The position numbers were made by a program, and so were the translations under genes. Under the pieces are notes generated by a model, which saw only the letters and a list, made by a program, of their open reading frames with translations, made no database searches and was not told the origin of the DNA. A DNA stretch of 64,000 nt from a virus. The DNA is taken from the IMG/VR virus record IMGVR_UViG_3300028581_003594, positions 1 to 64,000 of that record. One strand, given 5' to 3'. This document shows, piece by piece, positions 1 through 64,000 of this stretch (positions are counted from its first letter, which is position 1; the number at the start of each line of letters is the position of its first letter).

Positions 1-2
1 AC

Positions 3-521
3 AGCGTGCCAGTGATACAGGCCATGAACAAAGCATTAGATGTTGCCAAGCAAAAAGGCGACACGCAGATGATGCAGAACATCAAGCAGGACATCGAGCA
101 GGCACAGATCAGCCTGGACTCCGGCCAGAACCTGCAGTCGGTCAAAAACATGCAGGACAGATATGCCAAGTTCATGCCCGCGGATCTCAAGAAAGAGAAC
201 GAGAGCTTCAAGACTAAGATAATGGGCAAGATCATGCAGCCCATCCGAGATTACAACAAGCAGAACAACAGGCCCAAGGACAGCGAACAGGACAAGATGG
301 TGACAAAGCAGCCAGCCAAGGCAGAGCAGATGACATACCAAGAACATCTACAGGATAATTTAGAGATGGCGTTGGAAGTCACAGACATCACCGAAAAGCA
401 GGACGCATGCTACAGCAAGGTCAAATCCAGATACAAAGTTTGGCCCAGCGCCTATGCATCAGGCGCATTGGTGCGCTGCCGCAAGGTAGGCGCTGCCAAC
501 TGGGGCAACAAGAAAAAATGA
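3..521 (+). CDS. 5'-partial putative internal head/virion polyprotein ending in a basic Cys-containing module
   Basis: Frame is open to the window edge. The C-terminal module KQDACYSKVKSRYKVWPSAYASGALVRCRKVGAANWG follows an ITE site and resembles modules seen in T4-like phage hypothetical proteins. Confidence 0.6.
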   Translation, partial: SVPVIQAMNKALDVAKQKGDTQMMQNIKQDIEQAQISLDSGQNLQSVKNMQDRYAKFMPADLKKENESFKTKIMGKIMQPIRDYNKQNNRPKDSEQDKMVTKQPAKAEQMTYQEHLQDNLEMALEVTDITEKQDACYSKVKSRYKVWPSAYASGALVRCRKVGAANWGNKKK

Positions 522-904
522 GATATAAAGAAATCATAGAAGCATGTTGGCAGGGCTATGTCAAGAGGGGCATGAAACCCAAGGGCGGACGCATGGTTCC
601 CAACTGCGTTAAAAAAGAGGACATCGACATCTGCGTCAATTGTGGCAATCTAGTTTTCAATGAATCGCTGAATGAGGATCTCAAGAAATGGTTCAAGCAG
701 AAATGGGTGAGATTTGGTCCAGACGGCAAGATCAGGGGTGATTGTGCCAGGGGTAGCAGCAAGGAAGGCAAGCCCAAGTGCCTGCCCAGGAGCAAGGCCT
801 ATGCTATGGGCAAGAAGGGCCGAGCCAAAGCAGGGGCAAGGAAGCGCAGGCAGGATCCCAATGCCAACCGCAAAGGTGCTGCCAAAAACGTTAAAACCAA
901 GTGA
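518..904 (+). CDS. Small basic Cys-rich modular phage protein
   Basis: ATG at 518 overlaps the upstream stop (ATGA), so the track start at 407 is unlikely. Modules ACWQGY..GMKPKGGRMVPNCV and DLKKWFKQKWV..CAR..KPKCLP. Confidence 0.7.
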   Translation: MRYKEIIEACWQGYVKRGMKPKGGRMVPNCVKKEDIDICVNCGNLVFNESLNEDLKKWFKQKWVRFGPDGKIRGDCARGSSKEGKPKCLPRSKAYAMGKKGRAKAGARKRRQDPNANRKGAAKNVKTK

Positions 905-967
905 TTTTTAAACATAAGCACTAGCACAAGCCCAAATAATAATATATTATTATAATACTGGTTTTAA

Positions 968-973
968 TAAATA
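968..973 (+). promoter_or_regulatory. T4-type late promoter-like TAAATA
   Basis: ATAAATA lies 6 nt upstream of ATG 980 in an AT-rich intergenic region and resembles the T4 late consensus TATAAATA. Confidence 0.55.
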
Positions 974-979
974 CTTCAT

Positions 980-2083
980 ATGGCACGCAAATTTGAGCAC
1001 GACGATTTCGCAAAACTTGTAAAAAGACTCAATGAATTGAGCGATTTCTCCCCAGAAAAGGAACGCCAAGAACTGTTGGAAGCAGCAAAGAAAGAGCCCA
1101 GAGTGCTGGATGACAGATCAATATCATTGGCTGACATTGCCAAATTGGCCGGAATCAAGGAATTCAAGGAACCACCCAAGATATCAGCCAAGGCGGAAAA
1201 ATTAATTGAATCAATCACCGGCGAGAAGAGCGACATCACAAAGGCCATAGAAGAATCAGACAAGTCTATTGCGGGAAAAATCATCAAAGAAGCAAAAAAA
1301 GCAAGCAATAGGTTGTACAAAATCGCTGAACTGGAGGCAAAGTTGGCGGAACTCAAAGCCGAACAAAAAGAAGAACAGACATATGACGCAAAGACGTTCA
1401 GAGAAGTGGTGCAGAAAGACCTACAGGAATATATCAGATCATGTGACGAGTCAGCATTGGTTGAGCTCTACAACAGCATATCGGACAATGAGGCAGTCTA
1501 CAATGAGGAATCATCAAGCATTCTACTCAAGACTGAGGAAACTAAAGAGATCATAGCGGACGCGGAGAAGGTGGAGCAGGAAGTGATCGCAGAGAAAGAA
1601 AAGGCAGCGGAAGAAGTTGTCCAAGAAAAATCAGCAGAAACAGCCACACCCACATCCACATCCACAGCAACGAAAAGTGATGACATGATAATGGTCATCA
1701 AACCAGATGGCAAAGAAGGCGTCATTAAGGTCCCTGAGAAGTCGTGGCCGGAATATGAGAAACTGGGCTACGTGCAGGCAGAAGGCACCGATGAGGCATC
1801 AGGATACCAGGGCGAGACAGAACCAAGAGAATTAGCATTCAGGGCGAGAGGTGACTTCAGGCTGGACAGACCAGTGGACGAGAGATACGCAGACAGCATC
1901 AAGATGGAGCTGCAGGCCAAGGGCATCAAGGCAGATGTAGAACCAGATCCAACCGCCTACGATGGCTTCATAGTTCACACACTTGCCGATCCAGCAGCGG
2001 TTGAAAAAGCATTGACCGAACTGGACTTCATCGAATCCTCAGCACTGCCATACAAAGACCAGCTTTCCGAAGAAAAGAAATAA
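980..2083 (+). CDS. Acidic, Glu-rich putative internal head/scaffold-like protein
   Basis: 367 aa, very E/K rich, many (L/I)-x-E motifs, preceded by a late-promoter-like motif. Confidence 0.6.
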   Translation: MARKFEHDDFAKLVKRLNELSDFSPEKERQELLEAAKKEPRVLDDRSISLADIAKLAGIKEFKEPPKISAKAEKLIESITGEKSDITKAIEESDKSIAGKIIKEAKKASNRLYKIAELEAKLAELKAEQKEEQTYDAKTFREVVQKDLQEYIRSCDESALVELYNSISDNEAVYNEESSSILLKTEETKEIIADAEKVEQEVIAEKEKAAEEVVQEKSAETATPTSTSTATKSDDMIMVIKPDGKEGVIKVPEKSWPEYEKLGYVQAEGTDEASGYQGETEPRELAFRARGDFRLDRPVDERYADSIKMELQAKGIKADVEPDPTAYDGFIVHTLADPAAVEKALTELDFIESSALPYKDQLSEEKK

Positions 2084-2088
2084 TCAAA

Positions 2089-2094
2089 TAAATA
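2089..2094 (+). promoter_or_regulatory. Late promoter-like TAAATA
   Basis: ATAAATA lies 7 nt upstream of ATG 2102. Confidence 0.5.
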
Positions 2095-2101
2095 CAAGCA
2101 G

Positions 2102-2431
2102 ATGAGCAGCATACCAATATTTTCCTACAAGCAATACCTGGACGACATGATGAGGCTGAAGGACCACGGCCACGTGGGCACGGACGCCCAGGTGCAGAGG
2201 CCAATCAGCGCAGGATCCAGGGGTCTGCAGAGGGCTCAGGGCTTCATGGATGACCCAGTGCACCTAATGGGTGAAGACAGCAAAAAAATTACCAAATCCG
2301 CAGCAATAAACGCCATTGTAGAGAACATCACTTACTGCAGCGAGTCCGGCAAGTTGATCTTACCAGAAGAGATAAAGGGCAAGGCACGGCAGTGGTTCCA
2401 GTCTCGCTGGGCCAGTCTCACAAAAAAGTAA
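2102..2431 (+). CDS. Hypothetical protein
   Basis: 109 aa ORF, colinear with neighbours, typical codon usage. Confidence 0.7.
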   Translation: MSSIPIFSYKQYLDDMMRLKDHGHVGTDAQVQRPISAGSRGLQRAQGFMDDPVHLMGEDSKKITKSAAINAIVENITYCSESGKLILPEEIKGKARQWFQSRWASLTKK

Positions 2432-2460
2432 TTGATTTAATATCTCCCACATAGTATAAT
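2432..2460 (+). promoter_or_regulatory. Sigma70-like promoter for the replication operon
   Basis: TTGATT-17 nt-TATAAT, followed by SD AAGGAG before ATG 2488. Confidence 0.75.
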
Positions 2461-2487
2461 ACAAGCAATAATAACGAAGGAGATAAG

Positions 2488-2745
2488 ATGTCTGGAAGAA
2501 ATTTCAACGAAGCGGAAAAAACCAAACTGATACAACTGATCAAGGAAGGCTCACAGGTCATGGGCGAGATCGATGATCTCAAGAGCGGCCTCAAGGACAC
2601 TGTCAAGGCATTGTCGGAGGAACTTGAGCTGAAGCCGGCGCTGATCAACAAGGCCATCTCAATAGCTCACAGAGACAACTACAAGGCAGTGGCGGACGAC
2701 ATGGACATGTTGGACAGCATACTGGCAGCGGCGGGCAAGATCTAG
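2488..2745 (+). CDS. DsbA/GapR-like small dsDNA-binding protein
   Basis: 85 aa helical protein (EIDDLKSGLKDTVKALSEELELKPALINKAISIAHR) resembling the T4 DsbA family; lies next to the DNA polymerase. Confidence 0.6.
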   Translation: MSGRNFNEAEKTKLIQLIKEGSQVMGEIDDLKSGLKDTVKALSEELELKPALINKAISIAHRDNYKAVADDMDMLDSILAAAGKI

Positions 2746-3026
2746 TGTATGGCGTCGTAAGAGAATTCTGGATACAGAGCTATCGCACAGATAGGACGGC
2801 ATTCTATTACGAACTGATATCACTGCTATTCACCGTGGCTGGATCAATAATGTTGACGTTCACTAGTCCCCATCCACAGATGCAGCTGGTGTTTCCTCTC
2901 TATCTTATTGGCTCTGTCACCATGGCCTATTCTGCCTATCGCAGGCGAAACCTATGGATAACTACGCTTGCCGGATGGTTCACCATAATGAACTGCATCG
3001 GCAACTACTTGGTATTTTTTAAATGA
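2745..3026 (+). CDS. Small membrane protein (about 3 TM helices)
   Basis: Three hydrophobic stretches in 93 aa; translationally coupled to both neighbours. Confidence 0.65.
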   Translation: MYGVVREFWIQSYRTDRTAFYYELISLLFTVAGSIMLTFTSPHPQMQLVFPLYLIGSVTMAYSAYRRRNLWITTLAGWFTIMNCIGNYLVFFK

Positions 3027-5689
3027 GCTACATAGACGCATACTATCGCAGGGACGACGACAAGGTGTTGGTTGTGGAGCGTGACGCCACGGGCAAAAGG
3101 AAATTCGTGGACTACGATGCCAGATATGTGTTCTATTATCCCGACGCCCGAGGCAAGCACAGGAGCATACACGGAGAAACTTTGCAGAAGGTCACTTGCG
3201 GCTCATTCAAGGAATTCATAAAAGAACAAAAGATCAGGAGCAACAAGAAACTTTATGAGCAGGACATCAATCCTGTGTTCCGCTGTCTGGAGGAGAATTA
3301 TCTGGGCAAGGATGCTCCAAAACTCAACATAGTGTTCTTTGACATTGAGGTGGACTTTGATCCACAGCGAGGATATTCCACCACCGACGACCCTTTCATG
3401 CCCATAACGGCGATCACCTGTTACCTCAACTGGACTGACCAACTGGTCACATTCGCGGTGCCGCCCAAGGGACTCAGCATGGCAGATGCCAAGCTGCAGG
3501 TGGAGAGATTCAGCAACGTGATGCTGTTTGAGAAAGAAAAGGACATGCTGGACGCTTTTCTGACCTTGGTGGACGAGGGCGATGTTATCAGTGGATGGAA
3601 CTCGGAAGGATACGACATACCTTACACAGTGGGCAGGATCCAAAAGGTATTGAGCTCAGACGACACGAGGAGACTGTGCTTCTGGGGAGAGAAACCCAAG
3701 AAGAGAACATTTGAGAAATATGGCAGGGAACAGATCAGTTATGATCTTATAGGCAGGGTGCACCTGGACCTATTGGAGTTGTATAGGAAGTACACCTATG
3801 AGGAGAGGCATTCTTATCGTTTGGATGCGATAGGCGAATGGGAACTGGATGAGAAGAAGACTGTTTATGAGGGATCACTGGACCAGTTGTACAACAATGA
3901 CTTTGGCATGTTCATAGAATACAACCGACAGGACTGCGACCTGTTGGCCAAATTAGAGAAGAAATTAAAATTCATTGAGCTGGCCAATGAGATCGCACAC
4001 CAGAACACAGTGCTGCTGCAGACCACCATGGGAGCAGTGGCAGTCACAGAGCAGGCCATCATCAATGAGGCGCACAGGAGAGGCATGATAGTGCCGGGCA
4101 GAATCAAGAGAGATGATTCCGCGCCAATCGAGACAGCGGCGGGAGCATATGTGGCCTATCCCAAGAAGGGCATACATGACTGGATAGGATCCGTGGACAT
4201 AAACTCACTGTATCCTTCCGTGATCAGGGCCTTGAACATGGGTCCGGAAACCATCGTGGGACAGATACGTCCTGTGATCACGTCAGCGGAGATAAACAGG
4301 GCCAAGCACCAGGGCAAGTCGTTCGCTACGGCATGGGAAGGGCAGTTCGGTTGCTGGGAGTACCAGGCAGTGATGAACAAGGACAAGGGCACGGAACTGA
4401 TCATTGATTGGGAAGATGGCACCAGTGTCAGGATGAGCGCGGCACAACTGCATGACCTTGTGTTCGACGGCAACAGGCAGTGGATGATCTCTGCCAACGG
4501 AACCATATTCACCTATGAGTTCGAGGGGGTGATACCAGGCTTGTTGAAGAGGTGGTACGCTGAGAGGAAAGAGATGCAAAAAAGAATGAGTGAGTGTGGA
4601 GACAATGCTATTGAACGAGAGTTTTGGGATAAAAGACAATTGGTTAAAAAAATTAATCTAAACTCTCTGTATGGCGCAATTCTAAATCCGGGCTGTCGTT
4701 TCTTTGACATGCGTATTGGACAAAGTGTAACACTAACTGGCAGATGTATCACACAACACATGGCTGCTAAAACCAATGAGATCATAGCAGGCAAATACGA
4801 TCACTTAGGTGAGAGTGTGATATATGGGGACACAGACTCTGTATATTTTTCTGCGTATGCTACATTGAAAAAAGAAATAGATAGTGGGCAGATACCATGG
4901 GGCAAGGAGAACACGATCGCACTGTATGATCGAATTGCTGAAGAAGTAAATGGCACGTTCACTACGTTCATGACCAAGTCATTCCATTGCCCCAAGACCC
5001 GGGGTGATGTCATACGAGCGGGCAGAGAATTGGTGGCCAGCAAAGGACTTTTTATAACCAAAAAAAGATATGCATTGTTGTATTTCGACAAGGAGGGAGA
5101 GCGTGTGGACACGGCGGGCAAGGAAGGCAAGGTCAAGGCCATGGGCCTGGATCTCAAGCGTTCTGACACTCCGGTGTTCGTGCAGGACTTCCTCAGCGAG
5201 ATATTGTATCTGGTGCTGGTGGGCAAGACCGAGACAGAGGTGTTGGACAAGATCAAGCAGTTCCGCGCGGAATTCAAATCAAGGCCGGGCTGGGAGAAGG
5301 GTTCGCCCAAGCGTGCCAACAACGTCACAGAGTACCACGAGGAAGAGAAGAAGAAGGGCAAGGCCAACATGCCTGGACACGTCAGGGCTTCGATCAACTG
5401 GAATCGTTGCAGAGAGCTGTACGGGGATCGATACAGCATGCCGATACTGGATGGCGCCAAGGTCATAGTGTGCAAATTGAGGAACAATCCACTGGGCTAC
5501 ACTTCCATAGCATATCCCGTGGACGAACAGAGATTGCCTGAATGGTTCAAGGAATTGCCGTTTGATTCGGATGGCATGGAGGAGAGCGTGCTGGATGGCA
5601 AGATAGAGAATCTCATCGGCGTGCTGGAATGGGACGTGAGATCCACAGAGACGGGAAACACATTTAACAAACTATTCGAGATGGCGTGA
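3023..5689 (+). CDS. polB: Family B DNA polymerase (T4 gp43-like)
   Basis: Exonuclease motifs FFDIEV, GWNSEGYDIPY and YNRQD; polymerase motifs DINSLYPS, KINLNSLYG, YGDTDS and KKRY. Confidence 0.97.
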   Translation: MSYIDAYYRRDDDKVLVVERDATGKRKFVDYDARYVFYYPDARGKHRSIHGETLQKVTCGSFKEFIKEQKIRSNKKLYEQDINPVFRCLEENYLGKDAPKLNIVFFDIEVDFDPQRGYSTTDDPFMPITAITCYLNWTDQLVTFAVPPKGLSMADAKLQVERFSNVMLFEKEKDMLDAFLTLVDEGDVISGWNSEGYDIPYTVGRIQKVLSSDDTRRLCFWGEKPKKRTFEKYGREQISYDLIGRVHLDLLELYRKYTYEERHSYRLDAIGEWELDEKKTVYEGSLDQLYNNDFGMFIEYNRQDCDLLAKLEKKLKFIELANEIAHQNTVLLQTTMGAVAVTEQAIINEAHRRGMIVPGRIKRDDSAPIETAAGAYVAYPKKGIHDWIGSVDINSLYPSVIRALNMGPETIVGQIRPVITSAEINRAKHQGKSFATAWEGQFGCWEYQAVMNKDKGTELIIDWEDGTSVRMSAAQLHDLVFDGNRQWMISANGTIFTYEFEGVIPGLLKRWYAERKEMQKRMSECGDNAIEREFWDKRQLVKKINLNSLYGAILNPGCRFFDMRIGQSVTLTGRCITQHMAAKTNEIIAGKYDHLGESVIYGDTDSVYFSAYATLKKEIDSGQIPWGKENTIALYDRIAEEVNGTFTTFMTKSFHCPKTRGDVIRAGRELVASKGLFITKKRYALLYFDKEGERVDTAGKEGKVKAMGLDLKRSDTPVFVQDFLSEILYLVLVGKTETEVLDKIKQFRAEFKSRPGWEKGSPKRANNVTEYHEEEKKKGKANMPGHVRASINWNRCRELYGDRYSMPILDGAKVIVCKLRNNPLGYTSIAYPVDEQRLPEWFKELPFDSDGMEESVLDGKIENLIGVLEWDVRSTETGNTFNKLFEMA

Positions 5690-6507
5690 TGCTGAGCATT
5701 GAGGAGATAAAATTAACCATAGAGAAACTGGAGAAGATCAAGGGTCATGACTTCCAGAAGCTGATAGACGACAATCTAAAGATACTCAGAGCCCTGGCCA
5801 TGGCCGTTGACATGAACAACGAGGACCAGATAAACAGGTTGGACAAGACCAAGGACTGGTACGCCGCTGACCTGGAGTGGAGGCATGCCAGGCATGACCT
5901 GCTGCACGACCAGATGTTGTTTGACAGCATAGTGCTCAAGATCAACAACTTCGGCAAGGCCGGGGAGTCCGCACATCTGTGCAACAGCTTGGAGATAGGA
6001 CCCGGCTATGGAAAATTCAGCAAGTGTTTCCTGGCCTGGAGGCTGAACTATTTCGTTGACGTGGTTCCGCACACCCAGACCAAGGTAAAGAAACTGTTCC
6101 TGCCACCGCACCTGCAATTTGTAAAATTTCATCTGACCAATTGGACCGCGTGCCCTGACATACCCAGCAACTCGGTAAATTTTGTGTTCAGCTGGGACAC
6201 ATTTCCATTCTTCACGCAGCAGCACATAAAATTATATCTCAAGGACATACACAGGGTCACTTTGCCCGGCGGCTATGTTTTCCTGCACTATGCCAACTGC
6301 GAATATGATCATGACCTCAACGAGGCCAAGCGTGGTTATTGGAACTACAACACCAAATCGGCCATGACCCAACTGATCAAAGAATGCGGATATAAAGTGA
6401 TAGAGATGAACCAGTTCAAATCTGGCGCCAACTATGCCATATTCCAGAAACCCGGCAATGACAATCCCGTGCTGTACAAGGTAATGGAAATTCCAGCTAA
6501 AAAATAA
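5686..6507 (+). CDS. Class I SAM-dependent methyltransferase
   Basis: Motif I LEIGPGYG, then FVFSWDTF and IHRVTLPGG. Confidence 0.85.
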   Translation: MMLSIEEIKLTIEKLEKIKGHDFQKLIDDNLKILRALAMAVDMNNEDQINRLDKTKDWYAADLEWRHARHDLLHDQMLFDSIVLKINNFGKAGESAHLCNSLEIGPGYGKFSKCFLAWRLNYFVDVVPHTQTKVKKLFLPPHLQFVKFHLTNWTACPDIPSNSVNFVFSWDTFPFFTQQHIKLYLKDIHRVTLPGGYVFLHYANCEYDHDLNEAKRGYWNYNTKSAMTQLIKECGYKVIEMNQFKSGANYAIFQKPGNDNPVLYKVMEIPAKK

Positions 6508-6514
6508 TTTAGGC

Positions 6515-6543
6515 TTGATTTCTATCTAAATATCCTATACAAT
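6515..6543 (+). promoter_or_regulatory. Sigma70-like promoter with embedded late-like CTAAATA
   Basis: TTGATT-17 nt-TACAAT; the spacer contains ATCTAAATATCC. Confidence 0.65.
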
Positions 6544-6575
6544 TTAATTTTTAACTTTAAAGAACAGGCAAACAC

Positions 6576-7313
6576 ATGATAGACGTATTGAGAGACATAG
6601 TCAAGCACACATACGGTCTGGGCTTCCTGGAGCTGGTCAAGATCACTGGCACAGATGCTGAGACCGCGATCGATTCCATGGCCGAGGATCGATCAGTGAT
6701 ACTGCAGGGCACATTCAAACAGGCACAAACAGGATTGACAGGCACATTTGGAATGCCACAATTGAATAAATTAGATATTCATTTGAAATGTCCTGAATAC
6801 AAAGACAAAGCGAATATTTCAGTCATCAAAGGCAATCGCAATGGTGCCGAGGTACCTGTGGGCATACACTTTGCAAATGAAAAAGGTGATTTCAAAAATG
6901 ATTATCGTTTCATGAACGCTGAGATAATCAACGAGAAATTGAAGACCATCAAGTTCAAGGGTGTCAAATGGGACGTGGAGATCGAACCCACAGTGGCGGG
7001 CGTACAGAGATTCAACTTCCAATCGGTGGCAAACACAGAACATAATACATTCGTTGTGAGAACAGACAATGGCAATTTGATATTCACATTTGGTGATCAA
7101 GCATCACATGGTGGAGAATTCACATTCGCCACGGGAGTCAAGGGCAGCCTTAACAAAGGTTGGAGTTGGCCGGTGGCACAGGTTCTACAAATATTAAAAC
7201 TGTCTGATTCTGCCAAGGTCACTCTGCATTTCTCCAATGAAGGTGCAATGCAAGTCACAGTGGATTCGGGAGTGGGTGTATATCGTTACATCATACCAGC
7301 ACAGGCACAATAA
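6576..7313 (+). CDS. Probable DNA polymerase sliding clamp (gp45/PCNA-like)
   Basis: 245 aa with a two-domain alpha/beta pattern ending GAMQVTVDSGVGVYRYIIPA, as in clamps; located downstream of polB. Confidence 0.55.
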   Translation: MIDVLRDIVKHTYGLGFLELVKITGTDAETAIDSMAEDRSVILQGTFKQAQTGLTGTFGMPQLNKLDIHLKCPEYKDKANISVIKGNRNGAEVPVGIHFANEKGDFKNDYRFMNAEIINEKLKTIKFKGVKWDVEIEPTVAGVQRFNFQSVANTEHNTFVVRTDNGNLIFTFGDQASHGGEFTFATGVKGSLNKGWSWPVAQVLQILKLSDSAKVTLHFSNEGAMQVTVDSGVGVYRYIIPAQAQ

Positions 7314-8758
7314 TGTCAAACATAGGGCAGGAACATCTAGGACCTTTGAACAGGGACTTCGCCAAGTTCTTGCCAGCGATATCTAATTTCTACAACACCT
7401 TCGTCAGCAAACAGAGAGCGAAAGGTGATCACATACCCCGAGAAAGGCTACCCAAAGGTTTTGAGAATGGCGTTGAAGGATTGAATTTCCTCAATCCAGA
7501 AAAGGGTTATTTCACCTATGACGTGGGCCTATACTCAGCAGGACATGCTTGCCTAGATGTGGAAAAAGCACCTGTGGCCGACAGCATGTGTATACAGAGA
7601 GATAGAAAATTCTCTACCATAGTGGGAGATTCGGGCGGATATCAGATAGGCAGAGGAGTTATCAATTTTGATTGGCAAGACTTCGAGGGCAACAAGGCCA
7701 ACAAAGTTAGAAGTGATATATTAAATTGGTTAGAACTAACTGCCGACTGGTCCATGACACTGGACGTGCCAACCTGGGCGGCAGATGAATTGAATTCTCC
7801 CAAGACAGGATTAAAGAGTTTCCGAGACACTCTAAATGGCACAATCTATAACAATAAGTTCTTTCAAAAAAATAGATTGGGACAAACTAAATTTTTAAAC
7901 GTTCTCCAAGGTGATGATTGGGAAACAGCACAAACATGGTATGATGCCATCAAAGATTTTGAGTTTGAAGGTTGGGCAATGGGTGGTATCAACATGTGTG
8001 ACATGGAAGTACTGTTAAAAAGATTGATCATAATGAGAGATGAAAAGAAATTAGACAAGAAAAATTGGATACACGTGTTGGGTACATCACAATTGGACTG
8101 GGCTTGTTTCTTGACACAGATCCAGAGACAATTGAGAGAACATGTCAATCCAGATGTCACAATCAGCTTTGATTCAGCATCGGCTTTCTTGAGCACTGCC
8201 AATGGGCTGGTCTATACGCACAATCTATTCACTCCTAAAAGATGGAGTTACATCATGGAGAAAGCACCAGATGACAAGAGATTAAAAGGCAGCACTATAC
8301 CATTCCCATTCAAGAGTGCTATTGGCAACCGATTGAACATGGGAGATGTTTGTTGGTATGGTCCGGGCGACCTAAATAAAAACGACAAGGAAGGCAAGAC
8401 TGCCTGGGACTCATTCAGTTATTGTTTGATGATGGCACACAATGTTTATAATCATATCACTGCAGTGCAGATTGCCAATGACATGAATGACATCGAATCA
8501 ATCAAACATCAACCCCAAGCGAAACACTGGAGAAAGATCAAGGATTCGGACAACACGGATCAAATGAGCGACTTCGTTCCAAGGAACATATTGTATTTCA
8601 ACACATTTGTCAAAGAGGTATTTGAATCTGAGAAGCCCATGGAATTGATCAGTTCCAACACATCATTCCTGGCAGATCTCAGAGGCACGAGATGGCAGAG
8701 GGCCACAGGTGGTGGCAAGGGCAAAAACAACTTCAGTTCATTATTCGAAGGAGCATAA
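7313..8758 (+). CDS. dpdA: TGT-fold guanine transglycosylase, DpdA-like (inserts 7-deazaguanine into DNA)
   Basis: TGT-family motifs in order: GDSGGYQ, MTLDVP, VLQG, GWAMGG, IHVLG, SFDSAS, HN. Clustered with folE, queE and a queD paralog. Confidence 0.85.
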   Translation: MSNIGQEHLGPLNRDFAKFLPAISNFYNTFVSKQRAKGDHIPRERLPKGFENGVEGLNFLNPEKGYFTYDVGLYSAGHACLDVEKAPVADSMCIQRDRKFSTIVGDSGGYQIGRGVINFDWQDFEGNKANKVRSDILNWLELTADWSMTLDVPTWAADELNSPKTGLKSFRDTLNGTIYNNKFFQKNRLGQTKFLNVLQGDDWETAQTWYDAIKDFEFEGWAMGGINMCDMEVLLKRLIIMRDEKKLDKKNWIHVLGTSQLDWACFLTQIQRQLREHVNPDVTISFDSASAFLSTANGLVYTHNLFTPKRWSYIMEKAPDDKRLKGSTIPFPFKSAIGNRLNMGDVCWYGPGDLNKNDKEGKTAWDSFSYCLMMAHNVYNHITAVQIANDMNDIESIKHQPQAKHWRKIKDSDNTDQMSDFVPRNILYFNTFVKEVFESEKPMELISSNTSFLADLRGTRWQRATGGGKGKNNFSSLFEGA

Positions 8759-8760
8759 AC

Positions 8761-8964
8761 ATGGCAAACAAAAACAAGAAGCTTAGAAAACTACAACTGC
8801 ACCACCATTACCTAAATAGAAAGGTGGAGGAAGTCACTGAATTGAGGCGTCACGACAGGAGCGTGGAAAGCAAGACCATCCTGATGCGTTTGAAGAAAGA
8901 GAAATTGGCGCTGAAGGATGAGATCGCTGAATTGGAAAAGGAATTGGCACAATTAACACTTTGA
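8761..8964 (+). CDS. YdcH/DUF465-like coiled-coil protein
   Basis: H..LNRKV...LKKEKLALKDEI signature; SD AAGGAG precedes ATG 8761. Confidence 0.75.
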   Translation: MANKNKKLRKLQLHHHYLNRKVEEVTELRRHDRSVESKTILMRLKKEKLALKDEIAELEKELAQLTL

Positions 8965-8988
8965 CAATTTAAATTATCATGTTAAAAT
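8961..8988 (+). promoter_or_regulatory. Sigma70-like promoter (extended -10)
   Basis: TTGACA-16 nt-TAAAAT with TG extension, 8 nt before ATG 8997. Confidence 0.6.
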
Positions 8989-8996
8989 TAAACAAT

Positions 8997-9515
8997 ATGC
9001 ACAGGGATTACAACACAGGACATTTTGACAACAACGAGGTAAAGGTATTCACTGGCATTGAGATCGAGCACACGATCGCATATGGCAAGAGGACATTGTT
9101 CCTGGCCACCAATGATCTGGGCACGGAAGAGGTGTTGGAACTGGCCACCATGAATGGCTGCGAGGCAGTGTACTACGGAGCCAACAGGACCTTTCAATAC
9201 AACATAGGGACACATGTTTTCCAAATGAGAAAGTTATTGGACAATGGATACTATGTCACAATTGATTATCCCTATGCAGATCATGAAGAAGTCAAGAAGA
9301 GATTTGCGCTGATATGGAACGAACCAAAATTCATACCATTCTGCTCCATTATATTTGAGCACAGCGATGACGACCAACAACTGCACTTCAAGATAGATGA
9401 TGTCACGTTCAGGCACAGCAATCCTGGCGTGTGGACCATGAGCATGAAGGACTACAAGGCCAAGGCGGGGTTCACAGATTGGGATCAATATGGCAAGGAT
9501 GAGATCATAAAATGA
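8997..9515 (+). CDS. Hypothetical protein within the deazaguanine locus
   Basis: Alpha/beta protein (FTGIEIEHT..GKRTLFL..VYYGAN..FTDWDQY) coupled by ATGA to the QueD paralog. Confidence 0.75.
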   Translation: MHRDYNTGHFDNNEVKVFTGIEIEHTIAYGKRTLFLATNDLGTEEVLELATMNGCEAVYYGANRTFQYNIGTHVFQMRKLLDNGYYVTIDYPYADHEEVKKRFALIWNEPKFIPFCSIIFEHSDDDQQLHFKIDDVTFRHSNPGVWTMSMKDYKAKAGFTDWDQYGKDEIIK

Positions 9516-9934
9516 TTCAAGCACAGAGGGCACAGGCATTGAAAGAAAAATTAAGCCAAAGCTCAAAAATGATCTGGGTAACTTTCCGCAAGGAAGGCAC
9601 TCACAAATATCCTGCGGCACTGACAGATCCAAAATTGGCCACTGGTGATGAGTATGATGTAAGTTTCCTAGGTTATCCTCACAGACACATGTTCCATTTT
9701 CACGTGGCAATTGAAGTGTTCCACGATGACAGAGACATAGAATTCATACAGTTCAAGAGATGGTTGGAGAAGTTGTATGCGGACAAGACGCTGGCGTTGG
9801 ACTACAAGAGTTGTGAGATGATATCAGATGATTTATATCTTGCAATCATAGAACGTTACCCAGGCAGACGAGTAACAATAGAAGTATCAGAGGATGGAGA
9901 GAATGGCTCGAAAGCAGAATACCCAAGAAGTTAA
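9512..9934 (+). CDS. dpdL: QueD/PTPS-paralog T-fold protein with LxxxHRHxF motif (DpdL-type, predicted CDG decarboxylase)
   Basis: GTH, LGYPHRHMF in place of the QueD CxxxHGH motif, IEF, SCEMIS and VSEDGENG. Confidence 0.7.
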   Translation: MIQAQRAQALKEKLSQSSKMIWVTFRKEGTHKYPAALTDPKLATGDEYDVSFLGYPHRHMFHFHVAIEVFHDDRDIEFIQFKRWLEKLYADKTLALDYKSCEMISDDLYLAIIERYPGRRVTIEVSEDGENGSKAEYPRS

Positions 9935-10253
9935 TATAGAAGTCAACATACCAGTCAAGACACTGACCAAGAGAATGGGTCATCTGCCCATAGGCGGTGG
10001 AGCTCTCAACGCCAGTTACACTTTCGTGGACGCAGTGGCCAACGTGTGCACCATCATGGGTAATGCGGGCTACACGTATGGCAAGGATTTCATCTGGGCC
10101 TATCACGGCTACAACGACGACATGGATGACACTGTGACCATATTCGTCAAGGACGAGAAGATCAGGACATGGTTGCATCTCAAGGCCAAGTGCGACTATC
10201 ATATCAAACATACAAATGATGGTGGTGTCAAACTAACAAAGATGGCAAAATGA
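9903..10253 (+). CDS. Hypothetical protein
   Basis: ORF overlaps the end of the dpdL-like gene; GGAGAG precedes ATG 9903. Confidence 0.7.
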   Translation: MARKQNTQEVNIEVNIPVKTLTKRMGHLPIGGGALNASYTFVDAVANVCTIMGNAGYTYGKDFIWAYHGYNDDMDDTVTIFVKDEKIRTWLHLKAKCDYHIKHTNDGGVKLTKMAK

Positions 10254-10616
10254 AAATATTTTACATGGGGCTGGAACCCTCCAGAATGTGTTGTAACTAA
10301 AACAATTAATTCTAAACTCAATAAAAGTAAAAGTGTAATAGATCCAAAATTAAAAACAAATTATGAAATTTATTGTAGAACTGTATGGAGATATACTAAT
10401 AGAAATTATAAAAAATTTATGTCTAATCAAAAAAGAAATAGACAAAATCATATAGATCATATACTATCTATTGTAGAAGGATTTAATAACAATTTAGATC
10501 CAAAAATTGTAGGATCAGTTTATAATTTGAGGATAATAAAAGGTGTTGCTAATCGTAAAAAATCTTATAAGAGTGATATTACTATAAAAGAATTAATAAA
10601 AAGGAACAACAAATGA
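10250..10616 (+). pseudogene. Stub of the glycosyltransferase 5' end (MKIFYMGLEP) followed by a start-less HNH-like homing endonuclease remnant
   Basis: 10250-10300 encodes MKIFYMGLEPSRMCCN*. Frame 10254-10616 is open and AT-rich, reading YEIYCRTVWRYT..HIDHILSIVEGF..VGSVYNLRII..NRKK, a beta-beta-alpha-Me pattern. Confidence 0.7.
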
Positions 10617-11791
10617 GAAAATTATTTTATATGGGCCTTGAAAGTTATCAGGCACGATATACTTTCCAATTAACAGACTGGACAGAAAGAGTTTATAAGA
10701 GACGTGGCATAGAGTATGTGATCGTGCCGGGCACCACCATAGACAACTCCAAAGCGATAGTGACAGGACAGGTGCTGGACGCACATGGCAGAAGTTATTT
10801 TAGCATGAGCCAGATGATGAATTTGGTCAAGATGATGAAAGCAGGAGAGATCACATCAGATGATGCAATATTTTTTGAAGATATGTTCCAACCGGGCATG
10901 GAATCTCTGCCTTATATCATACAGCAATCACCGGAACAATATAGACCAAAAATTTATTTGAGATGCTTGGCACAGGCCATAGATCCAGACGATTTTGTAC
11001 ACGTTTGGGGAATGAGTAAGTGGATGAGTTTATATGAGCAGATGTGTAATGAGATACCAAATGTGCATGTCCTTGCAACCAATGAAGAGATGGTGGCTCA
11101 CATGAGGATAGCGAACTGGAAGGCTCCTATCTATAACATATCTGGGCTGAGTTACGGCAAAGCGGAAGTGTTAGAACGAGTTAAAAAGATCAAACCATTT
11201 GAACAGCGAGCTCACAGAGTTGGATTTGCTGCTAGATGGGATCAAGAGAAACAACCTGGATTCTTCATGGATCTGATAGAACACTGGCATGCAAACAAAA
11301 CTTTGCCTTCTATAGAATTTGCAATATTCTGTGGAGGACCGCTGAGATCCAACAATCCCGTTTATGTAAATCGAGCAAGATTAATGGCAGAAGCAGGTGC
11401 ACTAAAAATATATGAAAATCTTAAAAAGAATGATTATTATGAATTATTGAATGATACTCGAGTGTTATTCAATTGTGCTCTACAGGATTGGGTATCCAAC
11501 ACAGTGTCAGAGGCAGACACTCTAGGTTGTAATGTGCTATTCCCGGCATATCGATCATTTCCGGAAACTTTTGCCAATGATGAAACCAGGATGTATGTGC
11601 CATGGAGCGGCAGAGATGCAATGGAGAAATTAAAAACACTATTGACCAAACCATCTCCTAACATGGGACAGATATCGGACTGGACCGATGGCACGGTTGA
11701 TCGAATGATCGACATCATGACCGGCATAGGCGAACAGTGGAGGAGAGATGGCAGACATTATAGAAACACCGCAGCCGAAAGCAAATATTAA
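10613..11791 (+). CDS. GT-B fold glycosyltransferase (GT4/alpha-glucosyltransferase-like)
   Basis: GFAARWDQEKQP and the C-terminal FNCALQDWVSNTVSEADTLGCNVLFP motif, equivalent to the GT4 E/D-x7-E nucleotide-sugar motif. Confidence 0.8.
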   Translation: MRKLFYMGLESYQARYTFQLTDWTERVYKRRGIEYVIVPGTTIDNSKAIVTGQVLDAHGRSYFSMSQMMNLVKMMKAGEITSDDAIFFEDMFQPGMESLPYIIQQSPEQYRPKIYLRCLAQAIDPDDFVHVWGMSKWMSLYEQMCNEIPNVHVLATNEEMVAHMRIANWKAPIYNISGLSYGKAEVLERVKKIKPFEQRAHRVGFAARWDQEKQPGFFMDLIEHWHANKTLPSIEFAIFCGGPLRSNNPVYVNRARLMAEAGALKIYENLKKNDYYELLNDTRVLFNCALQDWVSNTVSEADTLGCNVLFPAYRSFPETFANDETRMYVPWSGRDAMEKLKTLLTKPSPNMGQISDWTDGTVDRMIDIMTGIGEQWRRDGRHYRNTAAESKY

Positions 11792-11795
11792 AGTC

Positions 11796-12788
11796 ATGAA
11801 CAAGGCAGTGCTGGTAGTGGGAGGAGCCGGCTACATTGGTTCTCACACAGCAAAAGAATTAACAAAAAATGGGTTCACGCCAGTGGTGGTGGATAGAGAT
11901 ATCAAGACCAAACCCTGGGCCACCCAATATGGGCCGGCATTTGAATGCCATCTGCCCAGAGACACAGATTTCCTAAAAGAGATTGTTCACAGATACAACA
12001 TAGATTCTTGCATACATTTTGCCGCACACACACAGGTGGGAGAATCTGTAAAGGATCCATCTAAATATTACAAGAACAATGTGATAATGACCGTGCAGTT
12101 GTTGGACAAACTCAGAGAAGCAGGTGTGAACAAGTTTGTGTTCTCATCCAGTGCAGCCGTTTATGGCGTTCCTGCCAATGGCATAGCAGAAGACGATGCG
12201 ACAGATCTACAACCAATCAATCCCTACGGTAAAGGTAAACTAATGGTGGAGAATATTCTAAAAGATTATTATGTGGCCTATGGGTTGAGCAGTGTGAGTC
12301 TAAGATATTTTAATGCTGCAGGAGCAGATGCTGATGCAGAAATTGGAGAGTTGAGAGAAGATGAATCACATATCATACCATTGGCTATAGAAGCGGCATA
12401 TCAAAATAAGGAATTCAAGTTGTTCGGCACTGATTTTGATACACCAGATGGAACCTGTGTGAGAGATTATGTGCATGTGACTGATCTTGCCAATGCACAT
12501 GTATTATCTCTACAACGTGCATCAGGAGATGTGATCTGTGAAAGATACAATCTGGGGTCGGGCATCAGCACCAGCAACAGACAACTGTTGGACACCATAA
12601 AAAAATATGTGGGCAATATAAAGATTGCGGAGATGGCTAGGCGGGCAGGAGATCCTCCCGTGTTGGTGGCAAATACCACACGTGCAAAAAGTCAATTAGG
12701 ATGGCAACCTAAGCATAGCTCAGTTGACAACATAGTGCAGACTGCTGTAAAATGGTACAGTAAGATCAACCGGAAAGATTTAAACTAA
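11796..12788 (+). CDS. galE: UDP-glucose 4-epimerase
   Basis: GGAGYIGSH, HFAA, FSSSAAVYG, YGKGK, LRYFNAAGA, DGTCVRDYVHV and RRAGDP. Confidence 0.93.
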   Translation: MNKAVLVVGGAGYIGSHTAKELTKNGFTPVVVDRDIKTKPWATQYGPAFECHLPRDTDFLKEIVHRYNIDSCIHFAAHTQVGESVKDPSKYYKNNVIMTVQLLDKLREAGVNKFVFSSSAAVYGVPANGIAEDDATDLQPINPYGKGKLMVENILKDYYVAYGLSSVSLRYFNAAGADADAEIGELREDESHIIPLAIEAAYQNKEFKLFGTDFDTPDGTCVRDYVHVTDLANAHVLSLQRASGDVICERYNLGSGISTSNRQLLDTIKKYVGNIKIAEMARRAGDPPVLVANTTRAKSQLGWQPKHSSVDNIVQTAVKWYSKINRKDLN

Positions 12789-13540
12789 TGAGCGATATCA
12801 ACAGAGATTCCGTAGTGCAAGGCTTGATGGACACCTGGGTGGACAAGAACAAGCCCGTCAGTGAACAGATAAGAGAAAGAGTCGTCAAGGCGGGAGATAG
12901 GTTCTTCGCAGCCGACAACATCAGCCAATACATAGAGGCGGGCGAAAGAGAAAAACTGATCATTGAGTTGACTGCAAAATTTGAGTCAGTGTTGGACAGC
13001 CTGGTGATCGACAGGGTGAATGATCCCAACAGCTCAGGCACGGGCAAGAGATTGGCCAAGATGTACATAAATGAGATAATGGGCGGAAGATATAATCCTG
13101 CTCCGGAAGTCACAACATTCCCCAACGAAGACGGCAGGTATGATCAATTGATCGTGATAAGGTCAGATATAAAAAGTATGTGTTCACATCATCATCAACC
13201 AGTGTCGGGAGTTTGTTATATAGGTTGTCTGCCAGGCAAGAGATTGATTGGATTGAGCAAATACACTCGGATAGCACAACATCAGGCAGCCCGAGGACAT
13301 CTTCAGGAGGAACTGACGGAAAAGATTGCGTACAAGATTTCAAAGCTCACAGAGAGTCCAGCGGTGGGCGTGTACATCAGAGCAAGGCACGGCTGCTGTG
13401 AGAACAGGGGCATAAGGAGCAACAACTCCAGCACACAGACAACGGTGTTGAAAGGGCTGCTGAAAACAGATCCCGGATTAAAAAACGAGTTCATGCACAA
13501 CATTCAATTACAAGAAACACAGGGTGGTACAAATGGTTAA
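12788..13540 (+). CDS. folE: GTP cyclohydrolase I
   Basis: SMCSHHHQP, IGLSK, LQEELT and HGCCENRG zinc-ligand motifs. Confidence 0.95.
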   Translation: MSDINRDSVVQGLMDTWVDKNKPVSEQIRERVVKAGDRFFAADNISQYIEAGEREKLIIELTAKFESVLDSLVIDRVNDPNSSGTGKRLAKMYINEIMGGRYNPAPEVTTFPNEDGRYDQLIVIRSDIKSMCSHHHQPVSGVCYIGCLPGKRLIGLSKYTRIAQHQAARGHLQEELTEKIAYKISKLTESPAVGVYIRARHGCCENRGIRSNNSSTQTTVLKGLLKTDPGLKNEFMHNIQLQETQGGTNG

Positions 13541-13868
13541 CAGCTCAACAGTCAGCACCTGTCCACTATTTCCCGAATTGGAAAATGAAAAGTCACATGG
13601 GTCGTTAGATCCAAATACAGGACAAGTAACTATTCCTGGTCTTTTTTCTGTACAGGCGAACGCAACACTGCCACCGGGAGTGAATGTGGGCAGTGCATCA
13701 ACATCATACACTGTGTCTCATGATGCATGGCAATCCACTGCCAACAGGAATTACGAATTAGAACTACATGAAGAATATCCTGCCCTACGTCAGGCATGGG
13801 AACATTATCAAACTATTTTAAGAATGTGCAAATCTCGAGAGGAGGAGACCGGTGAGAATAGATTATAA
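13524..13868 (+). CDS. Hypothetical protein
   Basis: Fills the gap between folE and guaC and overlaps both; C-terminal EEYPALRQAWEHYQTIL helix. Confidence 0.6.
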   Translation: MVQMVNSSTVSTCPLFPELENEKSHGSLDPNTGQVTIPGLFSVQANATLPPGVNVGSASTSYTVSHDAWQSTANRNYELELHEEYPALRQAWEHYQTILRMCKSREEETGENRL

Positions 13869-14895
13869 TCTACATCTTGATTACTCCGATGTGCTGCTGA
13901 AACCCAAAAGATCCACACTGAATTCTCGCAGAGATGTTGAGATGACTAGAGATTTCACATTTAGAAACAGCAAGAAACAATTATCTTACACTCCCATAAT
14001 AGCATCCAACATGGATGGCGTGGGCACATTCTCCATGGCACGAGTATTGCAAGATTATAAGATGCTCACAGTGATTCGAAAACACTACTCATTCAATGAT
14101 TGGAAGGCCACAGCAGGTTCGGGATTAAAATTCAAATATGTTTCTGCTTGTGTGGGCACCGGTGCCATATGGGATGAAGAAGCACTAGACTATCAAACAT
14201 TGAAACAAGTGATCGCAGCGTTTCCAGACATACCTGCCATCACAATAGACGTGGCAAATGCTTACCACGAGCAGTTCGTGGACTTCGTCAAGAGGATAAG
14301 ATCAGAATTTCCCGACAAGATCATCATAGCAGGCAACGTGGTGTCGCCAGAAATGACTGAAGAATTGATTATTAACGGAGCAGATGTTGTGAAAATAGGT
14401 ATCGGTCCGGGCTCTGTGTGTACCACAAGAACACAGACCGGAGTGGGAGTGCCACAGTTTTCTGCCATAGTTGAGTGTGCTGATGCTGCCAATGGAGTGG
14501 GTGGCCATATCATTGCTGATGGTGGTTGCACCCAATCAGGAGACATTGCCAAGGCCTTGGGTGCAGGTGCTCATTTCGTCATGTTGGGCGGCATGTTGGC
14601 AGCTCACGATGAATCCGAATTGGAATTGCGAGATGGCAAGAGGGTGTTCTACGGCATGAGTTCGGAATCAGCATTTGAGCAACACGGTGCAAGAAAAGAC
14701 GGCTACAGAGGCACCGAAGGTAAAACAGTACTATTGGATAATAGAGGACCAGTGAGAGATACTGTGGAACAGATTCTGGGTGGTGTCAGAAGCTCTTGTG
14801 TATATATTGGTGCAAGAAGAATCAAAGACATGCCTAAATGTGCTCATTTCGTAAGAGTTAATAATATACAAAATAGAATATTCGATGGAAAATAA
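13852..14895 (+). CDS. guaC: GMP reductase
   Basis: LDYSDVLLKPKRSTLNSR, ASNMDGVG, IDVANAY, KIGIGPGSVCTTR, IIADGG, MLGGMLA and FYGMSS. Confidence 0.95.
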   Translation: MRIDYNLHLDYSDVLLKPKRSTLNSRRDVEMTRDFTFRNSKKQLSYTPIIASNMDGVGTFSMARVLQDYKMLTVIRKHYSFNDWKATAGSGLKFKYVSACVGTGAIWDEEALDYQTLKQVIAAFPDIPAITIDVANAYHEQFVDFVKRIRSEFPDKIIIAGNVVSPEMTEELIINGADVVKIGIGPGSVCTTRTQTGVGVPQFSAIVECADAANGVGGHIIADGGCTQSGDIAKALGAGAHFVMLGGMLAAHDESELELRDGKRVFYGMSSESAFEQHGARKDGYRGTEGKTVLLDNRGPVRDTVEQILGGVRSSCVYIGARRIKDMPKCAHFVRVNNIQNRIFDGK

Positions 14896-15352
14896 CGCAA
14901 CTGTAGAAAAATTATACTTTACTAATATACAGATGAGGAATGCTCTGTTACAGATCGAAGACAAACTAGTGCATGACATGTGGCTGCCTGATATCATACT
15001 TGGTGTCAACCGAGGTGGTTGCATTCCGGGAGTTTATCTTTCCCACAGGTTGAAGAAAGAACATGCTGTTTTGGATGTGAGATTGAGAGATCACGCCGCC
15101 AAGCCCAACCTATCTGTGCTGGAACGAGAGTTTGCTTTCCAAAAAAAAATATTGATCATTGATGATATCAATGACACCGGAGCCACCTTCCAATATATCT
15201 TGGACAATTTTGGACGCCATGACAGAGTGAAGTTTGCGGTGGTGATAAACAACAGGCCTTCCCCAGTAAAAGTTGACTATTTTGGTTATGAGATAGACAA
15301 AAACGAGAATCCGCAATGGGTGGTTTTTCCATGGGAAGAATGGCAAAAATAA
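14885..15352 (+). CDS. Type I purine phosphoribosyltransferase (xanthine-guanine PRT-like)
   Basis: GVNRGGCIPG, PRPP-binding motif ILIIDDINDTGAT and C-terminal WVVFPWE. Confidence 0.9.
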   Translation: MENNATVEKLYFTNIQMRNALLQIEDKLVHDMWLPDIILGVNRGGCIPGVYLSHRLKKEHAVLDVRLRDHAAKPNLSVLEREFAFQKKILIIDDINDTGATFQYILDNFGRHDRVKFAVVINNRPSPVKVDYFGYEIDKNENPQWVVFPWEEWQK

Positions 15353-15371
15353 AAAACAACAGGAAAAAAAA

Positions 15372-16013
15372 ATGATACAGTTTGTACAGGACCTTTTAAA
15401 AGGCACGGACAAGATATTGGTCAGGAACCTTGTGATATTGCATACACTTATTATCGCTGTGAGCAATTATTTGGTCACCATACGATTCAGTTTGTTCGCG
15501 GAAAAAATCAATATATTGGGATGGGAGACCAACTTTCCCTTGGCAGCGGCAGCATTCACTTTTCCGTTAGTGGTCGTGGCCAGTGATCTCACTGTGAGAT
15601 TGATCGGCAAGCAGAGCGCAAGGGCAGTGGTGGCGTTGGCAATCATACCGGCCATTGTGGCATCTGTGTTAGTATTATTGTATTTGGGAGACAAGCACGC
15701 CTATAGAGTGGGCATAGCCAGCGGCGTGGCCTATGGCATAGGCACACTGTTGGATGTATATGTTTTTCAAATAATCAGAGAAAAATTTAAAACCAATTGG
15801 TGGGCGGCACCAGCACTGAGCATGATAGCTGCCAACATCATCGACACTTACATATTCTTTTACACGGCGTTCTATCCACAACCATGGGTGCATGCGGTGG
15901 CCTTCAACAACACCATGGTCAAGATCATAGTGGGACAGGTTGTGTTCGTACCGGCCTATGGCATACTGCTTACATACCTGTCCAAGAAATTGAACAGGAA
16001 ATTGGTAGGATAA
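15372..16013 (+). CDS. yhhQ: Queuosine-precursor (preQ0/preQ1) transporter, YhhQ/VUT family
   Basis: IIAVSNYLV, AFTFPLVVVASDLTVRLIG, RVGIASGVAY, LLDVYVF and IDTYIFF; multiple TM helices. Confidence 0.88.
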   Translation: MIQFVQDLLKGTDKILVRNLVILHTLIIAVSNYLVTIRFSLFAEKINILGWETNFPLAAAAFTFPLVVVASDLTVRLIGKQSARAVVALAIIPAIVASVLVLLYLGDKHAYRVGIASGVAYGIGTLLDVYVFQIIREKFKTNWWAAPALSMIAANIIDTYIFFYTAFYPQPWVHAVAFNNTMVKIIVGQVVFVPAYGILLTYLSKKLNRKLVG

Positions 16014-16029
16014 GGATATTTTTGGTAAG

Positions 16030-16058
16030 TTGACTTCCGATCTAAATATCCGTATAAT
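16030..16058 (+). promoter_or_regulatory. Sigma70-like promoter with embedded CTAAATA
   Basis: TTGACT-17 nt-TATAAT; ATG 16065 follows 6 nt later. Confidence 0.75.
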
Positions 16059-16064
16059 ATACAT

Positions 16065-16154
16065 ATGAGCAATAAAGCAGGAAAAATTTATAAAGCTAGT
16101 AAAATCCATAAATACTTTTATGAAGTTATATTGGATCAAAAGACCAGAACATAA
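16065..16154 (+). pseudogene. Orphaned 5' stub of the cupin gene (MSNKAGKIY...)
   Basis: The first 8 codons match the N-terminus MGNKAGKIW of ORF 16697; the frame then runs into endonuclease DNA and stops. Confidence 0.7.
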
Positions 16155-16707
16155 AGATATGTATCAAGAAGGTTATATAGGAATTACAACTACAGAAGGT
16201 ATAAATGGGAGATTATATACACACTTCAATAAATTAAAAAACAATTCTCATCCAAACCCAAAATTACAAAACGCTTATAACAAAGATTCTAATCTGATAG
16301 TTGAAACAATTTACAAAGGATCAATAAAGAATTGTATAAAAAAAGAAAAAAAACTTAGACCCTATAAAAATGTAGGATGGAATATTTTAGAGGGTGGAGG
16401 ATTACCTCCTTTACACAATGGTTATATTTGGTTTACAAATGGAAAAAAAAATAAATTAGATATTGATTGTCCGACTGGTTACTGGCCGGGCAGATTAACA
16501 GTTCAAGGAGAAAATCATGGACATTATGGAAAACCAAAAAAATATAAAACAATAGGATTTAAAAAAGGATATACACCTTGGAATAAAGGACTTTCTTTAG
16601 GACCAAAAACAATAGTAAAATGTCCTAATTGTAATAAAAAGGGTGGGTTGCCTATAATGAAAAGATTTCATTTCACAAATTGTAAGGAGATTAATAATGG
16701 GAAATAA
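16120..16707 (+). mobile_element. Free-standing GIY-YIG (Seg-like) homing endonuclease gene
   Basis: LYWI..GYIGIT..RLYTH catalytic domain; WFTNG, FKKGYTPWNKG and CPNC..MKRFHFTNCK DNA-binding modules; strongly AT-rich; own ATAAATA motif at 16108-16114. Confidence 0.85.
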
Positions 16708-17089
16708 GGCTGGTAAGATATGGGGTTCTACAGAACTAATACATGCCAATGGCGTGTTGGAATTCCATAGGATAGATTTCAAGGCAGGTGGCGTTTGTTC
16801 CAAGCACCAGCACAAGTACAAGTGGAATGGCTTCTACGTGGTCTCGGGCAAGATGAAGATCAAGGTCTGGCAGAGGGATCAGCAAGATCTCATTGATGAA
16901 ACTGTATTAGGACCGGGAGATTTTACTAAAGTTAAACCAGGATACTATCATCTGTTTGAAGGTTTGGAAGATGGCATGGCTTTCGAACTTTATTGGGCTG
17001 AATTCAACCACGATGACATACAGAGAGAGAACGTGGGTCACTTCAGGAGCGGCAACGTTGTGAGACTGGATAAGAAAGATAAAAAATAA
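16697..17089 (+). CDS. Cupin-domain protein (sugar isomerase-like)
   Basis: CSKHQHKYKWNGFYVVSG and LGPGDFTKVKPGYYHLF cupin motifs; SD AAGGAG. Confidence 0.85.
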   Translation: MGNKAGKIWGSTELIHANGVLEFHRIDFKAGGVCSKHQHKYKWNGFYVVSGKMKIKVWQRDQQDLIDETVLGPGDFTKVKPGYYHLFEGLEDGMAFELYWAEFNHDDIQRENVGHFRSGNVVRLDKKDKK

Positions 17090-17502
17090 TGGCCGACATC
17101 TATCACATATGGTGCGACCCAAAGGAAGGGGTCGACGGCAAGGACTTCGCAGAGAAGATCAGGATCTTCCTGGGAGAACTGGTCAGAGACGGCAAGCTGG
17201 AGTCATTCAGGGTCATGAGGATGAAGTTGGGATTCAGGAGCATGGAACTTCCGGACTTCCACATCATGATGGAGACCAAGAACATGCAGCAGCTGGATGA
17301 CGCCATGAGCCTCGTGGGACGCAGGACCGGAGAATTGGAAGGACACCATGTGGCCATGAACTCCCTGGTTGACAAGAACACAATACAACATGCATTGTAC
17401 AGAGACTTCCCTGACGCTTTCCTTGGCAAGACTGGCAATGAGCCAAGCGAGGAAATAAAAGAAATATTAAAGGCAGTGGATCACTTTCATGAGCAAGATT
17501 AA
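17089..17502 (+). CDS. Conserved protein resembling the DUF6614 family
   Basis: YHIWCD..LESFRVMRMKLGF..LPDFHIMME..QLDDA..ALYRDFPD. Family recalled from memory, not searched. Confidence 0.6.
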   Translation: MADIYHIWCDPKEGVDGKDFAEKIRIFLGELVRDGKLESFRVMRMKLGFRSMELPDFHIMMETKNMQQLDDAMSLVGRRTGELEGHHVAMNSLVDKNTIQHALYRDFPDAFLGKTGNEPSEEIKEILKAVDHFHEQD

Positions 17503-18349
17503 GATAGCAGAACTATTCTACAGCATACAGGGCGAGGGTCGCTACATGGGAGTGCCTTCCGTGTTCATGCGCACATTTGGCTGCAACTTCACCTGTGCGG
17601 GTTTTGGCCTAACCAAAGGCATGCGCAGTGACGAGAATGACCGAGTGTTTGAACAACACAAACTGCATCCTTTCAAAGATTACAAAGAGCTGCCTCTGGT
17701 GAACACAGGCTGTGATTCATATGCATCATGGGATCCACGATTCAAAGATCTATCTCCCATGCTGACATCAGATGCCATTGTGGAAAGAACTATGGAGATA
17801 TTGCCTCACAGACGATGGGTGGATGAACATTTCATATTCACAGGCGGAGAACCATTGCTGGGTTGGCAGAGAGCATATCCTGATTTGTTGGAACACGCGA
17901 AGATGCAAGAACTCAAAGAAATAACATTTGAGACCAATGGCACTCAAAAATTACATGTTGATTTTAAAAAATATTTGCAAGAATGGACACAACGCAACAA
18001 CAGAAACAAAGACAGCATTACATTTTCGGTCAGCGCAAAATTAAGCGTGAGCGGAGAAAAACGTGAAGAAGCCATACTGCCTGAAGTGGTGACAGAATAT
18101 GGTGAAGTGGGTCATGTGTATTTGAAATTTGTGGTGGCAGATCAAACAGATGTGCAGGAGGCCATGGAAGCAGTGAAAGATTATCGTAAAGCAGGATTCT
18201 CGGGATCAGTATATCTGATGCCTGTGGGTGGAGTGGAAAGCGTCTACCACATGAACAATAAAACAGTGGCAGAACTGGCAATGAAGATGGGATATAGATA
18301 CAGTGATAGATTACAGGTGCCTCTGTTTAAAAATGCGTGGGGCACATAA
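17489..18349 (+). CDS. queE: 7-carboxy-7-deazaguanine synthase (radical SAM)
   Basis: ELFYSIQGEG, FMRTFGCNFTC...GCDS, FTGGEPL, ETNGT, SVSAKL and YSDRLQV. Confidence 0.92.
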   Translation: MSKIKIAELFYSIQGEGRYMGVPSVFMRTFGCNFTCAGFGLTKGMRSDENDRVFEQHKLHPFKDYKELPLVNTGCDSYASWDPRFKDLSPMLTSDAIVERTMEILPHRRWVDEHFIFTGGEPLLGWQRAYPDLLEHAKMQELKEITFETNGTQKLHVDFKKYLQEWTQRNNRNKDSITFSVSAKLSVSGEKREEAILPEVVTEYGEVGHVYLKFVVADQTDVQEAMEAVKDYRKAGFSGSVYLMPVGGVESVYHMNNKTVAELAMKMGYRYSDRLQVPLFKNAWGT

Positions 18350-18375
18350 TATGGTAATGACATGTTGGAAAACAA

Positions 18376-18404
18376 TTGATTTATTCCAAGAAGTGTTGTA
18401 AAAT
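18376..18404 (+). promoter_or_regulatory. Sigma70-like promoter
   Basis: TTGATT-17 nt-TAAAAT, 6 nt before ATG 18411. Confidence 0.6.
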
Positions 18405-18410
18405 AGAGGT

Positions 18411-18722
18411 ATGAAAGTGAAGAAAACAAAAGACACAACCATTAAGAAAACTACCAAGAGCGAAGAGCCCATGGTCAAGGTATTGCAAGTGAATGTGAAT
18501 CCAGAAAACCCGAGGAATGGATTTTTTGAACTGGACTGGAATGATGAATTCGTCAACATGCTGAAGCAAAATGGCTACAAGGGAGAATCAGAAGAAGAGA
18601 TAGTGGACAGATGGTTCCAGAGCCTTTGCAGGACCATCGGCAACGAGCAAGGCATAGACATAACTGGCGCAGGTTATGTGCAAATCAATCGAAGAAACGA
18701 CGGCAAGACTGAGGTATCATAG
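18411..18722 (+). CDS. Hypothetical phage protein
   Basis: 103 aa, GFFELDWNDEFV..EEEIVDRWF. Confidence 0.75.
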   Translation: MKVKKTKDTTIKKTTKSEEPMVKVLQVNVNPENPRNGFFELDWNDEFVNMLKQNGYKGESEEEIVDRWFQSLCRTIGNEQGIDITGAGYVQINRRNDGKTEVS

Positions 18723-18725
18723 GGC

Positions 18726-19709
18726 ATGACCCACATACTAGTGGACACTGCAAATACTTTTTTCAGGGCGAGGCACGTCATACGTGGTGATGCCTCTGAG
18801 AAGATCGGCATGGCCATACACATCACGCTAAACTCTATCAAGAAAGCCTGGAATGATTTTGATGGCTCGCACGTGGTGTTCTGCCTAGAAGGTCGTAGTT
18901 GGAGGAAAGACCATTATGCTCCCTACAAAAGAAATCGAAAAGAATTAGCAGATGCCATGACAGCCACAGAGCAGGAAGAGAACAAGCTGTTCTGGGAGTG
19001 TTATGATGATTTCGTGGATTTTATCAGGACCAAGACCAACGTCACGGTGCTGCAAAATGGCAGATGTGAGGCAGATGATCTCATAGCTCGCTGGATCGAT
19101 CTCCATCCCCAACAGCAACATGTTATAATAAGCACAGACAAGGATCTAAATCAATTGGTAGCGCCAAATGTGAGACAATACAATGGCATCACAGAGGAAA
19201 CCATGAAGATGGAGGGATATTTTGACAAGAAGGGTAACCCGGTGATAGACAACAAGACCAAGGAGCACAGGAAAGTAGAGGACCGCGAATGGATGCTGTT
19301 TGAGAAGGCCATGAGGGGAGATCCTTCGGACAACATATTTTCAGCCTTCCCGGGAGTGCGCAAGAAAGGCACCAAGAGCAAAGTGGGATTGATAGAGGCA
19401 TTTGAGGACAGGCTCAACAAGGGCTATGCCTGGAACAATCTCATGCTGAGCAAATGGGTTGATCCCGACGGCATTGAGCACAGGGTGATAGATGATTATG
19501 AGCGTAATAGGTTATTGGTTGACCTGCACGCACAGCCAGAGGCCATCGTGCAGGAATTGGATCAAACCATAGCACAGGCCAAGGCAGAAAACAAACAGAT
19601 ATCACAGGTGGGCATCAGGTTCATGAAGTTCTGCGCCAAATATGACCTGCAAAAGATAACTGAACAGGCACAGTTATACGTGGAACCATTCAATGCGAGG
19701 TTGGCATGA
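18726..19709 (+). CDS. rnh: T4 RNase H-like 5'-3' exonuclease (FEN family)
   Basis: ILVDTAN, SWRKDHYAPYKRNR, EADDLIA, ISTDKDLNQL and GDPSDNI. Confidence 0.93.
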   Translation: MTHILVDTANTFFRARHVIRGDASEKIGMAIHITLNSIKKAWNDFDGSHVVFCLEGRSWRKDHYAPYKRNRKELADAMTATEQEENKLFWECYDDFVDFIRTKTNVTVLQNGRCEADDLIARWIDLHPQQQHVIISTDKDLNQLVAPNVRQYNGITEETMKMEGYFDKKGNPVIDNKTKEHRKVEDREWMLFEKAMRGDPSDNIFSAFPGVRKKGTKSKVGLIEAFEDRLNKGYAWNNLMLSKWVDPDGIEHRVIDDYERNRLLVDLHAQPEAIVQELDQTIAQAKAENKQISQVGIRFMKFCAKYDLQKITEQAQLYVEPFNARLA

Positions 19710-20218
19710 CAGTTAAAGCTAAGATATTGGTGAAGGACAAGTTCTGGATCATTGAGGAGAATGGACAGAAGCTGGGCACACTGCAGAAGAAAGATGACAA
19801 TGGTTGGATCTTCCTGGGCAAGAAAGACCAGAGGCAAGAATATCCCACGCAGGAGAGTCTCTATTCGCGATTTGGATCGGGCATCTTCGCCATGGACATC
19901 ACAGTTCCGCCCAACGAGCCCAAGACCGACGAGAGCGAGTGGCATGTGCATGGCTATCCCTGTTCCCAACAGCCCTACAACAGCATGTTTGATGTGCAGA
20001 AGCAACTGCCCATCTACACCAAGACCCCCAAGAGCAGGAGCCTGTTCTGCGCTGGCTACTACATCATAGACTTCCCCAAAGGATGGAGGAAGGCCTACTG
20101 CCCCAAGGTAATTACACTACAGCGATATGCCTACAAAGGGCCTATCAAAAGCAAGATAGAAATGCAACAGATATTGAACAATGCAATCAAAGAACAAAAT
20201 ACAGACACAACCCATTGA
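19706..20218 (+). CDS. Hypothetical phage protein
   Basis: Coupled ORF (ATGA overlap), 170 aa. Confidence 0.75.
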   Translation: MTVKAKILVKDKFWIIEENGQKLGTLQKKDDNGWIFLGKKDQRQEYPTQESLYSRFGSGIFAMDITVPPNEPKTDESEWHVHGYPCSQQPYNSMFDVQKQLPIYTKTPKSRSLFCAGYYIIDFPKGWRKAYCPKVITLQRYAYKGPIKSKIEMQQILNNAIKEQNTDTTH

Positions 20219-20429
20219 AGACTTCATAGCCAGGGTCAGGACTGCCAAGAGCAAGCAGGATAAGAATATCACCCTGACCATGCAGGATGCGGACCGTTTG
20301 GCCGCCAGTTTGAGTCAAACCATGACAAGATTGGTGTCTGTGCAGGAAGACATAATTGAAGCCCTCAAAACAGCACAACAAGCCCAAACAATCAACATCG
20401 AAATGGACGGCGGCAAGTTCAGCAAATAA
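20181..20429 (+). CDS. Hypothetical coiled-coil protein
   Basis: 82 aa ORF in operon order. Confidence 0.65.
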   Translation: MQSKNKIQTQPIEDFIARVRTAKSKQDKNITLTMQDADRLAASLSQTMTRLVSVQEDIIEALKTAQQAQTINIEMDGGKFSK

Positions 20430-20466
20430 TCTATCTGGTAAAAATTGGTAAATACTATGATAAATT

Positions 20467-20754
20467 ATGTCCAGACCCAAGCCAACCGTGCTGTTAACAA
20501 TCAGCAATAAAGACACTTACAAGCAAGAGGAAGTGCTTGCGGCTGAAGGCATTTGGGCAGTGTTTTACGATGGTAAACCCATCAATCTCAAAAGCTCCAG
20601 TTTGGTCAGCAACTATCCAGGCCCCAAGTACAAGAAGGTATCCTTCTCCAATCCAGGACACGCGGAGAACCTGGCCAAGAAGCTCAACACCATGCACAAG
20701 ACTGACAAGTTTGGCGTGTACCTATTAAAGACCGGCGAAAAATTCAAGAGATAA
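20467..20754 (+). CDS. Hypothetical basic protein
   Basis: 95 aa; TAAATA at 20449-20454 upstream. Confidence 0.75.
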   Translation: MSRPKPTVLLTISNKDTYKQEEVLAAEGIWAVFYDGKPINLKSSSLVSNYPGPKYKKVSFSNPGHAENLAKKLNTMHKTDKFGVYLLKTGEKFKR

Positions 20755-20762
20755 TTAACAGT

Positions 20763-21158
20763 ATGGACGTCAAGACCGCCTATACTCGCACCTTCATGCA
20801 ATTGCTGAATCAGCCCGATCATGAGGAAACTCTCAAGACCTATTATTATACCTGGTGGCAGAATGTGAGAGAGAGCTATCAGGCCCGATCACTGAGGATG
20901 ACCAAATCAGGATTAGAAATTTTAAAAAAGTTAGAAATCAAGACCTACAGCATCAAATTTCCAGACAAGATCATCTTCACGCCGCAAACTTTCCTATGGT
21001 TGGATGAGTACGTGGATTGTCCATATTATGTGGATAAAAAACAGATTGTGGTCACAATGGAAAGAATGGCCCTGCAATTAATGATGTTCGCGGGAGATGT
21101 GACCAAATATGGGTTGGCTCGTGCAATGAGCAAAATAGACGAGCAAAAAAGTCAGTAA
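20763..21158 (+). CDS. Hypothetical protein
   Basis: 131 aa ORF in operon order. Confidence 0.75.
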   Translation: MDVKTAYTRTFMQLLNQPDHEETLKTYYYTWWQNVRESYQARSLRMTKSGLEILKKLEIKTYSIKFPDKIIFTPQTFLWLDEYVDCPYYVDKKQIVVTMERMALQLMMFAGDVTKYGLARAMSKIDEQKSQ

Positions 21159-21178
21159 AATCAGTGAGTTATACCCAG

Positions 21179-21206
21179 TTGACCTTATACGGTTTTATGT
21201 TATAAT
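21179..21206 (+). promoter_or_regulatory. Sigma70-like promoter (extended -10)
   Basis: TTGACC-16 nt-TATAAT with TG extension; SD GAGG before ATG 21240. Confidence 0.7.
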
Positions 21207-21239
21207 GATACTATAACAAACTTTAAGAGAGGTCTTAAA

Positions 21240-22343
21240 ATGGTGAGCAAAAAAGAAAAGGGCACAGCGGTTGGCTCTCAGAACAGAACCGTAACTCCAA
21301 ATGAAGCAAAGGCAGCACTATCGCATTGCCTGCAATTACAAAGACCACTAATGATGTGGGGTGCACCTGGTATTGGTAAATCTGATATCGTCAAACAGGT
21401 CGCAGAAGAACAAGATAGATCAGTGATTGATATCAGGTTGCCATTGTGGGAACCCACAGATATCAAAGGTATTCCTTATTACAACAGCAAAGAAAACAAC
21501 ATGGTCTGGGCTCCACCAGCGGAACTGCCCACCGATCCGGAATCCACTGATATCATATTCCTGGACGAGCTTAATTCGGCTGCTCCTGCTGTGCAGGCCG
21601 CGGCATACCAATTGATATTGAACAGGAGGGTTGGACAATACCATCTTCCCAAGGGCGTGGCCATAGTGGCTGCGGGCAACAGGGACGCGGACAAGGGCGT
21701 GACCTACAGGATGCCGGCGCCGTTGGCCAACAGGTTCGTACACATCGAACTGAGAGTGGACTACGAAGATTGGATGCAGTGGGCGACCCTGCACTACATA
21801 CACCCAGACGTGGTGGGCTATGTCACATTCGCCAAACAAGATTTATATGATTTTGATCCCAAGGGATCATCACGTTCTTTCGCAACTCCAAGATCGTGGA
21901 GTTTCGTCAGCCAACTTCTATCGGACAGCCTGCCTGAAAGTACGCTCACAGACCTCGTGGCAGGCGCAGTAGGAGAGGGCCTGGCCGTTAAGTTTATGAA
22001 CCATCGTAAAATTAGCGGCCAGCTACCTAACCCATCCGACATACTGAGCGGCAAGGTCAAGGATCTAAAGACCAAGGAGATATCTGCGATGTATTCTCTC
22101 ACCGTCAGCCTGTGCTATGAACTGCAACAGGCGCACATAGACAAGCAGAAAAATTGGAACGACATGGCGGACAGGTTCTTCAACTACATGATGGACAACT
22201 TCGAGACCGAGCTGGTTGTGATGGGTGCCAAGATCGCTCTCACAAACTACAAATTGCCATTTGATCCAAGCAAGTTAAAATCATTCGATAGGTTCCATAA
22301 GAAGTTTGGCAAGTATGTCATAACTGCCATGGAGTCTAAATAA
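21240..22343 (+). CDS. MoxR-like AAA+ ATPase
   Basis: Walker A GAPGIGKS, Walker B IIFLDELN, AAGN, arginine finger LANRF and sensor TPRSW. Confidence 0.92.
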   Translation: MVSKKEKGTAVGSQNRTVTPNEAKAALSHCLQLQRPLMMWGAPGIGKSDIVKQVAEEQDRSVIDIRLPLWEPTDIKGIPYYNSKENNMVWAPPAELPTDPESTDIIFLDELNSAAPAVQAAAYQLILNRRVGQYHLPKGVAIVAAGNRDADKGVTYRMPAPLANRFVHIELRVDYEDWMQWATLHYIHPDVVGYVTFAKQDLYDFDPKGSSRSFATPRSWSFVSQLLSDSLPESTLTDLVAGAVGEGLAVKFMNHRKISGQLPNPSDILSGKVKDLKTKEISAMYSLTVSLCYELQQAHIDKQKNWNDMADRFFNYMMDNFETELVVMGAKIALTNYKLPFDPSKLKSFDRFHKKFGKYVITAMESK

Positions 22344-23587
22344 TGGCTGCGACAGATCAAAAAATTCTAGACAAACTGGTCACGGCGAGGATCGCGCTGT
22401 TGTTGAAGCATCCTTTCTTTGGCAACTTGGCCACGAGGCTCAAAATCGTCAACGCGGACGACTGGTGTCCAACCGCTGCCACTGATGGCAGACACTTCTT
22501 CTACAACATCAAATTCATCGACAGCCTAACACCGAGAGAGACCGAGTTCCTGTTCGGACACGAGGTACTGCACAATGTGTTCGAGCACATGCTGTTGAGG
22601 AGCGAGGGCAGAGATCCTGAGATATGGAACGTGGCTTGCGACTACGCGGTAAACCAGATATTGGTGGACTACAGGATCGGCGAGATGCCCAAGGGCAAGA
22701 AGGGCGAGAACAAGGGCTTCCAGGACGACAAGTACAAGGACTGGGCTTCGGAAAAGATCTACGATGAGCTGATGAAACAGGTCAAGAAGAACAAGGTGGA
22801 CCTAAAGAAATTGGGACAGCTCCTAGACGAGCACATAGAATGGGGCAAGGGCCAGAGACAAGGCGAGGGTGAAGGCAAGGACAAGGATCAGCAGGGACAA
22901 GGATCCGGCGGAAAACCCGTGTACACAAAAGAAGAACTTAAAAAGATCAAGGATGAGATAAAAGAAGCCATGATGTCAGCGGCACAGAGCACAGGTGCGG
23001 GCAATCTCCCTGGCAGCATACAGAGGATGATAAGCGTGCTCACGGAACCAAAATTGAACTGGAGAGAGATCATACAGCAACAGATATTGAGCACCATGAA
23101 GAGCGACTACACGTTCATGAAGCCCAGCAGGAGGAGCTGGCACATGGACGCCATCCTGCCCGGCATGGTCAACGTGGACAGCATTGACATATGCCTGGCC
23201 ATTGACGCATCTGGATCCATAAGTGAACAGCAGTGCAGGGATTTCCTGGGAGAGATCAGGGGCATAATGGAACAGTACAAGGATTTCAAAATACATCTTT
23301 GGTCCTTCGACACCAAGGTTTTCAACCCCAAGATATTCACGCCAGACAACATGGACGAACTAACGGAATACGTGATCGGCTCCGGTGGTGGCACAGATTT
23401 TGACTGCAACTGGGAGTTCATGAAGGAAGAGGGCATAGAGCCCAAGAAATTCATCATGTTCACGGACGGATGGCCCTTTGACAGCTGGGGTGACAAGGAC
23501 TACTGCGACACCATATTCCTTATCAACAACAGCTACGAGAGGAACATACAGGCCCCATTTGGCATGACGGTGAACTATGAGGATTAA
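22343..23587 (+). CDS. Metallopeptidase-like plus vWA domain protein (DUF2201-type), MoxR partner
   Basis: TAATDG, HEVLH (HExxH), WNVACDYAVN; MIDAS DASGS, GGGTDF and FTDG. Confidence 0.9.
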   Translation: MAATDQKILDKLVTARIALLLKHPFFGNLATRLKIVNADDWCPTAATDGRHFFYNIKFIDSLTPRETEFLFGHEVLHNVFEHMLLRSEGRDPEIWNVACDYAVNQILVDYRIGEMPKGKKGENKGFQDDKYKDWASEKIYDELMKQVKKNKVDLKKLGQLLDEHIEWGKGQRQGEGEGKDKDQQGQGSGGKPVYTKEELKKIKDEIKEAMMSAAQSTGAGNLPGSIQRMISVLTEPKLNWREIIQQQILSTMKSDYTFMKPSRRSWHMDAILPGMVNVDSIDICLAIDASGSISEQQCRDFLGEIRGIMEQYKDFKIHLWSFDTKVFNPKIFTPDNMDELTEYVIGSGGGTDFDCNWEFMKEEGIEPKKFIMFTDGWPFDSWGDKDYCDTIFLINNSYERNIQAPFGMTVNYED

Positions 23588-23840
23588 TCCAAAAAATTTC
23601 CATCCGAGGAAACTGGATCGAATCCCCCCGCATTTCAAGGTCATTGCATTACCAAATCAAATAGAATACCAGCAACACAAGACCACCCGCTGGATACACG
23701 CACACTGCGCTGGCAGGTTCGCCTTGGTAAATGATGTGCAATACCAAAATGACCAAGTCACATCAGTGACCAAGATCGGCTTCGAAGAGCCCAGCGACCT
23801 CACCATGTTCATACTCAGCGGCATGGCCCAGAATGCGTGA
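23577..23840 (+). CDS. Hypothetical protein
   Basis: 87 aa ORF overlapping the upstream stop; ends KIGFEEPSDLTMF. Confidence 0.65.
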   Translation: MRINPKNFHPRKLDRIPPHFKVIALPNQIEYQQHKTTRWIHAHCAGRFALVNDVQYQNDQVTSVTKIGFEEPSDLTMFILSGMAQNA

Positions 23841-23849
23841 ATTTAGGCG

Positions 23850-23878
23850 TTGACCACACTAACTAATTTTGTTACAAT
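23850..23878 (+). promoter_or_regulatory. Sigma70-like promoter
   Basis: TTGACC-17 nt-TACAAT; SD AGGAG before ATG 23909. Confidence 0.7.
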
Positions 23879-23908
23879 ATTATTCTAATTGCAATTAGGA
23901 GAAAAAAA

Positions 23909-24223
23909 ATGGCAACAAAAAAAACAAAAAAAGAGACTGAGTCAGTAGCGCCGGCCATGCCAGCTGCCAACGCTCAACCAACTACGCCTCCCCCACAGGG
24001 ACAGGCGCCAGCAGCACCAGATCTAACCATAGCTGATCTAAAAAATATAGGCACCATACTTGACGTGGCTTCCACTAGAGGAGCCTTCAGGGCCAACGAG
24101 ATGGCTACCATAGGATTGGTGTACAACAAACTTCAGATGTTCCTGGCCAGAGTGGCTCCAGAGACCAAACCTGAAGACAACAAAACTGCAACTGCACCAG
24201 CGCCAACAGCGCCAGGAAAGTAG
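23909..24223 (+). CDS. Hypothetical protein with Pro/Ala-rich termini
   Basis: Core LTIADLKNIGTILDVASTRGAFRANEM; strong SD. Confidence 0.75.
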   Translation: MATKKTKKETESVAPAMPAANAQPTTPPPQGQAPAAPDLTIADLKNIGTILDVASTRGAFRANEMATIGLVYNKLQMFLARVAPETKPEDNKTATAPAPTAPGK

Positions 24224-24226
24224 ACA

Positions 24227-24751
24227 ATGTTAAACCTATATGACAAGCTAGTGATGGATGCTGCCGGCACGGGCGGCACCACAGAAGCTGCACGTGTTTT
24301 CAAACACATCGGCGTGCTGAAAGAAGACAATACGCCGGTGGTGATCGTGTTCCGCACAATACCAAACGAACCAAATTTCTGTTTGGTGGTGGGGCCTAAA
24401 TTCCTGCCCGACAACAGTCGAGACGCCCTGATGCGAGCTGTGGAGAGCAAGGACGGCCAGTCAAGTTTTGAACTGGGCACCCACATTGCCAGGCTCAATT
24501 TCCAGGATGGAGTCAACATGCTGGCATCGTTGCACGTGGACAACTATCTCAAGAAGTTCCAGACCAAGGACATCATAGTGACCTATGGTGCCGGTGATGC
24601 GGGCAAGATATCATTGGACAAACTCAATCAGATGATAGCGGATGACATGAAAGTTTCCATCAATGAGCTAGCGGTCAAAGAGAACATAGTGCTGTCCAAG
24701 AAAGAGAAATCCAACAAAAAATCCAATGCCAAGGAAGCTGCCAAGAACTAA
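24227..24751 (+). CDS. Hypothetical phage protein
   Basis: 174 aa ORF in operon order. Confidence 0.7.
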   Translation: MLNLYDKLVMDAAGTGGTTEAARVFKHIGVLKEDNTPVVIVFRTIPNEPNFCLVVGPKFLPDNSRDALMRAVESKDGQSSFELGTHIARLNFQDGVNMLASLHVDNYLKKFQTKDIIVTYGAGDAGKISLDKLNQMIADDMKVSINELAVKENIVLSKKEKSNKKSNAKEAAKN

Positions 24752-25070
24752 GCAGACCTGGGTGCAACTGACTTCGGAGTTCGTCAAGGAATGGCCCGAG
24801 GTTCTAGAGGGCATCAAGTACAGCAACATGCCCATAGGCTACGTCAAGTACTGCGACATCACCTTGAAGAACAACGTGACCATACACTATGACGTGGAGA
24901 AGGAACTGCAGAACAAGAAATCCCAGATGGAAGTGGCCAACACGCTGAAGAGATATGTCAGCAACAACTACGCCAACGTCAAACACGTGGACCTAAAATT
25001 TGACATACCCAAGCTGAAAAGAGAGATGGAGTCAAAGACCAACAAGCTGTTGGACAAAACTTTTAAATGA
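24726..25070 (+). CDS. Hypothetical phage protein
   Basis: 114 aa, EWPEVLEGI motif; overlaps both neighbours. Confidence 0.7.
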   Translation: MPRKLPRTKQTWVQLTSEFVKEWPEVLEGIKYSNMPIGYVKYCDITLKNNVTIHYDVEKELQNKKSQMEVANTLKRYVSNNYANVKHVDLKFDIPKLKREMESKTNKLLDKTFK

Positions 25071-25714
25071 ATGCGTTCTGCCAAAGAAAATTCTTAATAC
25101 TGACGGCTCATCCAGATGACGCAGAAGCCGCCTGCGGCGGATTGATATCCAAAATATTAGCGGGGGGTGGAGCGGTGACCAATCTCATAATGGTCCGACC
25201 ATCCAAGGAGATCAACAGCAAGAGGGACGAGACCATAGTGAGGTCAGAGTTATACAGGAGCCAGGGCGTATTGAAGCACACCGTTGAGTGTTACCAAACC
25301 CCTCTGCACGAAGACGGCAGGCCAAACTTGGTGCTGTCCAACAATCTCATCACGGAAGTGGAGATGGTGGCCAAGGATTATGACGTGTTGATCACGCATT
25401 GGCGAGAGGACACACATCAGGAGCATAGGGTATGCTATGAGTTGGGTCTCAGCATGTCCAGGAAGTCATACCAGGAATTTTGGTGCATGGACCAGGCCCC
25501 GTACAACCTGCGTTATGAAAATTTCAACGCAAATCTCTATGTTGACATAACAGATCATGTGCAACACAAGATCAGGGCGTTGGAGTGCTACAAATCATAT
25601 TTCACGCAAGTAGCAATAGAACAGATCATCAATTACAATCGACACAGAGGTTCTTTCCTCGGCGAGGGCAGGATTGCAGAAACATTCTCGGTGCAATATC
25701 AGAAAATCACATGA
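25067..25714 (+). CDS. PIG-L/LmbE family N-deacetylase
   Basis: AHPDDAE, DTHQEH, YVDIT and KIRALECYKS. Confidence 0.88.
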   Translation: MNAFCQRKFLILTAHPDDAEAACGGLISKILAGGGAVTNLIMVRPSKEINSKRDETIVRSELYRSQGVLKHTVECYQTPLHEDGRPNLVLSNNLITEVEMVAKDYDVLITHWREDTHQEHRVCYELGLSMSRKSYQEFWCMDQAPYNLRYENFNANLYVDITDHVQHKIRALECYKSYFTQVAIEQIINYNRHRGSFLGEGRIAETFSVQYQKIT

Positions 25715-26682
25715 ACATATTGATACTGGGTGGACATGGTCTGATTGGTAGCCGCGTCAGCCAGCGACTGAAGAAAGAGGGACACACCGTGGGTGTGGTG
25801 GACTGCTACCATCAATACAACGCCTTCCCAGACTGGGAGTATTTTCCATTGCTGGAGCAGAGGAAAGTCATTGCCAATAACGATCGCACATTCATGGGCA
25901 GGATCGAGGACAAGGCATTCATGGCCACCACATTTGCTGAATTCCAACCAGAATCGGTTATTCATTTGGGCACTTACCCCAACGCCAAGATGGTTCAGAA
26001 CAACATAGACGATGCCACAGGCAACATGATCAATGCCACGGCGAATGTGCTGGACCTATGCGTCAAACACAAGGTGAGGAAAATTGTTTTCGCCAGCAGC
26101 AGCATGGTGTATGGTGATTTCAAGGAACAGATACCAGATGAGAAAGTGACGCCAAACCCCAACACATTGTATGGCTCGTACAAGTATCAGGGTGAGCTGA
26201 TGTGCAAAATTTGGAGGAGGGCACATGGATTGAATTACGTGATAATGCGACCATCAGCTCTGTACGGCACTCCAGACATAATAGTGCGAGTAATAAGCCA
26301 ATTGGTAAAAAGTGCTTTCACCAAAAAGGAAATGACGGTGCAGGGTCCTGACAACAAATTGGATTTCTCACACGTGGAGGACGTGGCGGAATATTTTGTC
26401 AGGGCCGCGTTGTCTGATGTCGTGGATGAAGTTTTCAATTGCACCAGGGGCAGGGGACGAAGGATAATCGATGCCGCGGAAATAGTGCAATCTCTTATTC
26501 CCGGGGTCAGGATCATCACCAAACCACATGACGAATTTTATCCCAACAGAGACACATTGAACAGCAACAAAGCCATAGCGCTTTTGAAATTCCAACCCAT
26601 GATCGACATTGAGCAGGGCATACCAGAATATGTCAACTGGTTCTCCAAGCAAAAATTTTATAGGGACAATCTAAATTTTTAA
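25711..26682 (+). CDS. NAD-dependent epimerase/dehydratase
   Basis: GGHGLIG, ASSSMVYG and YGSYK; true start is ATG 25711 (ATGA overlap). Confidence 0.9.
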   Translation: MNILILGGHGLIGSRVSQRLKKEGHTVGVVDCYHQYNAFPDWEYFPLLEQRKVIANNDRTFMGRIEDKAFMATTFAEFQPESVIHLGTYPNAKMVQNNIDDATGNMINATANVLDLCVKHKVRKIVFASSSMVYGDFKEQIPDEKVTPNPNTLYGSYKYQGELMCKIWRRAHGLNYVIMRPSALYGTPDIIVRVISQLVKSAFTKKEMTVQGPDNKLDFSHVEDVAEYFVRAALSDVVDEVFNCTRGRGRRIIDAAEIVQSLIPGVRIITKPHDEFYPNRDTLNSNKAIALLKFQPMIDIEQGIPEYVNWFSKQKFYRDNLNF

Positions 26683-28007
26683 TAACTGGCCTCTGCGGGA
26701 TATAATTTGAAGAATGTGTCCTTGGTGAACTTCCAAGAATAAGTCTCTTCTATCTTGGCAACATCGAAATTACAATCTTCCACAAATTTTTTAGCATCAT
26801 GTGCTCCTCGTTTAAGCCATGTGTTGCCTGTAGACAACCATTTTTCAATCCTATATCCCGTTTCCACTGTGGGACGTTGTTTATTCCATAATATTAATTT
26901 GCTGACTTCTCTAAAGGCATTTTTCCATGCTGTGTAGTTGTCTGGGCACAATAATGCTGTGTTTGCCACTATAGGTACGACTTCATGTTTGCTATAAAGA
27001 GTGAAATCCAGACCTGGGGTATCTGGAGTGTCGAGGCATAAAGATCTGGAAAAAAGATTGATATTAAATGTACCATATTCCAATCCAAGTTCGGATAATC
27101 TTGCATGAAATATATAATGTCTTTTATTTTTTGCTCTATCCACAGTGTAATCAAACATAAAATTCTCGTCCACCTGGCTTTTTGCAAACACAGCATAAAA
27201 ATATTCTTGGCTGGATTGTTCGGCCGCTTGTTTATATGCTGCTGTTCTTCCATCCACTCCTCGCACCCAATACAGTTTATTTTTTAAGTTGTTTTTTTGT
27301 AAATGTGTTTTTAACAATTCATAGTTTCCCTCTTCGAATGGTTCTCCGTTGGATATGAAGGCTATATCAAAACAATCTTTTTCCATGTTGTTCTGCAATC
27401 GATACAATAAGTGATAGTCATATATCTGCGTGTGTATCTTATCCACGGCTGCATTTGGTACATAGAATGTGGTGCCATCGATGTAAATTTTTAGATCTTC
27501 CCAATAAGAGGGATATATTTTTTTATCGTTTTCCTTTTCAAAATGTTTAACGTATCTGCAGGGAGGTCCCGGCGTCCTTGTCAGACAATCGATGTTATTG
27601 CTTAGATCGTAGGGGGATTCTGCAATGTTATAATCATAGGATATATTTTTTACAGTATGGTAGTTGATATCTTTGTAGTCTCGTAGATGGTCTATTTGTT
27701 GTTCTGTATACTTCTTTGGTATTAAGAATGTATCACCTTCTTTCTGTCCTTCTATGGACCAAACATGAATTTGTTCTGTTTGGAATTGTTCGGGAATAAA
27801 CATAAAATCAAAATTTCGATAATCAATTAAACTGGAAAGCAACCAAAGATATCGTGTGCTGCATGATGAGATCTGGGATCGTATTATTTCGTGGTAGCTC
27901 TGCAGGAATGGCATGACTCTCACGTAAGGAAATACTTTTTTAATATTCTTTATATTTTGTTCACTTTTACTATTTTTAAAATCTATACAGATACAATCAA
28001 AAGCCAC
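26679..28007 (-). CDS. Glycosyltransferase-like protein (GT-A related, DxD degenerate)
   Basis: C-terminal half FDIAFISNGEP..VRGVDGRTAAYKQAA..AWKNAFRE is paralogous to ORF 39484-40374. Confidence 0.6.
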   Translation of the reverse strand: MAFDCICIDFKNSKSEQNIKNIKKVFPYVRVMPFLQSYHEIIRSQISSCSTRYLWLLSSLIDYRNFDFMFIPEQFQTEQIHVWSIEGQKEGDTFLIPKKYTEQQIDHLRDYKDINYHTVKNISYDYNIAESPYDLSNNIDCLTRTPGPPCRYVKHFEKENDKKIYPSYWEDLKIYIDGTTFYVPNAAVDKIHTQIYDYHLLYRLQNNMEKDCFDIAFISNGEPFEEGNYELLKTHLQKNNLKNKLYWVRGVDGRTAAYKQAAEQSSQEYFYAVFAKSQVDENFMFDYTVDRAKNKRHYIFHARLSELGLEYGTFNINLFSRSLCLDTPDTPGLDFTLYSKHEVVPIVANTALLCPDNYTAWKNAFREVSKLILWNKQRPTVETGYRIEKWLSTGNTWLKRGAHDAKKFVEDCNFDVAKIEETYSWKFTKDTFFKLYPAEASY

Positions 28008-29091
28008 AAAATTCTCCTATCATATCACAAACATATTTGATTTCATTCTTCCTTAGATGTGGATAGATTGGAAGACTCAAACATTCTTTTGAAATTTTTT
28101 CAGCATTAGGGAAAGACTCTTTATTATTAAAATATTTTGTGTGTGGCAATATCGTGTTGTAATGTATTTGTGTTTCTATGCCTTTCTTATTAAGAAATTC
28201 TTTTAAATTATCTCTATCTTTACATAATATCACAAATTTGTGATTGGACCCAGTTGTGTTTGATTGTGTGTCAATAATTTTAACATTCAACAATCTTTTT
28301 AAATGTTGACTGTATTGTTCTCTGACTTGTTGCCTCCTGTCTTGCAGAGTATTAAAATCCATCATCAACACATTCAATTGCGCAGCTTGACTTTCTGATA
28401 TTACAGAATTATATCCATAATCTATGTCAGCACCATTCACTCCATGGTATCTTAGAGCTAGACATTTTTCCTCTATTTCTTTGTCATCGGTTAATATCAT
28501 ACCACCACTGCCAAGAGCAGGCAAATTTTTTGTAGGAGAGAAACTTAACACACTGATATCTCCCAGACTGCCAGAATGTGACTTTTTATAAACGGCTCCC
28601 AACGATTGAGCAGCGTCTTCCACTAACAATATTTTATTTTTACGACAATACTGTTTCAACCTATCATAGTCAGCTAGATTGCCATAAAGATTTACATATA
28701 CTAAAGCATCGGCTTTGATACCTTTGATATCACTAATCTGAGCATCTACTCCCACGTCTACGAATTTCATATGCGCACCGGTACGTTTTATTGCTGTGGC
28801 GGTGCTGAGGAAGGATAGTGCTGGACATATCACTGTTTTACCTGGTCCTATTCCATGCGATCGTAGTGCAAAATACAGTGCATCCGTGCAGCTCTGCACT
28901 CCTATCGCATGCTCCCGTCCCACATAATTTGCTACCAAATCTTCAAACATTCCTAATTCTGAATCTACTTTTTTTCTACCCATTAGCACGTTGCCTGTTC
29001 GCCAAACGTCTCGGGCAGCTTGATCTAGTTCTCCCTTGTAACAAGAATAGATTCTATCTAATCCGTTAAATTTTATTTTGTAACCACTCAT
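27997..29091 (-). CDS. DegT/DnrJ/EryC1/StrS PLP-dependent sugar aminotransferase
   Basis: SCTDAL, EDAAQSLG, SFSPTKNL, GGMILT and LSLPIYP. Confidence 0.93.
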   Translation of the reverse strand: MSGYKIKFNGLDRIYSCYKGELDQAARDVWRTGNVLMGRKKVDSELGMFEDLVANYVGREHAIGVQSCTDALYFALRSHGIGPGKTVICPALSFLSTATAIKRTGAHMKFVDVGVDAQISDIKGIKADALVYVNLYGNLADYDRLKQYCRKNKILLVEDAAQSLGAVYKKSHSGSLGDISVLSFSPTKNLPALGSGGMILTDDKEIEEKCLALRYHGVNGADIDYGYNSVISESQAAQLNVLMMDFNTLQDRRQQVREQYSQHLKRLLNVKIIDTQSNTTGSNHKFVILCKDRDNLKEFLNKKGIETQIHYNTILPHTKYFNNKESFPNAEKISKECLSLPIYPHLRKNEIKYVCDMIGEFCGF

Positions 29092-30007
29092 AATATTTCT
29101 CGATGCCTTTATTAAAATCATACTTAGGCATATATCCTAAAAAACTTTTAGCCTTTGTCACATCCAGCGTACCTCTGGAAGGATACAATGAATTTTTGCC
29201 CGTGTCTATAATTTTGCTTTTGCTTCCGGTCAGCTTGATAATTTTCTCTGCCGCTTCTCCTAAACTGCTTGCATTGCCTGCTGTGATATTGAATGTTTGA
29301 TTGGCAGCTTTTTCCGCCAAAGCACAACTGATGATGCCATCGGCTGCATCCTCTACATAGGTGAAATCGATCTTATTTTCATTGTCATGGACATAGATAT
29401 TCTCGTTTAACATTGCGGCTTTAAAAAATTTGCTTAAAACTCGATCTGGTATATCGCCTGCTCCATACACCCCACTGGGCCTGGCTATCACGTACTCGAG
29501 ACCAAATGCCCTGTTGAATTGCTGTGTTAGTCTCTCTCCTGACAATTTGGCCTCTCCATAGATGTTGACCGGAGCAGGCACGCTGTTCTCATCCGCTCCA
29601 TCCTTGAAGTCCCCGTATACCATGCTGGAGGACACATAAACAAAGCGCTTGACTCCGTGTTCCACGCAGTCCTGCAACATGCCCGTGGTGCCCACCACTA
29701 TGTTCTCCACTCCCAGCTCTGGCTGCTCATTGACTATCTTGGCCCTGGGATAACTTGCCAGGTGTATCACTATGTCTTGTTTTCTCAACCACACGCGATC
29801 CAGAGGCACGGTCACATCTCCTGATTTCTTTGTTACCTGATTCCAGTTCCTCTGACGCCATTGACAAAGACTATCTAAAGAATCCCTATCAATCACATCA
29901 TAGGTTTCTCCAGAATCTATTGTGGTAATTTTATGGCCCATGCGACATAATTTCTCCACAATCCAACTGCCAATGAATCCTTCTCCTCCGGTGATTAAAA
30001 TTTTCAT
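29066..30007 (-). CDS. NAD-dependent epimerase/dehydratase
   Basis: TGGEGFIG, VSSSMVYG, YGEAK and DFTYVED. Confidence 0.92.
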   Translation of the reverse strand: MKILITGGEGFIGSWIVEKLCRMGHKITTIDSGETYDVIDRDSLDSLCQWRQRNWNQVTKKSGDVTVPLDRVWLRKQDIVIHLASYPRAKIVNEQPELGVENIVVGTTGMLQDCVEHGVKRFVYVSSSMVYGDFKDGADENSVPAPVNIYGEAKLSGERLTQQFNRAFGLEYVIARPSGVYGAGDIPDRVLSKFFKAAMLNENIYVHDNENKIDFTYVEDAADGIISCALAEKAANQTFNITAGNASSLGEAAEKIIKLTGSKSKIIDTGKNSLYPSRGTLDVTKAKSFLGYMPKYDFNKGIEKYYEWLQNKI

Positions 30008-31494
30008 AGTACCCTTACATTATACTTGGTTTCAAAGCGTTCCGCATCCTTGATGTCATTTACCATGGGCTCGCCCTTGATATTGAGAGATGTGTTCAAC
30101 AGCATGGGACAGCCGGTCTTTTGCTTCCATGTTTTTAACAGTTGGTAAAAACCTGGATTCTGTGTTTTATTCACTGTTTGCACACGGCTGGTGCCGTCAT
30201 GATGCACAATGGCAGGAAAGTCTTTACCATGCTTACAACGGGCTATAAATTGCATATAAGGGGTGTTTACAACGCACTTAGGTACCTCAAAATACTCGTG
30301 TAGATCCTCCTCTAGTATGGCGGGTGCAAATGGTCGAAATTGCTGTCTCTTCTTGATGCGATTTACCAAATCTTTGATATCATCGCCTCTTGGATCTGCC
30401 AGCAATGATCTATTACCAAGAGCCCTGGGTCCAAACTCTGCCCTGCCATTGGCCACGCCCACCATGCGATTGTTTTCCAATTCTTTCATGATGGCATCCA
30501 CAGGGTATTCTCCTGCTATGTTATGTCCCAGGAAAGGATGACGCCAATTGATGTGTCTTCGTTCAGCTGCCGCGATACACCCTATGGAACTGCCAGCATC
30601 TCCTGGATTGGGCATGATCCATATGTTGTCAAACAATCCAAGATCGGCCAATCGACTGTTGGCCACACAATTTAGGGCCACCCCACCTCCATACACCAGG
30701 TTTCTCTTGTTGCCGTATGGACTGACCGCTATCTGACCATTTGGTATGTACTGTCGAGCCTTGCGCCACAGTTTTTCTAATTCTTGTTCCGTAACTTTTT
30801 GTATGCTGGCTGCCAGATCCATGGGATCAGCTTCGGGTAGCCAGTTGTGCAATCCTCTGTGTAGATTTTTCTTCAATGTGAAATCTCCATCCCTGTCCAC
30901 GAGATCCTTGTAAACCTCTGCCACATGTCTGGGTTCTCCGTATGCTGCCATGCCCATTAGGATGTACTCTTCTTCGGCGGGTTTTAGTCCAACTCGCTGT
31001 GTGAACGCTGAATACAGCACACCCAATGAATGAGGATATTTGATCCTGTAGCATAGTTCTAATCGCTTGCCCTGGGCTTGCCATATTGAGGTGGTATCCC
31101 ATTCTCCTATGGCATCCACTGTCAACACCATGGCATCATAGAATGGCGATGTGAAAAACCCCGCAGCGGCGTGAGATTCATGGTGACCCACATACTGATC
31201 TATCTTTATTCCAAATGCATTTAGATAATTTTGTGGCATGTTAGTTCTGGAGAAAACTTCCGCCCATTGCCCAGCATAGGCCTGTCGAGTCTTTTTTAAC
31301 AATGGTCGCTCATAATAGACCACTCGGTCCCATGGTCCGTATTCGCGAGCCTCGTTGACTATTTGCCAATTGAGATACGGATCGTTCTTGTCCTTGCTGT
31401 ATCTCTCTGCGTGTGCCGCCCATAGGATCTCTCCATCTTCAACCACTGCCATGGCGGCGTCATGATTGAGGCAGTTGATTCCTAAAGTTCTCAT
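30004..31494 (-). CDS. O-carbamoyltransferase (NodU/CmcH/TobZ family)
   Basis: HDAAMA, HHESHAAA, DAIGE, MGMAAYG, GGVALNC, GDAG, EFGPRALGNRS, FRPFAP and LNTSLN. Confidence 0.95.
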   Translation of the reverse strand: MRTLGINCLNHDAAMAVVEDGEILWAAHAERYSKDKNDPYLNWQIVNEAREYGPWDRVVYYERPLLKKTRQAYAGQWAEVFSRTNMPQNYLNAFGIKIDQYVGHHESHAAAGFFTSPFYDAMVLTVDAIGEWDTTSIWQAQGKRLELCYRIKYPHSLGVLYSAFTQRVGLKPAEEEYILMGMAAYGEPRHVAEVYKDLVDRDGDFTLKKNLHRGLHNWLPEADPMDLAASIQKVTEQELEKLWRKARQYIPNGQIAVSPYGNKRNLVYGGGVALNCVANSRLADLGLFDNIWIMPNPGDAGSSIGCIAAAERRHINWRHPFLGHNIAGEYPVDAIMKELENNRMVGVANGRAEFGPRALGNRSLLADPRGDDIKDLVNRIKKRQQFRPFAPAILEEDLHEYFEVPKCVVNTPYMQFIARCKHGKDFPAIVHHDGTSRVQTVNKTQNPGFYQLLKTWKQKTGCPMLLNTSLNIKGEPMVNDIKDAERFETKYNVRVL

Positions 31495-31495
31495 T

Positions 31496-31600
31496 TTATT
31501 TGTAGATGAAAGGATCTTTCTTTTTCAGCTCTTTCAATCTCTTGCGATATTGCAACTCCAGTCGCACTTTGTTTATTAGGCCCTTGATCCATCCTATCAT
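31496..31600 (-). CDS. Small basic protein (34 aa), absent from the ORF track
   Basis: MIGWIKGLINKVRLELQYRKRLKELKKKDPFIYK; SD AAGGAG; ATGA-coupled to the upstream gene and fills the gap exactly. Confidence 0.7.
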   Translation of the reverse strand: MIGWIKGLINKVRLELQYRKRLKELKKKDPFIYK

Positions 31601-32406
31601 GTTTTGCTCCTTTTTGTGTTGTACAGATCTAGAAATTTACCGGACATCAATCCAGCGGCATCCACGTGTGCCTGGTCCAAAGGATGCGTGGTGCCTCGCG
31701 GATAGTCGTTCAGCAATGTCCATTGATTGAACCCCATGTTCCTTTCTCCAAAAAAATGCCATTTGCCTAGGTCAAGCTCATTATACAACGCATTCATCAA
31801 AGGGTCAACTTGGCTGAGTGGTTTGAGTTCATCCCAGAACAATGTGTTGTCCGCCAGCGTGAAAAAATAACCTATGTTCTTCTTTTCCAATATGTTCTGC
31901 AGCCAAACAATGCTCTTCCAGCTGAGATAGGTCTCATGATACTGGTTGGCCGCGTGCCTATACAATGCGTCAGCGAATGGCCCCACTCCCGTGCTGCGCA
32001 TGTCCTCCCTGCGTTTTTTCCAAACTTCCAGCTGTGGCTCGCTGGTGGCCAATTTCTTGTGTACCTCCGCCTGTGTGTCCGAGGTGTCCCAGGGAGTTAT
32101 GGTGGCCCATCTGGTCTTTTCCAGCACTGCGTTCCTGGGCATGGCCCAGTCGTAGCGAGAACAGAAGCTCCACATGATGGCCACGAACATGTCACGTGAT
32201 TGGTTCTGCGACACGTACTCGAACACACGCCGCGCTATGCCCGCGTTTCCTGTGCCTGGATATGACACAGTGGCGTAGTCCGCATTGGCGCTGGTGGCCA
32301 GCAGTGCCGACCATGACTTCTTGGAGGGGACCTTGCCGTCCTTGTCATCAGACAATTCGTGCCCGTAAGTGAAGCTGCAGCCCCCAGATAATAACAGTCT
32401 ATTCAT
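31597..32406 (-). CDS. SGNH/GDSL-like hydrolase or acyltransferase
   Basis: GCSFTYG (block I Ser), PGTGN, and C-terminal THPLDQAH. Confidence 0.7.
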   Translation of the reverse strand: MNRLLLSGGCSFTYGHELSDDKDGKVPSKKSWSALLATSANADYATVSYPGTGNAGIARRVFEYVSQNQSRDMFVAIMWSFCSRYDWAMPRNAVLEKTRWATITPWDTSDTQAEVHKKLATSEPQLEVWKKRREDMRSTGVGPFADALYRHAANQYHETYLSWKSIVWLQNILEKKNIGYFFTLADNTLFWDELKPLSQVDPLMNALYNELDLGKWHFFGERNMGFNQWTLLNDYPRGTTHPLDQAHVDAAGLMSGKFLDLYNTKRSKT

Positions 32407-33571
32407 ATATCTTCAAAAAATTATTTAATTCGGGAAATATCTTGGCGAAATTTTCCTGCCTGTATTCATCCGCACGCAGTATCCTTTTCCTCCTCTGCTC
32501 CTGTATCTCCTCCGTGTACCTGTCTCTGCTGTTCATGTAGCTGATGATGGACTCCAATTCCTTGATATTTTTGTATTTGTCCGAGGCCATTTTCTTCAAC
32601 TCATTGGGCAAGGTCTGCACATTGAAACAGTCGGGATCAAACAATGTGTTGATGTATAGGAATTTTGGATTGTATCCTTTCACCCACTTCAACAGTGTGT
32701 CCAGGTTCAATATGTTGAACACATTAATGGTTGAGCATATCTGGAAATCGGTGTTGCCGGTCAATGTCGACCGCAGGTTGAACTGTTTCAAATTTTCCTT
32801 TACTTGCTCCCAGTTGGCGGGGTGGCGCTGGTATTCAAATGCCTCTCCGGTGTCGTCGATGCTGAATGCTATCTCCACGTGCTTGAACTGGCTCCACAGC
32901 CAGAACATCCTGAAGTCAGGCAACTGAGTGCCGTTGGTGTTGTAGTGTATGTCCTGATTTTTGGCATACCCCTGCTCCACGCAGTGCTCCAGTATGCGGA
33001 AATGATTTTCTATCATGAACGGCTCTCCTCCCGTGAACTCAAAATATTCCACGTCCTTCAGCACCGGCTTGATGTCTTCGAAGAAAGCAGGATTTTTCTT
33101 GGGCCATTGACCCTCGTCCAGTTGCTTCTTGGCCAGAGGATTTGGGCCATATGCAATCTCTTCCTGAGCCCATTTGCTGCTGCTCCAGCTGCCGCATATG
33201 CGACATTTTAGATTGCACACGTTGCCCAGTTTGAAATCAATGAATCTCAATGATGGCCTGTGGTCAGGCGTCCAATCTCGCAGGCTCTGCTTCATCTTGT
33301 ATATGGAATTCATCCTCTTGCTGGTCTTGCCGGCATCCTCTTCCTGCCAGCAATTGCTGCAGCCCTCTGGACGTTCGCCCTTCCGGAATTGATCCCGCAG
33401 ATTGTTCATATATTCAGAATTCTGTATAGTGTCCAGAGAGTCCTTGTAGACCTTGTACTGGCCAATCTCTCCCTTGTACAGGCAGCAGGGTGATGCGGAT
33501 CCGTTCACGTCCACTTCAAGGTGCGTCCATGGCAGCACGCACATGTTGGATTTTATATAGCGTTCCACCAT
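32399..33571 (-). CDS. Radical SAM protein with N-terminal Twitch/SPASM-like domain
   Basis: CVLPW..PCC..CSNC, then CNLKCRIC, GGEP and YNTNGT. Confidence 0.9.
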   Translation of the reverse strand: MVERYIKSNMCVLPWTHLEVDVNGSASPCCLYKGEIGQYKVYKDSLDTIQNSEYMNNLRDQFRKGERPEGCSNCWQEEDAGKTSKRMNSIYKMKQSLRDWTPDHRPSLRFIDFKLGNVCNLKCRICGSWSSSKWAQEEIAYGPNPLAKKQLDEGQWPKKNPAFFEDIKPVLKDVEYFEFTGGEPFMIENHFRILEHCVEQGYAKNQDIHYNTNGTQLPDFRMFWLWSQFKHVEIAFSIDDTGEAFEYQRHPANWEQVKENLKQFNLRSTLTGNTDFQICSTINVFNILNLDTLLKWVKGYNPKFLYINTLFDPDCFNVQTLPNELKKMASDKYKNIKELESIISYMNSRDRYTEEIQEQRRKRILRADEYRQENFAKIFPELNNFLKIYE

Positions 33572-34857
33572 GCCAATATCCTCTCATCCTTTAGTATTTT
33601 TTTGATGTCCGTGTTCCTTATGGAATCTATCTGCTCACATCTTTTCTTGCCGCTGCGTATGCCTATCTCGGCCTTGGGATATTCCTCCCAAAATGTGTCC
33701 CGGGTTTTCATGTTCTCCAACACATCTATGAGGCTCTGTTGCAGATGAGTGGCCCTGGGCCTGATGTATTCTAAATTTTCATCTATGAGCTCATTCAGCA
33801 ATGATTTTGGCAGGCACATTGGGCTCATTATCTGTTGTGGGTCAAAAGCGAATGTGACCTTGGTCAGTAACTTGGCGTTGAGCTGCTGTGATAGGTCAAA
33901 CATGTTTCGTATTTCTTGCAAGCCTGGCATGGTGATGGTGAAGTCCAGTTGCATCTGTCTTTTGTTGCGGGCTATGGCCAACCCTTCCTTGAAGTTCTCC
34001 AAGAACTTTTTGTAGTTCAGTCCTGTCCTGATGTACTCTCCGATCTCTCCGGTGCCGTCCAGTGATGCGCACACCTGCCAGTCTCTGAATTTTTTCAACA
34101 GGTCAAACAATTTCTTGCCCTTGAACTCCACGCGGCTTAGATTCGTGTTGTATCTCGCATATACCCTGTAGCTGAAACCAAGCTCGATGATCCTTGCCAT
34201 CGAGTCCCAGTGTATGTCCCACATCAGTGGCTCCCCACCAACCCAATATATCTCCTCCATGCGTTTGTCTTCTATGGCGCTCATGAATTCCATCACCACC
34301 GTGCTGTCCTGGAAATATGATATCTGCTGCCTCAAGGGCGATGCCATCCATGGCTGCCGCTCTGGGGACCACATGTCATTGTTCCTCTGTTCTGATTCCC
34401 AGCTGGAGCTCAACATGTCGCCGCACTGACGGCATTTAAAATTGCAAAGATTATTGAAACGGTAGTCAAAGCTCACTGTCCTCATCTCTGTGTGGCCTGT
34501 GTCGTCGGTCTTATCAAAAGCATCATCTATCTTGTGGCCGAATAACTTGTTGAAATAGTCCCTGTACACATCTGTGTTGAGCAGTTTGTCATTGCACACC
34601 TGGCACTCGGGCAGCGTCTCTCCCGCCATCATCCTCCTCCTCACGCCGCGCATATGTTCATTGTTCCAATGCTGATCCAATGTCTCTGGATTGTATTCTT
34701 TTAGATCCCCTTCCCTGTCAATGTATTGGCGGAAGCTCTGTGCTGGTTCTCTGGAAGCGCAGCACATCCTGCGTTCTGTCTGTGGCGACAGGTAGGTGTG
34801 GGTCCAAGGCGCCATGCAAAACGTTTGGTTCCCTTCAGCGGGCTTAATCCTTTTCAT
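33553..34857 (-). CDS. Radical SAM protein with N-terminal Twitch/SPASM-like domain
   Basis: CMAPW..MCC..CQVC, then CNFKCRQC, GGEP and YNTNLS. Confidence 0.9.
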   Translation of the reverse strand: MKRIKPAEGNQTFCMAPWTHTYLSPQTERRMCCASREPAQSFRQYIDREGDLKEYNPETLDQHWNNEHMRGVRRRMMAGETLPECQVCNDKLLNTDVYRDYFNKLFGHKIDDAFDKTDDTGHTEMRTVSFDYRFNNLCNFKCRQCGDMLSSSWESEQRNNDMWSPERQPWMASPLRQQISYFQDSTVVMEFMSAIEDKRMEEIYWVGGEPLMWDIHWDSMARIIELGFSYRVYARYNTNLSRVEFKGKKLFDLLKKFRDWQVCASLDGTGEIGEYIRTGLNYKKFLENFKEGLAIARNKRQMQLDFTITMPGLQEIRNMFDLSQQLNAKLLTKVTFAFDPQQIMSPMCLPKSLLNELIDENLEYIRPRATHLQQSLIDVLENMKTRDTFWEEYPKAEIGIRSGKKRCEQIDSIRNTDIKKILKDERILAWWNAI

Positions 34858-36127
34858 ATAATTCGGCCAGTTCCGGAAAAGTTTCCAATATATTCTCATT
34901 CCTGATGTCGTCTAATTTCTTCATTCCCGATTTGAACTCTTCTATTTGTTCAAACTTGTCTCTCCTCATCATGTAATCCAAGCCAGACTGGAATCCTTTC
35001 GTGGCCCTGGTGAGATGATCTTGTGGTCTAAGCCATGCTATATGTGACTCATATTTTTCTTTTACCTTTTGTTTCATTGACTCAGGCAATAGATCAATTC
35101 TTTGCCAGAAAGGAAATTGTAATAGATTAAAATTAAAATCTTGGGGTTTTATGTAGCCTTGTTCCGACCACGTTCTGTGGAAATCCACCACATGCAGGGC
35201 ATTGATCAATCCCACAGTAGCACTGATATAAAAATCCACCTTTGGACACATAGCTTGCATTCTTTTTCTATTTGATTCTATCTCTGTCCATACAGTGCCT
35301 TTCCTCATGAATTCTGCTCTTGGTCCCATTGCATCAAGGCTAGCGCCCACAGAGACTGAATCAAACTTGTTCCATAGTTCTAACACATCCATGTCTTTGA
35401 AAGTTAATTTGCTAAAGTTAGTATTATAGATTAATCTCACGTGGTACAGCTTCCTGCGATCGAGTTCTTTTAAAATTTTATAGTGTTCTTCCATTATGAG
35501 GGGTTCTCCTCCGGCGAAATAGAACTGCTCCACATGATCAAACTGCGTCAACATCTGCTCCCAGATGTCATCTGCTGTTCTGCCCACTTTCATTATCTTG
35601 GCATGCCCTGGTGGTTTGCCAGTTAATTTTTTATGGTCCTCGTACCAATTGGATGAGAACCATGTGCCACAACTGCGACAGGCAAAGTTACAGAGATTGC
35701 TGAATCGTATATCCCAATACTTGATTACGAAATCAGCAGTGCCATCTGCTTGTGTGTTGTCGATCATGCCTATGTTGTGTCCAAAATGTTTGTTAGAACT
35801 TAATCTTAGGCTAAAAAATCCCGACTTCTCTTGGTCATAGCACTTGCCGCACTGCCGTGACTGTGTGTTTGACAACATGTTGAGACGCATCTCTCGCATA
35901 TCATTGCCATTAAAAACTTCTGCCATAGAACTCTTGTTTAAATCTCCTACAGGGTATTGATCCAATCCAAAACAACATGGATAAGCTCTGCCATCTGGAA
36001 AAGCATGTAGATGTAACCATGGCATCATGCAAAAAGTATCACTATCTAGCAGCAATTCTTTTTGCTTTGAGGTCATGTCTTTAATTTTTAATTTTTCGGG
36101 CTCTTTGGCCCCATACTCATAAGCCAC
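34844..36127 (-). CDS. Radical SAM protein with N-terminal Twitch/SPASM-like domain
   Basis: CMMPW..PCC..CGKC, then CNFACRSC, GGEP and YNTNFS. Confidence 0.9.
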   Translation of the reverse strand: MAYEYGAKEPEKLKIKDMTSKQKELLLDSDTFCMMPWLHLHAFPDGRAYPCCFGLDQYPVGDLNKSSMAEVFNGNDMREMRLNMLSNTQSRQCGKCYDQEKSGFFSLRLSSNKHFGHNIGMIDNTQADGTADFVIKYWDIRFSNLCNFACRSCGTWFSSNWYEDHKKLTGKPPGHAKIMKVGRTADDIWEQMLTQFDHVEQFYFAGGEPLIMEEHYKILKELDRRKLYHVRLIYNTNFSKLTFKDMDVLELWNKFDSVSVGASLDAMGPRAEFMRKGTVWTEIESNRKRMQAMCPKVDFYISATVGLINALHVVDFHRTWSEQGYIKPQDFNFNLLQFPFWQRIDLLPESMKQKVKEKYESHIAWLRPQDHLTRATKGFQSGLDYMMRRDKFEQIEEFKSGMKKLDDIRNENILETFPELAELYEKD

Positions 36128-37466
36128 GGTACCACTCTCCTATCCTTGCAAATGTTTTGGCAAAATCCTTGCCTCTTCTCTCATCGTATTGTTTATAGAA
36201 ATTTTTAAAGTCCGACCGCAGTCTTGGTAAATCAAATGCCTCTGAATGTGGAGTTTTGACCACGTCCAGATAGTCTATCAGTCGCTGCACATGGTCCACT
36301 TCCATCTGTTCGCAGTGCGTTATATTTGCATCCAACCATCGGGATAGGTCATCACGGAATTCCAGCCTCAGGTGATCCGGCAACACCAGCGGAGATTGGA
36401 AGCTGGGGAATCTCAATATGTTGAGAGTGAAATTGACATTGACCCCATACACCCTCTTGGCATCCAATTTGTTCCTTATGATCACATCTAGGAATCGAGG
36501 CAATGATTCTAGGCAAAGGGCATTGACTGTACACATGTTGTGCAGTCCTGCAGGTCGTATTTGATCTATGACATTCACAAAGTTCACATACCAATTGGCA
36601 TAATCCATTCCATCTCTGCTGTAATCTGAATGGGCATACGTGGATTCATTGGAAGTATAGATATGCAAATTTTTTATTCGTTTACACTTGTCTACAAATT
36701 TTTCAAATAATTCTGCCTTGGGCACTAGGTTGGAGTTGATGGCCAATCGCATGTTGGGGTTGATACGTTCTCCCTGTGTTTCGAACCAATCCAACAATCT
36801 CCACAGGGAAGGTGACATCATGGGCTCTCCACCCGTGATCCTCAATTCATCTAGTGTCTTGTGTAGATCTGTTTCCCACCATCGAAAGAATGCTTCCACA
36901 TAGGGATTTTCTTCTGTGTCTTTGTACAATTGTGCACCATCATGAGCATGAGTGAAATGATTCCTGCCATCTGATATTAAATCCTTATAAGGACCATGCT
37001 GTTTTATGTCTCTCGCCCAGGTGGTGCTGAACGCAGGGTTACAATAGGAACAGGCAAAATTACATGTTCTATCAAAGGCAATCTCCAGGGTTTTTAGATT
37101 TACATCTTCTGTGATGGGAGTACTGAATGCTCTTTCTAGATCCGCGTCTGGATAGATTTTACTTTTGTAAACCCTGTCACTCACGGCATCTCTGCCCATG
37201 TCCTCAATCTTCCAGCAGTATTCGCAACCAGCGGGGCGTTCGCCCGCTATCATCTTGGCGCGGTCCTGTTTCTTCTGCGGGGTGTTGTGCAACAATCTGG
37301 GATTATCTCTTAATTTTGCCACATCCACTTGGTGAGCGGGCGGATGATGGCAGCTGGTGGTCATTCCAGAGCCCAGCCATATGGTGGCGTTGTACCACTT
37401 GGCTCCACAGAAGCTGGGAGATAGCGAATCTAATATTTGTTTACGATATTCAAGATCTTTATTCAT
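36117..37466 (-). CDS. Radical SAM protein with N-terminal Twitch/SPASM-like domain
   Basis: CGAKW..SCHHP..CEYCW, then CNFACSYC and GGEP. Confidence 0.9.
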   Translation of the reverse strand: MNKDLEYRKQILDSLSPSFCGAKWYNATIWLGSGMTTSCHHPPAHQVDVAKLRDNPRLLHNTPQKKQDRAKMIAGERPAGCEYCWKIEDMGRDAVSDRVYKSKIYPDADLERAFSTPITEDVNLKTLEIAFDRTCNFACSYCNPAFSTTWARDIKQHGPYKDLISDGRNHFTHAHDGAQLYKDTEENPYVEAFFRWWETDLHKTLDELRITGGEPMMSPSLWRLLDWFETQGERINPNMRLAINSNLVPKAELFEKFVDKCKRIKNLHIYTSNESTYAHSDYSRDGMDYANWYVNFVNVIDQIRPAGLHNMCTVNALCLESLPRFLDVIIRNKLDAKRVYGVNVNFTLNILRFPSFQSPLVLPDHLRLEFRDDLSRWLDANITHCEQMEVDHVQRLIDYLDVVKTPHSEAFDLPRLRSDFKNFYKQYDERRGKDFAKTFARIGEWYRGL

Positions 37467-38100
37467 TGTTTTTTATTGCTGCGTAGACTTTGTCAGCCCA
37501 AAGTTTATTTTGTTCGGCGCTCATGTGATTGATTATACCTTTGCCCCACGGCATTGTTGCCCCTCTGCCAGGCAAGAAATTTAATTCATGGTTCAATGAT
37601 AGAGCATACATGCTCTCATCAATGAATATTCCGCTGCTCAATTTGATTCCAGCGTCTTTTTTTGCCTGTTCAAATGGACGGAAGCTCCAGGTTTGTACAA
37701 TTGTTTTATTTTTTATTTTAGATAATACGTCGTGGTCAAACCATTTCAGGGCATATTCGTAGGCCAACTCATCTCTGTCGTAGCTGTGCAGGTGTATGAA
37801 GTACTGTTCCAGGGCATCGTATATCTTAGGATTCACTCCGGGAACGGGCTGGGTATTGGCCGACAGTATCAGATCTGGATGATACAACCTATAAGGCTCT
37901 GTATAGCACAGCACGCAGGTGTCAGGCAGCTTATTTTCCTGGTTCAATTTATTGAATTTAAAAAAGGTAGTCCATATGCTGCGGCCGGGCTCGCCCATGT
38001 GTACTATCTTGGCTCCCAATCTATCTGCCAACAATGTGCACCAGCTTTCTTTTTCCTTGCCTGCGCAGAAACTGTCTCCAAAAAATCCTATTGTCCTCAT
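37459..38100 (-). CDS. SGNH/GDSL-like protein
   Basis: GFFGDSF, GEPGRS and C-terminal NHMSAEQN; ATGA-coupled start at 38100. Confidence 0.7.
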   Translation of the reverse strand: MRTIGFFGDSFCAGKEKESWCTLLADRLGAKIVHMGEPGRSIWTTFFKFNKLNQENKLPDTCVLCYTEPYRLYHPDLILSANTQPVPGVNPKIYDALEQYFIHLHSYDRDELAYEYALKWFDHDVLSKIKNKTIVQTWSFRPFEQAKKDAGIKLSSGIFIDESMYALSLNHELNFLPGRGATMPWGKGIINHMSAEQNKLWADKVYAAIKNNE

Positions 38101-39491
38101 AAGCTCTTGCACTCCTGCCAAAATTCCTGCATCTCAGGAAATGTTTGCTCAAAACTTGTGCCACGTCTGCGATCGTGTTCTGCAAAAAATGCGTAAAAAT
38201 TCTTTTTCTGCGCACTGTCTTTTTCCTGGTGCTTGCGCCAGTAAGCAAGATTGCGCTGCATCTTCTGTATCTCAAAGTCTTTGAACAACGAGAAATCCAA
38301 TCCAGTTCCAGTCACTTGTTTGGGACCAATCTGCTCATGGTGATCCATCATGTATTTGATGTTGTCCTCATGTATGCGCTGATATGATTCGGGCAGCAGG
38401 GTTATCTGTTGCCATGCGGGCTGGCGCAGCAGGGGAATATCGAACCACACTCGCTGATAGGTTTTTGAATGCTCCGATCTCAACAGGCGTATGTGTTTGA
38501 GTAATCTGTTCAGTGAGGTCACACTTAAATTATTGTAGGTGATGATAAAAGTGATGGAATTGCGCACGGGTATCCTGTGCAGGAACTCATTGACATTGTC
38601 CATGAATTGATTGTAGTTCAGTCCGTTCCTGATGTACTCTGCCTGTGCGCCATGGGCATCCACAGACACGAACTGCATGAAATGCTCCACTTTCTCATCC
38701 AGGCATATCCTTTTGACCTGATCAAAATACTTGTTTTTCAATTTGATGTCCGGAGGACACATGTTTGATGTAACATTTAGGTGCAGGTCTTTCTTGGGAT
38801 GATCTATGATGTAGTCAAACACTCGATAGGTGTTGACATCCATCATGGGCTCGCCACCGGTCATGCGGAAGTGTTTTAAATTCTTATACAATTCCGGCCA
38901 CCAGCGCCAGAATGCTTCCACGTAGGGATTGTTTTCTCTGTTGGGTATGGGCATCCTCCTGCCCGTGAAATGCTCGGGTGCGTTGTGCTCTGGCGCAGTG
39001 GGATACGCTCCATATATGTCTATCTCCTTGCCCCATGCAGTGGAAAATTGTGGTGAGCAATAGCTGCATTTGAAATTACAGGCATTGTTGAAGTTTACTT
39101 CCACATAGCGAGGCACATGTGTCCTGTCCAACGGATTGTCTCTGATCTTCTCAAAGTCCATCATGGCCCATGGCTCGCCGGAACGATAGTGGCGATCACT
39201 CATCTCGCCCGTGTCCTCCATCTTCCAGCAATAGGAACAGCCCGCGGGTCTTTCGCCTGCCAGCATCTGTTGCCTCTGCTTGATCTTTTCTTCTGTGTTG
39301 TGCAGTGCTGCTGGATTGTCTGCCAGGCCTGCAGCATCTATTTCGTGCAATGGTGGATGATAGCAAGAGTTCGTCAGTCCTGTGGGCAGATGCAGAGACA
39401 CCTGGTTCCATTTGGCCAGGCACATGGTGGGGCTTATTTGTTCTAATTCTCTCTTTGCCTCATCCGCTGATGTTTTATAAACGCTACTCAC
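38097..39491 (-). CDS. Radical SAM protein with N-terminal Twitch/SPASM-like domain
   Basis: CLAKW..SCYHP..CSYCW, then CNFKCSYC and GGEP; likely GTG start at 39491. Confidence 0.9.
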   Translation of the reverse strand: MSSVYKTSADEAKRELEQISPTMCLAKWNQVSLHLPTGLTNSCYHPPLHEIDAAGLADNPAALHNTEEKIKQRQQMLAGERPAGCSYCWKMEDTGEMSDRHYRSGEPWAMMDFEKIRDNPLDRTHVPRYVEVNFNNACNFKCSYCSPQFSTAWGKEIDIYGAYPTAPEHNAPEHFTGRRMPIPNRENNPYVEAFWRWWPELYKNLKHFRMTGGEPMMDVNTYRVFDYIIDHPKKDLHLNVTSNMCPPDIKLKNKYFDQVKRICLDEKVEHFMQFVSVDAHGAQAEYIRNGLNYNQFMDNVNEFLHRIPVRNSITFIITYNNLSVTSLNRLLKHIRLLRSEHSKTYQRVWFDIPLLRQPAWQQITLLPESYQRIHEDNIKYMMDHHEQIGPKQVTGTGLDFSLFKDFEIQKMQRNLAYWRKHQEKDSAQKKNFYAFFAEHDRRRGTSFEQTFPEMQEFWQECKSL

Positions 39492-40374
39492 GATCCTGCA
39501 CTCCTTTGTTCCTGTAAGGTTGTTGACAAAACTTATAAAATTGGCTCTGTGCTGCATCAAAATCTGCCACGGGCAATGCCAATCTCTGTCGCAGACTGTT
39601 GCCATGGGCCGACATATCAGATTCTATATCATACATCATGTGAGAAAATTTGTCGCTCATGAATTCTAAATCTCTGACCAGTGTGACATCGTAGTTTGTA
39701 TCCAGCGTGGCCATATAACAGCCACATCGGGCACCCAGCATGGCCCATCGACCATTCTCCACGTCAGCACCCACGCTCATCCATGTGACTAGATTTCTAA
39801 GATTGGGCTGGGGGATCGTCTGCATGAAAAGGCTAGGATCTACCTTCTGTCCATTATCGAGACTCATTTTAACACCTTCTCTCCATCCTGCTATGAAAGC
39901 CTGTTCAGGAGTATGATTGATATGTGTCGTGGAGTATACATTGTGCAGATTCTCATGTGGCACCGTCCAACAGAAATCTATCTTGGCTCGTTCTTCCACA
40001 GCATTTTCATGAGTTTTCATTTCCAAGCAAATCTTGCGAGGCCATCCCACAATACCACCATTGCCATATATCAATCCATTAATAATGTTTCTTGCTCTCC
40101 AACGATGCACAGCAAGAGGATTGGTCTTGCTCCAATCCAGCGTCTGTAATAGGAAAGCGGGATCTATTCTATTGTCCCCATCGATGCTGATAAAGAAATC
40201 TGTTTCTGCTCGTTCGGCGGCGGCCTTGTGTGCGTTGTCAAACCCCTTGACTCCATGCACTCGTTTGGCCCAGGGCACTATGTTCAATAGGTCAGCGTAG
40301 TTCTCATCAGCGTTGGGCTCTCGATAGCTAATAAAAACAAAATCTAGATCGGTTACTCGGACGGTGTTTGCCAT
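39484..40374 (-). CDS. GT-A fold glycosyltransferase-like protein
   Basis: FVFISYREP, VHGVKGFDNAHKAAA, DxD motif IDGDN, YGNGG and AFIAGWREG. Confidence 0.7.
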   Translation of the reverse strand: MANTVRVTDLDFVFISYREPNADENYADLLNIVPWAKRVHGVKGFDNAHKAAAERAETDFFISIDGDNRIDPAFLLQTLDWSKTNPLAVHRWRARNIINGLIYGNGGIVGWPRKICLEMKTHENAVEERAKIDFCWTVPHENLHNVYSTTHINHTPEQAFIAGWREGVKMSLDNGQKVDPSLFMQTIPQPNLRNLVTWMSVGADVENGRWAMLGARCGCYMATLDTNYDVTLVRDLEFMSDKFSHMMYDIESDMSAHGNSLRQRLALPVADFDAAQSQFYKFCQQPYRNKGVQDRE

Positions 40375-40694
40375 GCGTGTCCTCCTTCTCCCGTTCCAGT
40401 GGGCCAATATGGATCTCCATTAGAAAAATGCAAGCCATCAGACGATGCCAACAGCACACTGTATTTCCGCTTTATCTCCGCGGGGGGCTTACGGATGATC
40501 TTGCCCTGCTCGTAGTAAAAATTTTGATGTCCTTGGCCCAGCAGCATGAGGTATGTTTGCTTGTCTACGCTTGTTGTGTCCGTGCCCTGTTGGTTGGCCA
40601 GGCACAGTATCTCATTGCCTTTGGTCCTGATGTAGTATTTTGGATCAAATTTCTTGGGCTTGAAATTCTTCAGCGAATCAAAAAGTTCTTGCAT
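40353..40694 (-). CDS. Hypothetical protein
   Basis: 113 aa; overlaps both neighbours. Confidence 0.65.
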   Translation of the reverse strand: MQELFDSLKNFKPKKFDPKYYIRTKGNEILCLANQQGTDTTSVDKQTYLMLLGQGHQNFYYEQGKIIRKPPAEIKRKYSVLLASSDGLHFSNGDPYWPTGTGEGGHAWQTPSE

Positions 40695-41481
40695 CTAACA
40701 CCTCCGGTATGTTCTTGTCATGGTAGTGCCACACGCTGGACATCCTTCTTCCCCCCAGGTACAACCTGTCCCGCAGCCTGACGGGATAGAGATAGTTGTT
40801 GCAGTCCTCGGTGGGCGAGCCGTTGATGGCTGACTTGCCATGCACGAACTTGAACCATTTGTAATCTATTAAATTTTGCTGCGTGGGTTCCATGATCCTG
40901 TGGGCCAGGGCATACACCACGTCCGTGGTCGGGAACTTGTCATGGCAGTTCACGAGCATTTTTTCTTTGACCTGCTGCCAGTTGCTCGCTATGGCATCGC
41001 ACAGCATGAAAAATTTCTGTGCCATTTTGCTTTTCCTGAAATATGTCAGCCCGTTGTATATGTTTGGCAGGTGATTCCTTGTAAAAAGTTTCCTGTATGT
41101 GCCGTCCACGATCTCCTGGTCACGATAATTCAGGCAATTGACGGAAAACACCATGTCACGCTGGCACAGGTGCTCCCACCACCAGTCGGTGTTGGCTGTC
41201 CACAGCATGTCAGACTCCAGCTTGATAGTGTGTACATAGGGTGACAGCGAGAACACCTGATGTTCATTGGCAAATTTTTGTTCGTGCTCCTGGCTGTGAT
41301 CTCTCCGCAGCAGCCGGACCACGTCCACGTGCTCGCTGCTGAACATGGAATGCTCGTCCACCAGCACGCATATGCTGTTGTGCCTGTTGTGTCGCTTGAT
41401 GGACCTGGCAAGTTCAATGCTGCACCTCACGTAATCAGTGGTGCTGTTGTTCTGGCAAACCCAAATGAATCCCCTAGACAT
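40678..41481 (-). CDS. GT8-like nucleotide-diphospho-sugar transferase
   Basis: DYVRCSIELARSIK, LSPYVHTIKLESDML, YNGLTYFRK and TDVVYALA. Confidence 0.7.
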   Translation of the reverse strand: MSRGFIWVCQNNSTTDYVRCSIELARSIKRHNRHNSICVLVDEHSMFSSEHVDVVRLLRRDHSQEHEQKFANEHQVFSLSPYVHTIKLESDMLWTANTDWWWEHLCQRDMVFSVNCLNYRDQEIVDGTYRKLFTRNHLPNIYNGLTYFRKSKMAQKFFMLCDAIASNWQQVKEKMLVNCHDKFPTTDVVYALAHRIMEPTQQNLIDYKWFKFVHGKSAINGSPTEDCNNYLYPVRLRDRLYLGGRRMSSVWHYHDKNIPEVLDARTF

Positions 41482-42229
41482 TGACAAATCCTTTGTTGAG
41501 CACATGCACGTCCTGTCCCTGTATGCTGTTGATGCTGTTGAGATGCCGGTAGCACAGGCCATCACCGTCATGGCTGATCACATCGCAGTCCTGTGGCAAC
41601 GTGGCGATGGAATCCGGGATCACGTCATATGCGCCGAAGCCGTTGATCTGATTCAGTGCCATGGCGAATGCATAATCGTTCCTGAAATTTTTGTAGTCTA
41701 TCCTGTAGAGGTTGCAGTAGTGGTTGTAATTTTGCTTGATCATCTTGACCAGGTCAAATATCCTGCGCACACGATCAGTCTTCCTGAAGATCAACACCGT
41801 GGCCCAGACCAGGGGCAGCATGGACTTGCGCTCATAGGTCAGTGCCTGCCTGTAGGACACATCATGTGCGCGGTCATGTATGAGGAAGTCATGCGCTGTG
41901 CCACTGAGCCGCAGCAATTTGTCGGAGAAGCAAAGATAGTCCACGTCCAGCACAATGGTGGTGGCGTACGGCGAGTGGTCAAATGCCTGGCAGCGCTCGA
42001 GGTTGTGCCATGGCAGCCCCAGCTTGGTGTTGTTGCACTCGTTGTCCACAGTGATGAAGTCAATTTCTGGCCTGTCGACCCAGCGCTGCAATGTGTGTGC
42101 GTTGGTGACCATGGTGATGGGCAGTTCCAGGTGCTGCTTGACCAATGCCACGCTGGCGTTGGCCACCCTGTGGTAGGGCACCTGTTCCGTGTCAAAGCAA
42201 TACATCAGCACGCCCCGTGTCATGTTCAC
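41474..42229 (-). CDS. GT8-like nucleotide-diphospho-sugar transferase
   Basis: HSPYATTIVLDVDYL (DxD), WATVLIFRK, RNDYAFAMA and HVLNK. Confidence 0.72.
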   Translation of the reverse strand: MNMTRGVLMYCFDTEQVPYHRVANASVALVKQHLELPITMVTNAHTLQRWVDRPEIDFITVDNECNNTKLGLPWHNLERCQAFDHSPYATTIVLDVDYLCFSDKLLRLSGTAHDFLIHDRAHDVSYRQALTYERKSMLPLVWATVLIFRKTDRVRRIFDLVKMIKQNYNHYCNLYRIDYKNFRNDYAFAMALNQINGFGAYDVIPDSIATLPQDCDVISHDGDGLCYRHLNSINSIQGQDVHVLNKGFVNV

Positions 42230-42543
42230 TCCTTCAGTGTTCGCAGCGATTGATAGGCCTGGTGATAGGTGTTGAGGGCCGCCTGCTGGCGCTCCACCAG
42301 CGCGGCTATGAATTGCTTGGGATCCTTGATCTCCACGGGATTGGAATTGGCGTCCAGCATGAAGAAGCTGTCGCGATGCTCCATCAGCATGGTGGCCGTG
42401 GCTATGGTGAGAGGGTCCGCGCGGAATATGTGGTCATTGTACACCGTGACCATCTCGCTGTCAGCCCTGGACAGTAGATTCTTCTTGGCCACTGCCCTGT
42501 CAAAGCTGAGATCGCTGTGTCGCTTGAGTTCATTGATATCCAT
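42226..42543 (-). CDS. Hypothetical protein, first gene of the glycan operon
   Basis: 105 aa, directly downstream of a sigma70-like promoter. Confidence 0.7.
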   Translation of the reverse strand: MDINELKRHSDLSFDRAVAKKNLLSRADSEMVTVYNDHIFRADPLTIATATMLMEHRDSFFMLDANSNPVEIKDPKQFIAALVERQQAALNTYHQAYQSLRTLKE

Positions 42544-42549
42544 ATGACA

Positions 42550-42578
42550 ATTATAGCTTAATTATCGTGGTAGATCAA
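42550..42578 (-). promoter_or_regulatory. Sigma70-like promoter driving the leftward glycan/radical SAM operon
   Basis: Minus strand TTGATC-17 nt-TATAAT, 6 nt before ATG 42543. Confidence 0.7.
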
Positions 42579-42594
42579 CCTGGTAAAATATATG

Positions 42595-43572
42595 TTATGT
42601 GGTTGTGTTGCTTACTTGTGCTGTGCTGGCCTCGTTGTACACAGTGGCAAGTCCCTCTGTGGTGTTGGGCCTCAACATGTACAGCGTGGTCACCATCTGC
42701 GGCGTGTCCTTGATGGCCGATGCCACCGATGCTGTGTTGCCCGCGGTGTATTGCGTGTCCGCTGAGCCGTCCGTGGCCACCATCTTGATGGTCATCGTGA
42801 CCGCTGTGCCGGGTGATGCGTTCAGCTTGGCCGAGATCTCCACCGTGTTGCTGGTGTAGGTGCTGTTGTCCGAGGTCAGCTTGATGATGGTCTGGTAGCT
42901 GGTGGTCATGTCGTAGAATCCCACGGCCAGGCCGTTCGTGGTCAGTGTCTCCGTGGAGCCGGAACGTGTGCTTGACTGTGATCCTATGTCCAGGTTGCCG
43001 ATGCCGGTGCCCAGGTCCACGTAGGAGTTGTCCTTGGCGCTGAGCGAAGAGGCAGTGGCGGAAACCACTATCCTGACCTTGCCGCCCTGGTTGAAATAAA
43101 ATCTCATGTCGTTGGCTGATGCCCAGGTTATGCTGATCTCATGCGTGGCAGTGGAGTCCCAGCCCTCTGCGGCTGTGGTGACCGATCTCACCGATGCCGA
43201 AGTGGTTATGGCGGTGGCCAACGTGGATCCGCCCTGCACGGCCGTGGCCAGTGCGTTGAGGTCCGTCAGCAGCGCGGCCTTGACAGCTATGACGTCGCCC
43301 ACTTCTCTGGAAACGGTGGATGTCAGTGCCGTGATGTTGGTGTGATTCTGTATGTTGTTCATGGCGGTCCACAATGAGTTCCATTGCGCCACCGTGATCT
43401 TCTCAGCGGTGTTGACCGTGTGCAGGGCCGTCTGCCCCAGGCCCAGGTTCAAAAGGCCAGTGCCCATGATGTGATTGATGCCGTAGGCAGCTATGTCACC
43501 TGAGTTGGAGGTGTTCGTTAGAAATGCGTTGTATTCTGCTGGTAGTATCTTGTCCGACGCTGCGTAACCCAT
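42595..43572 (-). CDS. Virion structural protein (tail/baseplate-associated)
   Basis: Thr/Ser/Ala-rich beta protein with MRFYFNQGGKVRI, in the tail gene run. Confidence 0.65.
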   Translation of the reverse strand: MGYAASDKILPAEYNAFLTNTSNSGDIAAYGINHIMGTGLLNLGLGQTALHTVNTAEKITVAQWNSLWTAMNNIQNHTNITALTSTVSREVGDVIAVKAALLTDLNALATAVQGGSTLATAITTSASVRSVTTAAEGWDSTATHEISITWASANDMRFYFNQGGKVRIVVSATASSLSAKDNSYVDLGTGIGNLDIGSQSSTRSGSTETLTTNGLAVGFYDMTTSYQTIIKLTSDNSTYTSNTVEISAKLNASPGTAVTMTIKMVATDGSADTQYTAGNTASVASAIKDTPQMVTTLYMLRPNTTEGLATVYNEASTAQVSNTTT

Positions 43573-43573
43573 G

Positions 43574-45199
43574 CTATTTTGCTCCTATCGCACACTCTGT
43601 TAATTCTGTGTCTATATTATATTTATCTTGGATCAGTCGGCCCAGCACGTTAAATGCGGTGCATTCTGCCAGATCCGCCACGCGAGCCACGCCCGCTGTG
43701 CTGCTGCTCACTATCCTGTCGCCCGCTTGGCCCACGCCCTGCACCTTGACCCTGGCACGTCCCTTGAGAGCAATCATGGGATGACTGTCATTATTACCAG
43801 CATCTTTGTTCATTAAGAAAGCTGGATTTTCAGAAACCACGCCAAACACCCTGTGATCCAATTGATTTTTGCATTTCGTGATCTCTTTTGATCCACCCAA
43901 TATCACCACGTCGCCCACTTGCAGCGGCATGTCTGTGGCATAACGCTCTGCCAAATCCGCATACTGCGCCGCCGTTGATGTCGCATGCACTATGTTGGCC
44001 CTGATGTCCACCAAGGTGGGAGCTGAAACGTCCATCTGCCCCTGTGCCTTGAATGCAGTCCATGCCCCGCCGGAGTTGCCGTATGTTGTCGTCAAGTCGT
44101 CCGCGAAGGTCTCGTCCCACACCCAGAAAAGATCCTGCTCCGTGGCGCTGGATGACTCTCCCCTGTTGACCTTGAGACCCGAATAGTTGGGCATGGCCGC
44201 CGCGGTGGACAGGTTCCTGTTGACTTCGATTATGTTGTCCTCCACGGACAGCGTGGAGGTGTTGATCACTGTCTGCGTGCCGGTCACCGTGAGGTTCTGG
44301 ACCACTAGGTCCTTTACCACTCCCTCGCCACCGTCTATGGTCATCACGGTCTTGTTGACTCCACCGTCATTGACCCTGAATATGATGTCACCATTGATGG
44401 TGTTGTTCTGCACTATGACGTTCTCTCCCGACTCAATGCTTATGGTGAGATCCGCTCCCGAGCCCAGGCTAATTCCGCCGTCGTTGAATATGGTCAGTGT
44501 GCCGGTCATGCTGTCGTTGGCATCCGCCCTGACGAAGTTGTCCGCGGGCACCACGGTGGTGAGGTCCGCCAGCAGCAGGTTGGTGGCCTGCGTGGCCACT
44601 CCCGTGAACCTGGCCTGGCTGACCGCGGTGGACAGCGTGATGCCCTTGAATATCGTGGCGAACCCCGTGATCGCAACCAGCGGATTGAATTCCTCTGGGG
44701 ACACTATGGCGGTTATCTGGTCATTGACTATGAATTTCAATATGCTCTTGAACACTCCCGCGCCGCTGAGCACTGTGTCCGGGATCACTGAGGTCTGTCC
44801 CGATCCCGCTACCGTGGTGGGTCCGATCAGCGTCCAGGCCGTGCCGTTGTAGACATGGAGCTGGAGGTTGTTGGTGTCGAACCACATGTCTCCGGTGTTG
44901 GCGTTGGTTGGCGTGGAGCTGCTGTTGGTTCCCGATCCCACTGGCTTGAATTTGTTGCCGTTCCAGACCTTGATCTGATTGGCCAGGGTGTCATACCATA
45001 GCTGGCCCCGTATCTTGTTGGCGGGTGCCGTGGTGTTGGCGAAGTTTTCCAGCACCTTGACGAAGTTCTCGTTCAGGCGCTCGCCGAATCCAGCATAGCT
45101 CTTGCCGAACAGCGCAAGGTCCGTGGTGGCGATGTCCACCGTGCCGTCCTTCAGCACTACCAACTTTGTTCCGTCCGTTTTGTTTATGATATAGGACAT
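43574..45199 (-). CDS. Tail fibre/baseplate-anchored protein with C-terminal intramolecular-chaperone-like domain
   Basis: Shared N-terminus SYIINKTDG..GKSYAGFGE..ENF; C-terminal YADLAERY..GDVV..VFGVVSENPAFLMN..IALKGR, resembling peptidase G2/IMC domains. Confidence 0.75.
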   Translation of the reverse strand: MSYIINKTDGTKLVVLKDGTVDIATTDLALFGKSYAGFGERLNENFVKVLENFANTTAPANKIRGQLWYDTLANQIKVWNGNKFKPVGSGTNSSSTPTNANTGDMWFDTNNLQLHVYNGTAWTLIGPTTVAGSGQTSVIPDTVLSGAGVFKSILKFIVNDQITAIVSPEEFNPLVAITGFATIFKGITLSTAVSQARFTGVATQATNLLLADLTTVVPADNFVRADANDSMTGTLTIFNDGGISLGSGADLTISIESGENVIVQNNTINGDIIFRVNDGGVNKTVMTIDGGEGVVKDLVVQNLTVTGTQTVINTSTLSVEDNIIEVNRNLSTAAAMPNYSGLKVNRGESSSATEQDLFWVWDETFADDLTTTYGNSGGAWTAFKAQGQMDVSAPTLVDIRANIVHATSTAAQYADLAERYATDMPLQVGDVVILGGSKEITKCKNQLDHRVFGVVSENPAFLMNKDAGNNDSHPMIALKGRARVKVQGVGQAGDRIVSSSTAGVARVADLAECTAFNVLGRLIQDKYNIDTELTECAIGAK

Positions 45200-45202
45200 T
45201 TT

Positions 45203-45382
45203 TTAATTGCTTTCGTTGTCCCTCACATGCACCAGGAAGCTCACGTCGCCCAGCAGCTTGATCAATATCGCTGCCAGCTCTGGCGTCAGGGCCTGATCTA
45301 TTTTTACGAGGTCATTAGCAGTCAAACTGGACTGATAATTTGCATTGATGTAGTCAGCTACTTGTTGTTTTGTTATGGCCAT
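45203..45382 (-). CDS. Small hypothetical protein (59 aa)
   Basis: SD AAGGAG before ATG 45382 (MAITKQQ...). Confidence 0.65.
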   Translation of the reverse strand: MAITKQQVADYINANYQSSLTANDLVKIDQALTPELAAILIKLLGDVSFLVHVRDNESN

Positions 45383-45402
45383 TTTTTGTTTCTCCTTATT
45401 AA

Positions 45403-46236
45403 TTATCTTATTTTTGAGCTGTACACGGACAGCCAATGTTTAAATTTTTCTCCTGTGAAGGGTCTAGCGATAGAGCCCAATACAAAACAAGCACCCTCTC
45501 CCACTATTCTGACCATTTTACCTAGAAGGTCACTGTTGGTTCTTGCTCCTGTTTGATATGCGATCTCATTGGCCCTTGCCTGGGCAATGATTCTGATTGC
45601 TTTGATGAAAAGAGAATTGGTCTTATGTTTATAATTTTTTTCCATATATTGCACCAGTGGACAAGCCCATAACCAATAACCTATTTTGGTATTATCACTC
45701 AAATATTGTACACTGAATTGGGTGTCAATTGCAAGATCTTTTGCAGTGAATAACCCATTGTTCCTCAGCCAAGTGCATATGACTCTGCCATTGGTGTAGT
45801 CCAGTGCTTCCAACATCTCCACAGTTTTTACCACTGCGGCACTTTTATCGTTGTTTCTCAAAGCATCTAGGATGTCTCTGACATATCTGTCATAGTAGCC
45901 TCGCCATATGATCCTGTCATTCTTGTGTACGCCTCTGATCTGTGTCACTGTTTTTTCTGATTGCACATAATATTGCACCATTTTATCTTCGTTGATATAT
46001 TCTCTGAATGCCCGTAGCAGCACGAAGTCCGCCTGTGCCGCTGCATTGTGCTCATCGGGTGTGAATGGTGTTGTCTTTGTTCTGGTTGGTAGATGATATG
46101 CCAGGATGGAATTATAAAATATACAATTGTCTTCACGACTCAACAGCGTGGTGACACAGTGCTCTTCGTCCCCGTGCTCTTGACACTGGGCGCAGGCCTG
46201 TCTATTGTGTAGGTATTCTTCAACTGATATTCCCAT
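45403..46236 (-). CDS. Protein with a CFI-box-CTERM-like helical domain plus an ICT-motif domain
   Basis: LLRAFRE..VQYY..IWRGYY segment, then GRVICTWL..GL..D..GYWLWACPLVQYM, paralogous to the C-terminus of ORF 46236-47690. Confidence 0.6.
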   Translation of the reverse strand: MGISVEEYLHNRQACAQCQEHGDEEHCVTTLLSREDNCIFYNSILAYHLPTRTKTTPFTPDEHNAAAQADFVLLRAFREYINEDKMVQYYVQSEKTVTQIRGVHKNDRIIWRGYYDRYVRDILDALRNNDKSAAVVKTVEMLEALDYTNGRVICTWLRNNGLFTAKDLAIDTQFSVQYLSDNTKIGYWLWACPLVQYMEKNYKHKTNSLFIKAIRIIAQARANEIAYQTGARTNSDLLGKMVRIVGEGACFVLGSIARPFTGEKFKHWLSVYSSKIR

Positions 46237-47690
46237 TATTTCACTCCTGCTATCATGTATAATAATCCAAACATTGCCCACATGGCATAACCTATGGCTA
46301 CATTTTTAGTGGGCTGGTTGGTGTGCTTGACAAATTTTCCTATAATTCTGCTCACTGCGATTCCTATCGTCATTATGTATCTGCCCGCTCGATTGTCTTC
46401 TTTCAGCACTCCCATTTTGTAGGCCATATGCTCGGCCCATGGTGTGGCTATTCTTCGTGCCCATCTCACAGCCATGGCTTTTTGTTGAGCATTTCTTTCG
46501 GCTCTGTCTTGGATCCAGAACATGCATTGAGGACCTTCATTGCTCATCCAATCCACAACCACTCGTGCCCATTTAAGGTATCCGTAATAGGCATTGGGAT
46601 CGGTCTGTCTCAACCAGTGCCCAAACATCTCATCTGCCTGATAGATCTCGTCTGACAGATAGCCCAGTTCATGTAGTTTGGTACAAATGATTGAACATCC
46701 GCCACCACCACCGCCGCCGGCTGGTAGTCCTCCAGAGCCTGGAGTTCCTGATGAAGGATTGCCGTCGCTGTCTCCAAATCCCGCAGTTGTGGAGACAAAG
46801 TTCACTCCCGAGTTGAATATGGCCTTCCACACGCCATTGATCTTTACGTAGGCCGCTGATATGTCCTTCCAGGTTCCTGATTTTTTAAATTTGATTGCGT
46901 TGATGGTCTTCCATGCGTTGTTGACCTTGAACTTGGCCTCTACGCTGATGTCGAAAATTAAAACGGCCAATCCATTTCCCCCTGGTGATGCAGCGGATCC
47001 GCCCGTTGCGGCCCCCGCCTGGTATGATGCTCCTGTGAATGGCGATGTTCCAGTACCGTTGGAACCGGTGCCACCTGTTGGCACTAGATTGGATCCAGAA
47101 TAACCGCCAGTTCCGCCATCATCCCCTCCAGCTCCGTTGCCGCTCCTGCCACCATCCGTTCCGCCACCACCTGCTCCTGCTCCTGCTCCATCACCTGAGT
47201 GGTTGGCTCCGTTCTCTCCCAGTGTGCCTGGCACGCCCAACGTTGGATCGTTGTTGTTTATACCATCGGTTCCCACGCTGTTTTGTCCGTCACCGCCTCC
47301 ACCGCCACCGCCACCTGCCACCGCTATGTCTGTTCCATTGATCCTTATCACTGTAGCTGCTCCGCCTCCACCTCCAGCGCCAGATGATCCTGTTGGCCCT
47401 TGTGTTCCCCCGTTGCCACCTGAATATCCTGTGAGTCCTTTGCCCATGCTCTTGCCTCCGGCTCCACCTCCCACTCCCAGAGTCATGGTTGATCCTGATT
47501 CTGCTGTGAGGTCTATGGTTCCTGTGACGTAGTGTCCGCATGCTCCGGGCCTTCCGGGACCAGCGCTGTCTCCACCTCCTCCTCCTCCACCTCCGCCCCA
47601 TATGTGGAATGTCACAGAAGCCGCTCCCGCGGGAATCGTGGCCTGCTGCGTGGTGCCAGTGTATGTGAATGTTTTTGTTATCGTTGGCAT
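46236..47690 (-). CDS. Glycine-rich tail fibre/adhesin with C-terminal ICT-motif domain
   Basis: WGGGGGGG and VAGGGGGGG polyglycine repeats, K.NG.WK beta repeats, GGGGGGGCSIICTKL. Confidence 0.75.
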   Translation of the reverse strand: MPTITKTFTYTGTTQQATIPAGAASVTFHIWGGGGGGGGGDSAGPGRPGACGHYVTGTIDLTAESGSTMTLGVGGGAGGKSMGKGLTGYSGGNGGTQGPTGSSGAGGGGGAATVIRINGTDIAVAGGGGGGGGDGQNSVGTDGINNNDPTLGVPGTLGENGANHSGDGAGAGAGGGGTDGGRSGNGAGGDDGGTGGYSGSNLVPTGGTGSNGTGTSPFTGASYQAGAATGGSAASPGGNGLAVLIFDISVEAKFKVNNAWKTINAIKFKKSGTWKDISAAYVKINGVWKAIFNSGVNFVSTTAGFGDSDGNPSSGTPGSGGLPAGGGGGGGCSIICTKLHELGYLSDEIYQADEMFGHWLRQTDPNAYYGYLKWARVVVDWMSNEGPQCMFWIQDRAERNAQQKAMAVRWARRIATPWAEHMAYKMGVLKEDNRAGRYIMTIGIAVSRIIGKFVKHTNQPTKNVAIGYAMWAMFGLLYMIAGVK

Positions 47691-47694
47691 GGGA

Positions 47695-49197
47695 TTAAAC
47701 CTCCCTTACAAACCAGAGATCCCCGTCTGAGCCTTGCACCGAAGTGGGCGCCACTGTCTCGACGTATCTGTTGCCTGCCACGGTATTGCCCGTGACCCCT
47801 GCATCGGCGGTTATTACGCTGCCTCCCCATCTCTTGATGGATTCCGCCACCGCTCCCGTGGTCGGAACATTAAGATTTCCAGTGTCCGTCGCTGCCACTA
47901 CTCCAACCGCCGCCAGCGTCAGCGTGCTTACTTTCACGTTACCGGCTGCAGTGGTCTTTAAAACTTTTTGCTTGTTGGCGTCGCCGTCGACGACCGCGTC
48001 CTCGGATCTTATTATCTGTGAATAGGTTCCGCTCTCGCTCTTGCCTGCCACCCAGAAGCCATCACCAGCGCTGTAATAAAGTTTGGCTTCTCTGGCCGAA
48101 TCTCTGTCGATCTTGATTCCGGAATCAACGTTCGTTTCGTTGCCGTTGTTCAGTTGCAGGAACACGTCATTCATCAACACGTTGGTTGTGGACAGGGTGT
48201 CGTATTCTCCCGTGACTGAGAGATTTCCAGTGATCTTGACGTTGCCTGTTATCTCCAGTGGCACTGTGGGTGCCGTGGTGAATATGCCGACCCTGCTGTT
48301 GTCGCCATCTATGGTGATGGCCTCAACGATGTTTCCGCTGTTGTTGATCTTGAATGCTATGTTCTTGTCCTCAGATGCGTTGGCGATTATGAGGTTGTTA
48401 GAACTGACCGTGATCTCTCCCTCTTGAGACTCTCCCACCACGATGCCTGCGTTGTCATCTATGGTTATGCCGCCCTGTGTGGTCTGGGCGATGTCCTTCC
48501 TCATGAAATTTTTTCCAGCTATGTTCAATCCATTGTCTGCTATTGATGTGTCTGTGTTCAGTTGGTTGGCCGAAGTGGTTGATCCGTTGAATGCAGCTCC
48601 GATGCTGGAATTCAATGTGATACCGGTGTAAATCTGTGCGAAGCCGTTGGTCAGCAGCGGAGTGCTGGCCGGTGATCCCGCGGATGGTGTGAATGTGGAT
48701 GAGCTCAATACCGCCACCCTGATGGTGCCGTTGAACATGGAGGCTATGACCTTGTCGCCAGTGGCACTGCCTACTGTTTCAATTTTAAATCCTGATAGTT
48801 GCTGTCCCTCTGTGTAGACCGGTCCGGCCAGTTGCCATGCGGATCCCGTCCAGAAATACAACTGCTTGTCATCGCTGTCCACCCATAGGTCGCCCGCGGA
48901 TGGAGATGCGGGAGCGGTGGCCTGTGATTTGGCTCCGCCTGTGGGTTTGAAGTTCGCCCCGTCGTAAACTTTGAGCTGATTGATGTTTGTGTCAAACCAG
49001 ATCTCACCTCTCAATGGTGCTGCTGGACTTGCTGTAGATGCGGAATTTTCTAATAACTTGACTAAATTTTCATTCAAAAGCTCACCAAAGCCCGAATAGC
49101 TCTTGCCGAACAGCGTCAACGAAGTGGTGTTGTTAATTGTGCCGTCTGTGATAGTGGCAAGCACCGTGCCGTCAGTTTTGTTTACAATGTAAGCCAT
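47695..49197 (-). CDS. Tail fibre/baseplate-anchored protein
   Basis: Same N-terminal family (AYIVNKTDG..GKSYSGFGE), GDLW motifs, GIFTTAP repeat. Confidence 0.75.
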   Translation of the reverse strand: MAYIVNKTDGTVLATITDGTINNTTSLTLFGKSYSGFGELLNENLVKLLENSASTASPAAPLRGEIWFDTNINQLKVYDGANFKPTGGAKSQATAPASPSAGDLWVDSDDKQLYFWTGSAWQLAGPVYTEGQQLSGFKIETVGSATGDKVIASMFNGTIRVAVLSSSTFTPSAGSPASTPLLTNGFAQIYTGITLNSSIGAAFNGSTTSANQLNTDTSIADNGLNIAGKNFMRKDIAQTTQGGITIDDNAGIVVGESQEGEITVSSNNLIIANASEDKNIAFKINNSGNIVEAITIDGDNSRVGIFTTAPTVPLEITGNVKITGNLSVTGEYDTLSTTNVLMNDVFLQLNNGNETNVDSGIKIDRDSAREAKLYYSAGDGFWVAGKSESGTYSQIIRSEDAVVDGDANKQKVLKTTAAGNVKVSTLTLAAVGVVAATDTGNLNVPTTGAVAESIKRWGGSVITADAGVTGNTVAGNRYVETVAPTSVQGSDGDLWFVREV

Positions 49198-49201
49198 ACC
49201 G

Positions 49202-49207
49202 TATTTA
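49202..49207 (-). promoter_or_regulatory. Late promoter-like TAAATA
   Basis: Minus strand ATAAATA, 4 nt before ATG 49197. Confidence 0.55.
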
Positions 49208-49342
49208 TTGTCTTTGTTTAGTTTGGGTCTTTTAGTTTATACGAGCATATTAGTGCGATCGTGCTGATACCTAGGATAAATACGCATAATGAGCAATAAC
49301 TCCGCAAAAATACAGCGTAGCATTACAAACAGGAAATAGACA

Positions 49343-50152
49343 ATGAACGAGTCATATGTGCTGGGGAGAAATAAAACAGTATTCGAAACTGCAGAATTTC
49401 CTCAAATAACTGCGGATGAGAAAATAGGAATAATATTTGACGGGGATATAGAGTCCTCACTGCTTGCTATCATTGCTAAAAGATTATATGGCGCGGACCG
49501 TGTGGTGTTTATCAACGATCAAGCAATGGGTTATGACGGGAAAATATATAAAGAAAGGAAAGATCTACATCGTCTAAACATTATCAACTCAACCATCGAA
49601 GAAGCAATAAAAAGACTCGATGGCACACAAATATTGAATGTTGAAACAGAAATCTACATGGCAAACAGAAACGCTACCGATGCATTGGCAAAATTATTAG
49701 TAAAAAAATATAATAACAAATTAAGATTTGTTTTGTCTGGATGGAACAAGATACACGAGCAGAGCATATCCATGCTGAAATCCAGTGGTTGGACTCGTGG
49801 TATAATTACCAATGGACAACTGAAACCATGGTTAGCAAAAAATGCTGCACATTATCCTGAATTGCACAAGTACGTTTTTGAACAAGACGGTAGAATATTT
49901 GGCGTGAACAAAAATGTTGCCTTTGAGCAGTACGAGGCAGATTTCAATCTCTGCGTGAGGCCTTTTAGGAACCTCACCACATCAGATGTGATAGACCTAT
50001 ATGATCAACTGGGTGCCGTGGCCCAACTCTATCAGTCCAGCAGTTGTAAGATCGATCTTGGCAACTGTGGAACCTGTGATAATTGCCACCAAAGAAAATT
50101 AGCATTTAAAAATAGCATGGTTGTAGATCTCACGAAATATACTTTGAATTAA
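49343..50152 (+). CDS. Degenerate QueC-like (PP-loop family) zinc-binding protein
   Basis: C-terminal RPF..SSC..CGTCDNCHQRKLAF..DLTKY matches the QueC zinc site; the PP-loop SGGxDS reads DGDIES. Confidence 0.6.
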   Translation: MNESYVLGRNKTVFETAEFPQITADEKIGIIFDGDIESSLLAIIAKRLYGADRVVFINDQAMGYDGKIYKERKDLHRLNIINSTIEEAIKRLDGTQILNVETEIYMANRNATDALAKLLVKKYNNKLRFVLSGWNKIHEQSISMLKSSGWTRGIITNGQLKPWLAKNAAHYPELHKYVFEQDGRIFGVNKNVAFEQYEADFNLCVRPFRNLTTSDVIDLYDQLGAVAQLYQSSSCKIDLGNCGTCDNCHQRKLAFKNSMVVDLTKYTLN

Positions 50153-50177
50153 AGATTAATCACTGTATAATCCATAC

Positions 50178-50759
50178 ATGTATCAAATAAAAGAATACCA
50201 AAGAAATATGGATCTTTCTTTTTTTTACGATTTGTGTTTAAAAAAGGGATTTATGAACAACTCTTCTCCCTTGCGTTTGATAGATACGTTCAAACAACAA
50301 AAATTTTATAAATTATGGATTTTATTTTATAACAATTTGCCTGTTGGCACCACTGCAGCGCACGACTTTGATGATGTCATGGGAGAAAATAGTTATAGAA
50401 TCTGTGTGAGGACCTGCTTGTTGAGCGAGATGCTTCCTATCAAACACGTGAGAACCAAAGATGGCATCGTCAATCATCAAAACATTGTTTCACAAATTTT
50501 TATTCCTGTGACACTGAGCGCATTGCCCAATGACAGTAAATGCTACATAACATCTTCAGACAAGGATGAAGCCAGCATGAAAAAAGTAAATGGTATATGG
50601 ACCAAGCTGTTATCAAGACAGGGAGTGTTAGAAAAAGTCAAAGATGTATTTTATAGAGGAACCACCCAGACTGTGTGGCTTTTGAACAATCAGCAATTTT
50701 TTAAACAGCTGGACCAAAGTCCCCGATGGGAGTACAGTCTGGAACAAGGCATTCTCTAG
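50178..50759 (+). CDS. Hypothetical protein, possibly GNAT-fold
   Basis: LWILFYNNLPVGTTAAH..YRICVRTC pattern; sigma70-like TTGAAT-16 nt-TATAAT at 50144-50171. Confidence 0.5.
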   Translation: MYQIKEYQRNMDLSFFYDLCLKKGFMNNSSPLRLIDTFKQQKFYKLWILFYNNLPVGTTAAHDFDDVMGENSYRICVRTCLLSEMLPIKHVRTKDGIVNHQNIVSQIFIPVTLSALPNDSKCYITSSDKDEASMKKVNGIWTKLLSRQGVLEKVKDVFYRGTTQTVWLLNNQQFFKQLDQSPRWEYSLEQGIL

Positions 50760-50772
50760 GTTAATTAATTTA

Positions 50773-51756
50773 CTATTGCTTGTATGCTTGCAGCGTATAG
50801 ACGTTGATGGGTTGCGGAGATCCATCAGGAAATTCCTGGGCTCTATAATCGTCTCCCCCAATTTGTTGTGTTTGATAATTGCCTGAACCATCCAACCTGC
50901 TATCGGTCATGGCAGATCCGGCCACAGTAAACCCCACTGTGCCTGAACCATTTGTTCCATACTCGTAACGTATTCTATATCCGTCTTCGCTCTGAACCAT
51001 ATATCTAATGGCTGCTCCTATAGCGGTGTCTATGGCCACACTGGTCATGGCAACCACGTTGCCATCGGTATTAACTCTGACCATTGCAGGTAATGCAGGC
51101 AGAGCAGGAATATCTTTTTTAAAAAGATAATAATTCTGTGTGTCGATGGGTTGGTCCTGCAACTCGGGTATGTCTGCTGCACCATACGCTGCCACATCGG
51201 CTCTGGTGTCTGTGAATACAGGTACTATGGTGCTGCCATCTGGCCCTGGCACTGCTGTGTAATCTGTCAAAGAAGTGGTTGTGTGTATTTTGTATATCAG
51301 TGCGTTTATCAGCGACGGGTATATCGTGGAACCATCCGCGGCTGTCCACCCTCCGTCGAAAACATCTATAGCGAAAGTATCATACATGTCCTGTAGATTC
51401 ATCGCCCTAACATCACCAGCTAACGTGAAGTAGGCAGGATATTGCGTGGGCGTGGTGGCCGGGTTTGGATCTGCTGCTATGGTCTGCTGTATTCTGGCAA
51501 TGGCCACGTTCACCACGCTGGGTTCGGCTGTGGTTGCTTCATCCGGAAAACTTGATACCGATGTGCTGGCTGCTCCTGCCTGCAGTCTGGTGTCTGTTAT
51601 ACTGCCCAAGTTGCCGCCCGAGTTGACCACGGTCAGTGTCACTGAAGGATTGGACACGTATGACCAAAACATTCTTGCTTTGATCTGAGCTATTTGATCA
51701 TCGGTCATCTCTCTTAGATTTCCGCTGTCATAATATAAAGGTCTACGTTCTGGCAT
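50773..51756 (-). CDS. Virion structural protein
   Basis: 327 aa with repeated G(N/D)(L/V)RxM and DTR/DSR motifs, in the tail gene run; promoter TTGACA-17 nt-TATAAT at 51804-51776. Confidence 0.65.
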   Translation of the reverse strand: MPERRPLYYDSGNLREMTDDQIAQIKARMFWSYVSNPSVTLTVVNSGGNLGSITDTRLQAGAASTSVSSFPDEATTAEPSVVNVAIARIQQTIAADPNPATTPTQYPAYFTLAGDVRAMNLQDMYDTFAIDVFDGGWTAADGSTIYPSLINALIYKIHTTTSLTDYTAVPGPDGSTIVPVFTDTRADVAAYGAADIPELQDQPIDTQNYYLFKKDIPALPALPAMVRVNTDGNVVAMTSVAIDTAIGAAIRYMVQSEDGYRIRYEYGTNGSGTVGFTVAGSAMTDSRLDGSGNYQTQQIGGDDYRAQEFPDGSPQPINVYTLQAYKQ

Positions 51757-51829
51757 TTTACAGTCTCTCTATGTTATTATAGATGTATTTGGTATTGCTG
51801 TCAATTAATACAATATTTTCCATACAGTA

Positions 51830-53071
51830 TTAAGCACCGGCACCGTAGATGGTTTTCAAAACCGCGCCTGTGGAATCTAATATTTGCAGGGTCACCACAC
51901 TTGCCAGCATTGACCCAGTGACAGTGCCCGTGTCCCCGGTGGTTATGACCGTGCCCGACCTATTTGGTAAAGTGATTGTCCTGTCCGCTGTGGGATCTGC
52001 CACTGCGATCGTGGTCTCGAAATTGTCATCCGTGGCGCCCTCGAACACCAAGGTTCCCCCCGCCACAACAGTGACAGCCGATGAGTGTAGTGGACCTATG
52101 AATTCTGTGCCGGCCGTGATGGTTGTTGCTGTGACTGCAGTGGCGTTGACCGTGCCCACGACATCCAATTTGGTTGTGGGCGAGCTGGTGCCTATGCCGA
52201 TCCTGGCAGTGGATCCGTCCATGCTCATCACCGTGGTGATGGTTCCGCCGTCGTTGATCCTGAATATTATGTCCTGGTCCACTGTGTTGTTCTGCATATG
52301 GACTCCCACGTTGTCCAGCAGTATCCTGAAATCGCTGTCCGCGCCTATGGTCAATCCAACATCATTGGTGATGCCCAACGACCTTGTGGTGGTGCTGGTG
52401 CCACTTCCGTCTATGCGCAGGTATGATCCGGCTGGCTGGTTGTCCAGCTGGTCGGAGTTGGTGGCAGTGCCCGCGAACCTGTTTCCCGCTATGGCAGTGG
52501 ACAGGGTTATGCCCTTGTTTATGGTGGCGAATCCCGATATCGCGACCTTGGGAGTGAACGTGACGTCACTGAGTATGGCCACTTGCACGTCATTGTTGTA
52601 GATCCTGGAGATGTTCCTGTCCACGTCCGTGCTGTCGGATATGGTGCTGAAGAAGAAACCATTCAGCGTGCCCGAAGAGGCAGGTGGACCAACCAGCACG
52701 TTTGTCGTGCCGTTGTTGAAATACAATTGCTGGGTGTCGCTGTCAATGAAGAGGTCACCTGCGTTAAGTCCCGCTGGCGCCACTGAAGAATATGTTGCTC
52801 CGCCCACTGGCTGGAAAGAAGAGCCCGTGTAAACCTTGACCTTGGATGTTGCCTCGTCATACCAGAGCTGGCCCTTGATGGGCTTACCTGGTGAGGTCGT
52901 GTTGGAAAAATTCTCCAGCAGGTGCAGGAAATTCTCTGCAATTACTTCTCCGTAGCCGGCGTAGCCCTTGCCCACGAATGACAAGTCGGTCTGTGTGTTA
53001 AGAATTGAATCTTGTACGATGAACTGGTTCGGTGATGCTGCGGAATTAGTTTTATTGACAGTGTATGGCAT
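51830..53071 (-). CDS. Tail fibre/baseplate-anchored protein
   Basis: Third member of the YxxNKT..GK.YAG.GE family; FEGATDDNFETT..DPTADRTITLP fibre motif. Confidence 0.75.
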   Translation of the reverse strand: MPYTVNKTNSAASPNQFIVQDSILNTQTDLSFVGKGYAGYGEVIAENFLHLLENFSNTTSPGKPIKGQLWYDEATSKVKVYTGSSFQPVGGATYSSVAPAGLNAGDLFIDSDTQQLYFNNGTTNVLVGPPASSGTLNGFFFSTISDSTDVDRNISRIYNNDVQVAILSDVTFTPKVAISGFATINKGITLSTAIAGNRFAGTATNSDQLDNQPAGSYLRIDGSGTSTTTRSLGITNDVGLTIGADSDFRILLDNVGVHMQNNTVDQDIIFRINDGGTITTVMSMDGSTARIGIGTSSPTTKLDVVGTVNATAVTATTITAGTEFIGPLHSSAVTVVAGGTLVFEGATDDNFETTIAVADPTADRTITLPNRSGTVITTGDTGTVTGSMLASVVTLQILDSTGAVLKTIYGAGA

Positions 53072-53076
53072 TTATA

Positions 53077-53739
53077 TTATTCCGTAAATGTTGTTAATGA
53101 TTGTATCCTCAATGTGTAATCAATCTGTATAAGTCTGTTCAAACTTTTTTGTACGGGATGGAATATCACGTGTGTTAATAGTTTATTGCTGTCACCATTT
53201 TCTGTGCCTTCCCACGATACCAATCCTAGTTCATCAAATACATAATCATCATTGAAATTGGTTGTGTTGTCAAAAGCCTCTTGTTCTGTGGGTTCACCGT
53301 AGTCCAGCGTGCAGGTGGCCACTATGTCGGTGTACTTGTTGCCCGCGGTGTGGCGGATCTCCATCTTGTTACGGGTGGTGTCCTTGTTGGTGGCAGAGTT
53401 ATCATCAATGACTTTGTAATAGGTCTGATTGTATAAAGAGGCGTTGGTGCCCGTGGTGTTGGGTGTGAGGTATGTGATAATTCCCGTGGGGTCCACCGCG
53501 GTGCCTCCATTGCCAAATGCCATCTCGTGTATGAATCCTGTGCTCTTGTTGGCCAGGCTGTTGGCCAGCGCTATGCTGATGTTCTCGTAATGTATTGCGT
53601 TCCTCTTGTCAACTATGACCTCACCGCTCACGGGATCCCATATCTTGATGTGGCCCTCCATCTTTATGCCACTCTTGTCCTGTGGTTTGGCGCTGTTCTC
53701 TTGGGGCTGATTATCTTTGTTATCTTGTTGCTCTGTCAT
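53077..53739 (-). CDS. Baseplate/tail structural protein
   Basis: MAFGNGG, YVFDELGL and THVIFHPVQKSLNR; likely start ATG 53739, 7 nt after TAAATA (53752-53747). Confidence 0.7.
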   Translation of the reverse strand: MTEQQDNKDNQPQENSAKPQDKSGIKMEGHIKIWDPVSGEVIVDKRNAIHYENISIALANSLANKSTGFIHEMAFGNGGTAVDPTGIITYLTPNTTGTNASLYNQTYYKVIDDNSATNKDTTRNKMEIRHTAGNKYTDIVATCTLDYGEPTEQEAFDNTTNFNDDYVFDELGLVSWEGTENGDSNKLLTHVIFHPVQKSLNRLIQIDYTLRIQSLTTFTE

Positions 53740-53749
53740 GGTGTTGTAT

Positions 53750-56700
53750 TTATTCAGGCGCATTTGTTGGTTCTCCTGCTATGAATCTAGCTTGGTTAGT
53801 TGTTGATTTTTGTAGTCCTTTTCCATCGGAAGCCGTGCCCGAGCCGGTTGTGTACCACACCCTGCCCCGCTTCTGTACCACTTTTACCTGCACTTTTGCA
53901 GCTGGCACGCTGGCCAGCACCACGTTGGCGGTGCTGCCATCCACTGTGAAGTTGGCTGTGCTGCCATCTTCGCTGATGTGTGGCAATCTCTTGCCGCCCA
54001 CGAACACGTCCAGCTCATTGGGAGTTGCCGCCGCTATGCTGGTGGGGAACTGGGCAGTGCTGCCATCGGACAGTGAGGTCTTGGTGAAAACTGTTTCCGC
54101 ATATGGCACTGTCTGTGATCCTGATGCGTCCACTACCTGTGTTCCTGATGTGTGTGTGCGTATGCCCGTGCCCAAAGTACCCCTGCGCAGTTGTGACAAT
54201 GTGTTGTTGTTCTTGATGAAATATTCTATCCTCTCCTTGTCTATGAAGATGACTCCCGGTACGGATCCTCCTGGGGGAGTGGCCAGTTTGCTTCCGTCCG
54301 CAACTGTGATTGAAGTTGCATCTTCCGTCAGCGCCGCCGCCAACGCAGTTGTGTCATCGGAACTGATCCTCTTGAAGAAGGTCCTGTTCAGCATGTCCTT
54401 GAATATCCTGAAACCTGTTGCCAACTTGGCGCTCTCCACCGCGAAGTACATCACGTCCACTCGGTCTGTGGCAGTGAGAGATATGCCACTTATTTTTAAT
54501 TTCTTGCCGTCGACGAAATAATTTGATCCAAACGTGAAATCATATCCCTGGGTCAATGCCTGTCCATTCAACCAAACGAACAAGTAGTCGCTGTTCATTG
54601 GCGTGTCCTGCAGCACGAACTCTCCGGTGCTGTTTCCTGCGAAAATTTCTCTTCTTTGATTCATCCCCAGTGCGTTGTTGAAAGTGGTTGTTGAGAATGT
54701 TGTGCCGGACGTCAGCGTGATGCCATCCGTGGCCAATTGCGCTGGCCTGAATATTATATCAGCGCCCTCGGTGTAGTAGTGGTTGTCCAACAGCACCGAC
54801 ACCGCCACGACATCTGTGCTGGCGGGGGCCGATACCAACTGCACCTGCTGCGTGCCAAGGTTCACTGTGTAGTCTGTGCCTAGATCTTTCTTGGTTCCAT
54901 TCACAAACACCTGTGCCTGAGTGGCGCTGGTGACAGCGTTGGCAGGATCTGTGCCCAGGCTGTAGGTCACGGTGCTGCCATCGCCCGCGTAGTATGTGTT
55001 GTCGGGTCCTCGTAATATCTTTCCACCAACTTCGATCATGGTCAGTCCAGAGAATGGACCTATGGATCCTGACGGATATGTCAGTGTGTACCTGTTGCCA
55101 CCGTCGTGAACTTTTTGTTCAGCTCTGATCTCTGCCTGTGCCCTGCCGCTGCCGGCTGGCTGATTGAATGCTGCTATCTGTATGGATTTTCCGATCGCTG
55201 GCGCGGTGTTGAATGTCAAAGTGATTAATTTATTAGCGGTTGTGTATGTGTAAGCCGTTGTGGGAACTCCGTCCACAGTGACGTAGAGCTGGCTCATAGC
55301 GCTGTCCAGCTGGAATGACTCTCTCGCCGCGGTGACGAAGGATGTTGTCGATCCATCTCCGATCAAGGTGTTTATCACGATGTAGTTGCTGCCTGACATG
55401 GCAAAGCTCTTGATGCTGATCTTGGCGTTGGCTGCTGGGGCGGCCAGCATAGTAATTGTCTTGGCGTCAACGTCAACCGTGTAATCAGTCGTTAATCTTT
55501 TGGTCTGACCATCTATCATCACTATCACTGATTCCAGTGTTCCTGGCATCTGTCCTATAGCGAAGGTCGTGGTTGATGCGTTGCCAATATAATTTTTCAT
55601 CATGATGAATGGAACTCCTGATTCTGGAGTGGTGTAGACCTTGATGTCCACTGTGTCAAACATGCTGCCTGGCAGGTTCTCTTCTGGGGCGTAGCTGGTC
55701 TCCGGCGTCACGAAGCCGTCACCCTCTAATATGATGTCACTTGGCGCTATGCCCACCGCGGATCCAAAAAGCCCGCCCGTGATTATGGAGTCCAATGTTT
55801 TGTCGTCTGTGGGTGTCAACACTCCATCATCATTGAACAATATGAACTGTATCTCATCGCCAGTTCCTGCCACTGCGCTGTCATCTGGGATGACCGTGAA
55901 TGTCTTGGTCGAACCATCTCCTCGGAACACCAATGATGTTTGCCTTACCCCGTTTATGTACACTGTGTAAACATCGGTAGCGCTTGGAGCGGTGGAGAAG
56001 GTGAAGCCCGTGGTGCTTCCGTCTCCATAGAAAGTTTGCACCCTGCTGAGTCCGTATGAGTCCCATGGATTGTCATACCATGGACTCCTGTCCCATCCTT
56101 GGCTGTTGTCAAATGCCAATCCGGTAACCATGACTCCACCGTAGTCCACGCCTGTCATTACTTGAGAAAGCTCATTGCCCGGCATGCCCGATATGGGATC
56201 ATACATACCCAGCGTCCTCTCGGCCGCGGTCAAGTATGGTTCATCACCTCGCAACTTGGTGAGATATGGCAAGCCGTCCTTGAATTCTGCTGTGCTAGTG
56301 AAGCCGCTGTTGACCTTGTAGAATCCCTGTTCGTACCTGATCAGGTCATTGAAAGCATAGTCACGATTGGCCTCCCAAAGCAGCACCGTGGCCGTGGACT
56401 GCACCCTATCAAATTTTATGGTTGTGTGAATGTCCCTCACCACATCGTTGGTCAGATTGGCATAGGCCCTGGCAAAGTTTGCCGGCGTGGTGCCCCCCGC
56501 TCCCCCACCCGTCAGCACCACCGTTGGGGTGGCTGTGTAGTTCGTGCCGGGAGTCAGCAACCTGATGCTGGTCACCGATCCGCCCTGTACTATCGCAGTG
56601 GCAGTGGCCTGCGTGTTGTCCGCCGTGGTGTAGACATCATAACCGGAAGGCCTGTCCGTGTTGGCAATGTTCTGCCCTGTCGTGGGCATGTGGAACTCCA

Positions 56701-59700
56701 GTCCGGGATACTCCACAAACGTGAATATTGTGCTGGTGCCCGTGCCGCCCGCGCTATCATCTGCCACCTGTGCGTCCAGGGCCGCGGTATACAATGGATA
56801 GTAGTATCCAGACTGCCCCGAAGTTGTGCCACTGTTGCTCTGTCCCAATACAGCAAATGGACCCACTGATTTGGTGGTTCCCCCAACCAGTGTCACTGTG
56901 GGCGCGGTCACATATCCGCTGCCGCCCTTGGTCACTGCTATGGAAGTCACATATTTCTTGTGATTGTCTCTCCAGAACCTGTATGGATATCTGGACATCA
57001 CTCCCACGTCCGCCACTGGGTCAACGTTCCTGGTATTGCTTCCGTCATAGAAAGCCGGCAGGTCGAAATCGGTTATGATACCATCTTGTGTGTCTGTGTT
57101 GCTGTATCCTAACTTATATTCCCGTATCTTGGTGTGGAAGGGCTTGACCTCATTGATGTAGTCTTCAACGAAATTCTCATTTCCGATGTTGTAGGTCTTC
57201 CTCTGGTCAAGTGGTCTCAGTCGGTTGGTCACGTTTATGAATGACGTGGTGCTCAACCAGTCCACGTAAAGCTGCTCCTCCAACACCTTCCTCAAACCTA
57301 TAAAAAATATGTTGTTGTATTCCACTGCCAGGTCGCCCACGAATATGTCGTCCCTCAGGGCCCGCAGCACATTGCGAGTCTCGGTGGTTGGCTCCTGGTC
57401 GAAGAAATTCTCGTCGAATGTGTCATCCGCGTTGTATCCGGTGTTGTCGATCGTGTAGTCATACAGAGCAGCGGAGATTTGTATGGTCCCGTTCTGCGTC
57501 GCCACGTTCCTCATCTCGTCGGTGGTCTTCTCGAACAACTTCCATCCGCCGGTGTCGGCCTTCAGCACTTTCACGATGTCGCCGATCTCCAGCGGCAGAG
57601 CATCCATCTCATATTGGAAGTTAACTTGCTTGTCGATCAACGTATTCTCGTCATAACCTTTGTCATACCAATCGGCCAGGCGATAATATTTGCTGGTGTT
57701 GTACGTCTGTACCTTGGTTCTGTTCCACTCCGGCGCATTCCATTGATATATCGCCCAGGATCCACGGCTGTTCTCTTCATCGCTGGCAACCAGCACGTTG
57801 ATGATACCGCTGATGTCTCTGGTGTCGATGTATGTAAGGTCCGCGTAGCTCTCCACCCTGCTGTCCCATTCTCCCGATGTGCTGGTGGGTTCGGGGTCCT
57901 TTGAATTTAAATTGTCATAACCAATGATGTCTGCCAATTGGTTGTTTTTCAATATGGTGTTGCTGTAGTCTATGATCTCTTTCAGCGCGGCGAACCTATC
58001 CAGGTACCAACTCTGCCTCGGCCTGATCCTGTTGCCATATCTTTGATTCAATGGAAGAGTGAGATCTGGAACTTCGTTGCCTATCAGATCCTTGCCCACC
58101 AAGCTGTCCCACCACTTGTTCTCCAGCAGGGCCTTTGGACGATCGTTTTTATCTCCTTGCTTGATGATGTTCCACACAGCGTGTGACTCATCGAGGTTGT
58201 CATTTTTCCTGTAGCTTACGTTCAGTATGGTGTTGTCATTGACCAGGCTGTTTTTGACATTATAGGTTATCAATGAGTTGTTGCCTGTCACAGCATAATA
58301 TTTTATTCCTGTGGATAATGGGTTCCTTATCACGTTGGCCACATAAGCGGCAGTGTTTTTCCTGTCCACCACTGCTTTGCCTTTTGGTGGGAGGAACACA
58401 GAGTTCCTGACCCAGAAGTAATAATAGTTCACGTAGCTGTCCGACACAGGATTATATTTTTGCTTGACTGTGAATACTGTGTTGTCCGGATGCAATGGCC
58501 TGCCCGACACGCCGATGGCCAGTCCTGGCGTGGTGTCAGACCTCTGGGAATATTCCGATGGCGCAAGTGTAGATTCCACCCACTCATAGATGTCCACTGA
58601 TGATCCAGGGAAGAGATTGCCCCAATTCTTTGTCTGATATTCCACATTCTGCTGCTCGTACCACAACCACCTTACTCTCCCCAAATCCCACCAAACTTCT
58701 CCCACATGCTCTTCTCCCCATGCTGTCTTGGCATTGAGCGTCTTGCCTCCCGTGGCTATGTTGTAAATTGCAGGATCCCATTCTGTCTTGTAATTTATTT
58801 CCCTGTCGGCAACTCCCAATATCCTGCCTTTGACGGGATCATAATAATCCAGATAGTCAATTATCTCATTCTTTGCCGAATCAAATATAAACACGGAATC
58901 TATACGGCTGTCGTCGATGAGGCTTGTTTCAGTTGACAACGCAGTCCATGCATAATTTCCCGGAGTGTTGAGGTCGAACACCGTCACAGTGCCGTCGTCA
59001 ACCCTATAGGTGCTGCCGTCCGTGGTCAACGTGTCGTCATCTGGTGATCCAACGAACACAGATGTGTCGGTGATGAATATGCCCCTGCCAAAGTCGTCAT
59101 TCTCGTTCACGCTGGTGGTCACTAATTTGTCGTCGATAACGTACTTGGTGTTGTATTTTGTCGCTGTGAACACTGCTCCAGATCCAATGTTGAGGTCAAC
59201 TATCAGCGTGTCTCCAAGATCGAACGTGGTTGAGTTGCTGTCAAATCTCATGGTCCTGCTGTTGCCAAATTTTTCTGCTCCTATCACTATTCTATTCTTC
59301 ATGCGATTGATCTGCACGGTGGATCCAAATCTTATGTTGCTGGCCGCTTCGGGGGCAGCTATGGTGTCTGACAGTGTGTAGGTATTTGTCGACCCATCTG
59401 CCTTCCATTTGTAGACGTACACTGCGCCGGCGTCGGTCTGCTCGCCCGCTTCGGTGCCCGGGGCGGAGATCACCAACAGTTCTCCGTCTATGCTCATGGA
59501 GATCGCCTCTCCAAAGGCGGTGTTCAACGTGCTGCCATCAGCGTTGACTCCCTTCAGCGTCTGGCGATGGGTGAATATGTGCTTGGTGCTGCCGTCCTCC
59601 ACGGTGCTGCCGTCATCGTTGACGCTGCTCCTGGTGAATATCTCCACCATGCCCGCCGATCCCGGGGACACGCTGCTGATGGCTATGATGTCCGCGTTTT

Positions 59701-62700
59701 CATTGACCGCCACGCGATGACCAAATCTCTTGCCGGATCCTGGCTCTGTGCTGAATATCGCTGAGTCTTGCCTCCACACCTGTATGGTGCTGTCTCCCAC
59801 ATCCTTTTGTAGGGTATGCACGTACACCACGCCGGAGTCTGAGCTCAGTCCTGGCGCCGAGGCGAAGAGGAACTTGGGCCTCGTGGACACCGTGCTGTTG
59901 TCCGAAGGTTCAGCTATGGCCACCGACCATCCATAATTCATGTTGACCAGCGTGCTGCTGTCGTCCGATGGTGGCAGCACAGTGTGTGACAGGTCGTACT
60001 GCTTGTTGGTGTTGTTCCATGCCCAAACTTTCACAATGCCCACGCCGTCCTGCCTGGTGCTGGTTGGTCCCAGCGTCCTGGTGTAAGGGGCACCGGCCGC
60101 TATGTAGTTCTCGTCTGTGCTGATGCACAGTGATTGGCCTAACCTTGACTCATCAGTATCGCCGTCCGCCATGGCGAAGGATGACACCACTGTGAACAAG
60201 TTGCCGGGCAGGTTCTCCTGCCTGAACAGGAAGTGCAGCGATCCCTGTCCTTGGTCCGGGGCCGCCACGCATATCATCCTGCTGTCGTTCCTGGCCACTA
60301 TGTTATAACCAAAATCCTGTTGGTTGTCCGCGTCCGGTGATGCCAATATTGTGCTGGTGTAGGGATCGGTCTTCTCGTATATCGTCCACCTGCCGTCGGG
60401 ATTGGTGTCGGCGAACACCCTGTCTCCGTTGACAAAATTGGTCTGGTCCACGTCTCTGTAGACATTGTAAGATATCCTGTCATTGACCTCATCCATGCTG
60501 GAGAACCTGACGCTGACCCATTTGTACACGTTGCCGTAGGTAACTAATGTGGACTCATCTATCCGCAGGTTCAGAGAGCTCACAACGCTTATGGCTCTGC
60601 TTTGATTGAAATTGAATATGACGGAGTTGGCGTTGGGCGTGCTGATAATCTTGAACACACCATTCAGTTGCGAGAACTGGCTGTTGAGTATCGCAAAATA
60701 TTCACCCACTTGGAAATTATGCGGATTTGTAAGTATCACTTCCACTTGGGTGGCGTTGTTTATCTGCCTCATGGCTATGATTCTCAGGCCAGTTGACGTC
60801 AATCGCAGCATGTCCCAATCATTATTTTCTTTTTTGGCCATCCAGACTAGGTCATTCTTGGTCACAGATGAAACGTTCAAATTTAATAGATCATTGATGT
60901 TAAAGGCCGTGTGGTCCGCATCGATCAACCTAGGATAGCCAGCAGTTTTGTATTTCTGCACGGAATCTTTGTCAATGCCGGGCTGAGAATAGTCAAACCT
61001 AGCAAAAGTATCGTCTGCCATGTACTCCAGGGGTTTGGAGAATAGCTGTGATTTTATGACCCTAGCTGATTTCTCCCAGTTCGATTGGTCGGCGATATCG
61101 TCTAATATTTCTATGCTCTGTATATTGCTGGTGAAGGTGTCACTCGGCATCCTTATTTGCACTGACTGTGCGTTGTCAACGTTGCCAAATTCTCCCGCAC
61201 GGATCATCCACTCGGGATAGACTTCCAGATCTATATCCTCTCCGTAGAACCTGCTCTTGACTAGCTTATCTATGGCGTTCAGCGTGCCCTTCTCACGGAT
61301 GAATCCCTGATAGAACTTGTATTGGCTTACATCGTTCTGGAATAGGTTGTCAAGATAATTTCTTGACTGATAACCTGTGAGATGCTGTGCCAATTTCTGC
61401 TGTCCTTCATCAAAATTATTGCTCTCCAAGTTGTAAAAATCATTGAACTGGGCGATCTTGTAATCAAAATTTGGTATTAGTTGCTGAGTCGGTTTGCTTT
61501 TTTTCTGCAGCCAGTTTACTGTTGCGAAAGTGTTTCCGGAATTATGATTTTTATTGGCCGTGAAAAATCTAGAGTTGTACTCCACTGTGTCACCTATTTG
61601 GTAGTCTGTGTTGGCCGTCCATAAGTTTACCTTGGCCTCATCAAAAACAAATCCGGGAGAGTAGTAGTCACCATTCCAGTCACCGGTCTTCCACCCGATC
61701 AATTTCAATCTCTGTTGCCTGAATCCTGTGGCCAGCTGCAGGATGATGTCTGAGAACACAGTGGCGTTGTCAAAAAGCAGCAGGTGTTCCTTCTGCACTG
61801 CGTTGATGGATATGTTGTATATGCCCGAGTCTGGAAACTTGCTTACTATCTCGAAAGTGGTGCCCACACGCTTGGTGCTGATGGATTTCTCCGGCATCGT
61901 TCGCCCCGAGGCGTCCAGCACAGTGTATTCACCTTGAAGATTTCTTAATTTGCCTACCACGCTGTCTCTGGTCACGAGGTTGAATCCTCCAGCGCCTGGG
62001 CTCAGCGTGATGGCCGATCCGGGAGCCCATCCCTGCCTGGTCCAATAGATAAACTCCTTGGCGGACGTTTCCCAGTTTGCCGTTTCCTCCAGCTCCTTGG
62101 AGAACCTGTCAAAAACAAATCCCTGCGATTCGAGATATTTTCCATATCCCGTCAAAAAATCCACCACGGACTGTATGTCCTTGAAAACCGTGCCATAAGT
62201 GATGATTTGTTCCACCTGGGAGAAATCTTTGTAAATCACTGCTCTGGCGCTGCCGGCCTCGATGTTGTAGCTGTTTCCATTCTTTAGAGGTTGAAAAATT
62301 TTGAAGTATGGTTTGATGGTATTGTATCCTATGATCTTGTAGCCACCCTCCAGAGTACTGCCGTCACCTGAGACAGCTGTGTTGGATTCAACCAACACTC
62401 CGGAATATTCAAAAGTGTTTATGGGATTGCTTACCCTGAACAGTATCTTATAGTTCTCGTCGGGTATAAATTGCGATCCCGCTGTGGATCCGGGACTCAC
62501 GCTGTCTGTCAGCACCCTCAGGTTCTGCTTGTCTGAGAATCCTCCCAGCTTGTATGACAGTTGCACGTTGAGGTCTTTCATCTTGTCATAGAAAAATACA
62601 GCGGGATCGAGATTACATTTGATTAGGTAATTTACTATCATTGGCTGGTATCCCGCCGTGATGTATCGTGTGGTGGATTGGGTCAGGGTGTCAACTGTTA

Positions 62701-64000
62701 CCTCTAAGTGATACTTGGCCTGTCGTGTGTTCTGGGCCACCAGCGTGTCCGTGTCTATGATGTTGCCCGCTTTGTTCTCACTTAATCTGCTGTTGTCAAG
62801 AAAAAGTCCAAAAAACTTTGCCGGCCTCGTAAGTGCCAGCAACTTCATCACCGCGAAAGGATATTGTGCGCTCGTCCTCCACGCGGTCTCCGCTGGAGCA
62901 TGATCACCAAACTTCCATGTCCTGTCAAGTCCGGCAGCCGCGTAGCTGTCTATAAGTCCGGTCTGCAAAGGTGACAGCAATTGTCCATTGGCATCAACCG
63001 GCAGATAATTCAAAAGTCCTGGCCTCACATATCTTGGGTTAGAAGTGTGCGAGCCGTGATCATATCCACTTGCAAGGTCATTCCATAACAGTTCATTTCC
63101 CGAGCTGTATGGTGCTGGACCGTAGTGCTCCACCCACCAAGCGGGTCTCTCGCTGTAGCCCAACATCTCCCATGGATGTGTGTGCGGCCTGTCGGTGTCA
63201 TAGAAATGTTTGTATATGCCCCTCCAATATCCAGGCAGATATTCTCCATTGATCGAGTCTTTGTTCCTGCTGTAGTTGAAAGTGAAAGCGTTGTTAGATT
63301 CGTATGTGTTATTTTTTTGATAGTCCACTCCGTTCCTACCAGCCCAAGAATAAAAATCGTGACCCATGATATCATTTATTTCCCTGATGGTGTAATCACC
63401 GGCAGTGAATCCCGATGGACTGACTTCTGATTTGGGCAATAGCTTGGCATCATATTGAGTCTTGCAGTTGTTGTATATCCTTTTCTCTAATTCCAGCAAC
63501 ACGTCGTCCCTGTAATCTCCATGCGCCAGTGTCCTGCTGCCGTCGTGCCCTACTATCACATATGCCGGTGACACATAAGTTTCGTCCAACACTTTTTCTG
63601 GCCTGTAACGAGGATACATGCCCAGTTTGGTTGGCGTAGGTGGGATGAAGCTGCCGGTAGTGTCATTGTAATCCTTGATCTGGATCACGTCACCTTCAGT
63701 CAATGTGGCGGTTATGTTGACGCTGTCATCTGCGTCACTGAACGTGTAGTCATAACCATTCAACAGCTGGACGCCATTGAGATACAAATACACCGCGCGG
63801 TTGCTGGGGATCGCGTCGTCAAATTGGCTGTCTATGGAATATTGAGTCTCGGTGCCGTCCTGCACCGTGTAGGTCCTGGTGCTGACTTTTTCTCCATGAC
63901 CAACCATGTCCTCATAGTAGAATGGAAAACTGGTGTTCTTCTGCTTGGTCATTATCCTCAATATCTCGTCCACCGCCTGCGCGGCGTCCTCGTATGGTTT
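53750..64000 (-). CDS. Giant (>3417 codon, 5'-partial) baseplate wedge/virion structural protein
   Basis: Frame is open to position 64000. FG-GAP-like propeller repeats (FG..(V/I)..(G/S)AP), GSGY..APTV modules and GDGST..F beta-sandwich repeats. Confidence 0.85.
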   Translation of the reverse strand, partial: KPYEDAAQAVDEILRIMTKQKNTSFPFYYEDMVGHGEKVSTRTYTVQDGTETQYSIDSQFDDAIPSNRAVYLYLNGVQLLNGYDYTFSDADDSVNITATLTEGDVIQIKDYNDTTGSFIPPTPTKLGMYPRYRPEKVLDETYVSPAYVIVGHDGSRTLAHGDYRDDVLLELEKRIYNNCKTQYDAKLLPKSEVSPSGFTAGDYTIREINDIMGHDFYSWAGRNGVDYQKNNTYESNNAFTFNYSRNKDSINGEYLPGYWRGIYKHFYDTDRPHTHPWEMLGYSERPAWWVEHYGPAPYSSGNELLWNDLASGYDHGSHTSNPRYVRPGLLNYLPVDANGQLLSPLQTGLIDSYAAAGLDRTWKFGDHAPAETAWRTSAQYPFAVMKLLALTRPAKFFGLFLDNSRLSENKAGNIIDTDTLVAQNTRQAKYHLEVTVDTLTQSTTRYITAGYQPMIVNYLIKCNLDPAVFFYDKMKDLNVQLSYKLGGFSDKQNLRVLTDSVSPGSTAGSQFIPDENYKILFRVSNPINTFEYSGVLVESNTAVSGDGSTLEGGYKIIGYNTIKPYFKIFQPLKNGNSYNIEAGSARAVIYKDFSQVEQIITYGTVFKDIQSVVDFLTGYGKYLESQGFVFDRFSKELEETANWETSAKEFIYWTRQGWAPGSAITLSPGAGGFNLVTRDSVVGKLRNLQGEYTVLDASGRTMPEKSISTKRVGTTFEIVSKFPDSGIYNISINAVQKEHLLLFDNATVFSDIILQLATGFRQQRLKLIGWKTGDWNGDYYSPGFVFDEAKVNLWTANTDYQIGDTVEYNSRFFTANKNHNSGNTFATVNWLQKKSKPTQQLIPNFDYKIAQFNDFYNLESNNFDEGQQKLAQHLTGYQSRNYLDNLFQNDVSQYKFYQGFIREKGTLNAIDKLVKSRFYGEDIDLEVYPEWMIRAGEFGNVDNAQSVQIRMPSDTFTSNIQSIEILDDIADQSNWEKSARVIKSQLFSKPLEYMADDTFARFDYSQPGIDKDSVQKYKTAGYPRLIDADHTAFNINDLLNLNVSSVTKNDLVWMAKKENNDWDMLRLTSTGLRIIAMRQINNATQVEVILTNPHNFQVGEYFAILNSQFSQLNGVFKIISTPNANSVIFNFNQSRAISVVSSLNLRIDESTLVTYGNVYKWVSVRFSSMDEVNDRISYNVYRDVDQTNFVNGDRVFADTNPDGRWTIYEKTDPYTSTILASPDADNQQDFGYNIVARNDSRMICVAAPDQGQGSLHFLFRQENLPGNLFTVVSSFAMADGDTDESRLGQSLCISTDENYIAAGAPYTRTLGPTSTRQDGVGIVKVWAWNNTNKQYDLSHTVLPPSDDSSTLVNMNYGWSVAIAEPSDNSTVSTRPKFLFASAPGLSSDSGVVYVHTLQKDVGDSTIQVWRQDSAIFSTEPGSGKRFGHRVAVNENADIIAISSVSPGSAGMVEIFTRSSVNDDGSTVEDGSTKHIFTHRQTLKGVNADGSTLNTAFGEAISMSIDGELLVISAPGTEAGEQTDAGAVYVYKWKADGSTNTYTLSDTIAAPEAASNIRFGSTVQINRMKNRIVIGAEKFGNSRTMRFDSNSTTFDLGDTLIVDLNIGSGAVFTATKYNTKYVIDDKLVTTSVNENDDFGRGIFITDTSVFVGSPDDDTLTTDGSTYRVDDGTVTVFDLNTPGNYAWTALSTETSLIDDSRIDSVFIFDSAKNEIIDYLDYYDPVKGRILGVADREINYKTEWDPAIYNIATGGKTLNAKTAWGEEHVGEVWWDLGRVRWLWYEQQNVEYQTKNWGNLFPGSSVDIYEWVESTLAPSEYSQRSDTTPGLAIGVSGRPLHPDNTVFTVKQKYNPVSDSYVNYYYFWVRNSVFLPPKGKAVVDRKNTAAYVANVIRNPLSTGIKYYAVTGNNSLITYNVKNSLVNDNTILNVSYRKNDNLDESHAVWNIIKQGDKNDRPKALLENKWWDSLVGKDLIGNEVPDLTLPLNQRYGNRIRPRQSWYLDRFAALKEIIDYSNTILKNNQLADIIGYDNLNSKDPEPTSTSGEWDSRVESYADLTYIDTRDISGIINVLVASDEENSRGSWAIYQWNAPEWNRTKVQTYNTSKYYRLADWYDKGYDENTLIDKQVNFQYEMDALPLEIGDIVKVLKADTGGWKLFEKTTDEMRNVATQNGTIQISAALYDYTIDNTGYNADDTFDENFFDQEPTTETRNVLRALRDDIFVGDLAVEYNNIFFIGLRKVLEEQLYVDWLSTTSFINVTNRLRPLDQRKTYNIGNENFVEDYINEVKPFHTKIREYKLGYSNTDTQDGIITDFDLPAFYDGSNTRNVDPVADVGVMSRYPYRFWRDNHKKYVTSIAVTKGGSGYVTAPTVTLVGGTTKSVGPFAVLGQSNSGTTSGQSGYYYPLYTAALDAQVADDSAGGTGTSTIFTFVEYPGLEFHMPTTGQNIANTDRPSGYDVYTTADNTQATATAIVQGGSVTSIRLLTPGTNYTATPTVVLTGGGAGGTTPANFARAYANLTNDVVRDIHTTIKFDRVQSTATVLLWEANRDYAFNDLIRYEQGFYKVNSGFTSTAEFKDGLPYLTKLRGDEPYLTAAERTLGMYDPISGMPGNELSQVMTGVDYGGVMVTGLAFDNSQGWDRSPWYDNPWDSYGLSRVQTFYGDGSTTGFTFSTAPSATDVYTVYINGVRQTSLVFRGDGSTKTFTVIPDDSAVAGTGDEIQFILFNDDGVLTPTDDKTLDSIITGGLFGSAVGIAPSDIILEGDGFVTPETSYAPEENLPGSMFDTVDIKVYTTPESGVPFIMMKNYIGNASTTTFAIGQMPGTLESVIVMIDGQTKRLTTDYTVDVDAKTITMLAAPAANAKISIKSFAMSGSNYIVINTLIGDGSTTSFVTAARESFQLDSAMSQLYVTVDGVPTTAYTYTTANKLITLTFNTAPAIGKSIQIAAFNQPAGSGRAQAEIRAEQKVHDGGNRYTLTYPSGSIGPFSGLTMIEVGGKILRGPDNTYYAGDGSTVTYSLGTDPANAVTSATQAQVFVNGTKKDLGTDYTVNLGTQQVQLVSAPASTDVVAVSVLLDNHYYTEGADIIFRPAQLATDGITLTSGTTFSTTTFNNALGMNQRREIFAGNSTGEFVLQDTPMNSDYLFVWLNGQALTQGYDFTFGSNYFVDGKKLKISGISLTATDRVDVMYFAVESAKLATGFRIFKDMLNRTFFKRISSDDTTALAAALTEDATSITVADGSKLATPPGGSVPGVIFIDKERIEYFIKNNNTLSQLRRGTLGTGIRTHTSGTQVVDASGSQTVPYAETVFTKTSLSDGSTAQFPTSIAAATPNELDVFVGGKRLPHISEDGSTANFTVDGSTANVVLASVPAAKVQVKVVQKRGRVWYTTGSGTASDGKGLQKSTTNQARFIAGEPTNAPE

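Follow-up and report, generated by a model that had tools for sequence, protein, structure and literature searches.

A glycosyltransferase within a 7-deazaguanine locus

A family of phage glycosyltransferases (GTs) is tightly linked to dpdL, the gene for a predicted decarboxylase of the 7-deazaguanine DNA-modification pathway. The linkage recurs across phage lineages and is one-sided. Several unrelated phage groups keep the GT next to this pathway, which raises the possibility that the modified base is sugar-bearing. Judging from gene content, we tentatively favor a reading, somewhat short of an even chance, in which the GT glycosylates the DpdL product and a module of the phiST type with one extra step places a glycosylated 7-deazaguanine in DNA. 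The core pathway is already known and the candidate novelty is the GT; we found no paper describing a glycosylated 7-deazaguanine in DNA.

The window (the whole 64,000-nt stretch analysed) belongs to a 72,693-bp fragment of a giant marine phage. All genes named by an earlier, sequence-only reading at 7313-18349 are on the plus strand, within a co-oriented run of about 6-26682. That gene run is real, and each named family was confirmed or refined as listed below. For comparison, IMG/VR loci carrying the GT were sampled in three sets (A, 80 loci; B, 17; C, 80; 177 in all).

7313..8758, +, DpdA-like DNA guanine transglycosylase of 481 aa with a TGT fold (AlphaFold2 and Foldseek)
8979..9515, +, conserved 178-aa protein, between the dpdA-like gene and dpdL in the jumbo lineage
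9512..9934, +, DpdL, QueD/T-fold paralog of 140 aa, predicted 7-carboxy-7-deazaguanine decarboxylase (LxxxHRHxF motif)
9894..10253, +, 119-aa protein confined to close relatives (32/80 set-A loci)
10613..11791, +, GT-B (GT4-like) glycosyltransferase of 392 aa (fold; weak Pfam match)
11748..12788, +, UDP-glucose 4-epimerase GalE (TIGR01179, 354 bits against a cut-off of 262)
12788..13540, +, FolE, GTP cyclohydrolase I, first step to 7-deazaguanines (PF01227, E 4.3e-37; phrog_2197)
13852..14895, +, GMP reductase GuaC (NF003470, 470 bits against a cut-off of 397)
14885..15352, +, purine (xanthine/guanine-type) phosphoribosyltransferase, PRTase (PF00156, E 9.5e-13; phrog_8995)
15372..16013, +, YhhQ/Vut_1 queuosine-precursor transporter (TIGR00697, 86 bits against a cut-off of 51; PF02592)
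16697..17089, +, cupin limited to part of the lineage (PF07883, E 1.4e-7; 27/80 loci)
17089..17502, +, DUF6614 protein (PF20319, E 1.2e-27; 14/80 loci)
17489..18349, +, QueE, radical-SAM 7-carboxy-7-deazaguanine synthase (phrog_2076, E 1.2e-49)

The NCBIfam QueE models also match QueE, below their own cut-offs. A PRTase homolog is present in the BUCT-ZZ01 cluster. The 178-aa protein occurs in 68/80 set-A and 30/80 set-C loci, and family, PDB and Atlas searches with it gave no lead; the 119-aa protein had no match in family searches. Two further open reading frames in the run were missing from the earlier list, the DUF6614 gene (17089-17502) and a homing endonuclease-like gene (16120-16707) present in 0/80 relatives. 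A second SDR sugar enzyme lies in the window at 25585-26682.

The core pathway

The 481-aa protein had no match in Pfam (including TGT), PHROG or NCBIfam searches. It carries a DSGGYQ motif at residues 106-111 (nt 7628-7645), and its AlphaFold2 model (pLDDT 86.2) recovered tRNA-guanine transglycosylases as all of its best fifty Foldseek PDB matches (top E 2.5e-8), so the original dpdA-like call is borne out at the level of fold. It is 40.9 per cent identical to EST35_0316 of phage PA5oct, and its family aligns to a 424-aa protein of phage ACP17 with an hhalign probability of 92 per cent.

The protein at 9512..9934 had been described as a QueD paralog with an HRH motif. The paralogy stands (hhalign to phage QueD, probability 83%, E 9.1e-6), but the family has been published as DpdL: LGYPHRHMF at residues 53-61 (nt 9668-9694; L53, H57-R58-H59, F61) fits the LxxxHRHxF signature given for it (PMC10516641). 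By tblastn it matches the DpdLs of phiST (30.5% identity, E 7e-8) and ACP17 (57%). According to the same report, DpdL is the predicted CDG decarboxylase of Cellulophaga phage phiST, and DpdL phages without QueC carry dDG, the example being phiST, whose DNA is completely substituted. With the paralog identified as DpdL, the likely acceptor for the GT is 7-deazaguanine (DG) or its immediate precursor, and the earlier wording, a CDG-derived base, was too loose.

The window had also been said to lack a canonical QueD and an intact QueC, and both statements hold for the entire 72,693-bp record. Neither PF01242 (QueD) nor PF01702 has a match anywhere in it, and the only QueC-like open reading frame, 49343-50152, aligns just to the last sixty positions of PF06508. 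Among five relatives, of which two are 95 per cent complete or better, QueC was above cut-off in none (0/5) and PTPS/QueD was present in four, with QueD adjoining FolE in relatives.

Because its DpdL carries the phiST-type signature, the core of the locus is a phiST-like FolE/QueE/DpdL/DpdA system, an already known kind. The phiST dDG system is described as FolE, QueD, QueE, DpdL and DpdA3 (Cui, Hutinet et al. 2023, PMC10516641). Both loci have FolE, QueE, DpdL with LxxxHRHxF and a distant TGT-fold transglycosylase, both lack QueC, and the same route (CDG to DG to dDG) is predicted for both. The phiST genome encodes no GT and no GalE; the window has both and further adds GuaC, PRTase and YhhQ, whereas QueD is missing from its fragment. 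The phiST transglycosylase is 259 aa long and aligns to the DpdA-like family of the window with an hhalign probability of merely 24 per cent.

The glycosyltransferase and GalE

Despite a weak Pfam match (Glyco_trans_1_2, E 0.0028, below cut-off), the GT-B fold of the 392-aa protein is clear in its AlphaFold2 model, which is of moderate quality (pLDDT 69.3). Foldseek PDB matches include BshA, TarM, PimA and glycogen synthase, generic GT-B enzymes rather than DNA glucosyltransferases specifically. In BFVD, a GT-family-1 protein of ACP17 ranks second, and a single cyanophage 'DNA alpha-GT' appears no higher than rank 30. The N-terminal (acceptor) half is strongly conserved across the family. Invariant columns at R208..K213 (nt 11234-11251) and D292-x7-E300 (nt 11486-11512), which we take to be the motifs of such enzymes, fit an active nucleotide-sugar GT.

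GalE lies 3' of the GT in 78/80 and 65/80 loci of sets A and C and in 0/17 set-B loci. It probably supplies UDP-galactose or runs the reverse reaction. BUCT-type loci add a second GT (34/80), and known phage bases include di-glycosylated ones.

Linkage to DpdL across phages

The GT family is large, with 1013 clusters at 50 per cent identity. A DpdL HMM match lay within 10 kb of the GT in 75/80, 17/17 and 76/80 loci of the three sets (about 95 per cent of 177), counts that are not independent events because a single phage lineage contributes many of the loci and sets A and C have two or more contigs in common. The two genes shared a strand in every linked locus; the median distance between them was 816, -4 and 184 nt in the respective sets. 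Five of the nine loci without a match are contigs that break off no more than about 2.4 kb from the GT, and three distinct, fully flanked contigs had a GT with no DpdL found within 10 kb. All phage-database records with a GT tblastn match (14/14) also carry DpdL. The GT adjoins DpdL and/or a TGT-like gene in PA5oct, BUCT-ZZ01, ACP17, Phosso, BUDD, X1 and BCSR5, and the backgrounds of the linkage differ: PolB jumbo phages, Kyanoviridae (T4-like cyanophages) and PolA-UDG phages. The earlier proposal would have suffered had this GT family occurred mostly apart from dpdA. The outcome favors it, the family being almost never found without a neighboring DpdL.

The reverse does not hold. In whole-genome searches, which detected the GT in 4/4 known carriers, it was missing from six of thirteen cultured DpdL phage types, phiST included. 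Their DpdLs do not group together in the DpdL tree but are spread over it and require four changes, though the tree is weak. Within the module, no other protein is as conserved as GT and DpdL, whose median identity is 72% in both cases; PolB reaches 64% and the DpdA-like protein 46%.

The cultured Pseudomonas phage PA5oct (Wroclawvirus) is among the closest known comparisons. Its EST35_0314-0325 run as in the window (PolB, structural protein, DpdA-like, GT, DpdL, QueE, RNase H), except that the GT lies directly between dpdA-like and dpdL. Its DpdA-like protein and DpdL are 41 and 55 per cent identical to those of the window, but its GT just 22 per cent, and it has only an epimerase-like fragment of 172 aa. 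PA5oct DNA is reported to resist five G-containing restriction enzymes, from which a modified G was inferred (PMC12191111).

Proposed route and alternatives

In the route we favor, FolE, a QueD encoded outside the 72.7-kb fragment and QueE would make CDG, from which DpdL would strip the carboxyl to give DG. The TGT-fold DpdA-like enzyme would then replace guanine in the phage DNA by the deazaguanine. The GT-B enzyme would add a sugar from a UDP-hexose, which the adjacent GalE could interconvert; its substrate would be either free DG, ahead of base exchange, or dDG within the DNA. Virion DNA would thereby contain glycosylated 7-deazaguanine and block restriction. YhhQ may bring in precursors; the PRTase would presumably salvage the guanine freed by base exchange, and GMP reductase would rebalance the purine pool with it.

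The DpdL linkage, the position of GalE and the lack of a hydroxymethylase gene in complete relatives strengthen the idea that the GT works in the deazaguanine pathway with GalE as its supplier. Sugar transfer to deazaguanine itself, the identity of the sugar, the atom receiving it and the choice between free base and DNA are our inferences. DG carries neither a hydroxyl nor an amine on a C7 side chain, which leaves no self-evident acceptor atom; candidates would be N2, O6, C7/C8 through a C-glycoside, or the carboxyl group of CDG. To our knowledge, no GT4-like retaining enzyme is a C-glycosyltransferase. HuiG of the Kutzneria huimycin cluster provides a precedent by function: it is described as transferring GlcNAc onto a free 7-deazapurine base from FolE/QueD/QueE-type enzymes (bioRxiv 10.64898/2026.04.15.718813). 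Unlike in the window, its acceptor derives from preQ0, needing QueC and O-methylation, and the cluster, a bacterial one for a secondary metabolite, has no nucleic-acid insertion enzyme. Counting against the favored route are the moderate GT model with its generic GT-B matches, the absence of GalE from all set-B loci, the three flanked contigs without DpdL found within 10 kb, and a DpdL decarboxylase activity that is itself a prediction and failed in E. coli (PMC10516641).

The GT might instead serve the pathway with a small molecule as product, leaving DNA with plain dDG or nothing extra, and we regard this as unlikely. Such a product could be a huimycin-like glycosylated 7-deazapurine, as the free-base substrate of HuiG would suggest, or a glycosylated pterin from the joint action of FolE, a PTPS-like enzyme and the GT, on the model of cyanobacterial biopterin glucoside. 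The recurring set-B core of FolE-GT-DpdL, with QueE within 10 kb in just 5-6/17 loci, agrees with this, as does the predicted status of DpdL activity. The better structural matches of the GT include 5ze7, a tetrahydrobiopterin alpha-glucosyltransferase (rank 8, TMt 0.57, lowest rmsd of the top ten), but that match is not specific because all GT4 enzymes score about alike against the GT model. Moreover, DpdL is reported to lack the catalytic Cys that QueD/PTPS chemistry requires (PMC10516641), and a pterin glycoside would serve no purpose common to hosts from so many phyla. The huimycin preprint states that insertion machinery is absent from metabolite clusters, whereas a TGT-like gene is contiguous with GT and DpdL in PA5oct, ACP17, BUDD/X1, BCSR5 and BUCT-ZZ01, and a TGT-like family lies no more than 4 kb from the GT in 103 + 38 of 184 loci. 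It is also unlikely that DG synthesis or insertion requires the GT while no sugar is left behind, for instance because the enzyme forms a short-lived glycosylated or activated intermediate or works together with DpdL or DpdA, with plain dDG as the final base. The equal, strong conservation of GT and DpdL would fit, and dpdL with dpdA of ACP17, between which the GT of that phage lies, gave no dDG in E. coli, the authors suggesting that further enzymes may be needed (PMC10516641). The phiST genes failed there as well, so the result is not peculiar to phages with a GT, and fully substituted phiST and five more DpdL phage types do without the GT. GalE and the second GT of BUCT-type loci also suggest a sugar that stays attached.

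A target outside the pathway (protein, host envelope glycan or other), with GT and GalE merely sharing an early-gene block, is improbable. Phage GTs for envelope glycans are common, GT-B folds are generic, the window holds the second SDR sugar enzyme, and GT clusters are described in cyanophages (Iyer et al. 2021, PMC7824862). Against it stand the same-strand linkage to DpdL, its recurrence in seven cultured phage types with differing replication modules, and the conserved acceptor half, which suits an enzyme with one constant acceptor better than one acting on host-specific glycans. For the glycosylation of hydroxymethylpyrimidines, the classical phage enzymes are DNA glucosyltransferases of the GT-B fold. 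The T4 alpha- and beta-glucosyltransferases, which act on hmC-DNA, resemble the proposed GT in fold, UDP-sugar use, base-modification neighbors and anti-restriction decoration, but the structural likeness stops at the GT-B fold, and the partner pathway in the window leads to a purine analogue. We consider hmC or hmU as the acceptor very improbable, the one cyanophage 'DNA alpha-GT' match notwithstanding. A ThyA-family (hydroxymethylase-type) gene was found in none of the jumbo relatives G001 (100% complete), G003 (95%) and G002 or in BUCT-ZZ01. PA5oct alone has one (E 9.4e-78), consistent with an ordinary ThyA, and its restriction pattern indicates G (PMC12191111).

The gene block and its setting

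The window covers the first 64 kb of a 72,693-bp record with a CheckV completeness of 21%, and we therefore read it as part of a larger jumbo-phage genome. Relatives that share its gene order measure 317-353 kb, and for one of them, which has terminal repeats, completeness is rated at 100%. Searched by megablast, the whole locus had no nucleotide-level match in the phage collection. From about position 6 to 26682 all genes lie on the (+) strand and make up a replication and nucleotide-metabolism block, in the order PolB, SAM methyltransferase, phrog_12062 protein, deazaguanine run and RNase H/5'-3' exonuclease. The features needed below are as follows.

3023-5689 (+): PolB
5686-6507 (+): SAM-dependent methyltransferase, between PolB and the phrog_12062 protein; found in 47-48 of 80 relatives
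7313-8758 (+): DpdA-like protein, 481 aa
9512-9934 (+): DpdL, 140 aa
10613-11791 (+): glycosyltransferase (GT), 392 aa
11748-12788 (+): GalE

Each gene that the sequence-only reading had listed for this run was found in the window. Curated NCBIfam cut-offs are passed by GalE (TIGR01179, 354.2 bits against a cut-off of 262.3), GMP reductase and the YhhQ-type transporter, and clear Pfam or PHROG matches identify FolE, the PRTase, the cupin and QueE. The DpdA-like protein and the GT were placed by fold comparison only.

Further ORFs sit within the run. Between yhhQ and the cupin gene lies a 195-aa ORF (16120-16707, +) whose N-terminus looks GIY-YIG-like by eye; it has no family match and is missing from 80 of 80 related loci. 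We therefore read it as a probable homing endonuclease that has entered the cluster. A 65-aa ORF immediately upstream of the GT (10419-10616, +) resembles phrog_5104 in the C-terminal quarter of the profile only (positions 160-212 of 228) and may be the remnant of a longer gene.

A DpdL-type core pathway

The stretch SFLGYPHRHMFHF of the 140-aa protein reads L53-G-Y-P-H57-R58-H59-M-F61, that is, LxxxHRHxF. L53, R58, H59 and F61 do not vary across 27 family members, and H57 is retained in at least 90% of them. The main text of Cui, Hutinet et al. 2023 (PMC10516641) defines DpdL as a QueD paralog in which the CxxxHGH of QueD has become LxxxHRHxF, and proposes that it decarboxylates 7-carboxy-7-deazaguanine (CDG) to 7-deazaguanine (DG), which fully replaces G in Cellulophaga phage phiST; heterologous expression failed. 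By tblastn the window protein is 30.5% identical to phiST DpdL (E 7e-8) and 57% identical to that of Acidovorax phage ACP17 (E 2e-37). Aligned by hhalign with 16 canonical phage QueDs that keep CxxxHG[HY], it reached 83% probability (E 9.1e-6). The nearest Atlas cluster with a name is PTPS, and the Pfam PTPS model itself did not match the protein. We conclude that this HRH paralog of QueD is DpdL, a predicted CDG decarboxylase.

Within the run DpdL is accompanied by the DpdA-like gene, FolE and QueE, with no intact QueC. The earlier statement that canonical QueD and intact QueC are lacking held up on the larger scale of the record, as PTPS/QueD matched nothing anywhere in the 72,693 bp and the only QueC-like ORF is partial. 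That ORF (49343-50152, +, 269 aa) matches just the last 60 positions of PF06508, Cys cluster included. Its N-terminal PP-loop looks degenerate, it lies far from the run amid structural genes of the opposite strand, and no such ORF was found near the GT in relatives. Canonical QueD occurs in four of five relatives, near FolE in the complete ones, and no counterpart of it was found in the window; QueC rose above cut-off in 0 of 5. Since the motif and homology of DpdL are joined in the relatives by QueD without QueC, we predict that the core of the locus is the phiST-type route from CDG through DG to DG in DNA (dDG), a system of an already known kind.

A putative transglycosylase recognized by its fold

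The 481-aa DpdA-like protein matched no family, Pfam PF01702 (TGT) included, and the Pfam TGT model found nothing in the whole record. A profile search of PDB sequences with this protein came back empty, and such searches yielded nothing usable for the DpdA-like family, the GT, DpdL or the family of the 178-aa protein of the window. For the structural model of the 481-aa protein (pLDDT 86.2, pTM 0.88), the first 50 Foldseek PDB matches are all tRNA-guanine transglycosylases at probability 1.00 (E 2.5e-8 to 1.9e-7, TM 0.36-0.54), and the modelled fold is accordingly that of a TGT TIM barrel. D106-S-G-G-x-Q111 and D287 (in FDSAS) are invariant in 19 aligned sequences, namely this protein and 18 relatives, and hhalign pairs both motifs with the same motifs of the ACP17 protein. 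D106 and D287 may correspond to the TGT catalytic Asp residues, the DSGGxQ Asp and the nucleophile Asp.

The family profile (A1) aligned by hhalign with the 424-aa protein of ACP17 at 92% probability. Weak alignments were obtained with a 416-aa protein of Synechococcus phage BUCT-ZZ01 (20%, the same motifs aligned) and with phiST gp042 (259 aa; 24%, E 8e-4, 89 columns), which we infer from gene order to be CGPG_00065 (DpdA3). Whole-genome searches with A1 recovered 0 of 5, though hhalign shows a relative in ACP17, one of the five, and are hence uninformative.

Fold and family of the glycosyltransferase

The only Pfam signal for the GT is below threshold (PF13524, 18.1 bits against a cut-off of 25), and a few of its homologs carry PF00534. 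Its model (pLDDT 69.3) has a GT-B fold, and its Foldseek PDB matches include BshA, TarM, PimA, glycogen synthase and MshA, with E-values down to 2e-8. The model thus points to two Rossmann domains of the GT-B type, nearest to GT4-type enzymes. In a viral structure library the second-ranked match was a 'Glycosyl transferase family 1' protein of ACP17. Among 38 diverse GTs, R208, K213, P215 and D292 never vary and E300 is kept in at least 90%; presumably R208 and K213 are the phosphate/donor-binding R/K pair, and D292..E300 the acidic-x7-Glu motif of GT4 enzymes. R208..K213 aligns with GRLDHNK of WlaC (6eji), in a match that is not significant (E 0.22). Much of the N-terminal half is likewise conserved in the 38 sequences, with R15, Q67, D90, G95, A120, D127, F128, W137 and E142 among the conserved residues, a sign that the acceptor may be a single, constant one.

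A profile search of 1.84 billion representatives placed 1013 clusters (50% identity) in the GT family at E<=1e-3 and 279 at E<=1e-30. At 90% identity, at least 7996 clusters match among 8000 scored candidates, Tara Oceans sequences included. A scan with P0137 returned no viral relatives. We discarded isoelectric point as a sign of DNA binding by the GT because it did not discriminate: the GT family is acidic (median 5.8) and the DpdA-like family equally so (5.7). Complex prediction for the GT with DpdL scored 0.00, which is no answer and speaks neither for nor against binding.

The glycosyltransferase is linked to DpdL

The window GT is 66% identical to a protein of BUCT-ZZ01, a T4-like cyanophage, in the run QueE-PRTase-x-QueD-FolE-GT2-TGT-like-DpdL-GT; a second GT is present in loci of this type. 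It is only 22% identical to its counterpart in phage PA5oct, which lies directly between a DpdA-like gene (41% identical to that of the window) and DpdL (55%).

We sampled the family in three sets: the 80 best relatives of the window GT, at 70-94% identity (set A), 17 relatives of a representative 36% identical to it (set B), and 80 loci from a 23-sequence profile (set C). DpdL neighbours were scored in the 10 kb around the GT with HMMs built from our own alignments. DpdL was found within this distance in 75/80 loci of set A, 17/17 of set B and 76/80 of set C; the counts for A and C are not independent, because these sets share at least two contigs (L042=L136, L027=L145) and the window's own lineage supplies the majority of set A and some 35 of the set-C loci. 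The two genes shared a strand in every case, and the median distance between them was 816, -4 and 184 nt in sets A, B and C. In five of the nine misses the contig stops no more than about 2.4 kb from the GT, and the other four are loci on three full-flank contigs. The linkage is established for relatives among the best 150 of the 1013 GT representatives.

The check proposed with the sequence-only reading, a synteny survey of the GT family, was run on 184 loci (the three sets plus seven cultured phages). Within 4 kb of the GT it placed DpdL at 175, GalE at 141, FolE at 136, the DpdA-like family at 103, canonical QueD at 62, QueE at 43 and a second TGT-like family at 38. GalE follows the GT in 78/80 and 65/80 loci of the two larger sets and in none of set B. 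Median identities in set A were 72% for both the GT and DpdL, the module's most conserved proteins, followed by PolB (64), FolE (57), the DpdA-like protein (46), QueE (43) and GalE (41).

The pair recurs in several genomic backgrounds. These include PolB jumbo phages (PA5oct among them), Kyanoviridae-type loci (34 in set C), ACP17, Xanthomonas phages BUDD and X1, Burkholderia phage BCSR5 and the 469-kb Sinorhizobium phage Phosso. In set B a sliding clamp and then a UDG-fused family-A polymerase, of the kind reported for phages with T-modified genomes, come after the GT-DpdL pair. In a collection of species-representative genomes, only six MAG contigs match close-family patterns, and 6/6 have the jumbo-phage gene order.

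Synteny thus strongly supports the part of the sequence-only reading that put the GT in a deazaguanine pathway, and the pathway assignment is corrected to DpdL/dDG. What is new relative to the phiST-type core is a GT tied to the DpdL pathway; glycosylation of the base is a prediction.

Some of these loci have features of their own. In set-B contigs L090-L104 the stretch some 0.1-6 kb past the GT encodes, ahead of the clamp and polymerase, a basic protein of roughly 300 aa in which DSGA and VDSTSW(-like) motifs can be made out by eye, a possible small DpdA candidate; hhalign comparisons of its family with A1 and with phiST gp042 gave no support. BUDD (L190, 5897-6391) and X1 (L191, 5843-6376) have a PAPS-reductase-type PP-loop protein between FolE and the GT, which may provide a further tailoring or QueC-like step. 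We rejected the Phosso 'glycosylase' as a homolog of the 178-aa window protein (18% identity, poor alignment).

DpdL phages without the glycosyltransferase

A GT lies within 10 kb of DpdL in 7 of 13 cultured DpdL phage types (PA5oct, BUCT-ZZ01, ACP17, Phosso, BUDD, X1 and BCSR5). The other six (phiST, RHph_I1_18, Bakedbeans, Ahp1, D479 and MA9V-3) have none there, and GT profile searches of their whole genomes found none; the same search recovered 4/4 known carriers. On the DpdL tree, a weak one for so short a protein, the GT-less state takes four changes (bootstrap range 4-5), and well-supported branches force at least two changes of GT state. The DpdL of GT-less RHph_I1_18 is 61% identical to that of the window, which makes it a nearer relative than the DpdL of either ACP17 or PA5oct, both of which carry the GT. 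DpdL therefore functions without the GT, and in phiST the outcome is plain dDG. The GT, in turn, is hardly ever seen where DpdL is missing, as one would expect if it were an added step acting on or after the DpdL product.

In two of the GT-less phages, Vibrio phage Bakedbeans (gp176; L193, 9263-10414) and Chryseobacterium phage MA9V-3 (L197, 9395-10276), DpdL is the C-terminal part of a longer protein whose N-terminal domain of about 200-260 aa has no Pfam match.

Proposed mechanism and alternatives

In the mechanism that we tentatively propose, FolE, QueD and QueE would make CDG, DpdL would convert it to DG, and the DpdA-like enzyme would swap guanine in DNA for the deazaguanine. The GT would then attach a hexose, drawing on UDP-sugars whose pool GalE adjusts. 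It might do so on the free base, like HuiG of huimycin biosynthesis, with the unusually large transglycosylase inserting the glycosylated base, or it might act on the inserted base in DNA, like the T4 enzymes. The PRTase and GMP reductase could plausibly recycle the guanine freed by base exchange, and YhhQ could salvage precursors.

The main weakness of this mechanism is chemical: at C7, DG carries neither a hydroxyl nor an amine on a side chain. This would leave N2, O6, a ring carbon (giving a C-glycoside) or the CDG carboxyl as acceptor, the last only if the GT acts ahead of decarboxylation. That the GT depends on DpdL and not on QueC-type chemistry makes C7, once freed, an attractive site, if a speculative one. 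DpdL would expose the electron-rich C7-H of 7-deazaguanine, and the GT could form a C-C bond there, so that 7-C-glycosyl-7-deazaguanine would replace guanine in DNA and the second GT of BUCT-type loci would build a disaccharide; we regard this specific version as a long shot.

Other products and targets were weighed against a sugar-bearing deazaguanine in DNA. The GT could instead make a small-molecule glycoside of a deazapurine or pterin, for which the FolE-GT-DpdL core of set B and a structural match of the GT to biopterin glucosyltransferase (5ze7) both speak; we consider this unlikely, but worth keeping in mind. It is slightly less probable, in our judgement, that the GT is a helper and the DNA is left without sugar, and even then the strict GT-DpdL coupling would mark an unrecognized step in DpdL-type pathways. 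An unrelated target, glycan or protein, seems improbable to us beside the synteny. Glycosylation of a hydroxymethylated pyrimidine in DNA is very improbable. It requires a ThyA-family enzyme, and PF00303 (the ThyA family) is absent from BUCT-ZZ01 and from the jumbo-phage relatives G001, G003 and G002 (100, 95 and 89% complete); PA5oct has one, ordinary-looking. T-even hmC glucosylation comes with a co-encoded ThyA-family hydroxymethylase, which these three jumbo relatives and BUCT-ZZ01 lack.

Significance and relation to published systems

To our knowledge, the eight 7-deazaguanine DNA bases known from phages are all small and sugar-free, and the sugar-decorated phage bases known so far are all pyrimidines. 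A glycosylated deazaguanine, if real, would merge both strategies in a new class of DNA base. If the prediction holds, ocean viromes would commonly contain this base, with consequences for sequencing, restriction-based methods and the biology of host defence. Should the C7 version hold, a glycosylated purine analogue would be known from a genome for the first time, as would a DNA base that bears its sugar through a C-glycosidic bond, and this base would be widespread in marine phages.

The proposed base is also a candidate explanation for two published observations. PA5oct, a therapeutic-candidate phage, has a modified G whose base identity its authors did not determine, according to the available text of PMC12191111 and its bioRxiv version; in the available text of Iyer et al. 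2021 (PMC7824862), the PA5oct deazaguanine system is noted without a link to a GT. Reconstitution of dDG from ACP17 dpdL and dpdA (PMC10516641), with the GT between both genes left out, failed. We found no link between a GT and deazaguanine in DNA in the accessible portions of PMC12191111, PMC12028318, PMC13282480, PMC7824862 and bioRxiv 10.1101/2025.10.29.685425, nor in the literature searched. The same is true of the main text of PMC10516641, whose supplementary DpdL/DpdA3 phage lists may show the GT.

Other genes of the window

Downstream of the run, a conserved pair at 21240-23587 (+) encodes a MoxR-type AAA ATPase and then a DUF2201 metallopeptidase/VWA protein. At 25585-26682 (+) lies a second SDR sugar epimerase/dehydratase, with a PF01370 match at E 7.9e-40 and scores under every NCBIfam cut-off. 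On the opposite strand, 53750-63973 (-) is a single ORF of 3407 aa.

Follow-up and report, generated by a model that had tools for sequence, protein, structure and literature searches.

A phage-conserved operon with five radical SAM paralogs and putative glycan-building enzymes in an uncultured freshwater jumbo myovirus

An operon that joins five radical SAM paralogs to sugar-precursor enzymes, an O-carbamoyltransferase and candidate glycosyltransferases lies beside the fibre-like genes of an uncultured freshwater jumbo myovirus of about 350 kb. The window analysed is a stretch of 64,000 nucleotides (positions 1 to 64,000 of IMG/VR record IMGVR_UViG_3300028581_003594). We tentatively favour the reading that the operon directs soluble, cytoplasmic building of a glycan and its radical tailoring, with an acceptor intrinsic to the phage, probably the Ser/Thr-rich fibre-like proteins encoded upstream. 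The gene content described in the original prediction is partly confirmed and largely real, and its interpretation, a heavily modified amino-sugar glycan made in the cytoplasm, is partly supported. The features are listed here in coordinate order.

25067..25714, plus strand: PIG-L family de-N-acetylase (PF02585, 47.5 bits against a cut-off of 28.2)
25708..26682, plus strand: SDR1, extended SDR of the NDP-sugar epimerase/dehydratase family (Pfam Epimerase, 137 bits)
26679..28007, minus strand: GTa442, last operon gene; C-terminal half a candidate GTa (divergent GT2-like) domain, N-terminal half unassigned
27997..29121, minus strand: DegT/DnrJ/EryC1 PLP sugar aminotransferase (Pfam, 277.5 bits)
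29066..30007, minus strand: SDR2, NDP-sugar epimerase-type SDR (Pfam Epimerase, 139.7 bits)
30004..31494, minus strand: O-carbamoyltransferase, NodU/TobZ/NovN type (Carbam_trans_N 158 bits, Carbam_trans_C 188 bits)
31496..31600, minus strand: 34-residue basic ORF with an AAGGAG ribosome-binding site
31597..32406, minus strand: SGNH269, SGNH-patterned candidate, no curated family
32399..33571, minus strand: rSAM1, N-terminal-twitch radical SAM (NF033640, 376 bits)
33553..34899, minus strand: rSAM2, N-terminal-twitch radical SAM (NF033640, 309 bits)
34844..36127, minus strand: rSAM3, N-terminal-twitch radical SAM (NF033640, 411 bits)
36117..37466, minus strand: rSAM4, N-terminal-twitch, second subtype (NF033640, 287 bits)
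37459..38100, minus strand: SGNH220, GDS(F)-motif candidate, optional operon member
38097..39605, minus strand: rSAM5, N-terminal-twitch, second subtype, start codon uncertain (NF033640, 326 bits)
39484..40374, minus strand: GTa307, divergent GT2-like (GT-A) candidate
40353..40694, minus strand: g113, small, poorly conserved ORF (24-37% identity across 48 loci)
40678..41481, minus strand: GTb297, GT-A candidate
41474..42229, minus strand: GTb251, GT-A (GT8/Nucleotid_trans-like) candidate
42226..42543, minus strand: g105, first operon gene (36-59% identity across 52 loci)
42550..42578, minus strand: sigma-70-like promoter TTGATC-17-TATAAT; its end lies 6 nt upstream of the g105 ATG
42595..43572, minus strand: g325, fibre-like, Ser/Thr-rich (27%) and Cys-free by composition and alignment; candidate acceptor
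43574..45199, minus strand: tail-fibre-like protein (PHROG tail-fibre and virion-structural families, E 1e-6 to 6e-12)

The operon is a leftward array from 42543 down to 26679 in which neighbouring genes overlap or are separated by no more than 1 nt. Its only apparent gap is filled by the 34-residue ORF, whose position ahead of the carbamoyltransferase gene is kept in only 4 of 44 loci. The PIG-L and SDR1 genes lie on the opposite strand, outside the operon, and converge on it, the end of SDR1 meeting the operon end. The genes directly upstream have PHROG matches to fibre-like or virion-like families, and the predicted tightly coupled operon following the tail genes is borne out. No hydrophobic 19-mer above 1.6 occurs in any of the 19 operon and cassette ORFs, enzymes and small ORFs alike, and all are soluble. 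The cluster contains no flippase, polymerase or polyprenyl transferase by Pfam search and hydrophobicity scan, as had been anticipated along with the lack of any obvious transmembrane protein, and the cytoplasmic location proposed for the pathway is supported. GC content is 0.36 for GTa442 and DegT and 0.40-0.55 for the rest of the operon. Genes for 7-deazaguanine precursors are also present in the window.

The precursor and carbamoylation enzymes are the most readily classified. Pfam models recover the PIG-L protein, both SDR epimerases/dehydratases and the DegT aminotransferase named from the sequence, and both Pfam domains of the carbamoyltransferase are matched. The nearest solved relatives of DegT include the sugar 3-aminotransferases QdtB and WbpE, those of SDR2 are UDP-hexose and UDP-uronate 4-epimerases, and the carbamoyltransferase has NovN, GdmN and TobZ as its PDB relatives. 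These relationships support the handling of amino sugars and the addition of a carbamoyl group.

The four glycosyltransferase-like and two SGNH ORFs have no Pfam, NCBIfam or PDB-sequence match, and their roles were approached through ortholog alignments, Atlas clusters and profile comparison. GTb251 has Atlas neighbours in GT8/Nucleotid_trans/Mannosyl_trans3 clusters (score 0.96-0.97, all of the GT-A set), with D95 and D97 invariant. GTb297 is its paralog (hhalign 96.7%) and carries E-x-D at the DxD position. In GTa307 a D-G-D is invariant, Glycos_transf_2 is matched below threshold by 14 of 23 orthologs, and the homologous domain of two fused proteins (P0322 and P0327) clears the GT2 cut-off. 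The C-terminal half of GTa442 aligns with GTa307 (hhalign 99.1%), yet all 23 of its orthologs are without a DxD, and in the Atlas it lies near clusters made up of viruses only, with a weak lead to GT2 (0.86). Against a small GT2 set, hhalign gives a probability of 24% for GTa and 0.1% for GTb. We treat GTb251 and GTb297 as candidate GT8/GT-A-like enzymes and GTa307 and GTa442 as candidate divergent GT2-like enzymes; the four transferases originally proposed lack a curated family model but are indicated by the Atlas, hhalign and sub-threshold GT2 matches. The two SGNH proteins are likewise candidates, with no curated model but with invariant residues of the SGNH pattern. SGNH269, which has no Pfam match in any of 23 members, shows the Ser, Gly, Asn, Asp-x-x-His pattern (S11, G51/G53, N54, D244 and H247 invariant in 23 orthologs). 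SGNH220, whose real start is the Met of MRTIGFFGDSF, has G15-D16-S17, N89 and H199 invariant in 9 orthologs.

The five radical SAM paralogs, predicted as Twitch-type, all match NCBIfam NF033640 with 286-411 bits against a cut-off of 170, and no other protein of the 72.7 kb contig does so. Each has a Cys-rich domain followed by CX3CX2C and GGEP. In rSAM1 the Pfam SPASM model lies at residues 11-75 and Radical_SAM at 115-263, and in rSAM5 the NF033640 match begins at residue 58. The paralogs are mutually 20-29% identical and fall in separate deep clades, rSAM4 and rSAM5 forming a clade apart. One member of the set has more than 7400 metagenomic homologs, and rSAM3 as query recovers 57 viral loci at 72-92% identity. 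The original prediction had likened these enzymes to BtrN-type dehydrogenases. Like the BtrN/anSME type they combine a radical SAM core with one auxiliary Cys4 cluster domain and lie in surroundings rich in sugar-tailoring genes. However, the domain order is reversed, and since the twitch domain is N-terminal the BtrN-type identity is rejected. Nor do the phage enzymes score significantly on any characterised SPASM/twitch model. The literature searched holds no characterised or tested member of NF033640, a family catalogued by name. Compared with the family at large, the operon is distinguished by five deep paralogs kept as a fixed set.

Orthologs were counted at no less than 45% identity among 38 fully covered related viral loci. 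The five radical SAM genes, GTa307, both GTb genes, SGNH269 and the carbamoyltransferase are present in all 38. Thirteen core genes have an identical order in every one of the 36 loci that contain them all (36 of the 38 contigs). SGNH220 is found in 11 of 38 loci, and the precursor genes vary, occurring in 5 to 24 of them (PIG-L, a member of the variable cassette, in only 5; SDR1 in 15). Other relatives carry methyltransferase, kinase or nucleotidyltransferase cassettes in place of the precursor genes. In approximately eight related loci the slot ahead of the carbamoyltransferase encodes an MBD4-type HhH-GPD glycosylase domain (PDB 4ew4, E = 1e-18) adjoining a small P-loop kinase. Synteny among relatives, proposed as a check on the original prediction, shows a core of fixed order with a variable precursor cassette. 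Glycan loci typically pair an invariant core with interchangeable decoration genes.

The conserved promoter occupies the sole intergenic gap and predicts a leaderless start of g105. Of 35 distinct relatives, 32 have a TTGnnn-N16-18-TAnnnT match and none has TATAAATA. As a weak hint, adapter sequence terminates contigs of two RNA libraries at 42534 and 42539. The same promoter type precedes the DNA polymerase and cobS genes and not the fibre genes, which suggests that the operon is expressed early or middle rather than late.

The pathway that we infer begins with host NDP-sugars, which the SDR, DegT and PIG-L enzymes would convert to amino-sugar donors. A short glycan would then be built in the cytoplasm by three or four GT-A-type transferases, two of them GT8-like and one or two GT2-like. 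The five non-redundant radical SAM enzymes may edit its sugars by radical chemistry, possibly by oxidation, epimerisation, deoxygenation or C-C bond formation. O-acyl groups could be handled by the SGNH-patterned proteins, and an O-carbamoyl group would be added by the TobZ/NodU-type enzyme. A component of the phage itself is the most likely acceptor, probably the fibre-like, Ser/Thr-rich proteins encoded directly upstream. Such an acceptor is consistent with the occurrence of GTa and GTb families only in phage-like loci (among examined loci L063-L141), with the core shared by the Ralstonia jumbo phage RsoM2USA, and with the 27% Ser plus Thr of g325, which has no PDB or Pfam match. Against the favoured reading stand the split locus of RsoM2USA and a promoter type of replication genes rather than fibre genes, and adjacency to fibre genes may merely reflect conserved gene order. 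GT2, DegT, SDR, PhyH, UbiA or ABC genes adjoin NF033640 genes in 4 of 9 and 1 of 3 bacterial loci in two sets, and one of 18 NF033640 fusion proteins carries a GT2 domain, all of which favours a glycan. Bacterial loci without sugar genes (3 of 9 and 2 of 3 in the same sets) and fusions to TPR (6), Sel1 (1) and ankyrin (1) argue against it, the fusions hinting at protein substrates for some members.

Several other readings were weighed. In one, unlikely reading the operon would couple a sugar or another group to a base of the phage DNA, modify it further and so evade host nucleases. Such hypermodification of DNA or nucleotides would agree with the soluble enzymes, the promoter type common to replication genes and the 7-deazaguanine genes, an arms race could lie behind the variable decoration cassette, and the HhH-GPD glycosylase and P-loop kinase of the relatives recall thymidine hypermodification clusters (PMC8989533, in its available part). 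However, neither a glycosylase-like gene nor a kinase is present in the window, and in the relatives the kinases hit the APS-kinase/AAA_33 models of Pfam and not a 5-hmU kinase model. Neither a thymidylate-synthase-family hydroxymethylase nor TGT/DpdA was found in the contig or five related contigs (21-55% complete), and the bacterial radical SAM relatives sit in polysaccharide-type loci. Rather less probable again is the editing of a conserved host cytoplasmic precursor, whether a lipid-linked envelope intermediate or the nucleotide sugar pool, which would change the host surface and block superinfection. This has been proposed for the glycosyltransferases of pelagimyophage host recognition clusters (PMC7029224, in its available part). 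The early-type promoter fits, as do carbamoyltransferase homologs, functionally unassigned, in 136 phage records, chiefly of cyanophages and pelagiphages. But a host-specific surface glycan target is hard to reconcile with the spread of this core over widely differing habitats, from the relatives in lake water to a Ralstonia phage from soil. Membrane-bound Gtr-type components are absent, and GTa and GTb are confined to phage-like DNA among the loci examined.

SPASM/twitch radical SAM enzymes are often peptide maturases, and the five could crosslink or epimerise a phage protein, or g105, g113 or the 34-residue ORF, in a RiPP-like manner with the sugar enzymes secondary. The small ORFs inside the operon and the TPR, Sel1 or ankyrin fusions (8 of the 18 fusion proteins examined) lend this some appeal, yet we judge it improbable. 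Peptide-maturase models reach at most 34 bits against cut-offs of 340-850, no RRE-type domain is found by Pfam, g113 (no Pfam, NCBIfam or PHROG match) and the 34-residue ORF are poorly conserved, and bacterial contexts are rich in sugar genes. A shade more improbable is a diffusible aminoglycoside-like or Nod-factor-like metabolite made during infection. DegT, SDR, O-carbamoyltransferase and twitch radical SAM types are shared with aminoglycoside pathways, and NovN, GdmN and TobZ are the closest solved carbamoyltransferases; against this, no scaffold-forming enzyme (inosose synthase or chitin-oligomer synthase) was found, nor an exporter or resistance gene in the operon. Recent capture of a host LPS or capsule locus by this one phage, which had been named as a finding that would overturn the prediction, is very improbable. 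The low GC of GTa442 and DegT fits exchange of that cassette, but because the core order is fixed across related viral contigs the operon is not a recently captured host locus. The GTa and GTb families, seen only in phage-like DNA among the loci examined, also contradict capture, and the abundance of metagenomic homologs and the depth of the paralog clades weigh against it. The operon is a stable feature of the phage lineage.

Phage-intrinsic glycan building, our preferred reading, has partial parallels. The claim that no characterised phage pathway resembles this one holds broadly for the radical SAM part, for which the literature searched yielded none, and is qualified by two systems. In mycobacteriophages, soluble phage-encoded glycosyltransferases reportedly decorate the phage's own structural proteins (Freeman et al. 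2023); that system is said to comprise one or two transferases but to lack a set of radical SAM, aminotransferase and carbamoyltransferase enzymes. The second is the host recognition cluster of pelagimyophages, where glycosyltransferase and radical SAM cassettes lie next to tail fibres (PMC7029224). The variable island is found in cyanomyophages too, both groups being T4-like aquatic phages, and GT8 is its commonest glycosyltransferase. In the available part of that source the cluster is hypervariable, in contrast to the fixed core here, and is proposed to modify the host O-chain, with no five-enzyme radical SAM set described. A jumbo phage, the source virus is closer to Phosso, Atu_ph07 and Rak2-like phages than to pelagimyophages. 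Thymidine hypermodification clusters (M6, ViI and PaMx11) combine PLP enzymes, radical SAM and swappable tailoring genes (PMC8989533), and a similar pairing of P-loop kinase with HhH glycosylase-type protein occurs in relatives of the source virus. Unlike these clusters, the source window has no 5-hmU kinase or aGPT-Pplase. Their radical SAM is photolyase-like and not NF033640, and glycosyltransferases do not occur in the available text of the paper (PMC8989533).

The closest counterpart is a split version in RsoM2USA (MG752970), a cultured Ralstonia phage from soil; the relatives of the source virus come from lake water. Its ORFs 347-355 and 199-203 lie approximately 90 kb apart, the rSAM4/SGNH/carbamoyltransferase part being remote from the fibre-linked part. 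ORF350 is 39.6% identical to GTa307, and a second GTa is also present. ORF352 is 29% identical to GTb297, with a GTb251 homolog likewise present. ORF349 is 35% identical to rSAM5, ORF202 51.6% to rSAM4, and the carbamoyltransferase homolog 45.8%. Only these two radical SAM homologs occur in the stretches examined, compared with five here, and three SGNH269 relatives flank radical SAM. All ORFs of the system are annotated as hypothetical, and the RsoM2USA paper contains neither "radical SAM" nor "carbamoyltransferase". A weak g105 relative occupies the same position, and ORF355 has partial similarity to g325. As in the source virus, the glycosyltransferase module of RsoM2USA follows fibre-like genes and virion genes confirmed by MS.

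The sugar genes form a real, conserved phage operon that combines soluble sugar-tailoring enzymes with five uncharacterised radical SAM paralogs (rSAM1 to rSAM5). From g105, the first gene (start 42543), to the candidate glycosyltransferase GTa442 (end 26679) there are 19 minus-strand ORFs, counting one of 34 aa. All junctions overlap or are at most 1 nt apart, in agreement with the tightly coupled leftward operon of the original prediction. The genes for PIG-L and the epimerase-type SDR1 have the opposite orientation (plus strand) and run towards the operon end. No 19-residue window with hydrophobicity above 1.6 was found in any operon protein, in PIG-L or in SDR1. The pathway is therefore taken to be cytoplasmic, without a flippase, polymerase or polyprenyl-phosphate transferase, and the predicted absence of these proteins, an undecaprenyl transferase and transmembrane proteins was borne out. 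Gtr-type seroconversion, which relies on the membrane proteins GtrA, GtrB and a serotype-specific Gtr, was rejected on the same lack of hydrophobic segments in the operon proteins. A small ORF lies between SGNH269, a protein with an SGNH pattern, and the O-carbamoyltransferase CarbT:

window 31496-31600, minus strand, unannotated basic ORF of 34 residues with a strong ribosome-binding site

It was rejected as a part of the core because it is conserved in only 4 of 44 related loci.

The window makes up the initial 64 kb of a linear viral contig of 72.7 kb, with an estimated completeness of approximately 21% (CheckV). Related contigs of 114 to 197 kb are rated 29 to 55% complete, and together these ratings imply a genome of approximately 350 kb. 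Its family-B DNA polymerase shares 49% identity with the enzyme of the Sinorhizobium jumbo phage Phosso, 45% with that of Atu_ph07 and approximately 42% with those of Rak2-like phages. The whole cluster has no megablast match among isolated phages, and no tRNA genes were found within the window. Beyond the operon, the window encodes queuosine-precursor genes, a CobS/VWA pair, fibre-like paralogs and part of a giant structural-type ORF. The 7-deazaguanine/queuosine precursor genes are scattered over window positions 12788-18349 and 49343-50152:

window 12788-13540, FolE
window 13852-14895, GMP-reductase/IMPDH-like protein
window 14885-15352, phosphoribosyltransferase
window 15372-16013, YhhQ/Vut_1 transporter-like protein
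window 17489-18349, QueE
window 49343-50152, QueC-like protein (weak match)

The window's contig and five relatives of it, every one an incomplete genome, gave neither a TGT nor a DpdA match. The CobS-like AAA ATPase and a DUF2201 metallopeptidase/VWA protein form a pair at window 21240-23587, upstream of the cluster. A third SDR, similar to GDP-mannose dehydratase (window 11748-12788), lies away from the main operon next to a 392-aa ORF (the pair spans window 10613-12788). The giant minus-strand ORF of 4291 aa occupies window 53750-64000 and runs on to contig position 66625. Over approximately 1900 residues, its in-window part shares approximately 25% identity with "virion structural protein" genes from Phosso and from Rak2-like jumbo phages.

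The radical SAM enzymes belong to the family NF033640. In operon order the five paralogs score 376, 309, 411, 287 and 326 bits over the whole protein, with a curated cut-off of 170 bits. A search of the contig with the model returned the same five places and no others, and none of 14 control genomes contained a match above the cut-off. Pairwise identity among the paralogs is 20-29%, and four N-terminal cysteines, C146/C150/C153 (CX3CX2C) and a GGEP motif are invariant in all five. In three of the five a Pfam SPASM match (residues 11-75, 28-103 and 33-97) lies N-terminal to the Radical_SAM match. The BtrN-like label given originally is consequently wrong, since the auxiliary domain is N-terminal, the reverse of the C-terminal twitch of BtrN-type enzymes. 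Other known classes were considered and rejected. The best score on an anSME model is 34 bits against a cut-off of 441, which speaks against BtrN/anSME kinship, and prokaryotic viperins are excluded by NF038283 scores of 16-27 bits where 180 are required. Every model of a SPASM peptide maturase stays far under its cut-off, and the small operon ORFs that would be candidate precursor peptides in a RiPP reading are poorly conserved.

In cells the family is large, with 9502 cluster representatives of NF033640-like proteins at E <= 0.001. Eighteen longer members were scanned; TPR repeats occur in six, Sel1 repeats, ankyrin repeats and an N-terminal GT2 domain in one each, and no further domain in nine. 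Four of nine bacterial or MAG loci place the radical SAM among genes for GT2, DegT, SDR, PhyH dioxygenase, UbiA or ABC transporters; another two are phage-like contigs carrying this operon, and three are uninformative. Three Bdellovibrionota loci contain arrays of four or five radical SAMs; in one of them three GT2 genes accompany the array, in the other two there is no GT2 gene. In a FastTree phylogeny, which gives local supports only and was sampled with rSAM3 as seed, the five paralogs fall into separate deep clades, and rSAM4 and rSAM5 group with two enzymes of the cultured Ralstonia jumbo phage RsoM2USA.

The gene list of the original prediction was mostly right. PIG-L, the two extended SDRs, DegT, CarbT and the five radical SAMs (ten in all) were confirmed by curated models. 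The part that such models did not confirm comprises the four "GT-like" and two "SGNH" ORFs; for these, searches of Pfam, NCBIfam and PDB sequences gave no match, not even with 23-member profiles. DegT scores 277.5 bits on PF01041 over profile positions 5-359 of 360 and reaches no equivalog cut-off; its nearest solved relatives include the sugar 3-aminotransferases QdtB and WbpE. Those of SDR2, the second epimerase-type SDR, are UDP-hexose and UDP-uronate 4-epimerases. Both carbamoyltransferase domains of CarbT score above their cut-offs (Carbam_trans_N 158 bits, Carbam_trans_C 188 bits), and the nearest solved relatives are NovN, GdmN and TobZ (PDB matches, E 1e-57 to 1e-36). The assignment to a TobZ/NodU type was thus upheld. 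On the NodU equivalog model CarbT reaches 151 bits against a cut-off of 1000, so that it is a member of the family (NodU/CmcH/TobZ) and not NodU itself. Carbamoyltransferase homologs occur in 136 phage records, mostly of cyanophages.

The candidate glycosyltransferases fall into two families. GTb251 and GTb297 are paralogs (hhalign 96.7%). A protein Atlas feature search placed GTb251 among GT8/Nucleotid_trans/Mannosyl_trans3 clusters (score 0.96-0.97). GTb251 has an invariant D-x-D and GTb297 an invariant E-x-D. GTa307 is homologous to the C-terminal half of GTa442 (hhalign 99.1%). It carries an invariant DGD, and DxD is absent from GTa442 in all 23 orthologs. With more than 23.3 bits on Pfam PF00535 together with a DxD motif as the GT2 criterion, GTa307 itself has 14 bits, and 14 of its 23 orthologs have sub-threshold GT2 matches over the DxD region. 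In two of 12 longer proteins scanned, the second GTa domain lies above the GT2 cut-off (P0322 25.3 bits, P0327 28.5 bits). Tandem GTa pairs are found at the start of proteins of 550-1220 aa from other aquatic contigs (metagenomic proteins P0271-P0390), and several of the 12 scanned have nothing but weak coiled-coil-type matches over their last few hundred residues. Against six bacterial GT2 proteins, hhalign gave only 24% for GTa and 0.1% for GTb. The N-terminal half of GTa442 has no significant kinship to the other families (at most 17%). Profile searches of the PDB with GTa307, GTb251, GTb297, SGNH269, GTa442 and the fibre-like g325 returned no match. Pfam matches none of the 23 members of SGNH269. 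Its invariant residues are Ser, Gly, Asn and Asp-x-x-His, and those of the second SGNH-patterned protein, SGNH220, are GDS, Asn and His; we presume that both sets fit the four SGNH blocks.

With one radical SAM as query, 57 viral loci (72-92% identity) and more than 7400 metagenomic proteins were recovered. Of the 57 loci, 38 are fully covered. The five radical SAM orthologs, GTa307, both GTb genes, SGNH269 and CarbT are present in 38/38; g105, g325 and the fibre gene are also present in 36, with identical order and strand in all 36. The precursor genes are patchy at a minimum identity of 45% (PIG-L in 5 of the 38, GTa442 in 10, SGNH220 in 11, SDR1 in 15, DegT in 19 and SDR2 in 24), and the GC content is 0.36 for GTa442 and DegT versus 0.40-0.55 for the remaining operon. 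In other relatives the slot before CarbT is taken by methyltransferases, a P-loop kinase resembling APS kinase, a cytidylyltransferase-like ORF, a flavoprotein similar to thioredoxin reductase, a cupin or a glycosylase domain of the MBD4 type. The combination of a constant core and interchangeable decoration cassettes is thus a trait of the lineage, and the locus was not recently captured from a host; the synteny comparison proposed originally contradicts recent host capture. The glycosylase-type protein, of 127-136 aa, matches the MBD4 DNA-glycosylase domain (E = 1e-18) directly upstream of CarbT in some relatives, outside the window, and adjoins a small P-loop kinase and a cytidylyltransferase-like ORF:

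locus L031, 16665-17048, MBD4-domain protein; also in L011, L021, L052 and other loci

In a search of 50,697 isolated-phage records, RsoM2USA was the only phage matched by GTa307 and likewise by GTb297, and the radical SAMs match three to four records. RsoM2USA has two partial loci approximately 90 kb apart:

ORFs 355-347, fibre-like protein, g105-like protein, two GTb, GTa (39.6%), rSAM5-like protein (35%), second GTa
ORFs 203-199, SGNH269-like proteins, rSAM4-like protein (51.6%), CarbT (45.8%)

According to the RsoM2USA paper, the virion bands identified by mass spectrometry include the products of ORFs 361, 359 and 356, which immediately precede the first locus; the paper makes no mention of the sugar and radical SAM enzymes. 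The GTa and GTb HMMs matched only four phage-like contigs among loci L063-L141.

The sole gap is the 51 nt between g325 and g105, which contains TTGATC-17-TATAAT ending 6 nt before the ATG. Of 35 distinct relatives, 32 have the pattern TTGnnn-N16-18-TAnnnT at the same place. Neither the window nor any of the 35 relatives has a match to the T4 late-promoter motif TATAAATA. Seven TTGA-N18-20-TATAAT sites are present in the 72.7 kb contig:

contig 2432
contig 16030
contig 21179
contig 31808, minus strand
contig 42578, minus strand
contig 50144
contig 51804, minus strand

Six of these are just upstream of genes, including the DNA polymerase region, cobS and the sugar operon, and the seventh is within SGNH269, approximately 285 nt before CarbT. 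These consensus matches point to early or middle transcription by the host polymerase, probably with a leaderless first gene. Generic promoter and terminator scans of the region did not exceed shuffles (34 versus 31.5 and 19 versus 17.4). All four lake metatranscriptome runs gave RNA-library contigs (90-97% alike) that match parts of the 38.8-45.4 kb region and only scattered parts elsewhere; they are those of close relatives and may include DNA, and uncovered parts carry no meaning. In two of them adapter sequence marks the end, at 42534 and 42539, which is a weak hint of transcription and no proof.

The most economical model has four stages. NDP-amino-sugar donors would be supplied, and the GT-A transferases would then assemble a glycan. 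The five radical SAM enzymes, acting non-redundantly, would carry out radical editing, and acyl handling and O-carbamoylation would complete the product.

As the acceptor we favour phage-intrinsic virion proteins, because the core recurs in phages from very different habitats, GTa and GTb seem confined to phages, the GT module stays behind the fibre-like genes even in RsoM2USA, and g325, a candidate acceptor, is 27% Ser/Thr. Counting against a virion acceptor are the early-like promoter class, the split locus of RsoM2USA and the fusion of some radical SAM family members to protein-binding repeats. The glycosylase-plus-kinase cassette of some relatives also counts against it, as it recalls the thymidine hypermodification clusters described in PMC8989533. 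Thymidine hypermodification itself was rejected for the window, where 5-hmU DNA kinase and aGPT-Pplase/AADT are absent among the Pfam matches of the ORFs. As a source of 5-hmdU, a gene of the thymidylate-synthase family was found neither in the window's contig nor in any of five related ones, and these are incomplete genomes throughout. Virion proteins remain our preferred acceptor. A broader proposal, which we consider rather doubtful, is that the radical SAMs with an N-terminal twitch are a new class of glycan-editing (or nucleobase-sugar-editing) enzymes. Working with GT-A families restricted to phages, they would produce a carbamoylated and hypermodified amino-sugar structure, carried by the phage's own fibres or by its DNA. 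This virus-encoded "radical glycan code" would be widespread in lakes and oceans, without a characterised cellular counterpart.

NF033640 is a very large family, and in the open-access literature we found no paper on its reaction or on the phage operon. The operon presents five distinct members in approximately 16 kb with soluble proteins only, so that its reconstruction in a laboratory host is feasible; of its components, the radical SAM family most deserves to be tested. The present analysis contributes a relative in culture, the gene contexts in which bacteria carry the radical SAM family, the link between GTa and GT2, and the conserved leaderless-type promoter. A product located on DNA would represent a new kind of hypermodification. 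If it decorates virions, phage self-glycosylation would extend from a trait of one or two enzymes to a pathway of approximately 20 genes, with consequences for how hosts are recognised, for the stability of the particles and for the ecology of jumbo phages that abound in aquatic habitats. Pelagimyophages have "host recognition clusters", described in PMC7029224 as islands beside the fibre genes that hold GT8-type glycosyltransferases together with radical SAM cassettes, and interpreted there as modifying the host O-chain.
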